This document shows, in pieces, positions 1 through 64,000 of a DNA stretch of 64,000 bases; position 1 is the stretch's first letter; each line of letters starts with the position of its first letter. Both the position numbers and the translations under genes were made by a program. The stretch spans positions 17,670,001 to 17,734,000 of the forward strand of contig NC_092353.1 in NCBI RefSeq assembly GCF_963676685.1. The letters are read 5' to 3'. Below the pieces are notes generated by a model that saw only the letters and a program-made list of their open reading frames with translations, had not been told where the DNA came from and ran no database searches. The stretch is from Mytilus edulis. Its lineage: Eukaryota.

Positions 1-156
1 AATTATTTGTAGTTTACTTTTTTTTTTTTTAAATATAATTGTAAAATAATTAACAAAACCTAACCCAAAATATTCATCAAAACCAAATTTCTGTAAAGAA
101 GAAAAGACATTGAATAGAAACATTTACAAAGTGAACCAAACTATAATGTTTTACAG

Positions 157-438
157 CTCAACACATACGGACATTATGTAATGGACGATATGAAACTTTG
201 GGATGTGAGCCAAATTTTATCTACATAACTGATGTTTTCTATGGACGAGACACCAGTTTAATATGTCAGCCAGGAAGTCATTCATATTGTTCATCTAACA
301 AAACAGAAAATATTATACGACAAAAATGTGATGGAAAATCTGTGTGTTACGTCTCTGTTTACCCTGGAGTTCTACAAGGCAGTAATTGTAGATACGCTAA
401 TCCTTATCTTCGAATACATTATAAATGTGGAAAGTCTG
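157..438 (+). CDS. Internal exon encoding a SUEL-type (D-galactoside/L-rhamnose-binding) lectin domain; the gene starts upstream of the window
   Basis: Acceptor ttttacag ends at 156 and donor G|gtaagt is at 438/439, both phase 1. Translation ...LCNGRYETLGCEPNFIYITDVFYGRDTSLIC...CSS...IRQKCDGKSVC...NCRYANPYLRIHYKC has 8 Cys, the YGR motif and the YLxxxYxC end typical of SUEL domains. Confidence 0.85.
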
Positions 439-510
439 GTAAGTAACATGTTTTATACTGCTGTTGTAACTTTGTTATTTTTCGATGTAAAATAAAGATA
501 GATATGATTT

Positions 511-821
511 AATTAAGGAATGACTGTAATATCTTTTCTGTCTATGAAGAAATAACATAAAAAATTTGATGCACACTGAATAACACGCGTAGCGGGTTAT
601 TTAACAGTGTACACCACATTTGTTTTATGTTATTTCGAATAGACAGAAAAAATATTACAGTCATTTCTTATAATTTAATTCTAAATTCCATTTTAAACCG
701 TAGAAAACCATGAAAAAAAACGTTGATGACGTCACGGTCACATGACTAAATTATGTCTATGGGCTCATAACAAAATAACGTCAACCAATCAGAAGATGCG
801 TTACATCCAAAATTAAATTAT
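511..821. mobile_element. Palindrome-headed non-autonomous repeat (intronic)
   Basis: Imperfect inverted repeat with arms of about 75 bp (about 513-671) centred on GCGTAGCG; no ORF. Confidence 0.55.
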
Positions 822-1604
822 CATGCCTTAAACCAAAACAAAAAAAGAAACAAAACAAAACAATAGAAATAACAACAGAAACAAACAAAAGTGCAGACTA
901 CTTGGTTCATGACACCATCCAGGAGGACAACTCTAACACCATTGGCTGTTAAGAACTCAGCATATAGACCAGGATTACAATTTTATATTTCTGACGCGCG
1001 TTTTGTCTACAAAAATATCATCAGTGACGTTCTAATAAAAAAAAGTTAAAGAAGAAACAAAGAACAAAATGAGTATCCAGGACCCAAAATTCTAAAACGT
1101 TTTTGTCAAATACTGCTAAGATATCTGTTCCGGGGGTAGAATGTTCTTTATCGTTTGAAAAATTCTTAGTTTGGTAAACAGTTAATGTATAATAATGGTC
1201 ATGTCATTAATAATTTGTATCATCATAGACCTGCTGACTACTGGGATGCAGGTGATATTCTCGGGGATGAAGCCTTAACCATTATAAATGTTATCATCCA
1301 TTGCTCGTTATCTAAAAATGCGATGTATCTTATTTAAAAAGCTACGCAAAACATTACAACTTTTAAGACCCCTGCAATGTATCATTGGCAGAATCTAATA
1401 TGATAAGGTATACTTTTATATCACAACAGTATGTTTTACTGAAAAGTTGTTAGAGAAGTGGAAGTGACGTTAAAAATTTAAAACAACACGTTTAATAATT
1501 CTATGCGTCCGAATAAGAACATTTAAATGAGATAAAGATAGAATATAACACTTTCGCAAGTTTTTCAATTTTTTATAGACTAAACATCCTATGTTTCTTT
1601 GTAG

Positions 1605-1685
1605 AGGTTTTTGTTACTACTTCATCTGCTTCAGATGGTAACACGAGTAAAACAGATGCCACCTCAATTAATGTTGCAGTCACAG
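1605..1685 (+). CDS. Ser/Thr-rich stalk exon of the SUEL lectin membrane protein
   Basis: Acceptor tttctttgtag ends at 1604 and donor G|gtacat is at 1685/1686. The 81-nt phase 1-1 exon reads (E)VFVTTSSASDGNTSKTDATSINVAVT in frame with the flanking exons. Confidence 0.75.
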
Positions 1686-1963
1686 GTACATAATTATGCA
1701 TATACATGTACATATTTACATTCTATTACATATACATTTGACATACTGTTTTTGAATTGTGAGTTAAACTTAGTTTGGCTTATATATAAGTTGATGGTTT
1801 TTGTATTATTTTTATAATGAAATTTTAGATTTAGTTCATGCTTTTATATTGATGAATTGTTTTATTCATCATGAATGTTTCATACAGAACATTTTGAAAA
1901 GTCTGAACACTACCTTTAGCTTGCTTTCTTCTTAAACCAATAGGTCACATAAACACAACAGGA

Positions 1964-2044
1964 GATGGGATGGTAGATGGGATGGTAGATGGAATAGTAG
2001 ATGGGGTGGTAGATGGGATGGTAGATGGGATGGTAGATGGGATG
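1964..2044 (+). repeat. 12-bp G-rich minisatellite (GATGGGATGGTA)n, about 6.5 units
   Basis: Read directly from the sequence. Confidence 0.9.
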
Positions 2045-2389
2045 ACTATGCAAGGTATAAAAGGTCAGTAGATTGAAGCTTACTATGTCGGTAATTTAGA
2101 GACAGTTTAACTTACGCGTCAAACGTTAACACTACTTTTAACGCCGTTTCCATTCACATTGGTAACGTCATCATATCTTCTGTTAACGTTTTTCTATTGT
2201 AATGTATCATGTTACTATATTGAGTTGAGATTATACGATCAAACGAACCAGACGTTGTTTTACTGCCTGTCCAGACTTTCAGTTAACCCAGCCGTCACAT
2301 AATATATTAAAGACCGGTTGTGTACATCAAGATAAAACATTGCAGTTGTTTGTTCCAGCAATACTATCGATGTAACATATGTACAATAA

Positions 2390-2592
2390 TAGTTATTAAA
2401 GGTACCAGTCTTATAATTTGATACACCAGACGATCGTTATGTCTACATAAGACTCATCAGTGACGCTCGGATCAAAATAGTGATAAAGTCGAACAAAAAC
2501 AAAGTTGAAGAGCATTGCGGACACCGAATTCCAAAAAGTTGTGCAAAATACGGGTGAATAATCTATGAATAGGATGAGAAAATCCTTAAGTT
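2390..2592 (-). mobile_element. Degenerate retrozyme fragment; related fragments at about 965-1280, 5667-5890 and 18170-18350
   Basis: Reverse complement of the 31668-32073 family (gtctacataagactcatcagtgacgctc); the hammerhead core is mutated. Confidence 0.75.
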
Positions 2593-3009
2593 AGTATTCA
2601 AATAGAATTAACAAAAAAACAAGGATTTCTCATTTTGTATTTGTTCACTTTTTACGTTTAAATGGATAACCCATGGAAATAAAATGGACAAACTAATAGA
2701 TGGTACAAAACTTTTGATCTTCAACGTGACGTAGTTTAATTTTTCTCGTGCATAAAGCCATTCATCATGAAAATAAGAAAAATTATGTGATATGATAAAC
2801 AATTAAAAATAAACTAGACAAAACATTTACTGAATTTAATCATCGGTATGGGAACGTCATTCGTAAATATAAATCAACAAGCAGACATCTTATACTTTCA
2901 GGTATTTCACATCCAATTTTTATGGTAATATTCTTTACAAAACACAAATATGTTGGCATTCATTTCAAAAGCTAACCAAACCTTTATACAGACTTATTCA
3001 AAAGCGATA

Positions 3010-3700
3010 TAGTTTCGATGTCAGGTCATTAAGAATGGCATATTTTGGTATCAATACAAATTCACTCATTGGGTCTCTGCATCGAAAATAAACACTTTTG
3101 TCCTAAAACCAGTTGTTGACATGCTACACTTTATTTTCTCTCAAATATGCTACAAAACTCCTAACGGGAGGGACGGTGCTTGTTTTTCGTTTGATAAAGA
3201 CATAATCTTTCAGTTAGTTTAATTGAGGTCTGGAGCTGGCATGTCAGTAACTGCTCGTAGTCCTTTGATTATTCATTTATCATTGTCATTTGTTTAGTTT
3301 CTTTTGTTACCTATTCTGACATCAGACTCGGACCTTTTTAACTGTGTTTTACTGTGCATATTTCTGTGTGATTTGTTATTCTACATTGATAAAAGGTATA
3401 GGGGAAGGGTTAAGATCTCACAAATCCTGTTTAATCCCGCCGCATTTTGGCTCCTGTCCGTGGCCTTCGTTAGTCCTGTATGCTTTTTAATTTGAGTGCA
3501 TTTATATGTTTCGGATTTTTGTATGACGTCCGTTTACACTGAACCTGTACACATTATGATATAGGGGCCAGCTGAGGCCCAACTCCGGTGCGGGAATTTC
3601 TCTCCTCGTTGATTACGTTTTGGTGGGCTTCAGCTGTTTATCTGATCTTTGGTCGGGTTGTTGTTCCGTTGAGATATTCCCCATTTCCATTCGTAATTTT
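3010..3700. mobile_element. Interspersed repeat, diverged inverted copy of 12012-12900
   Basis: Shared segments in reverse complement, e.g. gaggtctggagctggcatgtcagtaactgct versus agcagttaactgacatgccagctccagacctc. Confidence 0.75.
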
Positions 3701-4679
3701 GAATTTGCTCTTATTCTACTATTGGGTACTATGATATGTTTTCGCTTGCACAATTGGACAAATAAGAATGAAATACAAAATGTATATTACTTATCTTACT
3801 TTGGGAACAATTTACATTGGGTAAATCTAAGATCAGATTTAAAACAGAAGAATCATTTAATTATCAATGATACGACTTCACAAGAGACCATAATACACAG
3901 AAATCAATAACTTAAAGCCACTGAACGGCTTTCAACAACGAACAAAGCCCCGACCGCAAAGTCAGTTTTGATCAATGTAAAACAGTTAAAACGAGAAAAC
4001 TAACGGACTAATTTCCGTACAAAATAATGAACAAAAACAAATATGTAACACAGCCACAAACAACAATCACTGAATTTATAGGCTCCTGACATGGGACATG
4101 CACATACATACCGAATGTGGAAGGGTAAAACATATAAGTGGGCGCCAAATCCTTCCTTAATCCTGGGACAATTGGGTAACAGACCAATGCAAGAACTGTA
4201 CAAAACAATGAACAAACAACGCATATGGTCAACAGCAACGAACAACAACCACTCAATAACAAGATCCTGACTTGGGACAGGCAGATACAGAATGTGGCGG
4301 GTTAAACATGTTAGCGGGCGCTCAATCCTCTAATAAGCCAGGACAGTGGTGTAGCAGTAAGAGCACACTATAAAAATTAGTTGAAAAAGGCTTAACTCAT
4401 CAGATGTATACACATAGGAATACATCTAATAAAAACACAGAATGGACGTAGCCGGGTACATCCCAACAACAAAAAGACAACAATTGCACATCTGGGAGTA
4501 CTCGCAGTAACTGAAAGCGTGTTCAAAGCCAATATAAACTAAGAAAATAAAATCATGCATCTAAATCAAGTTTGTGTACCCGGTTCGATAACATTAATTA
4601 CTTGCATTAATGTTTAACCTTTTTTTGGTAATTTATCTTGGTTCGTTGAACAATTTTTTATTTCAATTTATTTTCGCAG

Positions 4680-4855
4680 GTGAAACATCGGAAACAAATA
4701 GTATATCCATATATTTCAAAATATCCATGGTGAGTTGTGGAGCTGTTTTCATAATTCTGATTGCAATTGCCGTCTTCCTCTTTGCACCATGTCGTAAAAG
4801 GAAACAAGCAAAAAAGAAAGAATCGAAGATGGCAGAAAAAGATTTATGGATATGA
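4680..4855 (+). CDS. Terminal exon of the lectin gene: transmembrane helix plus short basic cytoplasmic tail
   Basis: Acceptor ttttcgcag ends at 4679 (phase 1). Translation GETSETNSISIYFKISMVSCGAVFIILIAIAVFLFAPCRKRKQAKKKESKMAEKDLWI*; AATAAA at 5053. Confidence 0.8.
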
Positions 4856-6984
4856 AACAACTGAACAATTTCTTAGAAAACCTTATATTCCATGTACTTT
4901 AGACGACATGAGTATAAGAGTTCAATTTACTCATACAAATACGAAAATTGTTTTGATTCGGTTTACATACATAACAATACATACATAAGGTCTTGAGAGC
5001 TTTTAACCGAATATGAATAACATGTATATTATATTTATAACACCTATGCTTGAATAAATACTGTACCACTAGTTGTTCTCTACCTGATATATGTGCAATG
5101 TCTAAGGAAAGACAACACCTGCTTAAATGTTGATATCTCTTTTAAACACATCAAAGTATAATGGTTCATATATTATATGATCCCTTAGACAAGCTCGAAG
5201 AAGATTGTTTACGGATTTTTGTTAACGGATGAATATAAATTTTAAAATGCTTTAATTTTGTTATGTGTAACAATTTTTTTTTACATTTGAGTCGATAGTA
5301 ACAATGCGTGACATTCCATAAAGATAAAAACCAAAACAAAGCATTTGGCCATGACAAAACATTAATATGAGATGGACCACATGGTTTAAAGACTACATGT
5401 CTTTTGTAGCTTTTGGTTAAATTACATATCAATTTGATTTTTTTTCTCTTCCAATAATTGAATATTTCTTGTAAGCTTTTTAATGTTTTACGTTATTACT
5501 TTACATATTCATAGTGGCTTTACATTGAAAAAGATAATATGAAAACTCAAGTTGTCTTTCCTTAAATAGACATTTTCTTTCTGAATACGTTTTTTTTTAA
5601 TTGAAATTCGTGTCATGTTTGTTGTATAATTTTGGCTGCTGTCTCCCAATTAATATCATGTTTAATAGTTATCAAAGTTACAAAGCTTCTAATCTAATAA
5701 GCTAGACGCGCGTTTCGTCTTCTTAAGACTCATCTGTGACGCTCAGATCAAACAAGTACAAAGTCGAAGAACATAAAAATGTGCCAAATACGGCTAAGGT
5801 AAGCAATGCCTGGGATAAGAAATTCCTTAGTATTTTGTCAAATTCATACTTTGTAAACAGGAAATTTATAAAATGACCATATAATACATTGAAAATGATT
5901 CCCCATTTCTTTTTTAAAACCAATGTATTTGTAAATATTCAAATGTAGACAAGAGTAAATGCAGAAATGTCAATGGAATTCTACAAAATCTACACGTTGT
6001 TGCTTTTTCATTGACGTTTATCTCGATTCTACTTTTAAAAATAGGAAAACAAATGAGCTCTTAAGAAATGTCATTTACTTTATACATGTAATGTACAAAC
6101 ATGTATATACATAAAACATGACCTCAGTAAGTTTGTAATTTCCGTTTAAGAAAATTTGTATCGAAATTTAGTTTTTGATAAGAAAACTAGTCACAAACAG
6201 CTTCCTTTAATCGTTGCTAGAGGTAAGTGTTTTAAGTTGAGAAACTTGTTTAATGCGTTTTTGCATTTCATGTGGCTCACTTGCTCAGCTTTACATACAT
6301 TGTAGTCACGTTTTGTTATTTAAAGCAAGCTTGAACACAATTAAAACAACAAGTTAGTTGATAATAAACCTTTGATGCTGACGTAAGAAAAAAGCTTTTC
6401 TAGACACCTTCATCAATAACGTTCCCGCTAAAGCAATGGTAACTGGACCGGCGAGGAATCGTGTCGATAACAATTCAAGAATATGCATATTTTATTACTT
6501 GACTGATGTATTTGAAAGAAACATCTGATCACATGACCCATACCTGAGGGTGTAAATTCAGGTTGAAATGATAGAAAATATAGGGTTAAAAATATAAAAA
6601 ATAAGGAAAAATAAACCAACAAATTGAAGAGTAGAGAATAGTGAGGAGATGAAATATAAAAAGGAAATAATGAATAAAAGTTAAAATGTTTGAGATGAAT
6701 GGCCTTAAACATTTAAGAATACAGAAATAAAGGACCCCCTACCATGACCCTCACACCATAATTTCTATACCGAAATACTGTAAAATTAAAATTGTATCTT
6801 CTGGTGTTAAACATATGTTGAAGGCCAAATATTTTATTCATACAAACTTTAAAACACATTTTAAAACACATAACATACGAATCCCCCCTTATCCGCCCCC
6901 AAAAAACAAAACAAAAGACAAAAAAAAAAGATTGGCAACTGTGTTGTTTATTTTAATTGTGTATTAAAAGGGGAAATAATTTCA

Positions 6985-7450
6985 AACATATGTCTTGGAT
7001 TTCACCTCCTCAACTTTACTAAACGTGACCGCGTACATCCAACACAACCAGTTTTTTCTGATTGGGTTCCATTAATACATCCCCAAGAACTAGAAATTAA
7101 AGAAACAGCAGACAAGTCTTTGACATACACCATCAACTCAGTACCAGAGTCTATGACAAACGAGACGATTTTGATTATGAAATTATCAAGTTCCCCCACC
7201 TTTGTAGCAATATACTAACTTCATTGGAACATTGGATATACATTTCCAAATTGGTTCGGCATACAAGAGCTTGTAGCTCGTACTTAGACATAGTAAAACT
7301 TCAACAGTGTCTGAGCAGAAAATTGACGAACCACGGTCCGGGGATATGTCAATGAGCGGCTCGTCCTTTTTCTAAAAACAATTCATCGGAAATTACCAAG
7401 ACCTATCAATTTCACAAATAATACACGATGGTCTTGATGTATAGACTCCG
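6985..7450 (+). mobile_element. Penelope-like element reverse transcriptase relic
   Basis: Decayed translation FSDWVPLIHPQELEIKET...STRVYDKRDDFDYEIIKFPHLCSNI...IYISKLVRHTRACSSY matches the PLE RT thumb region. Confidence 0.75.
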
Positions 7451-8319
7451 GGTTTTGACGTTGTTTATCGTCTGAACAACGTGTTATATTATTCTTTTAT
7501 TTGTTTTTATAATATTACTTTTACTGTTTAGTGTGTTTTTTTGTGATATCCATTAGACGTGACTGTGTTCTTATTTGTAGCATTTTAATTTGTTTTTATA
7601 TTGATTAAGATTATAACACTATGTTGACTACTGTACCACTATTTTTTACATTTTTACCTATTATCTTTGTTTGATTGGTTCACACATAGTTGTCAATGTT
7701 CTGAAATTTGAAACGACTGTCATACAAGTGAGAGGTTTAGATAGCTATAATACCACGTTTAATCCACCATTTTCTACAAAAGAAAATGCCTGTTCTAAAT
7801 CAGGAAAATGACAGTTGTTATCTATTCGTTCCATGTGTTTGAGCTTTTGATTTTGCCATTTGATAAAGGACTTTCCAGTTTGAATTTTCCTCGGAGTTCA
7901 GTATTATTTTTGCTTTAACGTTGATTGCCATAACAGAGTATCCTTGCTATATCTTAAAAATCTGTAATATGCTTGCAAATGAAAAAACTAACACTTTATG
8001 TGCAAGTGAATAAGTTCTTATTTGCAATTGAAGAGACTGTTCGATAGGATTTTCATTGTAACAGTGACCGTTAAGCCTGGACCATTTAATTTTCTTAATT
8101 TGTATTTGGGAGAGGATTGCTTGGTTTTTATTTCAAGCCAGATTTTTTACCACGCAAACCAAGCAAGAGTATTTGTTGACAACGTCATACATGTCACACT
8201 TGACAAGATGAGGAATATACTGCATAGTCCATTTTTTTTAACCAAATAGGACCCCACCCACCCAGAAAATCAGATTGGCCGCGCCTTTTGATAAATAAAC
8301 ATTTTATTAATGTGTTTAA

Positions 8320-8906
8320 TGTAGATCATAAGTATAGACTTTTTGAGACAGAATTTTCTTATTATTTGCAAGAAAAGAAGATTTTACTATGCTTTTTTCA
8401 AAAATATGTTTTAAAGTATGGGTCACCGTGTTATTTTTCAAGCTATGAGTCGTTGAAAATTGCCTGAATTTGGTTAGTTCGTTCATGAAAAAGAAACACG
8501 TTTGTGTGCAAAAAAAAAATTCTATGAGATAGAATTTTGAAATAAATTGAGAAGCAAGGTTTTATTAAACGTTTACAAAAATAAAAAAAGGGTGTCACCG
8601 TACTTGTTTTCTTGTAAAAATATTAAAACAATTCCCTATTAGTCCTGTATAATTTTTTTACTAAAAGAGTTATCTCCCCTTAAATGACTCATTTGGGGAA
8701 AAATGATTCTAAAAAAAGAAAAGAAAAGATATTTGTTTAAATATGTTTGCATTATACAATAAATCTCCAAGTTTTCTTTATACAAATAAACAGTCTAACC
8801 ATTAAATCTCAAATCTGTCTCCAAATTTGAAGATTTGGGCAAATAACTAGACGGATTTCGTACTGTGATTGTACAATCCAAGATGGAGGTATACCATGAA
8901 TCTACC
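8320..8906. mobile_element. MITE flanked by TTAA (Kolobok- or piggyBac-like) in the 5' intron of propeller gene A
   Basis: ttaa|tgtagatcataagtata ... tataccatgaatctacc|ttaa form degenerate TIRs; TTAA at 8316-8319 and 8907-8910. Confidence 0.5.
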
Positions 8907-9088
8907 TTAATTTGATCATTGCCAAAACATTCAAAGACCTTCTCCAAAGACATCTATCCTGTAAGAAAGGACAGTTGAAAAATTTAAATTCAAATGTTTG
9001 TATTTTATTTGTTTTTATCTTTCAAAAGATACCTTTTGCTTTCAAATTGATGAGATATGTGTTTCTATAATGTCTTAACAGGTTAAAA

Positions 9089-10417
9089 ATGAATTGGGAT
9101 GAATCAGAACAGCTTGGTGACCCGGAAGACGCAATTACCACTGCAGATAATGTATCTAGAACGATAAAAGTACAGGATGTGATTACCATGGAAATGCCAA
9201 TCAAACAACAAGTAACCGTTCAGTTACCGCATGCAGCAACAATTGAACTGGGTCCATCTGTGGGTCTGACGAAGACTGTCACTATAGAGCCCAGTCCGGC
9301 TTTGGGACTGACGAAATCCTATTCTTCAACTATTGAGACAGGTCCAACTCTAGGAATGTCGTTACCCCAGTCCGCTTCTGTTGATAATGCTCCGATTGCA
9401 AACTTAACGTTACCTTCATCGGATAGTCAGAGCAATCCACCTGAGTCACCGAAAGATGTTGTGTTTAAACGAGTGAAGAATCCGAAATTTGTAGAAGGCG
9501 TCAAGGTAATAGGAACAATTGTATACCCTGGTTTTAACGTGTTGCATGTCGGTGTCTCTCCAATAAACGGAACAAAAGCTTGGATATATGGCTGTAAAAA
9601 GTTTAATTTAGTAGACATAGAAAAGGGTGAAATAATAAATAGTTATACTCCTTCTGTAATATTTTCTGATCTATTTTCTGTCGATGAAAATAATGTTATT
9701 GTTGAGGAGCTGATGGGAAAAAGTTTAATGAAAATACATATCAAAGAAGACGGAAGCATGGATGTGGAACCTTTAATTAAAACCTCAGTTTCAAAACGAG
9801 GCAATGCAGATAGCAATACGGAAGAAATACTTAAACATTCTATCTCTAAATCGGGATATTCTTTAACCTGTATCATGCAAAAGCGAACTTGTTGTTGTTT
9901 TTGTTGTTTTTGTTGTTTTCCCAAACGAGTTTTGATGATAAAGCGTCATGATGCAAACGGGCAATTAATAATGCAAAGAAAGCTACAAAAAGACGGTAAA
10001 AACATATTTGAATATTCGGTTGACTCCATGAAGATAAATGGGAACGGGGATGTCTGCGTAGCTGGATCAAACAGCAGTGAAGATTCAACAAAGGGATATA
10101 ATTTTCTAGCAGTTTTTACTGAACAAATAAAGTTCCGATTTTTTTATCCGAAAGGATTGCGTACTAGCGCTAAAACTGGATTGTATGATATTGCAACAGA
10201 TCCTAATTGCAACATTCTTCTTGGATACTGCAGTGAAATTGACATAATAGATTGTAACGGTGTTTTTCTTTGTTCTCTGAAAGCAAGTTTTGGAATTGAT
10301 GGAGAATCGCGGCTACTTTCAGTAGACCACGAAGGCAAGGCATGGATATGCACTGAGACTGGCCGGGTAGTTGTTATAGAATATGCTACATGGGAAATTA
10401 CTGAAATGAAAAAATAA
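9089..10417 (+). CDS. Propeller family gene A (442 aa): repetitive Ser/Thr/Pro N-terminus, NHL-like beta-propeller and Cys string CCCFCCFCCF
   Basis: Long intact ORF; acceptor ttaacag ends at 9081, 7 nt before the ATG; candidate upstream non-coding exon donor ag|gtaagt at 6223. Blade motifs INGNGDVCVAG, IATDPNCNILL, IDIIDCNGVFL, LSVDHEGKAWI are shared with the paralogues. Confidence 0.9.
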   Translation: MNWDESEQLGDPEDAITTADNVSRTIKVQDVITMEMPIKQQVTVQLPHAATIELGPSVGLTKTVTIEPSPALGLTKSYSSTIETGPTLGMSLPQSASVDNAPIANLTLPSSDSQSNPPESPKDVVFKRVKNPKFVEGVKVIGTIVYPGFNVLHVGVSPINGTKAWIYGCKKFNLVDIEKGEIINSYTPSVIFSDLFSVDENNVIVEELMGKSLMKIHIKEDGSMDVEPLIKTSVSKRGNADSNTEEILKHSISKSGYSLTCIMQKRTCCCFCCFCCFPKRVLMIKRHDANGQLIMQRKLQKDGKNIFEYSVDSMKINGNGDVCVAGSNSSEDSTKGYNFLAVFTEQIKFRFFYPKGLRTSAKTGLYDIATDPNCNILLGYCSEIDIIDCNGVFLCSLKASFGIDGESRLLSVDHEGKAWICTETGRVVVIEYATWEITEMKK

Positions 10418-12011
10418 GCGATTTAACGTTATTTTAACAATTTCTTCGTTAAAGTATAATTACCTTGTTACTGGATTTTTTTGTTTGTTTGTCTTAGCAA
10501 TAATATAATGATTCGCGAATGTATATGAAGTGTCCTTATATACCCGTCGTCAATTCACCGATCAAGACAACAGAAGAGAGTTTATCCTATATTTATTAAA
10601 ATAGTTTAACCATGCATATGTTATTGTGTTTTTCACAATATGGATATTCTTTATTTTTTGTACTGTAACAAGTAAATCACAAAAATACTGAACTCTGATG
10701 AAAGTTCAAAAAGGAAATTCCCTAATAAAATGGCAAAATCAAAAGCTCAAATACATCAAATACATCAAACGAATGGATAACAGCTGTCAAGTTCCTGACT
10801 TGGTACAGGTATTTTCTTATGTTAAAGCGCACATGTTTTTGTTTTTCTTTTCAACGAGTTGTAGTAATAAAACACGATGATGCCAATCTTTCAATAACAC
10901 ACTTAGAATATTTTCTATTTAGCTGAAAGAAAAAAAAACATGTAGTATTCTTTTTTCAACTTGTAGTTATATTTTTTTTCACTTATCTGATTTTTATGCA
11001 CATATTCATATCGATGTATTATTTATTACTAATTCATCATATAAATTTTTGTTTGTTGTGGTGCAAAGTGGCACGATTAAGTTTGTATTAAATTTGTTTA
11101 ATAATTTGAACAACATGTAAATCTGGAATCAATACAGGCTCTTCAAAATTACAATGTTATTTTTTTTAAACAATAAAAACAAGCTACATTTACTTACAGA
11201 TTATGACACATTGTCGGAAATATGTCCTTCCTATTAATTTGTCGTTTGAAAAACTTGTAAATTGCAAAAACAAATCTGCCTCATTTTCATTTTTTACATT
11301 TTGATAAATGTATTTGTATAGATGAACAGGGCCTACGTTGAACAGGTAAATAGATACCGAAATATTGTGATAATTTACATGTAACACAATGGCTATGTAT
11401 CTTCACATATAAACATGACGTATATTTGTGCTTTATATTGTTTCACTTCTTCGTTTAATTTTTGGTTATTGACATAGAGGAAACGCTTTAATTGATAGAA
11501 TTTTAGATTGTTGGAAAAATTTAACATCCTTATTAAAGTTAAGAGTAAATCAGACCAACAAAAACAAAAACAAAAGATCAACACGGCAACAATGTTTGGC
11601 ACATATTATAGTTCGCTCGGATGCATGTTTTTAAATAACCATAATATATATATTGGAGCCATGAAATGAAAGACAAAATTTCAGAGCAACAAATTCAAAA
11701 ACTTAAAACAAAAGAAGCCAAAAAAACAAAGACATTAAGCTGTATTCCCAACAGTTGACACGTAACTGTTAAATTAATCACTCGACATGACAACAAATTA
11801 ATTCCACTGATATTAAAAAAAGATCTGAGCCATCGCCAAAATCTAGAGTACAAATACATTTCTAGTACACTCATTTGTAAACTACAAAACAATACAAAAG
11901 AGTCATTTAAACTATGATATTAGAATCGAAGTTTAGACATCTTGCAGATGGTACTTTCGAATACTGGAGCCAATCCGTCAACAAAAGCACAAATCCTTTA
12001 GTAGTATATAC

Positions 12012-12900
12012 ATAAAATTGAGAAAGGAAATGGTGAATATGTCAAAGCGACAACCACCCGACCATAGAGCAAACAACAGCCGAAGACAACCAATGGGTCT
12101 TCAATGTAGCGAGAATTCCCGCACCCGTAGGTGTCCTTCAGCTGGCCCCTAAAATATGCATAATAGTACAGTGATAATGGACGTCATACTAAACTCCGAA
12201 TTATACACAAGAAACTAAAATTTAAAATCATACAAGACTAACAAAGGCCAGAGGCTCCTGACTTGGGACAGGCGCAAAATTGCGGCGGGGTTAAACATGT
12301 TTATGAGATCTCAACCCTCCCCCTATACCTCTAGCCAATGTAGAAAAGTAAAAGAATAACAATACGCACATTAAAATTCAGTTCAAGAGAAGTCCGAGTC
12401 CGATGTCAAAAGATGTAACAAAAGAAAATAAATAAAATGACAATAATACATAAATAACAACAGACTACTAGCAGTTAACTGACATGCCAGCTCCAGACCT
12501 CAATTAAACTGACTGAAAGATTATGTCTTCATCATATGAATATCAGGTACAATCCCTCCCGTTAGGGGTTTAGTATCATACTATCATAAAATATATGAGA
12601 AGAACATAACCCGTGTCATGCCATCAACTGTATTTTTAGAAATAAATGTGTTTAGTTCCGATGCAAAGACCCTATCAGTGAATCAATGTTAAAGCCAAAA
12701 TATGCAATCTTTAATGACCTGACAACAGTATCGTAACTATATCCCCTTTTAATAAGTCTATTTAAAGGTTTTGTTAGTTTCTGAGGAGAATACTGACATT
12801 TTTGTGCTTTATAAAGAATATTTCCATAAAATTTTGGATGTGAAATACCTGAACGTATAAGATGTCTGCATGTTGAGTTATATTTACGAATTATTTCCTT
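12012..12900. mobile_element. Interspersed non-coding repeat (well-preserved copy, probably Penelope-related)
   Basis: Homologous to 3010-3700 (inverted) and to about 58475-58600; shares the cctgacttgggacagg...gcggggttaaacatg block with other repeats in the window. Confidence 0.7.
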
Positions 12901-13216
12901 ATATACATGTATATTTATTATACTATGTCACTGCACTCAACACTCAATTTTGGGAGTTTTGGGATCATATCTTCAGTGATATTGTCATTAATTAAACAAT
13001 GGGGAGGCCAAATAATTTAAAACAAATTGAATTGTACTAACATATTCCATATCATTACCTTGTAGGCTCATGACTTTTAATTCAAATGGCTTGGTTCAGA
13101 TCACTTCTCACAAAAGGTTACAGTGATATTATTCCAAACAGGCAAATTTGAAGAATAAACAGTCAAGTGACGGAAAGTGCTAATATATCACGAAAAAAAC
13201 AACACATTAACCCAAC

Positions 13217-14302
13217 ATGGATAAGCCATTCGTCACCTCATCTCCGTCAATAGATGATCAACACAAAACATCTCTTGAATTCTCTTCCAGATCAGGAGTT
13301 ATTCTTAAAACTGATGACACTGGGTCTGTTCGGATAAGACAAGAGTCCTCTCTGGATAATGATGTAGAAATCAAAACAACTATTTCATGCAAATTAGATT
13401 TTCACGATATTTCTGGAATTTCAATTGTAAGTCCAACAAAAGCATGGATTCATAATCCTCAAAGATTGAGACTAATTGACATTGAGACTGGTCGAATCAT
13501 TCGATCTTTTAAAACAGACATTATACTTCGCTATGTAAATGCCTTGAGTGATACTGCCATACTGTTTTTGTCGAGCAATGAAATTTTGAGGTTAAACATA
13601 AATGATGACCAAACATGTAATTTTCGAACGCTATTGGATGTTTCCGAAGGTGATAATGAAAGAACTCAGAAAAAACTAAATGTTTTCACGGTCTCACCAT
13701 CAGGCGAATTATATGTTTGCCTTACTAACCAGTGGGCATGCGCATGTTTTTCCGGAGAATTTTCTAGCATTGAACGATTTAGCATGGACGCAAAGCTTCT
13801 CCAAAAAGGTAAAATTAGAAATAAAAGAAACAATGTAATATGTAATGCGTATGCTATAGTAGTGAACAGTCACGGCTATATTTGTATTGCCGGAGAAAAA
13901 TTTGAAAGAGATGGTGAAGTTTGCGTGGTAATTCTTGATTCGCAATTTCGTTTCCACTCTTTTTACGATATCAATACTTTTATTCAAGAACATATTCCGT
14001 CAACACTTGCCACAGATATGAATGATAATTTCCTAGTTGTACACACATTTAAGGACAGGGTTAGACCATGGGATGACCCCCACTGGAGAGCTAAGAAAAG
14101 ACAAGATATAACTTTTGTGTCCGTAATTGATGAAAATGGTCAATTCTTATTTCACCCACCGATAGAAGAGGTTCCAATGAACGGTATCGTAAAGATTTGT
14201 ACGTTAGACACAAGTGGTAAAACATGGATGATAAGTGACACAGGTGAAATCATTATTTCTGTGTTTGAGCGCTTGGCAAAAAGAGTTGAAGAAGAAGAAT
14301 AA
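13217..14302 (+). CDS. Propeller family gene B (361 aa), short N-terminus
   Basis: Intact ORF colinear with gene C (VSPTKAWI, VFTVSPSGELYVC, WACACFS, VNSHGYICIAGEK, VIDENG); acceptor ccttgtag ends at 13065. Confidence 0.88.
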   Translation: MDKPFVTSSPSIDDQHKTSLEFSSRSGVILKTDDTGSVRIRQESSLDNDVEIKTTISCKLDFHDISGISIVSPTKAWIHNPQRLRLIDIETGRIIRSFKTDIILRYVNALSDTAILFLSSNEILRLNINDDQTCNFRTLLDVSEGDNERTQKKLNVFTVSPSGELYVCLTNQWACACFSGEFSSIERFSMDAKLLQKGKIRNKRNNVICNAYAIVVNSHGYICIAGEKFERDGEVCVVILDSQFRFHSFYDINTFIQEHIPSTLATDMNDNFLVVHTFKDRVRPWDDPHWRAKKRQDITFVSVIDENGQFLFHPPIEEVPMNGIVKICTLDTSGKTWMISDTGEIIISVFERLAKRVEEEE

Positions 14303-14859
14303 CAAAAGTTTGCCGTCTTATGGAGGACATGGATTATAAGTTTATATCATTGAAGAATATATGTTTTCTAGTTTGAGTTTTGTTAATGTTTTCCTAAATG
14401 TCCTATCTGCTTTTTCATAAACTATGTACTTACCTGGCACAATTTTATCCTTTGCATTCTATAACCATGTCCTTTTTTTGAAGTACGGAACCTCGTAAAT
14501 ACTAATTCAAGAATAGTTCATTAAAATACAATATACTTAAAAGAATGGTTGTATTCAATTTTAACCATTTTAATTTATCCTCACGTAACTTATGTTATAG
14601 AAGATTGTTCATATGACGAGGTTGTCGTCTAGACAATAAGAAATACATATTTGTAAACAATTATAAAAAAGCTCCAATGTTAACAGTTTGAAAAAAACCA
14701 GTTAAGGATAGACCACCTTTCAAATACATGTAACTGATAACAAGAATGTTAGTAATGTAGAATTACAAATTTAACAATATAGGTCTCATATATGGACTTC
14801 AACCTAGAAAACCGGCGTTGTACAATCCAGTCAAGACAACTCACAATACATTGCCACCA

Positions 14860-15320
14860 TAAAAGAGGGACGAAATATACCAGAGGGACAGTCAAACTCA
14901 TAAATCGAAAATAAACTGACAGCGCCATGGCTAAAAATGAAAAAGACAAACAGACAAACAATAGTACACATGACACAACATAGACAACTAAAGAATAAGC
15001 AACATGAACCCCACCAAAAACTAGGGGTGATCTCAGGTACTACGGAAGGGTAAGTAGATCCTGCTGAACATGTGGCATTCATGAAAGGGAAGGGGATTGT
15101 AGCTACGACGTAAGAAACATCCTATATCATCTGTGAAACGGTTATCCCATAACGGTCAACCAACTCGTGATGGCGTCCGTAAAATTTACTCTTGGTTTAA
15201 TAGCTTCCTTGTGAGCAGCAGCCCTATATCAAGAAAATCATGAAAGCACGGGAATATCGCATCAATTAGGAGATAGATACCCCGTATGCAGGTGCTGCTG
15301 GAATGTTGCTTCTTAGAAAC
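14860..15320 (-). mobile_element. Penelope-like element 3' portion
   Basis: Minus strand encodes SNIPAAPAYGYLS.LMR-like RT remnant (about 15255-15310), followed by the same 3' sequence seen at 41100-41250 and 43560-43790. Confidence 0.7.
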
Positions 15321-15429
15321 GATGGCTCAAATTCTCTAAGGCGAAGTTGACCTTATTTAAATGTGGAATTTTTAGAATCCTGTTTGATTATATAGATTCA
15401 TACATTTCTACGTTTTCAATCACGGGTTT

Positions 15430-16400
15430 CAAATGTGACGTATTTTTGTGCTTTTTTTTACAATTTCAAATGTGATGTCACTTTTTGCGATGAGGCTTTG
15501 ACTAACTCGGGTGTGTATTTTTTTGTGTTGGAATATATTGGTGTATGTAATGTATCCGGGTTTTTTTCTTTTATTTAATTAGTTAATACTTCAGTTTTAT
15601 CATGTATATCTATTATATACTAGTAGTAATTTTATAAAATTTACTGTTTACAAAAGTATAAATTATTCTAAATAATAAGGATGTTCTTATCCCAAGCAGA
15701 AACCCCTAGCCGTATTGGGCACATTATTTTTGACCTTTCAGTCCTCAGTGCTGTTCAACTTTGTACATGTTTTGGCTTTCGAACTTTTTTATCTGGGCGT
15801 CACTCGTTAGTCTTGTGTGGACGAAACGCACTTCTGGCGTATTAAATTTTAAACCTGATGCCTTTTGTTAGCTGTTATTTGTGTGTTTCTTTGTCCAATA
15901 TGTTCTCCTATTTATTTGTATTGTAGTCCAGTAATGTTATGTCGTCATTTTAATGTTATGTTTAACTTTGCTATAAAAGCGGGATGTTTTGTGGCAAAAC
16001 CAGGTTCTCTTTAAAAAAAAAATGTCCTGTTCCAAGTCAGGAATATGGCCATTGTTATACTATAGTTCGTTTCTGTGTGTGTTACATTTTAACGCTGTTT
16101 ATGTTGTGTCGGTTGTTTCCTCTTATATTTGAGTGAGAATTCAGATTACTATAAGTCGTGTCACGATACTTTTCTATCCCAAATTTATGTATTTAGTTTT
16201 GATGTTATATTTGTTATTCTCATCGGTTTATGTCTAATGCATAGTTCGTTTTTTTGTGTTACATTTTAATGTTGTGTCGTTGTTCTCCTCTTATATTTAA
16301 TGCGTTTCCCTCAGTTTTAGCTTGTAACCCGGATTTTTTTTCTTCATTTTTCTATCGATTTATGAGTTTCGAACAGCGGTATACTACTGCTGCCTGTATT
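15430..16400. mobile_element. Interspersed repeat with decayed hammerhead (about 15796-15840); inverted copies at 17805-18350 and 23348-24300
   Basis: Terminus gaacagcggtatactactgctgcc is the reverse complement of ggcaacagtagtataccgct at 23357, 17808 and 56399. Confidence 0.75.
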
Positions 16401-17104
16401 TGGTCGTTCCCGTTGAAGTAAAATCCTGAATACCACTTCACACATAGATTTTGAAGTGATTATTCATTTCAATATCGTAGACTGGAAGATGTTAATATGA
16501 TGCGTGAAAAATTCTCACAATACAAACCCAACATAGAACCTTAATCGAGACTCCAGGGTTAAACTTTTACCAAAATAATGATAATAATAATTCATTTTAT
16601 TATTGTGTCACATATTGATTGACATACATATAATACAGTAGCATTAAAAAAAACACAAAACAATCAATACCAAGTAATATTATTTTGGCTTAAAAGACAC
16701 ATTGCACACAATATATACCTGTTTTTTGAATTTTCAACGATGCTTTGAAACACTATAAATCTAAAATCTTTACCGTATATCGATTCGTTTTCTCTAAACA
16801 GAGGAACATTATCTTAGCTAATTTTTAGACTTCTTAAGAGGCTCCTGTATTAATCCTGCCACATACGAATAAAGAAACAAAGCGGTGATAAGAGCTGTTC
16901 TCATACTATTGCTGAATATTTTTTCATTTTTTTTTTAAACAATCGCAATTCTAACATAACAATTATGATATGAATAAAATAATAAATCGTCTTGATGATA
17001 AAAGCTCAATCGAAATATAATCCAAATTCTGAGACGTGCATCTCAAAGTATCAATATTTGTTATTCTATTCATTAAACGAGATACTTGTACATGTTGTTA
17101 AATA

Positions 17105-17660
17105 AAAAAGAATATGTGGTATGATTGTCAATGAGACAACTCTCCACAAGACCAAAATGACACAGAAATTAACAACTATAGGTCACCATACGGCCAGAAA
17201 CAATGAGCAAAGCCTATACCGCATAGTCAGCTATAAAAACCCGAAATGACAATGTAAAACTATTCAAACTAGAAAACAAACGGCCTTATTTATATTAAAA
17301 ATGAACGAAAAACAATTATGTAAAACATAAACAAACGGCAACCACTGAATTACAGACTCCTGACTTGAGACAGACACATACATACCTAATGTGGCGGGGT
17401 TAACATGTTAGCGGGATTCCAACCCTCCCCCTAACCTGGGACAGTGGTATAACAGTACAACATAAGAACAAACTATAAAAATCAGTTGAAGAAGGCTTAA
17501 CTCATCAGATGGACAAAATACAAATGGACGTGGCCGGGTACTTGTACATCACAACAACAAAACGACACTAGGAACAGATCTGACAATACTCGCAGTTAAC
17601 TGACAGCTAGTTCAAAGCCACTAACAACTTATAAAAAAAATCATGCATCTAAGACTAAAT
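17105..17660. mobile_element. Interspersed repeat of about 550 bp; other copies at 47361-47870 (inverted) and 3880-4565
   Basis: atgtggtatgattgtcaatgagacaactc... is highly similar to the reverse complement of 47361-47870. Confidence 0.85.
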
Positions 17661-18959
17661 TGTTTTCTGATGTTTAAGTAGAACCATTACTTTATCATGT
17701 TTATAGGACCGTTTTATTCCTTATGGATTGGTTTTTATTTGAAAACTTTGTAAGAGGAAAAATCACAAAAATACTAAGCTCTGAGGAAAATTCAAAAAGA
17801 AAAATAACGGCAACAGTAGTATGCCGCTGTTCGAAACTCATAAATCGATTAAGAAAAAACAAATCCGGGTTACAAACTAAAACTGAGGGAAACGCATCAA
17901 ATATAACAGGAGAACAACGACACAACAGAAACTCAACATTAAAATGTAACACACACAGAAACGAACTATAATATCACAATGGCCATTTTCTTGACTTGGT
18001 ACAGGACATTTTAAGAAATAAAATGGTGGGTTGAATCTGGTTTTGTGGCATGCCAAACCTTTCGCTTTTATGACAATGTTAAATATGACATTAAAATGAC
18101 AACATTACATGACAGGACTACAATACAAATAAATGGGAGAACATATAGGACTAAGAAACACACGAATACTACCTAACAAAAGGTACCAGGTTCAAAATTT
18201 AATAAGCCAGACGTGCCTATCGTTCACACATGACTAAGCAGTGACGCTCAGATGAAAAACATTCGAAAGCCAAAACAAGTACAAAGTTGAAGAGCTCTGA
18301 GAACCAAAAGTTTCAAAAGGTTGTGCCCAATACTGCTAGGATTTTCTGGGAAAGTCCCTCATCCAATGGCAAAATCAAACGCTCAAACACATTTGTGCAT
18401 TAAAGTGTGTATTATGTTCATGTGCAAATAAAAAAGAAATGCATTATAAAAAAAAGCTTAAACACATCATACGAATGGACACCATCTGTCATATTCCTGA
18501 CTTTGTACAGGCATTTTCTGATGTAGAGAATAATGGATTGAACCTGGTTTCATAGCTACCTAAACCTCTCACTTGTATGATTGTCGCATTAATTTTTCGT
18601 AATCTGTATTACAAATTACAAAAAATTTATCTATATCAAGGAATTTCGGCATGTTCGATGGTGATTTTGTTTTATTTATTTCATTTGTTATACTAATCTA
18701 AATTTGATCTCTTAAGATTAATCGCTAAATTTACGAAAAATAAAGATCTGGTTTTCATTAGAGATCAGACAATTACAAAACGCAATGATAGAATTATTCG
18801 AACAAGTCATAAGCCTGTCTTCAAGATGGTGGCAACTCTTAACAAGCGATTCGGACGCAGCTAATTAATAAAATGTTATGTTTGTGTTTTTACATAACAG
18901 TAAATGAGAGCACATCTTTGAAACAGAAATCCAGTACACATTTAAAATGAAATCGCAAT

Positions 18960-21342
18960 AGAACTGTTATATGTTATATGTAACGGCTGCTTTGAACTGG
19001 GTAAAGTACCTGAGCAATGGACCCAAGGGATAGTTAATTAAATACTCAAACCAGGAACACAAGACAACCGACTACCATCAAATTACCGGGGAATAACGCT
19101 TGTGTCCGTACCCAGTAAGATATATTGCAGTGTACTAAACAACCGCCTGAACGCTTTTTTTGAAGAAAACAATATTCTTTGTGAGGAGCAGAATGGATTC
19201 CGCAGCAAACGTAGTTGTGAAGAGCATATTTGGAGTTTATTTAGCGTTATTTCAAATAGGAAAATTTCAAAACATTCAACTTTTGTTAGTTTTATTGATA
19301 TGCGGAAAGCTTTTGACTCTGTACCAAGAAATTTGTTGTGGTTTAAACTTCGAAAAGTTGGAATAAGTGGCAAATTTCTGTCTGCTCTACAGTCCTTATA
19401 TGAGAATGTTAGATGTACAGTTCGTGTCAATGACAGACATACACCATGGTTTAATGTGAACTGCGGAGTTAAGCAAGGCTGTTTATTGTCTCCCACGTTA
19501 TTTGCCGCCTACATCAACGACCTTGCTGAACGTATCAATAATCTAAATTGTGGTGTTCACATCGATGATACTATGCTGAGTATACTTTTATATGCAGATG
19601 ACATTGCACTGATTGCTCCGGACGAGGAAAGTCTTCAGAAGATGTTAGATACTGTTTCGGAGTGGTGCCGTGAATGGAAAATTGATATAAATCCAATCAA
19701 AAGCAACGTTATCCATTTCAGGAATAAACCTGTCAGTCGATCGGACTCCCCATTCAAATGTTCCGACTTGGATATTGAGTACACTTCTTCATACAAATAC
19801 TTGGGCATATGGTTCGACGAGCATTTGACTATGGACAAAGCAGTTAAGGAACTTTCGAAGTCAGCTAGCAGGGCACTAGGCGCGCTATATGGAAAGTTCA
19901 TTAGTGCTGGTGGAATGACTCACAGTGTGTACACAAAATTATATTCCACTATGGTAGAACCTGTTTTATTCTACGGAGCAGGCATTTGGGGAACTAAAAC
20001 ATTTTCAGTGATTAATTCGATTCAAAATAAAGCATCAAAGTTATTCTTGTCAGCTGGTAAATATACATCAAATACCGCCGTCAGAGGTGACATTGGATGG
20101 TCCTCGTGTTTTACCAAACAGCGTATTGCTTGTATTCGTCTGATGTGTCGAATTACTAGATCTGATGATGTCCGTATTACCCGTAAGATATCAGCATGGA
20201 TTGCAAATAGGCGTAAGGGATGGTACTACCAAGTTAGCAAAATGATACAAAAGTGTAATGCTACGGACATAGTGAACGATAATAACATTACGACAAAAAC
20301 TGCGATGAGAACAATTTATGAGCGCGTAATTATTGTAGACAACGACGAATTTGTTAGCGAACTTTTTAATGACAAGAATAATCCAAACGGCAATAAACTA
20401 CGTACATATAGACAATACAAAGAAAAAGTAGAAACAGAAAAATATTTGAAACTTCAGTTGCCGAGATCGGTCCAACGAGTTGTTGCCCTGTTCCGAAGTG
20501 GATCGCTTCCGTTGGCAATCGAGACAGGCCGATACGCACGACCGCAAATACCAGTTAATGAAAGAAGTTGTAAATTCTGTCCGGATGACGTCTTAGAAAA
20601 CGAGAAACATTTTTTAATGAACTGCACTATGTATGATGACTTAAGATATAATTTATTTCTCGAGCCAAAAACTTTATAGAAAACTTTGATACTCTTGATA
20701 TTGACAGTCAATTTATCAGTCTTATGAAATGTAAAGAAATACAATCCTCATTATCATACGCACTTTTCAATTTTTATCAGAGAAGAAAGAAATTTATTTG
20801 AATGTTAACATATGTTTTTCATAGTTATATTTTTAAAGTCTTTTTACTATCGTTGTTATTATTGTTACTTTTAAGTACGGATATTTTTAGCTAGATCATT
20901 TATTTTATATCATCACATTTAAATTATTTTTGTCTCCCTAAAAATATTTTTTTTTTTGTTCTTTTTCTTTTTGTTAGTTTTTATTCAAGAAGTGTATCCG
21001 GTTTTTGGCAAAACCTTTTAAACATTGCTTATGTTTTTAATCTGTAATTTCTTTATTAATATAGTCTATCTAATATTAATTGATACTTTTACTAGTAAAT
21101 ATTTTAAAAGCAGTTTACTTAATGTGATAAACCAGTAATTATTTTTGAATTGTATAAAGAAATGCTCATTTTATTTTTTTATATAAATGTACAGTTGTCT
21201 GATGTGTTTTAAAGTGTCTCATAAGTCTATTCTAAGGCTGGATATTTGATTTCTGTTTGTATTATGAATTGTTGTATATATATATTGTCTGATCAAATAT
21301 GTGACACTATAATAAAATAATTATTTATTTTATTTATTTATT
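18960..21342 (+). mobile_element. 5'-truncated non-LTR retrotransposon (RTE-X-like; clade uncertain)
   Basis: RT coding sequence begins mid-domain (CFELGKVPEQWTQGIVN*ILKPG...NYRGITL); the 3' UTR ends in a gtgtctcata...tatgtgacac inverted repeat, AATAAA and a (TTAT)n tail. Confidence 0.9.
19102..20801 (+). pseudogene. LINE ORF2 reverse transcriptase with C-terminal CCHC zinc knuckle (disrupted)
   Basis: Motifs QNGFR, FIDMRKAFDSV, GVKQGCLLSPTLF, LLYADD, YKYLG and ERSCKFC...ENEKHFLMNC. In-frame TAA upstream of 19102; apparent 1-nt frameshift near 20663, after which AKNFIENFD...RRKKFI* continues to 20801. Confidence 0.9.
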
Positions 21343-21430
21343 ATCTAAAAATTCCAATAAATATAATATTTTGCCAAAACACAGCAATGGGTGTCATGTT
21401 ATTTACATACATAACAAAATGTATATTTAA

Positions 21431-21594
21431 GAAATAATTCATGGAAGCCATAGATTTGTTGGAAATTTACACATGGCCTGGGCCGTGATATTCGAATTTT
21501 ATCCTGAGCGTTAGCGAGGGATAAAATTAACGAATATCACGGCCCAGGCCATGTGTAAATTTACAACAAATCTATGGCTTCCATGAATTATTTC
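21431..21594. repeat. Near-perfect inverted repeat (arms of about 74 bp), probably the head of a non-autonomous element extending to about 22350
   Basis: gaaataattcatggaagccatagatttgttg...gatattcgaattttatcc / ggataaaattaacgaatatc...caacaaatctatggcttccatgaattatttc, loop tgaGCGTTAGCGag. Confidence 0.9.
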
Positions 21595-22828
21595 GATTCT
21601 AATAGGACAAATACGATCATGAAGCGATGATGGGTATACCGTGTGTGTGGCTGTTCTATTTTACCCACTGTTCGATAATTGTAAAACAAATCTAATAAAC
21701 CTGCATGAATGATTTCTTAACTAACCGCTAGAAATAAAATGTGATTACTTTTTTTACTTCTCAGTAAACCCAACATTTGCAATTTTAGATTTTTTTATCG
21801 TAAGCTACCGTCAAATTCACTGTTGACATGTTGTAACCAAGGAGCCGCCATGTTGACTTGCTGAAATCAGTAAATGTGCGAATATTGCAATAGAACAGAA
21901 AACAAGCAACACCTACCTCAATACTTTATTTTAAAACAATTGTATCCGAGTTTAGAAGGTAAACGCAATAGAAAAACTTTCAGCTTTGACGTTTTCATTC
22001 GTATGACGTCATGTTTTGAAACGACGTTAATGCGCAAAAATCATTACTGGAATTTCGCGGAATTTTAATTTATTTTGGTTTTTGTCCATTTTTCCGTTCT
22101 CTAATGTGTAAATTCTTTTTGTTATGCATCAGAATCAGAATAAATGTTCTCTAGGGTTTTATTCAATTGTAATTGTTAACACAGCGAAATCCACAACCGT
22201 TTACACATAGGTTACGATACATATGAATTTACGTGGGAGGCATATTTAAACAGCGATTTGTGTACATCTTGGAGTCTGCGCTAAGTATAGATATATCGAG
22301 AATTTTAGCACGGTGTTGTTTACAAAGCGAAAGAAGCACGTCATATTAGAATGGACGATATTTCCTTACTTTTAAAGGTTTTCTCTACAAAACAAGAATA
22401 TCAAACATACACATAAACAAATTTGCCGTCTCAAAACTATAAGTATATTTACTGTTAAAACTTAGAAAACGGCAAATAATGACACAAAAAGATCACTTTT
22501 TATAAATAGAGATAATTATATAGACTTTCCTACATTAAAAAATCCTAAAATTACACCCCCTCTCATTCTTAATGATAACAGACATGGGATAGTAAAACAT
22601 ATCTTATATAAAAATAGTGAAATACTGTATGAATGTCACATTTCAAAGACGAAAGTAGAAAGATGTCAATATACTGTTTACAAAATTTTGAATTTTTGAA
22701 AAACTAAGGCTTTTCTACCTCAGGCATAGATTACCTTAGCTGTATTTGGCATAACTTTTAGGAATTTTGGTCCTTAATGCTCTTCAACTTCGTACTTTAT
22801 TTGGCCCTTTTAACTTTTTTGGATTCGA

Positions 22829-22872
22829 GCGTCACTGATGAGTCTTTTGTAGACGAAACGCGCGTCTGGCGT
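22829..22872 (+). ncRNA. Minimal type I hammerhead ribozyme within a partial retrozyme (about 22673-22912)
   Basis: gcgtca-CTGATGA-gtct(tttgt)agac-GAAA-cgcgcg-TC^tggcgt: intact core, 4-bp stem II, palindromic stem III and 6-bp stem I. Confidence 0.88.
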
Positions 22873-23347
22873 ATATACAAAATTTAGTCCTGGTATCTAT
22901 GATGAGTTTATTTATATGAAAAACCAAAGTCATTTTGATTGCCTATCTCGTCAGTGGTAGTCGAAACTAAATGTTAAAAATTACATATACATTGTATTCA
23001 AATGTTAAAGAATAAATACTACCAATAATAGACAGTAAAATTAGCGGGAATGACACTGGTACCTTGTAAAATTAGATCTTAATACTTTGACTCTGTCCTA
23101 CAAAGCTATATGTTTTTTTTCCCTTATTATTGTATTTACTTTACTACATAACCTTATATAGATATTATTTTTAGTCGTGATCGTTATCATAAGTTGTAAG
23201 TTGATCTATCTGCACAACTTCCCTTTCCTTCTTTTTAAATAATATTTTTCCTATTGGATCTACTTATTATAAATTTCACTTCCTGATTACAGTATGAAAT
23301 ATTTGCCACTGGATGGACAAAAGTAAAAACATTTAATCAATATCTGC

Positions 23348-24300
23348 TAAATAAAGGCAACAGTAGTATACCGCTTTTCAAACTCATAAATCCATGGACA
23401 AAAAACAAAATCGGGGTAACAAACTAAAACTGACGGAAACGCATAAATATAAGAGGAGAACAACGACACAACACTGTAAAAAACACACACAGAAACAGAC
23501 CAAGCATCAGACAAAATCCCACGAGAATAACAAATATAACATCAAAACCGAATACATGAATTTGGGATAGACAAGTACTATGACACGTCTTATCGCAATG
23601 TCAATTTACACTAAAAAATAAGAGAAAACAAACGACGTAACGTTGAATTGTAACACACACAGAAACATTAATATTACAGGACTACAATACAAATAAATAG
23701 GAAAACGTATTAGACAAAGAAACACATGATTAATGAATAACAAAAAGCATCAGGTTTAAAATTTAATACGCCAAAAACGCGCCTCGTCCACACAAGACTC
23801 ACCAGTGACGCCCAGATATAAAATATCGAAAGCGAAAATAAAGTACAAAGTTGTACAGCACTGAAGATCAAAAGTTGAAAAAGGTTGTGTCAAATACGGC
23901 TAAGTTTTTATGCTTGGAATAAGAACATCCTTATCATTTAGAACAATTAATTCTATTGCAAACAGTAAATTTTATCAAATGAATATAACAGATATACATA
24001 ATGAAACTGAAGTATTAACTCATTACATAAAACAAACACGAATACATTATGAATGACCAACACAGAATAGACACACCCGACTCAGTCCAGGCCTCAACGC
24101 AGTAAATTATGAAAATGACGTCACATACGATGGTGAAAAGGCATTAAAAATTACGTCACATACGATGGTGAAAGGCATTACAAATTACGTCAATTTGAAT
24201 ATATGAAATTTCTGAAACAGCAGAAAAATTACGTCACATATGAAAAACTATATCTCAAAAGTAAGATAGAATTAGGATTGATTAAAGATTAAAATAGAAT
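23348..24300. mobile_element. Interspersed repeat (inverted copy of 15430-16400) ending in short tandem repeats containing TGACGTCA/TTACGTCA
   Basis: Direct similarity; repeats of acgtcacatacgatggtgaaa(a)ggcatta at about 24118-24240. Confidence 0.75.
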
Positions 24301-25278
24301 TAAATACTGATATTGCATTTAAACACAATGCAAACAAAGTAAAAACATTTTGCTGATTAAATTGCATTGCTACGTATATGTAATTATAATTGAATAGTTT
24401 TACGTGTTTTCTTTTATAATGTGGTGAATAGAAGAAAGTATATGTAACTCGTGATCCTTATCACAAGTTGTAAAATGATCGCTCCTTAACAACTTCCGTT
24501 TCCTTTCTTTTTTTAAGCACATCTTGTTTTTACGTCTTAATTAAAATATCAAAATTTGTATATATTTATCTTGTGAGGAGTGTTAAAAGCATTACGGTTA
24601 TTTTTATTGGAACTTTGAGTACATTTAGAAGGTAATTTTTCTGCTATTTTGAGTAAGGTATGCAAAATTTGCAAAATGAATGCATGAGTCGTATATACAT
24701 CCGTTTCTAGTTCTGCTGATATTTCTCATTTGTACAAAATAGTTTTGGAAGACATATTTTATATTTAAAGAATTTCAGAAAGGAGAAGGTTTACAGCTTT
24801 CATTTTTAGTTTGTTACCCCGATTTTGTTTTTTGTCCATGGATTTATGAGTTTGAACATCGGTATACTACTGTTGCCTTTATTTACAGCATGTATTCCTT
24901 CGAATGAATGTAACAAGTCCATATATTAAAAATATGATATTGTTTAAAATATTCTTAATGATGTGTGAGCATTTTCAGTTGTTATTTTGATACTTTTTGT
25001 TGGGGGATGTCTTTCATAATTGCTTTCTTTTATTGTTTTAAGTTTTGATAAGTGAGTTCGATATCCGAACTAAATTGTTTCATTTTTGTCAAGCGGATGG
25101 ATCTCATAGCTTTCTTCGTATGGGTGTGTTCACTGCTGAAGGCCATACCATGACCTGGAATTGTTTGTTTTCCACATCTTTTTATTCCTTTTATCAGTTT
25201 TACAGCTTATATTCTTGTATTGTAAATAATTACATGACTTTTAAATGTTTGTTATTGTATTACAGATATAAAAAAACT

Positions 25279-26520
25279 ATGTCATCTAAAGAGAATCTTT
25301 GCGAGGCAGATTTCACTGCAAAACAATCAAAAGATCTTAATGAACAAGACAAGACAACAAAAATTGAAGACAAAGAAGATTTAAAGGATGAAGTATTTAC
25401 CGAAGACATGCAAAATGATGAAATAATCACGGTATCTACAGAAACCTCTTCTATTCTTCAAACTCCAACTGCTGAAGCGGACGCATTACAATTAACCTCC
25501 AGTTTAGGACTGTCCTTGAAATCGGATGATACGGACTTTATAGAAATGAGAAAGGATCTGAAAACCGATAATGATTCCGAAATCGAATGTGTTGCGTCCT
25601 TCAGATTAGACTTTAGTGACGTTTCAAGAATTTCCTGCGTTAGTCCGACAAAAGCTTGGATTAGTAGTAGCAGTAAAATAAGGCTGGTCGATATTGAAAA
25701 TGGTCAAGTACTAAGGTCATATAAATCAGACGTTCCTGTCTGTTTCCTGAATGCTTTGAATGAAACTAGTTTTCTTTTTTCATCAGGCAATGAAATTTCT
25801 AAACTAAGCATTGCTAACGACAATACAAGCAAACTAGAAACATTCCTTGACTTTTCCGCTGGTGGCAAGAAATCAGTACAGCGCAGATTAGATGTATTTA
25901 CACTTTCACCATCCGGGGATTTGATCGTTTGCATTACCCAGAAATGGACATGTGCCTGCTTTTCTTCAATAGCTTCCCTTATTGAAAGATATGACAATGA
26001 GGCAAAACTAGTTCAATCAGGCAAAATTCAAAATAAGGGAAAGAAATTAATTTGTGATGCCTACTCTTTAATAGTAAATAGCAATGGTAACATTTGTATT
26101 GCAGGAGAGAAAGCCCAGCAAAAAGGGGAATACTGGGTTGTTGTTCTTGATTCAAATTTCCACTTTCGGTATTTTTACGACAGAAATACAACTTCTCAGA
26201 TACATAATCCATCATCGCTAGCTACAGATTTGAAAAATAATGTTCTGATTGTGAACACCTTTAGAGATAGGACAAAGAGAAAGGTAACAGTTGAAATGGC
26301 TAAAAAGAAGAAAGAACTGACATATGTCGCGATCATTGATGAGAATGGTATATTCCGACTTCATTTACCAACTGATGCATTTCATTCGGATGGACCAGTA
26401 AGATTCATCACAATTGATAATAAGAGTAAGGCTTGGATGATAACGGATGCAGGACAAATAATTGTTGCCACTTTTAAGGATTTATCGAAAAGGGTTGAAC
26501 CAAGTCACGATGAAAAATGA
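25279..26520 (+). CDS. Propeller family gene C (413 aa), acidic N-terminus
   Basis: Acceptor tattacag ends at 25265 with the ATG 13 nt later (MSSKENL...). The computed ORF extension from 25045 is probably intronic. Contains WTCACFS and the blade motifs. Confidence 0.9.
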   Translation: MSSKENLCEADFTAKQSKDLNEQDKTTKIEDKEDLKDEVFTEDMQNDEIITVSTETSSILQTPTAEADALQLTSSLGLSLKSDDTDFIEMRKDLKTDNDSEIECVASFRLDFSDVSRISCVSPTKAWISSSSKIRLVDIENGQVLRSYKSDVPVCFLNALNETSFLFSSGNEISKLSIANDNTSKLETFLDFSAGGKKSVQRRLDVFTLSPSGDLIVCITQKWTCACFSSIASLIERYDNEAKLVQSGKIQNKGKKLICDAYSLIVNSNGNICIAGEKAQQKGEYWVVVLDSNFHFRYFYDRNTTSQIHNPSSLATDLKNNVLIVNTFRDRTKRKVTVEMAKKKKELTYVAIIDENGIFRLHLPTDAFHSDGPVRFITIDNKSKAWMITDAGQIIVATFKDLSKRVEPSHDEK

Positions 26521-28084
26521 AATTTGAATACTAACCATCGTTTTCGACATCACAATCAGTAACAGGGCATTCTATTTACTAGTAACTAAAATTTGAAAAA
26601 TGTGCTTGTTTTTCCTGTATCTTTTGTAATAAAATAGTATCTTGATTTCTCAAGGCCTCCTCAATATTATTGGTTTTTAATTTATTTTCATTGTTAGGTT
26701 GTCTGCCTTTCAATATAAAAAAATTGCTACAGCTTGTAAACAGTAGAAATTCACTGTTTTAAGTAATATACCTGGTTATTTGTGAGATATAAGACATTCA
26801 GAGGCTGTCATGATTATACTCCATGTTGTGTGATCATTATATATAAGTTAAAGATCAGTTAGTAAAAACGGTAGGAGTGTGCAGATAAGATGTTTCAAAA
26901 TGACAATTCCAGCGACTCATGTTCGAAACAATCCTATGAAAAAGTTCTCGTAAGTCATGGTTATTTAAGTATAACTTATAATCAATTTATGTCGTTCGAT
27001 TTTTTTGTGCAAAGAGCCCCTGAACCTTAAATGGGATAACATGCAACCATACTTGATCTAAGGCCATATATAATGCATTACAGATCTAAATTGATTTTAA
27101 ATTCCGTACCTAAAAGGTCAAGGTCATTGATACTTAACTACACCATAATTATTGCAGGCAAGAGTTTCCGGAGTGAAACTCCACAATCTTATTATTTGTA
27201 TCACGCAAATGATCCCTTCCATACTTATAGTGGGTACCGATTGGGATATGCAAATATGAGTTCATTCAAATAAAAAATAAAATTTAGTAACGACCAACGG
27301 GGATTTTGTCTTAAGCTTTGTGTATTACGTATTTACATTAAACACGAATGATACCGACTTTCAAACTCGACCATATATGTCATCAAACGAGAAATACACA
27401 ATACACGAAAAACACAAACTACTTATTTCAATATGAAAAGCAAATTAACTGAAAGTCGAATAAAACTTCAAAGAAGATTTAGATAAGATCAATATCAAGG
27501 GGACAATTAACAACTATTAATCCAAGAAAAACAGACACCGTAAGCAACTCGTACATCAGACGGGCGTTTTGTCTACATACAACTCATCAAAATCAAGTGT
27601 CACTTATCGTATCATCTGGAGAAATGGCATGCAGACTAAAACACAACAAACATTTTCGCCTACCTAATGCGTTTTATGAGGTGATTTGTGGATAATTTGT
27701 TATTTCCTGTTACTTTTTCTACTTCTGCACTGTATACTTATTATTTTTAAAACTGAGATCCAAAATTATAATTATTATCTTAACTCATTAAAATTACCAT
27801 TATTCTAAATATGATCATAGTTTATTAATATGCAAAGAAAAAGATGTTGTGAAGATCATGTTTAACAAGTTCTCAGGAAAGAAATGTACCAGGAGTGGAT
27901 ACTTTTGTACATATAAGTTTAATAATACCAAGGTTAAACTTGTCTGTCACTTATATATTAAATTAATAAGTGTATTAAGAATCTAACCACTTAGTCTTGT
28001 TTTAAGGAAGGTCAGTGGAAAAGACAGATACTTCACATGCTAGATATCAATTTATATTTGTTATCGCTCGACAACATTGACCTT

Positions 28085-28440
28085 GTGAGTTTATTTACAA
28101 CCACTAAGTCGATGCCACTTCTGGTGGAGTTTTAATTCCCAGAGGGTATCACCAGCTCAGTAGTCAGTACTTCTGTGTTGACTTGAGTTATCATTGATTT
28201 GTTCATAATTATAAATCAACAAAACTTTTGAATTTTGAGCTACTAAGGCTTTTCTACCTCAGGAATAGATTATCTTAACTATATTTGGCCAACCGTTTAG
28301 GAATTTGTTGTCCTAAATGCTCTTCTACTTCGTACTTTATTTGACCTTTTTAACATTTTTATATTCGAGCGTCATCGATGAGTCTTTTGTAGACAAAACG
28401 CACAAATGGCGTAAATAATTTCAATCCTGGTATCTATAAT
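28085..28440 (+). mobile_element. Near full-length decayed retrozyme monomer
   Basis: Colinear with 31720-32060; hammerhead mutated (tcgatgagtcttttgtagacaaaacgcac). Confidence 0.8.
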
Positions 28441-28789
28441 TTCCTTCACTTAAAAAGTAAGCTGTTCATAAAGTAATATGATAGCGCTAACGGTTGCCTT
28501 TATAATATCTTATTTCCTTGTTCGAATTTCATTTTCTTATTTCTTAAGTTTTCACTTACATTCTTTCGTCTGAGGTGTTTGAGCTTTAGATTTGGTCATT
28601 TAACTACGGACTTTCCGTTTTAAATTTTTCCTCGGAGTTCGGTATTTTTGTTTTTTTAATTTTTGAAGGACACAACACAAAACCATAAATAAATGTTTAG
28701 ACGCCAAATAACGATTTCAAACAATATACATAGATATCAACGAAATGCCAATGAGCCTTTTCAACCGTACCGAATTAAGAAAAATAATG

Positions 28790-29580
28790 ATTTAGATATT
28801 CTCCCAAATAAGACATGACATCTTTTGTCTTCTCGTATAAAGATATTATTGTTAATAACCTAATCGAAATGGATCGAAAAAATCAATTCAAAACAATGGT
28901 TGATGTAAAATAAAATCATATAAAAAAGAACAAACCAAAATTAATAGGGGATATTGTAAAGATGGTGAAATATGCTGGGCACTGAATTTTTTTTCACAAT
29001 TCAGAATGTAGAATTTCATGTTTGTCTCACAAAATGGACTTTTTTGGAAATCGCAAAATGCAAATTTTCATAAAGCATAATGGTGACAAAATGATTGTCG
29101 ACAAGAAAGTCGTGTTTACAGTAAATACAGAGACTTTACCAATAACCCATATTGTATGGTAGTTTGTAGCAATGGTGACATGTGTATTGCAGGACAAAGT
29201 TTTGACTGGTGTCTACCTAATAATCGTGTTGGAAGCAGAATTTAATTTCCGGTTTTCATACGATAGAATATCATCGACGCATATTTTTCGTCCATTATCA
29301 AGTGCAGATTTCTTGAAAGACAATATTATCATGGTAACGAAACAGACAAACACAATAGATAAAAATACTTATTTTTTATAAATAATTTCAAAACCGAAGA
29401 TTAAATCTTTATCGTTACAATAGACGAAAATGGTTGTGAAATCGGTTGTCAACGTTTCAAGTTACCCTCCGATGTGGCCACTATTTTTAAATATGTCCGT
29501 TATATAACTTTTGACAGTGATTTAATGGTGTTGATTACAACAAATTTTGGACGAATAATTTTAGTTCTTTTCAAAGTAAA
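28790..29580 (+). pseudogene. Pseudogene of the propeller family (closest to B/C)
   Basis: Frameshifted fragments SQKWT, SNGDMCIAGQ, IIVLEAEFNFRFSYDRISSTHIFRP, TIDENG and VRYITFDSDLMVLITTNFGRIILVLFK align with gene C (QKWT, SNGNICIAGE, VVVLDSNFHFRYFYDR, IIDENG, VRFITIDNKSKAWMITDAGQIIVATFK). Confidence 0.82.
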
Positions 29581-30039
29581 ATGTTTGTTAAAATTCAAAA
29601 CAAAATTGTGTTTGTTGATTGCTTCTTACTTTTTGTATACTAGCATACGAAAACGCTCTATTGTGTGACATATGTCTAACATATAAAACAACCTTGTGAT
29701 TTGACATGACGTGTAATTAACTTGAAGAAATTAACATTACATTTCGCACAGGAAAGGGTGAATATCCTGGATAGCTTAAGGACGGGAAGAAACATGGTTA
29801 TATAGGAAGTACAATGTAATATAATTTCATATGTTTTCCTGCGTTGATAAAACCGTAAAAAAACATTTGTTATTATCTTTTTAAATAAAGTTGTGAAAAT
29901 TCAAAGGGAACAATTTTAGATTGTTAAAAAATGAATACCGAGAATTCACGGCATAATATTTTCTTGTAATCCAATATAAGGTGATAGAGAAAGATATTGC
30001 AATGTTATTAAAGATAATATTAGTGAATTGATTTATTGT

Positions 30040-30280
30040 TGTTCATCAGCACTTTTAGTGATGAAAAGCCTTTTTATGGCGGTCTTTTTTTTTATTGCTG
30101 GAGGGACCCTGAGTGTCTGGAAGAACCACCGATCTTCGGTAGGAATACTGATAGTCCTAGTCAATTCAGATTGGAGTCGAGTAACCTGCCACTTGTGGAA
30201 TTCGATCTCACAACCGTCGTTTTGATAGGCTTGTTATACAGCTGTTTGTCTACCTAAGACTACTAGCCACCGATGCCCCC
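30040..30280 (-). mobile_element. Degenerate tRNA-derived SINE
   Basis: Minus strand starts ggggcatcggtggctagtag (A-box-like), has gagatcgaattcc (B-box-like) and a ggtggttcttccagacactcagggtccctccagcaataaaaa core resembling the conserved central domain of molluscan SINEs. Confidence 0.55.
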
Positions 30281-31667
30281 AAAAGCTAAGAAAAAAACAC
30301 TACTCTTATTTCCAACTCAAACCATATACGTATGACATTCAGAACAACATTATTATTCATTTCATTTGTATCAGATGTTATAAAAAACAAATTATACATT
30401 CATAAAGCAGTGTCCATAAATAAGAGTATGTAACAACATGTAACATTTACCAGGGAAACAATATAGGACAAGAGATACAAGACAGAAAGTTCCAAAGAAA
30501 TACAGATGAAGATAAAAATAACAATACAAATCGAAAGAAGCGAAACGAAACATATGTACATTAAAAGGTGATAAAGAATTGTGCGAAAAGAGCATGGTAA
30601 AATATTAAACTCAAATTGGGGAAAATATGTATTTTTTGGTTTTATACATTACTAGAATAGGTTTGGTACTAGCTTACTACTAATGTGTAACTAGTAAACC
30701 CACATTTATATGCATGTCCAAGATAAGAAATCCATGTATTGTCTCTTCGTTGTTCTGTTCAGCATTCAGTGTTGGTATTTTACACCTTGATTAGACTGCA
30801 TAAGATTTGGAGCATATCACAATGAGTGGAATATATTTGTCCTAAAGTACTTTTTTAGTTGATGTGTACCTGACGTGTATTCAATATATCCGTATAAGTG
30901 AAATTGTATGACTTGGAGTGCAGGTTCTATCAGACAGGGTCAACTCGACTGGTATCAAATTCTAATTTCAAAAAGACAAAATATAACAACGTGATAAAGG
31001 TAAGAGATAAGTTGGAACCATGCTTATGCATCAAAATCATAATTCTGCACAACAATAATCTAAACGGTACCAATGTCTATGCACATTATGTGAATTTCGA
31101 AAATTGATATCTCTTCAGTGATGCTCGAGGCTAAATATTTAAAAATCTAAAACCTAATACAACATGTGGTATTTTTGTACAAGCGTTGACGAACTGATAA
31201 ATCTAGATGTATAGCCAAATCCTGAACGTGATCAAAGCTTTCCATACATTATATATCTTCCTCGTTAAAGTGAGGTCTGCAGTATTATAAATTAAACAGC
31301 GACATTTAAAGATAATAACAAATCTAACAAATGTTATTTCAGCTGCTTAAGTTTTCAGCAAATGTAATCAGTATTTTAAAATTAATTGTTTAAATGAAAA
31401 GTCTTTAGTTACAAATGAAAACCACGATAATTGACACTTCTTAACCTCATACAAAGTTATTGTCTATTGTTCTGTTGTTCTTTAAGACGTTGCGCTGAAT
31501 CATACAAGAAATCTTGTACAAAATAGGTGTTTGTATATGGAAACTCCACTTGAAACAATAATAATTTCTTGAGTGTTTTTATTTCAAAACAAAAAGAGGT
31601 TGTCCGAAATCAAGTTATATTTGTGCTTGATAGTTTTAAATGCTTTTGTTTATTCATAACTTTATTA

Positions 31668-32073
31668 AGACGAAACGCGCGTCTGGCGTACTAAATTATA
31701 TCCTGGTACCTTTGATAACTGTTTACACCACTGGGTCGATGCCACTGCTGGTGGACGTTTCGTCCCCGAGGGTATCACCAGCCCAGTAGTCAGCACTTCG
31801 GTGTTGACATGAATATCAATTATATGGTCATTTTTATAAATTTCCTGTTACAAAACTTTGAATTTTTCGAAAAACTTAGGATTTTCTTATCCCAGGAATT
31901 AATTACCTTATCCGTATTTAGCACAACTTTTGGAATTTTGGGTCGTCAATGCTCTTCAACTTTGTACTTGTTTGGCTGGATAACTATTTTGATCTGAGCG
32001 TCACTGATGAGTCTTATGTAGACGAAACGCGCGTCTGGCGTACTAAATTATATTCCTGGTACCTTTGATAACT
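31668..32073 (+). mobile_element. Non-LTR retrozyme: 352-nt monomer with terminal direct repeat
   Basis: A direct repeat of about 53 bp (31668-31720 / 32020-32073) places hammerhead GTC cleavage sites at 31683 and 32035, 352 nt apart. This agrees with the roughly 350-nt hammerhead retrozyme circRNAs reported for Mytilus. Confidence 0.88.
31998..32041 (+). ncRNA. Minimal type I hammerhead ribozyme
   Basis: gcgtca-CTGATGA-gtct(tatgt)agac-GAAA-cgcgcg-TC^tggcgt; all core nucleotides are canonical. Confidence 0.9.
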
Positions 32074-33369
32074 ATTCTTACAACTGGAATCTAACCATTT
32101 TGTTCTTGTATAATGAACCGTAGTATTTCAAACAATTTTTGATACAAACAGTGCAGTATTGTTTTTACATGGTAGTGGCAAATGATTAACACACATTACA
32201 TTTCGCATACGTAATTTTAAAGCCCTTTATTTTGGTGTGATCAAATACCCCGTGTTGAAAGCCATACTTTGACCTATAAGTGTTACTTTTTTATGTACAT
32301 TTTGACTTAAATGAAGGGTTGTTTCAATGGCATTCATACCAAATCTTATTGATAATGTAAAGAATGATTTTTAAATATGAACATGTTAGGCATGTGTTAA
32401 ATATGTGATAAAAAGATCATAATATGAAAGTATGCTTACCAGTGGAAGATATTTTATGTTTCAAAAGACAAACAAAAAGCACATACAAATACTAATATAA
32501 GTGTACGCTTTAGCAGAATAAAACAAAATAAAAAACAATTGCATATTGCTTCATTTTATCATATATTTGTTTAATATAACTTTAGTCAAAGGAAGAAATG
32601 AATATGCAAAACAAATTATAATGTTAAATAAACAATAATTATAACATTAGGTTTGAATCACAAGAAATCATGTTCTTTATCCCACTTCAGTATTGTAGTA
32701 TGTTTCGGATGAAAACTATTGATCAGATCTTCCGGGCGGAAATTATAGATTTATATATTATTTGTCAATAATATGTAATGTAAAAGGCGCTTACAGGTTC
32801 TTTCACATAGATGAATTTTATGCCAATAAATGATACTACTAGCTTGCTTAACTTCCTGCACAGGATAAAGTCTAATCCTGAAGTAAGTGTATCAATATAA
32901 TATATCTTGTTACATTTAAATTGTTGTTATAACTATTTATTTATGGTGAAAATTAAGATAAGGAGTTAATATTAATTAATAAAGTTAACTCTTTACAATA
33001 TTTGATTTTAAATTCATCCGGTAGTGAAATTGACTTTTATTCTATTGTGCAACGCTTATAATATTTTTAAATTAACTTTTATTGTTTTGTCCTACTCTTT
33101 TATGATTTTCGTTTAATAGTTATTATCATATTCTATTAAATATGTATTACAGTCACATGGTACGCATTTTAAATTAAACAATGCCGAAAATAATATATAT
33201 TATGTTCAACTCTTACGTCTAATATATGTTTGCTTTTAAGGAATTTATTATTATAAATACGTGTGTTTACAATATAATTACATTTTTATCTTGCAGTTAA
33301 AAAATTCAAATGGCAAACGACATCCATGTGTCTAAGAAAGGAACAGTCTTCATTGAACATAATTAAGTG

Positions 33370-34707
33370 ATGATAATAATAGTACGTTACCGTACGCCTG
33401 AGCTTGATATTGATGACCGACCAGGGTCCTGTTTTGAGTCATTTTCGTCGTCAGACTATCTTGATGGAAGTCCTGGAGGAACAGAAAAGACACTCATTAG
33501 TCATGAACTCGACTTCGACGATCTAGATTCAGATCACCGAAGTACGGCATATTCACGTCAAATAGTTGGGATGTCATCGGATTGTCTTGATGGATCAAAA
33601 GGTACTGACGAAAACAACCTTTCCAGTACACACAAGCTTGTCACTGGAACATTGCAGTATTTTGGAGAGTCGTCTTGTAGTATCGACAATGCAACGGATA
33701 GTTTGGATGGAAATCCACATATTATGAAACCGTCGATTATCAACGTGGCATCAAACATCAAAACATCGGATGATGCAGGAACAGAAATATCAGAAAACGG
33801 CGTTAGTGTTAAAGTTGTCAGTCTTCCATATTTGAAAACAGATGATAGAATACAGTGTGTTTTGGAATTTGATTCTAGCTTTAGAAATATATTGGATATA
33901 TACCCTATAACCCCTACTGTAGCTTGGGTTTACAATTTAGAAAGACTTAGACTGATTGATATAGGCGGAAAACTGTTGTTTGATTATCCTTTGAAAGGTG
34001 GATTCTTATATCTTCAGGGTACAGAGAACATCAATGAAGTTCTCCTTCTTGACCATGGAGAAAACAAGATTATAAAAGTTGTGTTGAGTAAAGATACAAG
34101 TAACCAAACAGATGCGTTGATTGGGCCGTTGATAGACATGGGTACAAATGAAAAAACACAAAACAAAATAAAACATTTTCTTTTACGCAAGTCAGGGGAC
34201 ATAGTTGTATGTGTGAGCCGTAAACTTAGAAAATGTGGATGCATTCCGACAAATATATTATATATACAGATTTACAGTAGAGACGGACTTTTTCTTCGTG
34301 AAACAAAACTTCAACATAATGGAACAAATCTTACAGGCGATATTTACGCTATCACTGAAAATAATAATGGGCATATATGTTTAGCTGGCAATAAAGATAC
34401 AGATAATAATTCACATTATCTAGTCGACCTTGACATTCAGTTGAGGGAACACTTTTTCTTTGATGGAAATGAATCAGACACCAATTTTTTCCCAACGTCT
34501 TTAGCAACCACTCGCCGAAACGATATACTATTTGTGAATAATCTAGAACAAATACAAGTCATCGATGAAAATGGGAAGATTTTAAGAAATATACTAACAG
34601 ACAGCTTCATCTCCCATGGTAGACCAGAACGTATTGCTACGGACAGAGAAGAAAAGCTATGGATTGTCACGAGTTTAGGCAAAATCCTCAGTGTTCAATT
34701 AAAATAA
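33370..34707 (+). CDS. Propeller family gene D (about 445 aa; start uncertain)
   Basis: Intact ORF with RKLRKCGCIP loop, ITENNNGHICLAG, FFPTSLATT, VIDENGKILR and IATDREEKLWI. Acceptor cttgcag ends at 33296; candidate donor aa|gtaagt at 32883. The first ATG (33310) is in frame but stopped at 33364. Confidence 0.85.
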   Translation: MIIIVRYRTPELDIDDRPGSCFESFSSSDYLDGSPGGTEKTLISHELDFDDLDSDHRSTAYSRQIVGMSSDCLDGSKGTDENNLSSTHKLVTGTLQYFGESSCSIDNATDSLDGNPHIMKPSIINVASNIKTSDDAGTEISENGVSVKVVSLPYLKTDDRIQCVLEFDSSFRNILDIYPITPTVAWVYNLERLRLIDIGGKLLFDYPLKGGFLYLQGTENINEVLLLDHGENKIIKVVLSKDTSNQTDALIGPLIDMGTNEKTQNKIKHFLLRKSGDIVVCVSRKLRKCGCIPTNILYIQIYSRDGLFLRETKLQHNGTNLTGDIYAITENNNGHICLAGNKDTDNNSHYLVDLDIQLREHFFFDGNESDTNFFPTSLATTRRNDILFVNNLEQIQVIDENGKILRNILTDSFISHGRPERIATDREEKLWIVTSLGKILSVQLK

Positions 34708-37039
34708 ACCAGTTTTGTAAATACTGTATCGTGATTATGAATTACCTATGACTATTAATCATCATGGATTTATAGCTCCTTTTCAAATGTTTCTAGTCCA
34801 CCTACAAAGGGGAAAACCCTAATTCAAAAATATCTTTGAGATTGTATAAAAAATATATTGTGCGTGCTATTGAATCGATATAAAGATTTCTTCGTCAGTG
34901 TTTATAAAAATAACTTATAGAAAAAAGTACGTTTATACCATGTATACTGATTGGTGTAGGTAAGAAATTGTGTCTCAATGACAAAATTGTATTTCATTTT
35001 TTTTTTTTTTTTGTAAATTAAGGATGCTGTCTAATTTATGCTGACCCCATGTAGCCTGTGGTCATACTTTGTTAGCTAAGCTGTAAATAATCCCTTTCGA
35101 TGATAATATTTAAGACATTAAAAAAAAACATGACAACAGGTACAAATTAAGGTTATACTTCCTGTATCTTGTCGAATATAAAGTTTATCATTTGACAAGT
35201 AATTATAGCGTAGCATATCACAATGTAAGTAGTATACTTGATTATTTCAGTATTTTTGGTAGATTTAGGTTTCGCTCGCGTGCTTTTTTCAAACTTACTT
35301 GGTCAGTTTAATCGGATAATACATGTAAATGTATGCGTTTGATATCAAACCATAAACTGCGCATTTTGTGATAAATACCTTTGATAAATGTTACTGTGAT
35401 GGTTTATTGGTCATGTTTTTATCTTTCACGAAGTTTTACCTTAATTGAGGGATGTGTCGTCCATTCATATTCGTTTTTCTTGAATGGTACTATTTTGCAT
35501 GCATTTTTTTAGTCAATTCTATATGGATACATTTACAATTTAGAATTATGTCCCTCTATTACGGAAGTACAACTAAGATGGTATTTTATAAATCAAAAAA
35601 GGTCTTGCGTGTTTTGTTTGATTTAAAAAAAATATTTATTTCATTCTATCTATTTTGATATTCTGTTTGTATGACCCTTTTTATATTTTTTATTATTTGA
35701 TCGTGTTGCACCTAGCTCTCCGTGATACAACTATAAACAATAATTTCAAGTTTATTATATACCATTTGTACGTATTTAAAATGCATTTGAGGTAGAAGAA
35801 AAACATGGGATGTTTTGAAATTGATAAACAATTCTCATGGGACCAATTACAGTTTGACGTCATATTTATGAATAAACCGCTTTGAATGAAAATGTTGGGG
35901 TTGACCTGGTTTTAACGCACCGGACCTGTCATAACCTGTAGATGATGGTTGCACTTTTATATTTGAGTAAATGTCGTGCAGTCTTGATAAGCACAGCTAA
36001 TCGAATCGATTGTGTATTGTATATTCCGATTCATAAAACCCTTATCAGCAAGGTATGTGTAAGGGTCCACTTAAAAGAATGCGATCTTTCATCTGAAGAA
36101 AAATTTGAAAGTCATTCATTTTATGATAATCTAATGAAACAGTGCACCAATAATAAAGTGAATTCAATATGTAGCTAAATTATTACACGGATAAAATATC
36201 AAAACCACCTTCAATTAACAAGATTACCTCAAAGCAGTACTACACAACAAAATGTGCGACCACCACCCAACTCAAAGAACATATGTCACTATACTCAAAA
36301 TGTACCTCAAAACGAGTATAGCAAAACAGAAATCATAATCTGGTCGATCATCGTGGAGTATATGTATTTAATCTAATCATGTATAAAGTAAAATCACAAA
36401 AATACTCCAAGGAAAAATTCAAAAAGAAAAGTCCCTCATCAAACTGCAAACTCAATAGCTTAAAAACATCAAACAAATGAACTACAAATATAATATTCTT
36501 GACTTGGTACATGTATTTTTTTTAAGAAAACCGTAGATTGAACCTGGTTTTATTGCTAGATTAACCTTTAACTTATATGACAGTTGCATCAAATTCCATT
36601 ATATTGACAACGATGTGTGAACAAAACAGACATTATCGGTAAAAATGTCAATAATGAGGATTCAGCAGTCATTATCTTATAATCTTTATCACTATAAAAA
36701 CAAACAAATATGTATCAAAGAAGCACAAAAAGGCATATAAACAAAGGACATTAGCAAGAATGAAAGACAAAAATACAAAAATTTACGATAGCGCAATAAC
36801 ATAATGACGAGATGTATAAGTACAGAGCAACGTCATATATTTTAAAGAAACGTAAAAAAAAACATATAAACAAAGCACATTAGCAAACCTAAAACACAAT
36901 AATACACAAAGTCACGCCAAATGCATATCATCAAAATAGACTAAGCAATAAAAGTAATATCCATAATATAAATAAAAGAATACTATAACGCGTAATTAAT
37001 AGCAAAAACAAGTCGATACCCAGATCCTATACTTCAAGA

Positions 37040-38330
37040 CCATTCGTGTATCATTTGTGAAGTTGATACGGAATATTTACCAACAAGGTCTTTCGATTAA
37101 CTTTTTTTGAAAAAAGAACGAGACGTTTTTTGACTTACCCCTGGTTCATCATTTTTCTGCGCAGATACTGGTGACTGTTAACAAAGTCTGAGTAGGAGCT
37201 ACAACCTCTTGAATATTGAATAAGTTTGAAAATGTATACCCAATATGCAGGTGAAGTTAGTATATTACTACTAAAGTGGGGTAAATTGATAATTTCAAAA
37301 TTAAAACTCGTTTGTCATAGATTCTGGTACTGAGATGACCGTGTATGTCAAATTCGCGGCATAAGTCTAATAATGAGACGGAGGAAGCCGTGTATGTTGT
37401 TTCTTTAAAGTCTAGCTTTGGTAGATATTAATTGAACCCAATTATAAAAGTTTGGATTGTTTATGGAAAGAACATCATCAATATATCTGAATTTGAAATT
37501 AAATGTGCTGGCATCTTTGATCGTCATGTTTTTGACACATGTCTGAAGGAACTACGATTCATATGAAAATAAGAAGAAGTAGGCAAGGAGAGGTACACAG
37601 TTCATTCCCATAGTAATGCCGACAATTTGCTGAAAAAGTCTACCTCCAAATTTAACAACTATGTCGTCAAAAACCAAGCATACTGATCACTTGTTCCTCT
37701 GTGTAGCATGTTTGCAATTTTGTTCACTATTACCAAAATATGCCGTATGGTATCCCAAAGTAATAAATGTATAGCGTGTGCTATCATTTTTATGTTGACA
37801 AGCATTGTGAATTATTTCTTTTAGACCGTTTTTCAATTTCACTTGTTTCGTTTGCTTTGGCCGCAAATCCTTTTCTCTCTTATAACATCAGAGAATGTCC
37901 TGCTTTGTTTTTGCAGAACGATAGATGGAACGTCGAGACATATTTTTTAACAGCTTATGTTATGGTTACTTCGGATCACCTCCCAGATAGTCTAATATTC
38001 TTGTGCAGATGGTACAGGAAATTCTTGTAATTAAAGAAGTTAAATGATTGATTTAACGTACTCCGGGTAATAATTCGTGGACAACCGTTTGGCATTTTGT
38101 AATTTTCGTTAAGTTGTTTGCAGTTTTTGTATCTTTTTATTTTGCAGCTTGTTTTACTAATGATTTATTGATAGTTATATAATTGGCATTACTTTCCATA
38201 TAATTGTCTTGCTTATGTTAAATGAAGTGTTGAACAACCAGAAGAATTTTTCTTTTCTGAATAGAATTTATCTGATGATACTAGTGAACAACTTTGGGTT
38301 AAGGTTCAGATTATAGGGTCACCTGATTTA
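37040..38330 (-). mobile_element. Penelope-like element RT relic
   Basis: Minus strand gives FNFKFRYIDDVL (about 37470-37505) and VEFGGRLFQQIVGITMGMNCVPLLAYFFLFSYES (about 37555-37655); many stops. Confidence 0.8.
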
Positions 38331-38880
38331 TACATAGGTAGTTTTTATAAACCTCCAAATAAAACTGAGGAGGACTGTTTAACACACTTAGGAGAAGGCA
38401 AGGCAAAAATTTGGTTAGGTGGTGATTTTAATCTGGGTGGAATCGATTGGAATAATTATTCCATAAAACAAATGGCATACAACTCAAAACAATGTCAGCA
38501 ATTAATAGACATATGCCAAGACAACCAGCTAGAACAAGTTGTAACAACACCAACACACTTTACAGAAACATCACAGGCCGTCTTGGTCTCTTTTTTTACT
38601 AATAACAGTTGTACTCTGGAATTCACTTCCACAAAACATCATTAGTGTTAACTCTTTGGATCAGTTTGAAATACTGATCCACAGTCAACATATTTCGTTA
38701 TCCACTCTGTTTGTACATATAGGTAAATGAGTTATTTTTATTTTTATTTTTGCACAAATTTAATTTTGGATTAATGCACTCATTATATTGTTACTTTTTA
38801 TTAAGTGTCTGCTTGCGATGCGCCGACGTATAGTCATCAATGTGCTGATTTATCGTCGTACGATGTAGATGTAGATGTAT
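38330..38880 (+). mobile_element. Internally deleted CR1/L2-group LINE: AP-endonuclease fragment fused to ORF2 C-terminus and 3' tail
   Basis: IGSFYKPPN, KIWLGGDFNLGGIDW, LEQVVTTPT and ...FFTNN are followed directly by LWNSLPQNIISVNSLDQF and a (GATGTA)3 tail. Confidence 0.75.
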
Positions 38881-39448
38881 CTTCCAGGTTTATTATATTC
38901 CATATATTTAAATCTATATGATGCAGTGACTCTCCACTATGTAGGCGCGTTTGATGTGTTTGAGCTTTTGATATCATCTTTTGATTAGGGACTGTCCTTT
39001 TTGCATTTTCCTTGGAGTTCAGTATTTTTGTGATTTTACTTTTGACTGGTCGGTGTACATTATGACATTGTATAAAGGAGAAACTAAGGAAAGTTAAATC
39101 CATAAATAAGAGATATTTGGGCTTACTGGAGTACAAACTTCCCGTTTTGTAGCTACTCTTAATGAGGAAAACCCGTTTGATTAAACGGTTATAGGGGTGT
39201 AACAATACATAACCGCGTACGGTATGATGTGAGAATTCACTCATGTTTATCTGATGTCGTCTTGGATAAGAATAACGTAGTTGTTGCAGTGACACAGGAC
39301 AAGAAACAAACGATCAAAATACAAGAATTACCAAACACACACACCGATGTATTGTTTTTTTTAGTTTAAATAATGATAATTGTTTCGAAATGTCAAACAT
39401 ATGTATACTTATCTAATTAAGCATTCCTTGATTTTTAACTTTACTAGC

Positions 39449-40624
39449 ATGGCTTCATACGAAGAACACATACCAGAACAACAACTCATTTCATTTAATG
39501 ATGATGATATTCAAAGCAATAGCGTTGTGAAAACTTCTGACACCAAATCGACAGGTTTTAGTTCAGATGAGAACAAAACTCCTGTCAAAGACCTGACTAA
39601 TCCAACGGAAGAAGAAATCTTTAGCACTAAATTGTCAGATATTTCCACCCCAAAGAAGTCTAGCCAGCTTCCGTGCAATGCAGATGGTACTAGAGAGAAC
39701 ACAACAAAAACGGGTGTAACTGTAGAGGAAAAACATTCAACTTCGTTTAAGGTTTTTCAGTATGTTGGTCCGGATCCTATTGATTGGGTAATAAAATTTG
39801 ATCCAAGTTTTGCAATTACAGAAATTATTCTTATTAATTCAACTAAAGCCTTGTTTTTCAACACGTTAAAACTGATGCTCATTGACATAGAACAACGAAC
39901 TGTGCTTGGTGAATACAACATGGAAGAATATTGTTTCACTGATGTACAATATGTTGATGATGACCGTGTTTTATTCAGAGACTTGATGGAAAACAAAGTA
40001 GTTCAATTCGATTTAGAAACAAAAACATCACATAATTTGATAGATGTAAATTATGATTCCAATGATACTTTTCGACATAAGATTAATGGGTACATGGTTA
40101 GGAAATCAGGAGACATTATTTTATTTGTCACAAAGAAAGAAAACCGCGCACTTTTGTCACGATATGTATCGTATATTCAACTGTACATTATCAACGGTAG
40201 CTTTGTTCGTGAGAAAAAATGTCAACAAGATGACAAAAACGTTATTGGGGATGTTGTGGCAACTGTTGAAAGTATAAACGGGAATGTATGCGTGATAGCA
40301 GAAAAAGGTACTGATGCGAATTCAAAATATGTAGTGGTGCTTGATTCTAATTTTGAATTGAAGTTCTGTTATGAAGGCAACACACTCGATGGTTCGACCT
40401 TTCTCCCTACGTCCATTGCAACAAGTAGCAATAACAATATATTTGTATTACACAGAATAAGTGAAATAGAAGTCATTGATGAAAGAGGAAAATTTATTGG
40501 ATATATTCCTACAAATTCAATCCTTCCAGATGGCCAACCTTGTAGAATTGCTATAAACAGCGATAATAAAGCTTGGGTGGTTACCACGTACGGTAAAATT
40601 GTGTGTTTACAACTTGGATGTTAA
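39449..40624 (+). CDS. Propeller family gene E (391 aa), lacks the Cys loop
   Basis: Acceptor tttactag ends at 39447, ATG at 39449 (MASYEEH...). VRKSGDIIL, ESINGNVCVI, FLPTSIATS, VIDERGKF and IAINSDNKAWV align with gene D. Confidence 0.88.
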   Translation: MASYEEHIPEQQLISFNDDDIQSNSVVKTSDTKSTGFSSDENKTPVKDLTNPTEEEIFSTKLSDISTPKKSSQLPCNADGTRENTTKTGVTVEEKHSTSFKVFQYVGPDPIDWVIKFDPSFAITEIILINSTKALFFNTLKLMLIDIEQRTVLGEYNMEEYCFTDVQYVDDDRVLFRDLMENKVVQFDLETKTSHNLIDVNYDSNDTFRHKINGYMVRKSGDIILFVTKKENRALLSRYVSYIQLYIINGSFVREKKCQQDDKNVIGDVVATVESINGNVCVIAEKGTDANSKYVVVLDSNFELKFCYEGNTLDGSTFLPTSIATSSNNNIFVLHRISEIEVIDERGKFIGYIPTNSILPDGQPCRIAINSDNKAWVVTTYGKIVCLQLGC

Positions 40625-42784
40625 TTCAGTTAAAAACAATTCCAAATGTTTGCACTTATTTCCATATGTTGGTTGGCATTGTCTTCCTTGATCTGTAATT
40701 ATTCGAGCACATATTCACAATCGTCGCTAAAGCTATGCTTCCTTGAACCCTTAGTGCACCTGCAATGACGAAATATTTAAATCATTGTAAGCTATTTACT
40801 TTTGCTTATACAGCTAAAAAAAATTATAAAATAATACATAAGAAAGAATGATAACGAAAATGTTTGGAAATAGTTAACTTAATCAACCATCATCACACAA
40901 CATATTCAAAATATGCATACAACCAAAAAACAAACCAAAACAACATTTGGTACAGCCTGACATGGTATAAGCACAAAATGTTTCAAATAGTTTTGACTGT
41001 CATAAAACAGGAAAAATAAAAAATATAGCAACACTACTAGAATTTATTCCATTTAATGATTTTTTTTTCTTAACTTCCATAGCTTGGTCTCCATTCATTG
41101 ATTTTGGTGGGGTTTGTGTGTTGCTTAGTCTTTAGTTTTCTATGTTGTGTCTTGCATACTATTATTTGTCTGTTTATTGTTTTCTTTTTTAGCCATGGCG
41201 TTGTCGATCTATGAGTTTGACTATCCCTTTGGTATCTTTCGCCCCTCTTTCATTGCAAATCAGCAACATTTACCATGATCTACATTAAAAGTCGTCCTGG
41301 CCTTTATAATTTCTACATATACCCCAGAAACACAGACAATCGGACATCCACCAAGCACGTGCCATGCGAAACAAGTGTCATAATAATTATCTCTAAAGCA
41401 AGAGAGAAATTTGATAGTAAATGGGAATTAATTAAAAACTTAGTTCACATGTGAGGAGAGATCTTTCTATTTTGTACTTACTTAAGGCTTTATAATAGTT
41501 CATGTAGAATTAATAATATGTTGATGCACATCACAACTGGACAGCGATTTGTGTGCATCTTAAAAGTACTATCTATGTTTATTGATATTGTTATATATAT
41601 TGATATACTAGTTTTTGTTTGATTGTATTTGAATTATCTCCCCTTGACTTAGGTTGACATTTATTATGTGATTCTGTCCAACATGTTATCTGTTAATGAT
41701 CTCTGGTGGCCTCTCCTGGTACCTCTCATGTTCAACATCATTGTATAGGCAGTGATGCATGTGGCTAGAGGAGAAGGCGGATGCCATCATTAACCTTATC
41801 AGCATATTCAGGTATTCTAATCCAGAGTGATAAAGGATGTGTATGATCGAGTAGAAAATTTAGAACAATTAGCATAACTAACTTTTTAAGTTTACACTGT
41901 TATTGAAAAATTTAATATCAATACATGTATTATGAATTAACTATATAATTATGTATCACAATACTTGGTGTGTTTTCAGATGAAATAAAAATGATTAATG
42001 ATTTGTTTACTTTTAAGACTCGCACTATTTGATGCCCAAACGTGTTGACAAGCTTTAAACTATTTCCAAAAACATGCATAATAAATGATATAAACAGTAT
42101 AACTTTTAACAAAGTAATTTCTTATTTGCTCATTTATGGAAGCCACATAGTTTAATATAAAATGTTAAGTAGCCACCTTACTGTAAAACGTTGGATAACC
42201 ATCTAACTGTAAAAAGTAAATACAATTATGAGTTTCTTTATCTTATGTTACAATTTTTTTAAAACAGCCTTGTTATTTAGGATTGTGATAACTGCACCTT
42301 TATTGTACGAAAAGAGCAATCCAGCTGTATTTTTTAAGCTAACCTCATACAATTTGCTGACCCTGACCTTGTAGTAAATTATATACGGAGAATGTCTTCC
42401 TGTTTGTTGTTAGAGGTCATGTTCTCCACTTAAGACAATACATATACAGGAAAGAAAACATCATCATTTTGTTTAAATTGTGTTTTAATTTGGGTTTTTT
42501 TAAACTTAATTTTGCACAAATTAAGTGTTTCTATCTTCTTCGTTATATATTGAGAGTTCGAAAATAGTATCAAATGATTCTTATTTTACTAAAGTTTGTG
42601 GCACGGATGTTGGTAGATTGAAAATCTCTAAGCGTAATCACTGTGTCCATTAGCAAGCGTATTTCAAATGATGCAATAATGAATGTTAGCTTCCCATTTC
42701 ATAAAATTATGTTATTGAGCTCAATTTAACAAGCATTCTGATTAAACTACATATGCTATACAATGTTTTCTCTCAGTTTTCTTG

Positions 42785-43790
42785 ATTGACAACATTATAT
42801 GTTACGTTTGGAGGACGTGTTTTCAATAAACAATCGACCTTCCCATGTAAACAAACTGTACTCCTCATCTTGTCAATTTGTTCCTTTGTTCATTTGCGAA
42901 TGACCTCATACAGGAACCTCTAAGGAAAAAAGAAACGAAGTAGTACCCTTTAATTTCATTTTACGCTATATAGATGATGTTCTCTAACTAAATAATTCAA
43001 AACTTGTGTGGCTTTGATGAACACATCTATCACATCGAACTTGAGATAAAGATGCAACAGACAGTTAGCTTTATATATCAACTCAAATTAAGAAATTAAT
43101 ATTAAATGAAATAATTGTCGGTTGGAAAGAAATCTTTACGACAAGAGAGGATTTTAGTTGCTTCCCAATTGTGAACTTTACATGTCTGTGTAGCAATATT
43201 CCAGCAACACCGGCATATGAAGTATATATCTCACAGTTGTGTTTCCTATGATGATATCATTTATAGTGTTGCTGCTCATAAGGAAGCTATTAAACCAAAA
43301 TTGTTCAGTGATAAAGTTGCAATTATCCCTTTGTATTTAACGGACGCCATCACAAGTTGGTTGACAGTTTTGGAACATGTTTAACAGATGGCACCGGATA
43401 TGTTCTAATTGTCGTAATTAAAATATCGTCCCCGTCCCAAGAATGTGACCTCCCACATAAAGCATATCACCGAGTGGGTACTTCCCAAGAAAGTGACCTA
43501 CCACATTATACATATCACCGAGTGGGTACTTGCATGAGCAACATGACGGATGCCACATGTGGAGCAGGATTTGCTTACCCTCCCGGACTTTTTGGTTGGG
43601 TTTGTGATAATTAGTTTTTCTCTCTATTGTTTTGTGTACTACTGTTTGCTTGTCTTTTCTTTTTGGGCCATGGAGTAAACATTATTGAGGTAATTAACCA
43701 ACGTTACGAAAAGCTAACGATATCTTTGGCTATTTGTCTGTTTATTTTCGACTAATGAATTTAAATGTCACTTTGGTAACATTCGTCTCT
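42785..43790 (+). mobile_element. Penelope-like element RT relic with 3' region
   Basis: Decayed VTFGGRVFQ.TIDLPM.TNCTPHL, RYIDDVL.LNNSK, YDKREDF...FPIVNFTCLCSNIPATPAYEVYISQL. Confidence 0.8.
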
Positions 43791-43954
43791 CTTGCAATGC
43801 TGGCATTTGACACATGTACAGTTGTGTTAGACGGGCATCAATAAGTTGCTGCTGGTGAAAATTTTCTCAACCCCGACAAAATTCATACTAGATCTGTATT
43901 ACTTATGATATGAATGTGTATATAGTATTAGTCCAATAGATAGAAGCATTACAG

Positions 43955-44681
43955 AACTAGATGTGTCAAAGCGACACGAATGGCCCCGTCTCAAAAAATT
44001 TTAAAATCTGCAATTTCAATAACACATGTGGACACAAACATGATGGTAGTCTCACATATCAAAAATCAGCTCAAAATTTGGAGGCGTGTCCATGTAACTG
44101 TGATTTTCAACAATTTTCAAAGTTGTAAACCCTTAATTTTGGCAAAAATTAGCGGAGCGGAACGAAACTTAAACTTGATCTGTAACTCATCATGATTAGC
44201 TCACATACCAAAAATCAGCCCAATATCTGAAAGTGTTTAGAAAAAAAATCCGTATAACTGCGATTTTCAACAATTTATCAAAGTCCATAGCCCGTAATTT
44301 TGGCAAAAACTAGCCGAGCGGAACAAAACTGAAACCTGATCTGTAACTCATCTTGGTTAACTAACATGCCAAAAATATCTGAGAGCGTTTAGAAAAAAAA
44401 TCTGTGTAACTGTGATTTTCAACAATTTATCAAAGTCCAAAGCCCGTAATTTCGGCAAAAATTAGCGGAGCGGAACGAAACTTAAACTTGATCTAACAGT
44501 AACTCATCGTGGTTAACTCACATACCAACAATCAGCCCAATATCTGAAGGCGTTTGGGAAAAAAAAAACTCCGTATAATGGTTTGTTGCGGAATGACGGA
44601 ATGACAGAATTACGGAATTTCGGAATTACGGACAAGGGTAAAACTATATGGCACCGACAACTTCGTTGCGGGCCATAAAAA
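43955..44681 (-). mobile_element. Helentron-associated interspersed element (HINE) with central tandem array
   Basis: On the minus strand: T-rich start, subterminal IR (atggcc...ggccat), ttccgtca-type microsatellite, about 3 central repeats of 152-160 bp and a 3' hairpin gtgtc-gcttt-gacac before ctagtt. Confidence 0.8.
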
Positions 44682-45122
44682 TTAAAAGCGTAAGTATAAA
44701 CGATACACTTTGATTTATATTGGCCAATAAATAATTGGGCCAATGTTCCATTAGTTAGTTCTGATATAGAGTTTATGAAACATCCGCCTTTATCCGAATG
44801 ATCAAACAAATGTAACCGCAAATTTATCCTGAACAAAAGAATACCAATGTAACAATGATATAGCACTTGTTCTGACTAGTTTGTTAAATTGATCCTCTGC
44901 GTGAATTACAACACGGTACAGGGGAGGCAAGCGAAGCAAAAATATTCAACCCAAAATTGTAAGATCTACAAAATAAGTCAACATTTCTCAATAGGGGTTA
45001 TTGTCCTGGAATGATGTTTTTTTACCTTGTTTTGAATTTTTGTTCATCATAGTACTGTTTTAAAAAAGCATATAAAGTCATTATGAAATATAGAAAATTA
45101 ATGGCAAAATAACTTTTTAGGT

Positions 45123-45144
45123 TAACCCTAACCCTAACCCTAAC
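45123..45144 (+). repeat. Short interstitial telomere-type repeat (TAACCC)3.5
   Basis: taaccctaaccctaaccctaac. Confidence 0.7.
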
Positions 45145-47360
45145 TTGTTCGTAGTTCTTTCTAGTCAGATATCTATGAAAACGTTAAGATTGGTCATGAG
45201 TTTACTCCCTTTAGCTTCAATGTAGGATACATTTCAAAAACAAAGATCCAAAATTTCCGCGCAGTACATATCCTTTGGCAATAGTGTCTAGAAACTGAGA
45301 ATGTTTTTGACAAACAATTGTTAACTGCTCTTTAAATTATAAATCTATTTATTTTACTGGTTACAAAAATTTGAATTTTGAAATACTAAGGCTGTTTGTT
45401 CTTCCTCATGAAATCCGAATAGATTACTTTCGCTGTAATTGGCAAACAGTTACGAATTTTTGGTCCTCAAAGCTCTTCAACTTTGTACTTTATTTGGCCT
45501 TTTTAACTTGTTTTATTCGAGAAAAGTGCGTCTGGCACAAATACAAAATTTCAATCCTGCATGGTATCTATGATGAGTTTATTTAAATCAACCCCCACTT
45601 GTACATGTATATCATACATGTATATTACACTAAAATAATGACGCAATGACTTTTGTGTTTTGATTTACCGTCAAGAATTATTTTTGCTCACTTTTTAAGT
45701 TTTGATCAATGATTTCTATTGTATTTGGTTTAAGGTCAACCCTTGTTGTTTATATTTTGTTAAACAGTTTTTATTAGTAGTACGACCTGAAATTTCAAAA
45801 GCATTACTCTATTCGTTTTGAAAACATATGATAAAATATCTCTGTACTGTTTTATCTTATGGTTTATGAAAAATAAAGATTATTATTGATAATGATATCA
45901 GTTGCAGCTAGTAAAATGGATTTTTTTGAATAATTAATTAAGGAAATTGGATACTATTACAAACAATATTGTAAAACATAATGATGCCAAACCAGTCATT
46001 CGTGAAAAGAACAACTTTTTCAAGGAAATTTGCAAGTAGTTTGGTTATAACAAGGACATGAATAGTGATACTTTACAAATCCTTGGTCATAGCATTATCT
46101 ATTAATTTGTAAGTCACAGTCAAAACGTAATATACACTTTTAAACAACATTTTGTTGAGCAATATTCTCATGAAATACTTTTTTACGTCTATTTGATTTT
46201 TTGAAATTGATGTTTCAAAACATTCCAGCTATTTATCTTTGTAGATTTTTTAAATATGACTGTATTTAATGATATAAAAAACTTCGTTTCAATACACTTC
46301 TTTGGGGAATAAATCGATTTTAATTTCATGCGCAAGTGCTTTGTAAATTTTCACGAATCGATTTCATCAATCAAAACTAATTATTGGATCAAACAATAAT
46401 TAACTTTAAAATGATTGCAAAGAATAATCTATTTTCACCACTTTATAAACCTAAGTACCATTGTGCAACTATTGACAGTTGCCAATAACGGGTATTTGCA
46501 TAGATTCGAATTTCAAATTTCATTGTTGATGCAAACTAAAAATTTGAAGGTTTTATTCAATATATAACAGAAGTTTACTTTAATCATTTATTATATGTTA
46601 TTCTATTTTATTTTATTTTAATTTTATTCATTATTATATTATTTTTTTGGTACTGTGGGAATATTTGAATTTAAGAACAGAAATATTTTGCCTTTTGCCA
46701 ATACTTGACCCGCTACTCCTTGTACTGAGAGCAACAAGCTCTATGCACGTTGAAAAATCTTCGTAACATCTACATGTATTAGAGGAGAATGAAGGTGCTA
46801 AAAAACAAAATTTCAAACCCATCCTATCAAGTGTCCAGTGGTAATTTTAATTCCTAACGAACATCTTGGTCGAACAACTCTATCAATACAGTAGCTGGAA
46901 TATATTGTCAAAGGGTTCTCGTTCTGAATATCATTGAATATTAGACGTTTTAAAATTATTTGCACAAATCAATATTTTACAGTATACCATCAAAATGTAC
47001 AGTAACTGCATCGGTACATGCTATTGTTGGTGATTTTTTGTGGTCTAATTTTGCATCGAATGACATCGCTTACCAAAACGAATTAATATTTATTTGAAAG
47101 GGAATACTTCCAGCTTGCACAAGTTTGGTTTTTGTTTACAATGTCCTTTAATATAATTGTTTTTTTTTCTTGAAATATCAAAAATTTATCTTAAATCTCT
47201 GGCATTCTTCAGGCATTTATAATTTTAAGTTCTGTTTAGAAACAATTCAAAGTATTAGTAGAAAATCAAATACACACTTCGGGATGAGATACTATGAATG
47301 TATGTTAAGACATTTTAAACATTATTACCCTTGTGTGATAAAGGTTTAGGTTTAATTGGC

Positions 47361-47870
47361 CTTAGCTGTCAGTTAACTGCGAGTACTCTCAGATCTGTTC
47401 CTAGTGTCTTTTTGCTGTTGGGATGTACAAGTACCTGGCCACGTCCACTTGTATTTTTGTCCATCTGATGAGTTAAGCCTTTTTCAACTTATTTTTATAG
47501 TTCGTTCTTATGTTGTATTATTATACCACTGTCCCAGGTTAGGGGAGGGTTGGGATCCCGCTAACATGTTTAACCCCGCCACATTATGTATGTATGTGCC
47601 TGGCCTAAGTCAGGAGCCTGTAATTCAGTGGTTGCCGTTTGTTTATGTGTTACATATTTGTTTTTTGTTAAAAAAAAATGTATATAAATAAAGCCGTTAG
47701 TTTTCTCGTTTGAATTGTTTTACATTGTCATTTCGGAGCCTTTTATAGCTGATATGCTGGCTTTGCTCATTGTTGAAGGCCGTAAGGTGACCTATAGTTG
47801 TTAATTTCTGTGTCATGTTGGTCTCTGGTGGGGAGTTGTCTCATTGGCAATCATACCACATCTTCTTTGT
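47361..47870. mobile_element. Inverted copy of the 17105-17660 repeat
   Basis: Direct reverse-complement similarity. Confidence 0.85.
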
Positions 47871-49540
47871 TATACATATTCCTTTATTTACAATTTATCT
47901 GCACATTAGAGCCGATTTATTACCCCTAATGATACACTAACAGACATTTTGCATTGCTGATACCCGTATTTTTTTAAGCCTAAGCACCCTTTTTTATCTT
48001 GTTGCTTGGTTGCTGTCTAATTGACGTAAACAAATATATATATTTACACGGTTTTTTCTCATTGTTAGGTGTATGCATGTCCTTGTGAAACTGGATTTGT
48101 ACTCACTATAATGTTTAAACACTCCAATAATGATAAGCTGCTTGCGGTTTTTTTATGAGGTAAAATACATTGATCACAAAGCTAATGAAGTATATATACT
48201 AGTACTTAATTTGGTTTATTACAGCAATGGTATATCTTAATCGAAAATATTTTAAAGTCCTTTTTAACTAGGATTAGGTTGCATTTTTTGGCGGGATAAG
48301 TATCTTAAAGCATATATGACACTGTAAGTAATCGCTTGCCGCTTCGTGTAAAGATCGACATTGCGATTATGATTATTGTATGTTTAAGATTTTTCAAGAC
48401 CTCAAGATTAAATAGATATACTATAGACATAATACATGTGTTATATGAGGTCATATTGAAATAAATATATCATCATGTAATGTGCATTTATGATATACAT
48501 GATATACATAAGTACATATGCATGTAAATATATACACGTCAATAATTAAACAATGAACCAATTTCTTTGATTAAGGTAAACAATAGTTTAGTATTTTACT
48601 ACGTCACAATCAGGCTAGACACCTCCATTTTCTACTTATTAATTTACTTAACACAGGTTTCAGAACTATGGCGGTATTGTCCTCTCTCAGTCACAAAATA
48701 AATGTTAAAGTAACAAAATCAATACAAATACTTAATATTAAAAGCTTTGTATAAAATATATGTACAGTGTTGAAAATATTTAATGTGTTTATGCTTCCAG
48801 TTTCGTCAGTTACTATGATAGATAAAAGGGGCGATATTGACTTACAGATATAGATTCGTGTCCAACTATTTAAGACAAGAGCGTATAGTTATTAGCTTTT
48901 TATAAAGAAGGGGTATTTAATTATGTTCACGACTTATAAATATGTAATAAGTTTCTTAAGGTGAAATTGATTAACAGTTTAAGTTGTTTATTGATCGATG
49001 CAATCGATTTGTATCTTTTGTTGAACATCTCACGAAACGTCGTTCAAATTTAAATTCGTTTTCAAAAGCTTAAACAACGATAAAGGTGGATTAGAAAAGG
49101 ATAAGGAAATTTTCATTTCAGAGTGCATCTAAGGTATAATTAATGAGAATCTCATATCTCAGTTGTTGGACAAACTTTTATACTATGTACATAGCCTATC
49201 AATCGTTTCCTGGCTTCGATGAATATGCAGTTTTGTAGAGAGTGAAATTTAAAATTCCATCGTATCGTTGTTGAATGTTGTGCTGACATAAATAAACATT
49301 AATTTTGTTAAATCATAAATCTCGAAAAACTTCAATATTTGAATAACGAAATACATTTGAAAACAAATTAAACGTGGACTTAAGAATGAGTTTACACAAG
49401 GAGCGATATAGACCGTTAGTTTACCTTTCATCCGAACACATTTAATAACTAATCTAATAAGAAGTTTATTGTAAAGCGCTTATATGGTAGAAAAGTGAGT
49501 TGTTTGTATACTCTTACAGTAAATATAAATCATGTGAATA

Positions 49541-50161
49541 ATGTCTGTATCAACGTCCACGAGAGACTGGCAACAGAATGGATTATTCTCGCCAATCAAA
49601 ATCAAAACACCGCCGAAACCAGTGGTGAGAAAAAGACGAAGTTATTCACCATCTTGGATGAAACGGACAGAAGTAAAAAGAGAAGATCTGATGTCTAAAA
49701 AGCATGATCCATTTTCACCAAGACCTAGTGATATTGTGGCTGGATTGACAGGCCGAAGTCTGAAATCTCCAGTGATTGAAAGTGCTTCAAATCGCCATCA
49801 ACTATTAGAACAACAATATCAGGATCTACGGAAACTAATGGTAGATAGGAATGAACAAGAAAAAGTTCCAGAGGTGTCGGGGATATTTCAAAAAAGTGCT
49901 CAAACATTACATGTCAGATCAGCAACTGATAAGACGTCTAAATCTGGCAAATCTGTAAAATCTGGAAAGACATCCATATCCACACAGTCAGAGTTTTATT
50001 TAGGAGAGAGTCTATCTGTAAAAGATTTTTTACAAAGCAATGAATACGGTTCGGACCATTTTTCTAAACATTTATCGTGTGTTAAAAAATTAGCAAAGAG
50101 GTACCGCCGGAGTCGACAACCAAGAAGTAAATTCAAAACAGTGATAGAAATTTTTGAATGA
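49541..50161 (+). CDS. Uncharacterised basic, Ser/Lys/Arg-rich protein (206 aa), single coding exon
   Basis: Long ORF in AT-rich unique DNA; acceptor ctcttacag ends at 49519; AATAAA near 50246; natural-looking composition; no domain recognised. Confidence 0.75.
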   Translation: MSVSTSTRDWQQNGLFSPIKIKTPPKPVVRKRRSYSPSWMKRTEVKREDLMSKKHDPFSPRPSDIVAGLTGRSLKSPVIESASNRHQLLEQQYQDLRKLMVDRNEQEKVPEVSGIFQKSAQTLHVRSATDKTSKSGKSVKSGKTSISTQSEFYLGESLSVKDFLQSNEYGSDHFSKHLSCVKKLAKRYRRSRQPRSKFKTVIEIFE

Positions 50162-52364
50162 CTGGACGTTATAATTTGTTATTTATTTATCAAGGGATGT
50201 AGTTGTTATTCTTATCAATTGTGCTGCATTATGGAATTTGATAGAAATAAATGTTGTTAATTAAGATTTACGGTTCTTTATAGTTAAGGTAAGGAAGAAT
50301 ATCTACATGTAATATTAGTCTACAAGACATATTGCTATATGTTTCTTTATTATTTGCAACTACCGGTACACTTTATTACAAGAAGTCGCGAAAGATTCTA
50401 AAAAGACGATCAAAATTCAACTTCTACGTGGTGTTCACTTACCATGATGATCGGAAGAAAACCCGATATATACCCCACCATGTCAAATAACGAAAAAGAA
50501 ACAATAAACTCATTGCATTAATGACTTTTAGAAGACAATGCAAATCAGGATTGTCCATCTCATTTTGGTTTTATTGCAGAAAAATTAGAATATAATTCAT
50601 TAAAATATATCTTTAAAAAGAGAAACATCGAAATTACTTAGTATTGATAAACAATTACTGAATGCAACAAGCTAAGTATATAACCTAACGATTACAAAGT
50701 AAGGGGCATTGATTGTCGTCCAAACTGAGGAACATTGTTAACGAATACTTTAACTCATTGTTGACACATAGCGTTATAAATGCTTTAGTTATAAGAGTAC
50801 TAGTAAGATTATAATAACAATGTACATTGTACGTTCATGGAATAACAAATTCACTTAACTAAAAAGATTACAAGCCATAAACGAAACGATACCCGATTTT
50901 ATAAAAAAAAAAATATGTATTTTATTTCAACAGTGTTATTTGAGTTTTGGGTTTTATAATAGAACAGTAACATAAAAGCTTACAAACTTAACAAATAAAG
51001 AAAATAACAGATCACAATTCATTTACCGTACAGCATAGACTGTATGAAAATTTCGATGTCGAAACCAGAGTCGACGAGATGATAACGCGTATGACTAGCT
51101 CTTCAGTGTTATTCCACTTTTCCAGCAAGGCAGCTCTTAGCTGGTTGACGGACTATGTTAGCTATTACGTCTGCGAATAAGTTTGTCCCATAAATTTCAA
51201 TGGGTAAAATATGTTTTAAAAAATCAAGTTATGATATGCTAACTAATTGAGGGACATTTCTTCAAAAGGTCACTAGAACCACTAGCAATTTACCATAGAT
51301 CTGACTTAGTACAGGCACCATGCAATTAAAAGGGACTGGGCGATTCACTTTAAATTGCTCTAAAAGTTTTCATCGACAGGTATTCATTTTCACTTTTAAA
51401 TCTATATATCATCTCAGTTGAAACAAAACATAAATTAAATAAAGCCGCATAATTTTGAGATTTACTCAACTTAACGTCCAGTGTCAAATATTTCGTGCAT
51501 GTTCAGGATTAGAAAAATATAAATGATAAATGCAATATGTAAGTTCAGTAAATTTGGTCGATCGGGATAGAGAAATATAAGTTCAACTGCCACTGGAAAT
51601 ATGATGAACTTTTCCTCTCAACAGGCCACCGTCTGACCCCTCGTATTTGAAAGGATATCGTGGACAGAGGGTAAAGTTCTCTCAAGACGAGGCATAAGAT
51701 TTAACTTTCCATTCCGTCCAACCGTGGTTATATTCAGGCATTTTGTAAAGCCAAACGAACACCCAATCATAACCAGGGAGTTTTAATGTGTGGCGGTAGC
51801 AAATTTGCGACGATTCCTGCAAGCCCATGTAGCCTGTCATACCCCAAACATGACTTTGATTTAATATCTACAACAAGGTCGGAGACGACTACGTAAACAT
51901 ACAGATTACATTACATAACATTACATAAGCCTATAAATGTCTCAATGAGTTAAACGGGACAACAAACTATTGATAGTAAAAGTATTATAGACGGTGGAGT
52001 ATTATATACGACGGCAGATATTTAGGCCTAACGTATGATAAGAATTGTTAATCATCATAATACATCTGACGAAGGGGTCAAATTAACCTACTTAACACAT
52101 AAATAATATGTTTTGTTGTTGTTTTGTTTTCTTCGTTTGGTTGCTGTCCAATAAGCGCACGACTCACATTCCTGCAAATACAGCACCGATCGCGAGAAAT
52201 ATCTACTTTTCATCTTTTATGGGTGGACATAACCTATTTTCAGAAACCAACTATTTATATCAATGAAACAAGAAGATGTTTTTCAAAAGATTGTGTATTT
52301 GCATGTTTCCTATGATTTTCAATTGAAACAAATAGCCATGTAGACTACTTTAGTTTTAGTTGAA

Positions 52365-52975
52365 AATATTGATATCATTTTATTGAAATTTGCTATTACA
52401 AATGTATGCATAATTTTGGAAATCATTTTGAATGAATTGTTTTCCTCGTGCATAGCTCTGGTCCCTTGTCCGGTTTAGCTTTGATATTTAGTTCTTTATT
52501 TTTATTATTATCATCTTTTAAATATTTTGTATTGGGTTTGAATCTTAAAATATTTTGACCACAACCATCACGGGAAAAACAAATTTGATGTTGAAATGTG
52601 CATCTGGTTCGGTAAGATTGGTATTGTTAATGGTATGAATACCACTGGGTCTATATATCGGACCCTATATATCTGCTGGTACTTGGTAAGTCTCCCTAGG
52701 GCTTTGACAGCCCAATAACAAGCTACTTCGGTTCTGGCATGAAAATACGAATATTGTTTTATTGAAATTCGCTGCTACAAAGTGTTGGAAATAATTAGAT
52801 GATAACTTGAGTCATCATCCGTCTTTTACTGTTTGGTATTTTTTTATGGTTTTATCTGCTTTCTGTGTTTGTATTAGGTTCTGAATATTTAAACTATTTT
52901 CACTTCGAGCATCACTAAAAGGACATTATTGTCAAAATGCGCATCTGTTGCAACTTGTATTGGTTAATGGTACAG
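52365..52975 (+). mobile_element. Old tandem (about 1.6 units, period about 380 nt) of a further retrozyme-like family
   Basis: Repeated ttttattgaaatt(t/c)gct.(t/c)tacaaa at about 52378 and 52757; decayed hammerhead catcactaaaaggacattattgtcaaaatgcgcatc near 52910-52946. Confidence 0.55.
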
Positions 52976-55647
52976 ATTAAGCACACAAATTCAAGACAAT
53001 TTCCTATAAAAATAAATTCAATTATTCAAAAAGTTTAGACTTAGCTTATAACAATGTATTTAAAAAAAAACTATGGCCGCCCACAATAGTGATTGATCGT
53101 TGCCTTATGCAAATGCCATATCTACAAAACATCTAACAAATAATTGATATTCCATAACTAAACAGGAATAATAACAGGAGTTAAGTAAATAGTCACCATA
53201 TTTTGTATGTATAGTACAAATACAAAGTCAAATCTCATCGAGGTTTTTAAATTTAAAAAAAACATAAACTTGCTGCGGAAATATCTGATAATTGAACGCT
53301 TTAATTCAATCTGCATGTATTCTACAGCTTAATTAAGTCTTCTTTCTATGTATATTTTAAGACTGGAGGAAAATGGGATTAGAAGCATTAATTTAATCCA
53401 TGTATGTATTTATGGAAGTAAGTTTACCTCAATTGACGATATCATTTACTTGATCAGCACCAAAGTATTAGTAAGTTTACCTTAGGTGACCATATAACTA
53501 GGTCCATCTGCACCGAATTCAGTTAACCTCGTGTGATCATATTCATGTCTGCTATAAAAAAAGTTTTCTTCAGTCATTTATACTTCTAGGTTGATCTTTA
53601 CCAAAGTCAAGTGATAATATTCCAATAAGGCGGACGATACAAAACTTGTATTGAAACAATAGCAAAAAACGAAAAAAAGACACAATACGTCCTCAAAACA
53701 CTACTAAGAAATCTTAAAAAGATTGAGCAAAATAAATTCCATTAAGATTCTAGTTTATCTGAGATGCAATTGAAGAGTAAGCCTATTCTGCTCCTCATGT
53801 GACACCTGTAGACCTCATGGGAAGTTATAATTCGGTTGCACGTCTTATTCAGTGACGTCAAGAACGATTTAGGATTGTGACTATACCAAATGCATGTAAA
53901 CCCGTGGTTATTTGTGATACAGTTATTCCATGGTCAACCAAATCAAGGTAGCGTCCGTAAACAGTTAACTTCAGGCAACCGTACTTATAGGTAAATTTAC
54001 TCCAGGAAAAATTGATTTCAGGAGAACATTTTAAGCAGGTTGAACTCGACCAAAGTTACATTCCTCAATTAAAGTCATATAAAGAACTATTCATATTTGG
54101 TTTCCAATGTTAAACGATTAAAAAAAAAGATGTACCAATGTACTTCTGACCATCCTTAGTTTTCCCATACAATGACACCGTATGTTAATTTGTAACAGTT
54201 GATTGAGTCCATTGTTGAAGGCAGTTAAGTGACCTATAGTTGCTGCATTTGTTGTCTCATTGACAAGCATGCCCCGTCACCTTATTCCACCTTATTTTAT
54301 AATCATGGTTCTTAGCAATACAGTTATGTTTTAAAGTACCATGATGGTGGTGCTAATATAAGTTAACTGAAAAGCACTGATGTTCAAACAGTCAATTTGT
54401 CTTTTTTTTAGATAATGGATTATCAGTTGAAACTAAATATAACAGGACGAGTTTTTTTTAGTAATAAAGAGTTGAGTGACGATAAGATTCCCTACATATA
54501 TATGCATGTTTTTACATTAGACCCTATAGCAGTTATCAAAAGCTCAAAACATCAAACGAATGGAAAACAACTGTCGTATTCCTGACTTGGCACAGGCATT
54601 TCATATTTATATAAAAAAATGTCTTTATAGCTAGTTGAATCTCTCACTTGTAGGATACTCATAGTCGCATAGAATACATTTATATTGACAATAATATGTG
54701 AGCAAAACAAACAGACATAATGACAACATAGCAACTAGCACGAAGTATGCGTCAAGTTTTTTCAATACATCAAAATCGCATGTAATACAATTGGTTTGCT
54801 ATGTTTATGAAAATATAAGCTGACAGTTTTAATCAAACATGGCTGAAACATAAAAGGTTCCACGTGTAAATAATAATACGACGAAATGTCTCTTTATATA
54901 CTTAATAATAAGTTTACATTATGTCTATTTACCACAAAATTCTGTCTTCGTCACCTTTATCAACAACGTTTTTATAGAAGTTTGGGGTTTACTTAATGGT
55001 ACAAACAACTGGAAGCTGACAAAGACCAATAAATGTCATAGTCAAGTGGTTTTACGAATAATTGTAAACCATCAGTAAAAGTTTCTGCAAATATTTAATA
55101 CTAAATAATTGTATGTTGCCAAAATTTAAAATACAGTTGTGAAAATACCAGTCTCCAAACGACACTGTCGACGCAGGTATAGGTATTGCATGTCATTGAA
55201 AAGATTTCTCCATTTATAAGTTTTCACATCAAAACATACAACCATATGCCGTATATCATTTATAAAAAAAATGAAATGAAATACAACTTGACCACTTAAT
55301 CTGGTCTATCTCAATTAGGAGTTGGATTCCCTGGTTTCGTTAAAGATGGATTTAATAATATGGAACATAAGTATACTATGCAGAAACAAATATAACAATA
55401 GCCGGGGTTTTTTTTTTTTGGTACCACATTGTCGCCATTCCGTAAATGTAAAAATATGTAGGACAATGTACAGTCATCGGGCTAAACATCTTTCCAGTTA
55501 AATACGATATTCAAATTAGTTTAGCATATGACTTCATCAAAGAGAAATGATAAAAACACATAGTTATGATTATTCATAAGATCTTCTTCTTCTACTGACT
55601 TCAAACATAGACTTGTGTTTTCAGAAGCTTATTTTCATCTTTAAGTG

Positions 55648-55946
55648 AAACAAGAACGAGTCCCCAGTACACGGATGCCCCACTCACACTATCATTTTCT
55701 ATGTTCAATGGACCGTGTAATTCGGATAAAAACTCTAATGGGGCATACGACATTAAAATTTGAAAGATCATATCATAGGGAACATGTGTACTATGTTTCA
55801 AATTGATTGGACTTCAACTTTATCAAAAAATACCTTGACCAAAAGCTTTAATCTGAGGCGGGACAGACGGACGAACGCACGGACGGACGCACGGACGCAC
55901 ATACCAGAAAACATAATGCCCCTCTCCTATCGTAGGTGGTGCATAA
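55648..55946 (-). mobile_element. HINE-type element
   Basis: aacaag end with adjacent hairpin and atgcccc subterminal repeat, (CGGA/CGCA)n microsatellite at 55860-55900, gcataa end. Confidence 0.7.
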
Positions 55947-58690
55947 TAACTATTAAAAAACTACATAGAAAACCAAATGATATTTAGAATGAGCTTATAA
56001 CTGACTATTGGGTGTCAATCACCTTGTATTATATGCAGTAAAGTTCTGTTTGCTTTATACATGTCCTATTTCTAGAAAAGAATCGTGTGTGTCTGTTTTA
56101 ATGAATAGCAATTTCAGAATTCGACTTGTCTTCAAATAAAAAATCTATTTATCGGATTTCTAGGGAAGCAGTCTTGGATTAACAAGAGAAACATACAAAG
56201 GTAATAAGAATTTCATACAACTAAACCACAATAAGGGCTGGGGTTTAAAAAAAAACCATGAGTGTGTCCATAGAAATTGACGATAAAAAGTAAAATCACA
56301 CAGATACTGAACTCCGAGGAAAATTAAAAATGGAACGTCTATAATCACATGGCAAAATCAAAAGCTCAAATACATCAAACGAATGGATAACAAATAAAGG
56401 CAGCAGTAGTATACCGCTGTTCAAACTCATAAATCCATGGACAAAAAACTAAATCGGGGTAACAAACTAAAACTGAGGGAAAATTAACGCATAAATATAA
56501 GAGGAGAACAACGACACAACACTTCAATGTAACTAACAACAGTAATATTCCTGACTTGGCACAGACATTTTCTTATGTAGCAGATGGTGGATTGTTGATA
56601 AATAGAACAGACAAGCTGAATCCGTTAACAATAATTCTTCTGAAAAGAACACGCACATATCCTACTCCTCCTAATCAAGTCGCTCTTCTGTCCAAACATG
56701 ATGTCACAGCACGTCCGTTGAAAGCATTCTCGTGCCGATATTGTTAATATGAAAAAATAACTGGGAAATCTTTTGATTTCTATGGATTTCTAGCGTATTT
56801 TGAAGTGTTTTTTTCTGTTAATCTTTTTTCTAAGCCCATTTACGGACGGTATACTAATAAGTTATAGAATACCTTTGTCCGTTCGTCCGTTGTCAACATG
56901 TCGAGCAATAACTCACAAAGGCTTAAATCAATTTTCCTGAAACTTGTTGATATCTCTTGACGTAAGCTTCTTTCGTCTTCTATGAATTTTAGATTTTTTG
57001 TTTCCGAGTTATATGATTTTATTCATAAAATGGGGGAAATTTCCCCGTTTTCGGACAAAATCTAGAAAAGTCTTAACGCAGGTTTCATGACAATTTGGTG
57101 ACTGTTTTATATCTATAAGAATAAGCTCCATTTAGTTCTTTGCAAGTTTCTGATCTAACATTGAGGAGAAATGGAACTTTATTCGTTGGAAAAGTGACCG
57201 GCGTATCATGCGCTCATGCCGCAGCTCTTCATTCTTCTGGGTTTGATTCTGTCTGTTGTAAGTTTTTTTGGTTCCTTTTGAATCTTCTCCTATTTTGTAG
57301 TACTAATAATTCCGTTACTAGCATTTTCCTCGTAAATAAATCGCTGGTACTGGTAAAACAGTATAATGATGACCGTGGATTAAAAAATTTAGTATTTTTA
57401 CTGATACGACGTAACAGCTTGTCAAATACCTAGTTAATCAAAATCAATAGAAACAAAATGTTAGTCTACGGCATGAAAAAGACTATCCAAACAAATGACT
57501 CTACATTAAAATAAAGTTCAAACTGTTTAAATATTTTTTTTATTTATTTAAATCAAGTATTTTTATAGTAAGACTATACAAATCCTTGTTTAAATACTGT
57601 ATGATCGGTGGACTATCAATTCTAGGTACTTATTCTGATAGGTTGTTTTTAGTCTTTCAAAAGGTTTCGAACATAAACGGATTCATTATTGACACGATAT
57701 GTCAGTATAATGATCGCATTTGAAATAGTCAAAGAGATTTTCCTAATTGATTGTGTCAAACAATTGTGGCAAATTCTCCAAAATCACTTGTTAAAATGAT
57801 CGGTTGTATCTTTTATTTACAGCTAGAACTGTTTGTAATGACAGTTACTCATCAATAAATACAATAACCCCATCCAACAACCCTGTTAAAGACAAGACAA
57901 GTTAATAAAACAAAAGAGAATTTAGATTGATTGACTGTTTGTATAATATCCAGTGGCAACTAGTTCATGGTTGATCAAAACTATGTATGAACCCAATATG
58001 ATAGTCTGGTAAAGTGGATCGTCCAGCATGCACGGAAAGTACCAACATATCGGTAATTTCCATGGGGATAACAGGTTCTTGTAAGAGATAATTATTTCAT
58101 TGCAAAGAGTTATCTTCGGACCTTTTAAATATAATAAGGGTAATTTGCAGCTAGTCCGCTTGTCCCACACTGTTTAAACATACCAACAGATGTAAATTAA
58201 ATGTTCACATTCCGACCAAACTTACCAGTGTACCTATACATCAAACAGGGTCAAGCAGTCATCGCTACATCAGCACCGGTATCATTATCGAACAGCGAAG
58301 TCCAATATATCTATTTAATTAACCCTTAATATCAATGAGGGGACTAGGAAAAAACAAAAGCATTGATGTTCCATTGATTGACACACAATGCAAATTATAA
58401 GATCAGTATACAAACACCTGATGACGAGATTTAACATATAGTTAAAGATTATAATCTGGTTCAGATATGACTTAAATAGAATTGAGAATGGATACGGGGA
58501 ATGTGTCAAAGAGACGCAGAAAATAGCAGAATGCCACCATATGGGTTTTTAACGCAGAGAATAATCCCATATGTACCCGATGGTAGCCTTCAGCTGGCCA
58601 TCTAAAGGTCCTGACTTCATCCACATCAAAATCAGCTTCTTTACTTGGATAACATTGTTCTCCATAGAATGAGGAGATATGTTTTAAAGA

Positions 58691-59160
58691 TATGGCACGC
58701 CGTTATTATATTTATTCAATTTCGAGATATCTTATTTATTTATATAAGATATCTTATAAACTTTTAGAGATATCTTATTAACTTATAGAGATATCTTTTT
58801 AACTTATAGAGATATCTTATTTAATTGGTTATACAGATATCTTATTTAATTGGTTATAAAGATATCTTATTTAATATATAAGATATCTCCATGAGTTAAT
58901 AATATATCTCTATTAGTTTATAAGATATCTCTATTAATTAATAAGATATCTTATTAATTAATAGAGATATCTTATTAACTTATAGAGATATCTTATAAAC
59001 TAATGGAGATATCTTATAAACTAATAGAGATATCTTATTTACTTTCAAATTAAATAAGATATCTTATAAAAATTAAAGATATCTTAATACTTAATAAGAT
59101 ATCTTGTTAAATAAATAAGATATCTTCAAATTTGAATAAATATAAAAACGGCGTGCCATA
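58691..59160. mobile_element. Non-autonomous IS3EU-like DNA transposon with internal AGATATCT repeat array
   Basis: TIRs TATGGCACGCCGTT...AACGGCGTGCCATA (extending imperfectly for about 50 bp) and a 6-bp TSD TAAAGA at 58685-58690 and 59161-59166. TAY..RTA ends with a 6-bp TSD are the IS3EU signature. Confidence 0.82.
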
Positions 59161-59334
59161 TAAAGATGTGTCAATCCGATAAACAGTTGACGATATGACA
59201 GTCATGAACATATGTATAAAGATGTGTCAATCCAATAAACAGTTGACGATATGACAGTCATGAACATATGTATAAAGATGTGTCAATCCAATAAACAGTT
59301 GACGATATGACAGTCATGAACATATGTATAAAGA
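59161..59334 (+). repeat. 56-bp tandem repeat x3
   Basis: taaagatgtgtcaatcc(g/a)ataaacagttgacgatatgacagtcatgaacatatgta starts at 59161, 59217 and 59273. Confidence 0.95.
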
Positions 59335-60986
59335 AAAGCCGTAATTTATAAAGAAAGGTTTAACTTAATTTCTAAATAAATAAAATTACATATTGCATGT
59401 GTTTACAACACATATAGGCTAAGTTTTTGCAAACCGATAGGGAAAATACCTTTATCAAAGATCAATATATAAACAAACAAATACACATTGTTTGCAGTTT
59501 AAACCAACATCTATTCATGAGAAATAAAGCTGTTTTGTTTGATCGTTTTTTCAATGATTACATTATTCATATGTGTATACATAATGTTATTTACTGTTAT
59601 TGAAATTTCGAATACAATATTTAAATCATCAATTACATACAATGTTGGTATAGTTCGTTGAAGGGTTAAAAGGTGTGGCACATGTCTGATAATAGGTTCT
59701 ATCGAAGTATGACAATAAAATTACACTTCATGACATATTTTATTTACATGTAAACAAGAGAGTCCCAAAAGACTTTATGATTCGCTAAATTTATGTACCT
59801 ACCCTTACAAGTTCACCATTATCACAATATTTGGCACCACGACCGAGTAGTTTACGTTCTTAAAACACTGATATGATTGAAAGAAAGTTTGGTTATTTAC
59901 ACAGGGAAACTAGAGGTCGCCATACGATTTTCATCTATACAATGTCCACATCTTTTATAGCCTCTAAGGCCAGGTCCGCTAATCTAGAAAGTTGAGAATA
60001 AATTTAACCGAGATTATCTAAGTTCTAATAAGTTTAAACATCAAATTATGGAGACGTATTATTAAGGTTGGTCTATCGTACAACATGAAAGATTAACCAG
60101 GTTCGGTTCTTATATATGAGGAGTCACTGTGGCTTAAAACAGTGTTTATGTAGAACTTAAACCCACTCAAATCTTAAATTCGATCGGTGGAGTTAAAATA
60201 AAAGAAAACAAAGAAAAATACAATTGTAACATGCAATTCAGAAATACTACTTGTTTTTCGTTTGTTTTTTTGGGGAAACTAAAAAAACGTAAATAAAAAA
60301 TCAAGGAGTTATCCATCCCAACCTAAATTATCAATAATACGTCCACCCTTCCACCCCGTAAAAAAAGAAAATTTGATAAATAAGGAATAACTCATTAGAA
60401 AAATTAACAGACTACATTTATTTAAAAAGATTGGAATTAACTGAATAACAATAACATAGAGAAACAAAGACATTGATTTAAAATCAGACACGAAAAGCCT
60501 ATTATAATTGGACATATCTAAAGAACATCGTATGGTATGACAAGTATTTAGACAATACAAAAACATACCAGAAAAAGTTTAAGAATTATATGAGGAATAT
60601 AAAAAATGACAGCTCATGAGTTGCACAGTTGAGATCTGTTAAAATTCGACACAAAACAAAAAATCAAAACTTGATATTTAACAAGCAACTTCACTCTGCT
60701 TTTATATCGGAATAATTATGAAAAGGAACATTTACCAGCTCGTGTTTCAGACAACTACCCATTTATGTCAGAAATACAAGTAGAAGACAAGTATAATGGC
60801 TAAAAAAACTTCTCAAAATTCGGACAAATCAATACATGCAAACCCAAGCAAGTAAATTCATGCAGACCTGTCTCAGCCTCTAAATTGGATATGCTGCAAA
60901 CTAATAGAACATATTGTGGAACAGGCACTTTTTTCATTTCAACTAAAGATCACTTGAAGAACCAACGAAAATAGGGGTGGGTGGGG

Positions 60987-61184
60987 GAGGGGGGGGGTAT
61001 GACCTTTATCGGGACTCCGGGATCGGGTGTTTTTAAGCTCGTGATTTGGGGATTGACCCTTTCGGGATCCGGGAATTTCTTTATTCGAATTTCGGGACAT
61101 CGGGATTTCGTTTTTTTAAGCCCGGGATTTTTGGATTTCGTGTTTTTAAGCACGGGATTTCGACCCCTCCTATCCGGACCCCTC
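60987..61184. mobile_element. Small MITE-like repeat with GAGGGG...CCCCTC ends and internal cgggatttc repeats
   Basis: GC-rich island with short inverted termini; no clear TSD. Confidence 0.45.
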
Positions 61185-62095
61185 AAAATAGCTACTACGT
61201 CAGTTTACACATTTTTTAAATGTTTGAATGTCATTTGTCATTTTAACTGAGTATAGGCTACATGAACCAGAATATTTATAACCCCCCCCCCCCCCCCATT
61301 TATTTTTGCATGGTTTTGTTTAACAGAATGAATTTGTTGGCTTATGCTGCAACATAGTATTTTTCTTTACAAAAAAGCATTAAACGTCCAAATCCACCCA
61401 TCCCACCATCATAAATAAGATAATGATACTATTACACTAAGAAATCTAGACTACCCTGAGGCACTTGTTTATATCCATGGAAGGTCGACTATCCATATAT
61501 AAGTTTAGTCGAATATATGGATAGTAGGCCTTCCCATGGATAGAAACACTTGTCTGTGTCTGTGATCTATAGATCGCAGTTTTTCAAGTTCTGAAAACAA
61601 TGTTAATGCTTATGTTTTAATTTCATTTTTGCACAAATCTAATTTGTTGATTTCACTTTTTAAATTATATGTGTAATCAAATGTAATTTCAAAGTTATTC
61701 ATCCACATAATAAAATAGGTTTACACATAGCCTATAAACGGTGATAAGCCTGCTTTTGTTGTGTTCCTTTTAACGGAGGAATATACGAACGATGTATTCA
61801 TTTAATCATCAAGATAATGTTGGCGTCGATCCCCGTTCTTTTAGAGCTCCTGTTACAACCAAAGACCAAACAGCTATGGTGTCCAGAAGTGGAAGAATAA
61901 TCTTACAAGCTGATTGGAATCATGTTTTAAAGTCAATATTCATTTTCATTCTTTGTTATGTATATACTTTTGTTTACCAATCGTTTTATTTATGTCACCA
62001 CACAATGCATGTTTATAACAGAGACATATATATGTCTGTTCATAATCATACATGTAGACTGTAGTCCCAAGAACAAACATTTTAAGATCTAAGTC

Positions 62096-62732
62096 CACAG
62101 GCACTTGTTTTCTATCCATGGCAAGATCTACTATCCCCATTTGCCAAGTAAGTCAAATGATGGATGGGAACTGTGCCGGCGGGGATACGTCTCCCTGGTA
62201 CCGCCACAGAAGCCGGATTGGTTCAGGCCAGATGAATGAAAAGCAAATGGTAACCCCCTTTTTTTATACATTGCTTTATTAGGCCAAATAAAAAAGTATG
62301 TGTGGTTCCAGTTACATCTGAAAAAAAGTTAGGGTAGGTAGGTGTAGGTAGGGATTTTTTTTTATTTTATGTTTTTTTTTTTACATTGAGTCTATGGGAG
62401 CAACATTCTGACTTTAACAGTGCTTAATGAAAAATGACAATAAAATCTTTAGGGTAGGCTATTTTTCAGCCAAAAAAGTAGGGACGGTAGGGTTACTGGA
62501 ACCACACATATATTTTTATTTGGCCTTATTACTTTTTTTTTTTTTTCTGTCATACTTTATACTCGCTTGTATATTCTTTAGTTATCTTACAAAATTACTC
62601 TTTTTCTTGCACCAACCAGAAGCGTTGAGTATTGGTCAAGTTTGACAGATCAACGTAGAATGTAGATGTAGGTATTAGTAATTATATATAGGGATAGCAG
62701 ATCTTGACATGGATAGAAAACAAGTGCCTGTG
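62096..62732. mobile_element. Foldback element with 42-bp inverted repeats; related hairpin at 61460-61558
   Basis: cacaggcacttgttttctatccatggcaagatctactatccc (62096-62137) matches the reverse complement of 62691-62732 with 2 mismatches. Confidence 0.7.
62282..62525. mobile_element. PIF/Harbinger-like MITE nested in the foldback element
   Basis: TIRs GGCCAAATAAAAA.TATGTGTGGTTCCAGT / ACTGGAACCACACATATATTTTTATTTGGCC; TTA duplicated on both sides (62279-62281, 62526-62528). Confidence 0.8.
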
Positions 62733-63297
62733 TCTGAGTCTTAGAACTCTACTTGTCTCTATAGAAACTAGTAGATTTCTAGTCCAAATATTTATAACAT
62801 ATTGTTAGACTTTTGTTTTTCTGCTTTAAAGTAATAGAAAAAAACCTTAGCAGACTTCATGTTAATCTGGACAAATATGTGGCCCTGTAATGCATTGAAT
62901 CTGGATCTTTTCACCCAAAATCATGTTTGCTCCAATTCATAATTATAAAAGCCTTTAAAGGTTTCATCCTACGCATTTACATCATTTTATACTGCAACTA
63001 CGTAGTTGTGTTTATTTCCTAAATATAGTAAGACAGTCATATATTTTGTGCAATGTCAATTTCACCATGGAATACTTTTTCCACATTAAGGGGTTCATTA
63101 AGGATGAAAATAAGTTTGATATTTATGTAACAATTTAAAAAGCTATCAATTTATAAATTTAAGTTGCAGTATAAAAACCATATTAGGTCAATGTCATTAA
63201 AAATATAAACATTTGTGTATTCAGCACAAAACTGGGGATGGGCTCGATAGAACCTCACACTTCCCCAGTTTCTCTGCCTCATACAAAAAAGTTTATA

Positions 63298-64000
63298 TTT
63301 TTAGCTCACCTGGCCCAAAGGGCCAAGTGAGCTTTTCTCATCACTTGGCATCCGTTGTCATCATCGTCAATCGTCGTTAGCTTTTACAAAAATCTTCTCC
63401 TCTGAAACTACTGGGCCAAATTGAACCAAACTTGGCCACAATCATCATTGGGGTATCTAGTTTGAAAAATGTGTGGCGTGACCCGGAAATAAAATAGAAA
63501 ATAGGGGTAAAATGCAGTTTTTGGCTTATAACTCAAAAACCAAAGCAATTAGAGGAAATCTGACTGGGGTAAAAATGTTTATCAGGTCAAGATCTATCTG
63601 CCCTGAAATTTTCAGATGACGAGAGATAAACTGTAAACAGCAACAATGTTCAGCAAAGTTAGATTTACAAATAAGTCAACATGACCAAAATGGTCAGTTG
63701 ACCCCTTTAGGAGTTATTGCCCTTTATAGTCAATTTTTAACCATTTTTCATAAATCTAAGTAATCTTTTACAAAAATCTTCTCCTCTGAAACTACTGGGC
63801 CAAATAAATCCAAACTTGGCCACAATCATCTTTGGGCTATCTAGTTTAAAATATGTGTGGTGTGACCCGGTCAACCAACCAAGATGGCCGCCACGGCTAA
63901 AAATAGAACATAGGGGTAAAATGCAGTTTTTGGCTTATAACTCAAAAACCAAAATATTTAGAGGAAATAAGACATGGGGGGGGGGGAGTAAAATGTTTAT
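63298..64000 (+). mobile_element. HINE-type element with 384-bp internal tandem repeat, running off the window
   Basis: Start tttttagctcacctggccc-aaa-gggccaagtgagc hairpin, (gtc)n-like tract, and acaaaaatcttctcctctgaaactactgggccaaa repeated at 63386 and 63770. Confidence 0.82.

What the first reader, a model, noticed from the sequence alone, without database searches (positions are those of the whole stretch)
9089..40624. Tandem array of six stand-alone NHL-like beta-propeller genes with a candidate S-acylation loop
Seen: five long ORFs plus one pseudogene, all on the same strand, each with one coding exon whose first ATG lies 1-13 nt after a splice acceptor. Each has a disordered N-terminus and a shared propeller of about 300 aa. 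At the same position in one blade sits a Cys/basic/hydrophobic loop: A QKRTCCCFCCFCCFPKR, B NQWACACFS, C QKWTCACFS, D RKLRKCGCIP; E has KKENRALLSR with no Cys. Known: bivalves have large expansions of B-box/coiled-coil proteins ending in this propeller (ITENxNGDICV...FxPxxIxT...xIDxxG), and Cys clusters flanked by basic and aromatic residues are the palmitoylation signature of SNAP25, cysteine string protein and CYSTM proteins. Inference: this may be an undescribed subfamily that dropped the TRIM ligase module and instead tethers the propeller to the cytosolic face of membranes, acting as a diversified sensor or adaptor set. There is no signal peptide or TM helix.
Basis: partly seen in the sequence, partly recalled or inferred. 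Interest (0 to 1): 0.8.

Follow-up and report, generated by a model that had tools for sequence, protein, structure and literature searches.

The report
Mussel NHL propeller genes, cysteine-tipped hairpin
A blue-mussel gene cluster encodes five related proteins made of a floppy head and a six-bladed NHL propeller whose protruding hairpin usually ends in cysteines, which may anchor them to membranes, though that is untested.

Summary
The window is Mytilus edulis. It carries five intact same-strand paralogues (A-E) and one broken C-terminal fragment, and the quoted Cys loops are exact.

All five first-ATG proteins exist letter for letter in NCBI's annotation of this chromosome. No B-box or RING exon lies in the array.

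AlphaFold models and profile and fold searches show a six-bladed NHL-type propeller behind a disordered N-terminus.

The Cys motif sits at the tip of the long strand B-C hairpin of blade 3. Counted by loop topology, that face is net basic and the other face is acidic.

The same hairpin exists in the nearest relatives, which are bivalve B-box-NHL proteins, but there it is polar or acidic and almost Cys-free.

On a tree, the B-box-less clade includes an oyster member. It needs one gain of loop Cys and one loss, in the E lineage.

Gene A's cysteine string is a 9-nt repeat, (TGTTGTTTT)x3, whose copy number varies between sequences.

- Not supported: the "diversified sensor set" reading. The family is small, with conserved 1:1 orthologues.
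- Not supported: a splice acceptor 1-13 nt before gene B's ATG.
- Untested: S-acylation remains plausible.

Verdict: a new variant of a known kind, of moderate interest.

The parts
9089..10417 (+). Gene A: single coding exon, 442 aa. Disordered N-terminus (aa 1-137) with three IExGPxxG(L/M) repeats, then the propeller (aa 138-442).
   Evidence: ORF. The exact protein is in NCBI's annotation of an 84.8-Mb contig. AF2 model of aa 138-442: pLDDT 88.5, pTM 0.87.
9890..9919 (+). Cysteine string of A (CCCFCCFCCF), encoded by TGT followed by (TGTTGTTTT)x3. It forms the loop between strands B and C of blade 3.
   Evidence: Codons. Loop residues 130-141 of the model, pLDDT about 65. Two of 13 close A sequences lack one CCF unit.
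13217..14302 (+). Gene B: 361 aa. An in-frame TAA lies two codons upstream of the ATG. Loop CAC at 13739-13747.
25279..26520 (+). Gene C: 413 aa. Tip CACF (aa 225-228; Cys codons within 25951-25959). Polybasic loop RTKRKVTVEMAKKKKE (aa 331-346).
   Evidence: Full-length AF2 model: pLDDT 80.2, residues 1-68 below 50, hairpin strands 215-224 and 229-238. Loop table.
29102..29575 (+). Pseudogene fragment covering roughly blades 4-6, with stops and a frame change. It is closest to C.
   Evidence: tblastn (C: E 6e-08 and 2e-07; stops shown in the alignment).
33370..34707 (+). Gene D: 445 aa. Loop RKLRKCGCIP (Cys codons within 34234-34242).
34940..34959 (+). 3' end of a 5' exon of gene E, ATGTATACTGATTGGTGTAG followed by a gtaag donor. 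It adds MYTDWC(S) in annotated isoform X1. It lies 233 nt after D's stop codon.
   Evidence: P0071 sequence. Unique pattern match, 1 match against 0.01 expected. Sequence.
39449..40624 (+). Gene E: 391 aa. Acceptor AG at 39446-39447, exon from 39448. Loop KKENRALLSR has no Cys. The protein ends ...CLQLGC.

Best explanation
Shown. This is a tandem array in Mytilus edulis of five intact genes and one dead fragment. Each gene has its whole coding sequence, or all but a few codons, in one exon. Each protein is a disordered N-terminal region followed by a six-bladed NHL-type beta-propeller. The family branched from bivalve B-box-NHL (TRIM-like) proteins and has no B-box, RING or coiled coil. In blade 3 the strand B-C hairpin is unusually long. 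Its tip changed from acidic/polar in the B-box relatives to basic plus hydrophobic plus Cys: CxC[F/I] in B, C and D, and a 7-Cys string in A. The Cys were lost in E.

Inferred. Counted by loop topology, the face that carries this tip is net basic, and in the B/C branch it also carries a polybasic loop. The opposite face is acidic. The most likely mechanism is peripheral docking of that face onto an anionic membrane leaflet. Docking would rest on electrostatics plus insertion of the hydrophobic tip, and would be stabilised by S-acylation of the tip cysteines, most strongly in A. The disordered N-terminus would be left free to recruit partners. E would be a weaker-binding or non-acylated member.
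For: Fold and kinship:
- The family profile matches the TRIM3/TRIM2 NHL domains in the PDB at E 1.9e-07 to 6.5e-07.
- The AF2 models are confident.
- Foldseek's best hits are the NHL domains of Thin, TRIM71, Brat and TRIM2, with target-normalised TM up to 0.73.
- VIA-align gives Z 22.7 for Brat NHL.

Stand-alone status:
- The exact first-ATG proteins are in NCBI's annotation.
- E's upstream exon adds only 7 residues.
- A 400-aa contig ORF, P0228, starts MSVQN and then MASYEE, changing exactly at the acceptor.
- B has an in-frame stop two codons before its ATG.
- No B-box-like exon lies in 8001-42000; the best E was 0.33.

Tip position: CACF is the 4-residue turn between two 10-residue strands, with pLDDT about 90. 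A's string is a 12-residue loop.

Derived chemistry: 18 ingroup against 45 outgroup hairpins of 12 residues or more gave mean Cys 1.89 against 0.33, net charge +1.67 against +0.11, and hydropathy 0.04 against -0.66.

Conservation:
- CxC is kept in all 8 B/C-branch sequences, down to 46% identity.
- A's Cys cluster is kept in P0083 at about 45-49% identity.
- The tree needs one gain and one loss.

Face polarity: loops on the B-C/D-A face are +7 (C) and +4 (A). Loops on the other face are -8 and -8.

Precedent: the beta-propeller proteins RPE65 and Neu3 are S-acylated, and for RPE65 this is needed for membrane binding (abstracts of PMC6435699 and PMC5482835).
Against:
- B, C and D have only two tip cysteines, and some clade members have one or none.
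- I recall, without checking here, that a basic top face is how the Brat and LIN-41 NHL domains bind RNA. If so, face polarity fits a nucleic-acid reading equally well.
- The polybasic loop of the B/C branch could be a nuclear localisation signal.
- Exposure of the Cys side chains could not be computed, because only secondary structure and pLDDT are returned.
- Assigning loops to faces rests on standard propeller topology, not on coordinates.
- The Mann-Whitney values ignore phylogenetic relatedness.
- The clade that unites the B-box-less proteins has only 83/82 support.
- A's long string is a slippage-prone repeat and could be partly neutral.
Confidence: 0.4

Rival explanations
1. This is a ligand-binding NHL face, as in the TRIM-NHL proteins. 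The basic top face, with the hairpin and the polybasic loop, would bind RNA or a protein partner. The cysteines would be part of that surface rather than lipid acceptors, and the polybasic loop might also act as a nuclear localisation signal.
For: The closest solved folds are the RNA-binding NHL domains of Brat, Mei-P26, TRIM71 and LIN-41. The B-C/D-A loops are net basic. The hairpin already exists in the B-box relatives, so it is an old functional element.
Against: The tip became hydrophobic and Cys-rich (W, F, L, I, C). That is unusual for an RNA-contacting loop. E keeps the basic residues but lost the Cys, so the two features are separable. No RNA-binding test was possible.
Confidence: 0.25
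2. This is a metal or redox site. CxC tips, and the Cys string of A, would bind Zn, Cu or Cd, or would form reversible disulfides. They might bridge two propellers in the way a zinc hook or clasp does.
For: CxC and Cys runs are classic thiolate ligands (recalled from metallothioneins and the Rad50 zinc hook, not tested here). The motif sits at an exposed apex, where an intermolecular site could form.
Against: One hairpin supplies only two ligands, so a partner chain would be needed. The flanking aromatic and basic residues and the Phe-interrupted string in A look more like acylated cysteine strings (recalled). No His or Asp co-ligands are conserved nearby.
Confidence: 0.15
3. The cysteines are incidental. 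They would be drift in a surface loop, and A's string would be a neutral microsatellite expansion without a specific role.
For: A's string is a perfect 9-nt repeat whose copy number varies: 2 of 13 close A sequences have one unit fewer. The E lineage lives without the Cys.
Against: Loop Cys are present in 13 of 16 clade members on the tree, with a single inferred gain. They are kept from mussels to an oyster relative. They are invariant among 46-91% identical C-type sequences. Six of six outgroup rows on the tree have none.
Confidence: 0.12
4. These are terminal exons of ordinary TRIM-like genes, whose B-box/RING exons lie upstream and are spliced in frame.
For: AG dinucleotides lie just before the ATGs of A, C, D and E, and the reading frames stay open across them. 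One old ab initio model, P0008, adds 45 residues to C.
Against: The exact first-ATG proteins are annotated for all five genes. No cluster member carries an extension longer than 45 aa, apart from one D-E chimera. E's exon 1 adds 7 residues. No B-box-like coding sequence lies in 8001-42000. B has a stop two codons upstream of its ATG.
Confidence: 0.03

Closest known systems
TRIM-NHL proteins (TRIM2, TRIM3, TRIM71/LIN-41, Brat, Mei-P26, Thin/TRIM32) and the bivalve B-box-NHL expansion
   Same: Both have a six-bladed NHL propeller. The profile matches TRIM2/3 NHL at E about 2e-07 and the fold matches at Z 21-23. Bivalve B-box-NHL proteins are the nearest sequence relatives outside the family, and they share the long blade-3 hairpin.
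   Different: This family has no RING, B-box or coiled coil, and has a disordered N-terminus instead. The hairpin tip is basic, hydrophobic and Cys-bearing rather than acidic or polar. The Pfam NHL model does not reach any threshold on A-E.
Stand-alone NHL-repeat proteins (mollusc 'hypothetical' NHL clusters; vertebrate NHLRC4-like)
   Same: Both have the architecture of an NHL propeller without a ligase module. These are the nearest Atlas clusters by language-model features, at 0.90-0.92.
   Different: No alignment or E-value lies behind that call. The Cys-tipped hairpin and the long disordered heads were not examined in those clusters.
Cysteine-string and Cys-cluster S-acylated peripheral proteins (CSP, SNAP25, GAP43) - recalled, not searched
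   Same: Both have a run of cysteines mixed with Phe and flanked by Lys/Arg in a protein without a signal peptide or TM helix. Gene A has KRTCCCFCCFCCFPKR.
   Different: Here the motif is the tip of a beta-hairpin inside a folded propeller, not a flexible linker or terminus. B, C and D have only two Cys. Acylation is unproven.
S-acylated or membrane-inserting beta-propellers: RPE65, sialidase Neu3, PROPPINs (the last recalled)
   Same: These are propellers that reach membranes through loop cysteines or hydrophobic loops. RPE65 C112 palmitoylation is needed for membrane binding, and Neu3 is S-acylated (abstracts only).
   Different: They belong to unrelated propeller families (7-bladed carotenoid oxygenase, sialidase, WD40), are enzymes or lipid binders, and share no sequence relationship with this family.

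Membership tests
NHL-repeat six-bladed beta-propeller | Six blades of four antiparallel strands, closed by an N-terminal strand | tested here: met
   The AF2 models of A (pLDDT 88.5) and C (80.2) show 24 strands in six groups, plus an N-terminal closing strand.
NHL-repeat six-bladed beta-propeller | Sequence-profile similarity to solved NHL domains | tested here: met
   The profile of the five domains matched TRIM3 (7qrw) at E 1.9e-07 and three TRIM2 chains at 5.8e-07 to 6.5e-07. The next hits were at E >= 0.13.
NHL-repeat six-bladed beta-propeller | Match to Pfam PF01436 (NHL repeat) at its gathering score | tested here: not met
   A-E gave no NHL match even at E <= 1. Relatives one tier out do match. 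The repeat model is short, and this branch is divergent.
NHL-repeat six-bladed beta-propeller | Solved NHL domains are the best structural matches | tested here: met
   Foldseek rank 1 is Thin NHL at E 6.9e-11, and TRIM2 reaches target-normalised TM 0.73. VIA-align gives Brat Z 22.7, while 7-bladed G-beta reaches about 20. The margin is therefore modest.
TRIM / TRIM-NHL E3 ligases | RING finger | tested here: not met
   Pfam found no RING in A-E or in the 9 other ingroup proteins tested. No similar exon lies in 8001-42000.
TRIM / TRIM-NHL E3 ligases | B-box zinc finger followed by a coiled coil | tested here: not met
   The searches are the same as for the RING finger. C's N-terminus is modelled as disordered, with residues 1-68 below pLDDT 50.
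S-acylated peripheral membrane proteins | Accessible cytosolic cysteine(s) next to hydrophobic or basic residues | tested here: inconclusive
   The motif sits at a hairpin tip. No signal peptide or TM helix was found by hydropathy. Solvent exposure could not be computed.
S-acylated peripheral membrane proteins | Thioester-linked fatty acid, and membrane association that depends on it | not testable with these tools
   This needs acyl-RAC or ABE, metabolic labelling and localisation experiments.

The most novel reading that the evidence does not exclude
This is a lipid-anchored NHL propeller family. Early in pteriomorph bivalves, a TRIM-like B-box-NHL gene lost its ligase module. It turned the tip of an existing blade-3 hairpin into an S-acylated, basic and hydrophobic membrane anchor on a positively charged face. 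That would create a small, conserved set of membrane-docked scaffolds. Their variable disordered heads would recruit different partners, anchor strength would be tuned by Cys number (7 in A, 2 in B-D, 0 in E), and in A the number would be adjusted by slippage of a 9-nt repeat.
Probability: 0.3. Interest if true: 0.6.

Novelty: new variant of a known kind. Interest (0 to 1): 0.4.

Why it matters
NHL propellers are known as RNA- or protein-binding modules of TRIM ligases. A branch that gave up the ligase and re-tooled one hairpin into a cysteine and basic tip would be a clean natural example of a soluble binding domain becoming a membrane-docked one. It comes with built-in controls: E has no Cys, A has a length-variable Cys string, and the B-box relatives have a polar hairpin.

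It also gives a structural name to six mussel genes that databases currently call 'uncharacterized protein'. If the cysteines are not acylated, the finding shrinks to a routine sub-family description.

Tried and rejected
What led nowhere:
- RNA evidence. The look-up of sequencing runs listed raw RNA-seq runs X21-X23 and possible RNA contig runs.
The Logan contigs behind the homologues could therefore not be read. That they are transcripts is inferred only from their narrow length ranges and from P0228.
- Pfam on A-E gave nothing useful.
- A word-indexed search with A's propeller found only its own cluster.
- Upstream regions share no promoter or exon-1-like sequence; only interspersed repeats are shared.
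- Literature. Four searches on NHL/TRIM and bivalve terms returned no listed paper on this sub-family. One search on accession numbers returned 0 papers. One search on NHL, bivalve and S-acylation returned nothing relevant. Supplements were closed and may hold gene lists that include these loci. PMC8382680 lists a bivalve-expanded B-box orthogroup (passage seen). PMC4346834 had no relevant TRIM passage.

Considered and rejected:
- A hidden TM segment in A's Cys string. The Kyte-Doolittle 19-residue maximum is 1.35.
- N-myristoylation. No protein starts with Met-Gly.
- A CaaX box. E ends in ...LQLGC, which is not CaaX.
- A large, fast-diversifying family.

Full report
**What is there**

The window carries five long ORFs on the + strand. 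Each can be read from its first sensible ATG:
- A: 9089-10417, 442 aa
- B: 13217-14302, 361 aa
- C: 25279-26520, 413 aa
- D: 33370-34707, 445 aa
- E: 39449-40624, 391 aa

They are paralogues. Identity to A is 22-25% and B/C share about 49%. tblastn E-values run from 1e-16 to 1e-110.

A sixth copy at about 29102-29575 is a fragment of the C-terminal half, with stops and a frame change. An RVT_1 reverse-transcriptase ORF (19102-20679, E 2.4e-35) lies between B and C. The intergenic DNA is full of interspersed repeats.

**Source and annotation**

Exact-sequence look-ups show that all five first-ATG proteins are already in NCBI's annotation of an 84.8-Mb contig. One member of E's cluster on that same contig is named as a Mytilus edulis protein, XP_071133407.1.

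Orthologues are named only 'uncharacterized' or 'hypothetical'. One automatic name is 'Tripartite motif-containing protein 2'. They occur in:
- M. trossulus: LOC134687616, LOC134687618 and LOC134687620
- M. galloprovincialis: VDI29861 to VDI29866, consecutive on one 272-kb contig
- M. coruscus

The genes are therefore known as models but not characterised. Seven literature searches found no paper on them. Supplements could not be opened.

**Are they stand-alone?**

- B has an in-frame TAA two codons before its ATG and no AG in between.
- For E, the annotated isoform X1 (P0071) starts MYTDWCS and then MASYEE. I found its upstream exon at 34940-34959. It ends ...TGGTGTAG and is followed by gtaag. 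It joins the acceptor whose AG ends 1 nt before the ATG. The upstream exon therefore adds seven residues.
- A 400-aa contig ORF from a close relative, P0228, starts MSVQN and then MASYEE, changing at the same point.
- Across the five clusters, the longest N-terminal extension is 45 aa, in an ab initio model (P0008). None has a B-box.
- N-terminal halves of eight B-box-NHL relatives found nothing in 8001-42000; the best E was 0.33.

**Fold**

Pfam finds nothing in A-E. A profile of the five domains, however, matches the NHL domains of TRIM3 and TRIM2 at E 1.9e-07 to 6.5e-07, with the next hits at E >= 0.13.

AlphaFold2 on A's domain gives pLDDT 88.5 and pTM 0.87, with six four-stranded blades closed by the N-terminal strand. 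Full-length C gives pLDDT 80.2, with residues 1-68 below 50, which I read as disordered.

Foldseek ranks the NHL domains of Thin, TRIM71, Brat, TRIM2/3 and LIN-41 at the top, with target-normalised TM up to 0.73. VIA-align gives Brat Z 22.7, ahead of 7-bladed G-beta at about 20.

**Family and relatives**

A full scan of 1.84 billion representatives gave 527 hits at E <= 0.001 and 11 at E <= 1e-30.

The core set has no Pfam family at E <= 0.01 in 14 of 14 proteins tested, apart from one sub-threshold Big_6 match in P0002. The next tier carries B-box, sometimes RING and TRIM coiled coil, plus NHL repeats.

In this genome only the five window genes score E <= 1.6e-117. One 582-aa paralogue lies 6.3 Mb away (5.9e-26) and three weaker matches follow.

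A member of the clade is an Ostrea edulis protein, and an outgroup row is from Crassostrea virginica. ESM-Atlas look-alikes are mollusc NHL clusters of 290-363 aa, so NHL proteins without a TRIM module are common there.

**The cysteine hairpin**

In C, the tip CACF (aa 225-228) is the turn between two 10-residue strands, B and C of blade 3, at pLDDT about 90. In A, the 12-residue loop TCCCFCCFCCFP lies between 9-residue strands at pLDDT about 65.

Aligned to the family HMM, the long hairpin is also present in many B-box relatives. There it reads like [LM]xD[DE][YW]S......SRR.

| Hairpins of 12 residues or more | 18 ingroup | 45 outgroup |
|---|---|---|
| Mean Cys | 1.89 | 0.33 |
| Mean net charge | +1.67 | +0.11 |
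| Mean hydropathy | 0.04 | -0.66 |

The Mann-Whitney p values (1e-05, 0.004 and 0.0005) ignore relatedness and are descriptive only.

I built a tree of 22 rows, leaving out the loop columns and four gappy rows with fewer than 240 filled columns (P0093, P0094, P0097, P0101). It puts the 16 B-box-less rows on one side with 83/82 support. With 'Cys' defined as at least one loop Cys, it needs two changes: one gain and one loss. The loss is in the E lineage, with 99/99 support.

Neighbouring genes are nearest kin, (B,C) and (D,E), as expected for tandem duplication.

**Gene A's string**

It is encoded by TGT followed by (TGTTGTTTT)x3. Two of 13 close A sequences, P0043 and P0046, lack one CCF unit. 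The distant orthologue P0083, at 45-49% identity, has TCCCC. The cluster is therefore old, and its length is set by repeat slippage.

**Face polarity**

I assigned loops to faces by strand order, not by coordinates. The B-C/D-A loops sum to +7 in C and +4 in A. The A-B/C-D loops sum to -8 in both.

In the B/C branch, the 5B-5C loop on the same face is polybasic, RTKRKVTVEMAKKKKE. It is also basic in P0001-P0005.

That the B-C/D-A face is the conventional 'top', ligand-binding face of NHL and WD40 propellers is recalled, not tested.

**Mechanism**

A basic face that carries a hydrophobic, Cys-bearing tip fits peripheral docking on an anionic membrane, reinforced by S-acylation. There is no signal peptide or TM helix by hydropathy. 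S-acylated propellers exist: RPE65 and Neu3 (abstracts only).

A basic top face is also how I recall Brat and LIN-41 binding RNA. CxC motifs can also bind metals. I rate the readings as follows:
- membrane docking with acylation: about 0.4
- ligand or RNA face: 0.25
- metal or redox site: 0.15
- incidental: 0.12
- hidden TRIM exons: 0.03

- The family is small and conserved. M. edulis against M. trossulus is 94.1-95.5% identical in the propeller and 85.7-92.4% in the N-terminus. M. edulis against M. galloprovincialis is 98.9-100% identical in the propeller. 'Diversified sensor set' is therefore not supported.
- Presence/absence variation was not testable.
- The splice-acceptor statement fails for B.

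**Verdict**

This is a real, well-delimited sub-family: B-box-less NHL propellers with a Cys-tipped blade-3 hairpin, dating at least to the common ancestor of mussels and oysters. The structural and evolutionary description is solid. The lipid-anchor mechanism is an attractive, testable inference. It is a new variant of a known kind, with interest of about 0.4.

Noticed in passing
Protein P0229 (Logan contig of 1733 nt, cluster of the E-like P0080); corresponds to window D 33370-~33780 plus E from ~39434: A 525-aa ORF joins the disordered N-terminus of a D orthologue (MIIIVRYR...TSDD) to FNFTS-MASYEE and the whole E propeller. FNFTS is the genomic reading just upstream of E's ATG. The M. edulis sequence shows no canonical donor or acceptor at the junction. 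It could be a fusion allele, a read-through product or an artefact.
   Followed up: partly
window 34703-34959: E's 5' exon ends only about 250 nt after D's stop codon, and an AATAAA overlaps that stop. D's 3' end and E's promoter or first exon are therefore almost contiguous.
   Followed up: partly
window 19102-20679 (+): A 525-aa ORF has a reverse-transcriptase domain (RVT_1, E 2.4e-35). It is a retroelement inserted between genes B and C.
   Followed up: no
window 198-446 and 4610-4855 (+): The upstream neighbour looks like a different gene. One ORF has a Cys pattern that reminded me of a SUEL/galactose-binding lectin domain (recalled, not searched). Another ORF holds a hydrophobic stretch followed by KRKQAKKK, like a transmembrane exon.
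   Followed up: no
window 9230-9380 (gene A, aa ~50-95): A's disordered head holds three copies of a unit of about 14 residues, IExGPxxG(L/M). It is conserved in Mytilus orthologues and partly conserved in P0083.
   Followed up: no
window 40607-40621 (gene E C-terminus): E and its orthologue P0080 are the members without loop cysteines. Both end in ...CLQLGC, with a Cys as the last residue. This is not a CaaX box, and its meaning is unknown.
   Followed up: no
L006 (G000:C10:23947652-23951455), ORF 604-2352: This is a distant sixth intact family member of 582 aa. It has a long Lys/Glu/Ser/Thr-rich head and the hairpin VEKRHSFLCIPGK. It lies 6.3 Mb from the array on the same chromosome.
   Followed up: partly
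window 49541-50161 (+): A 206-aa ATG ORF rich in Ser, Lys and Arg lies downstream of the array. It has no similarity to the propeller family and was not searched.
   Followed up: no
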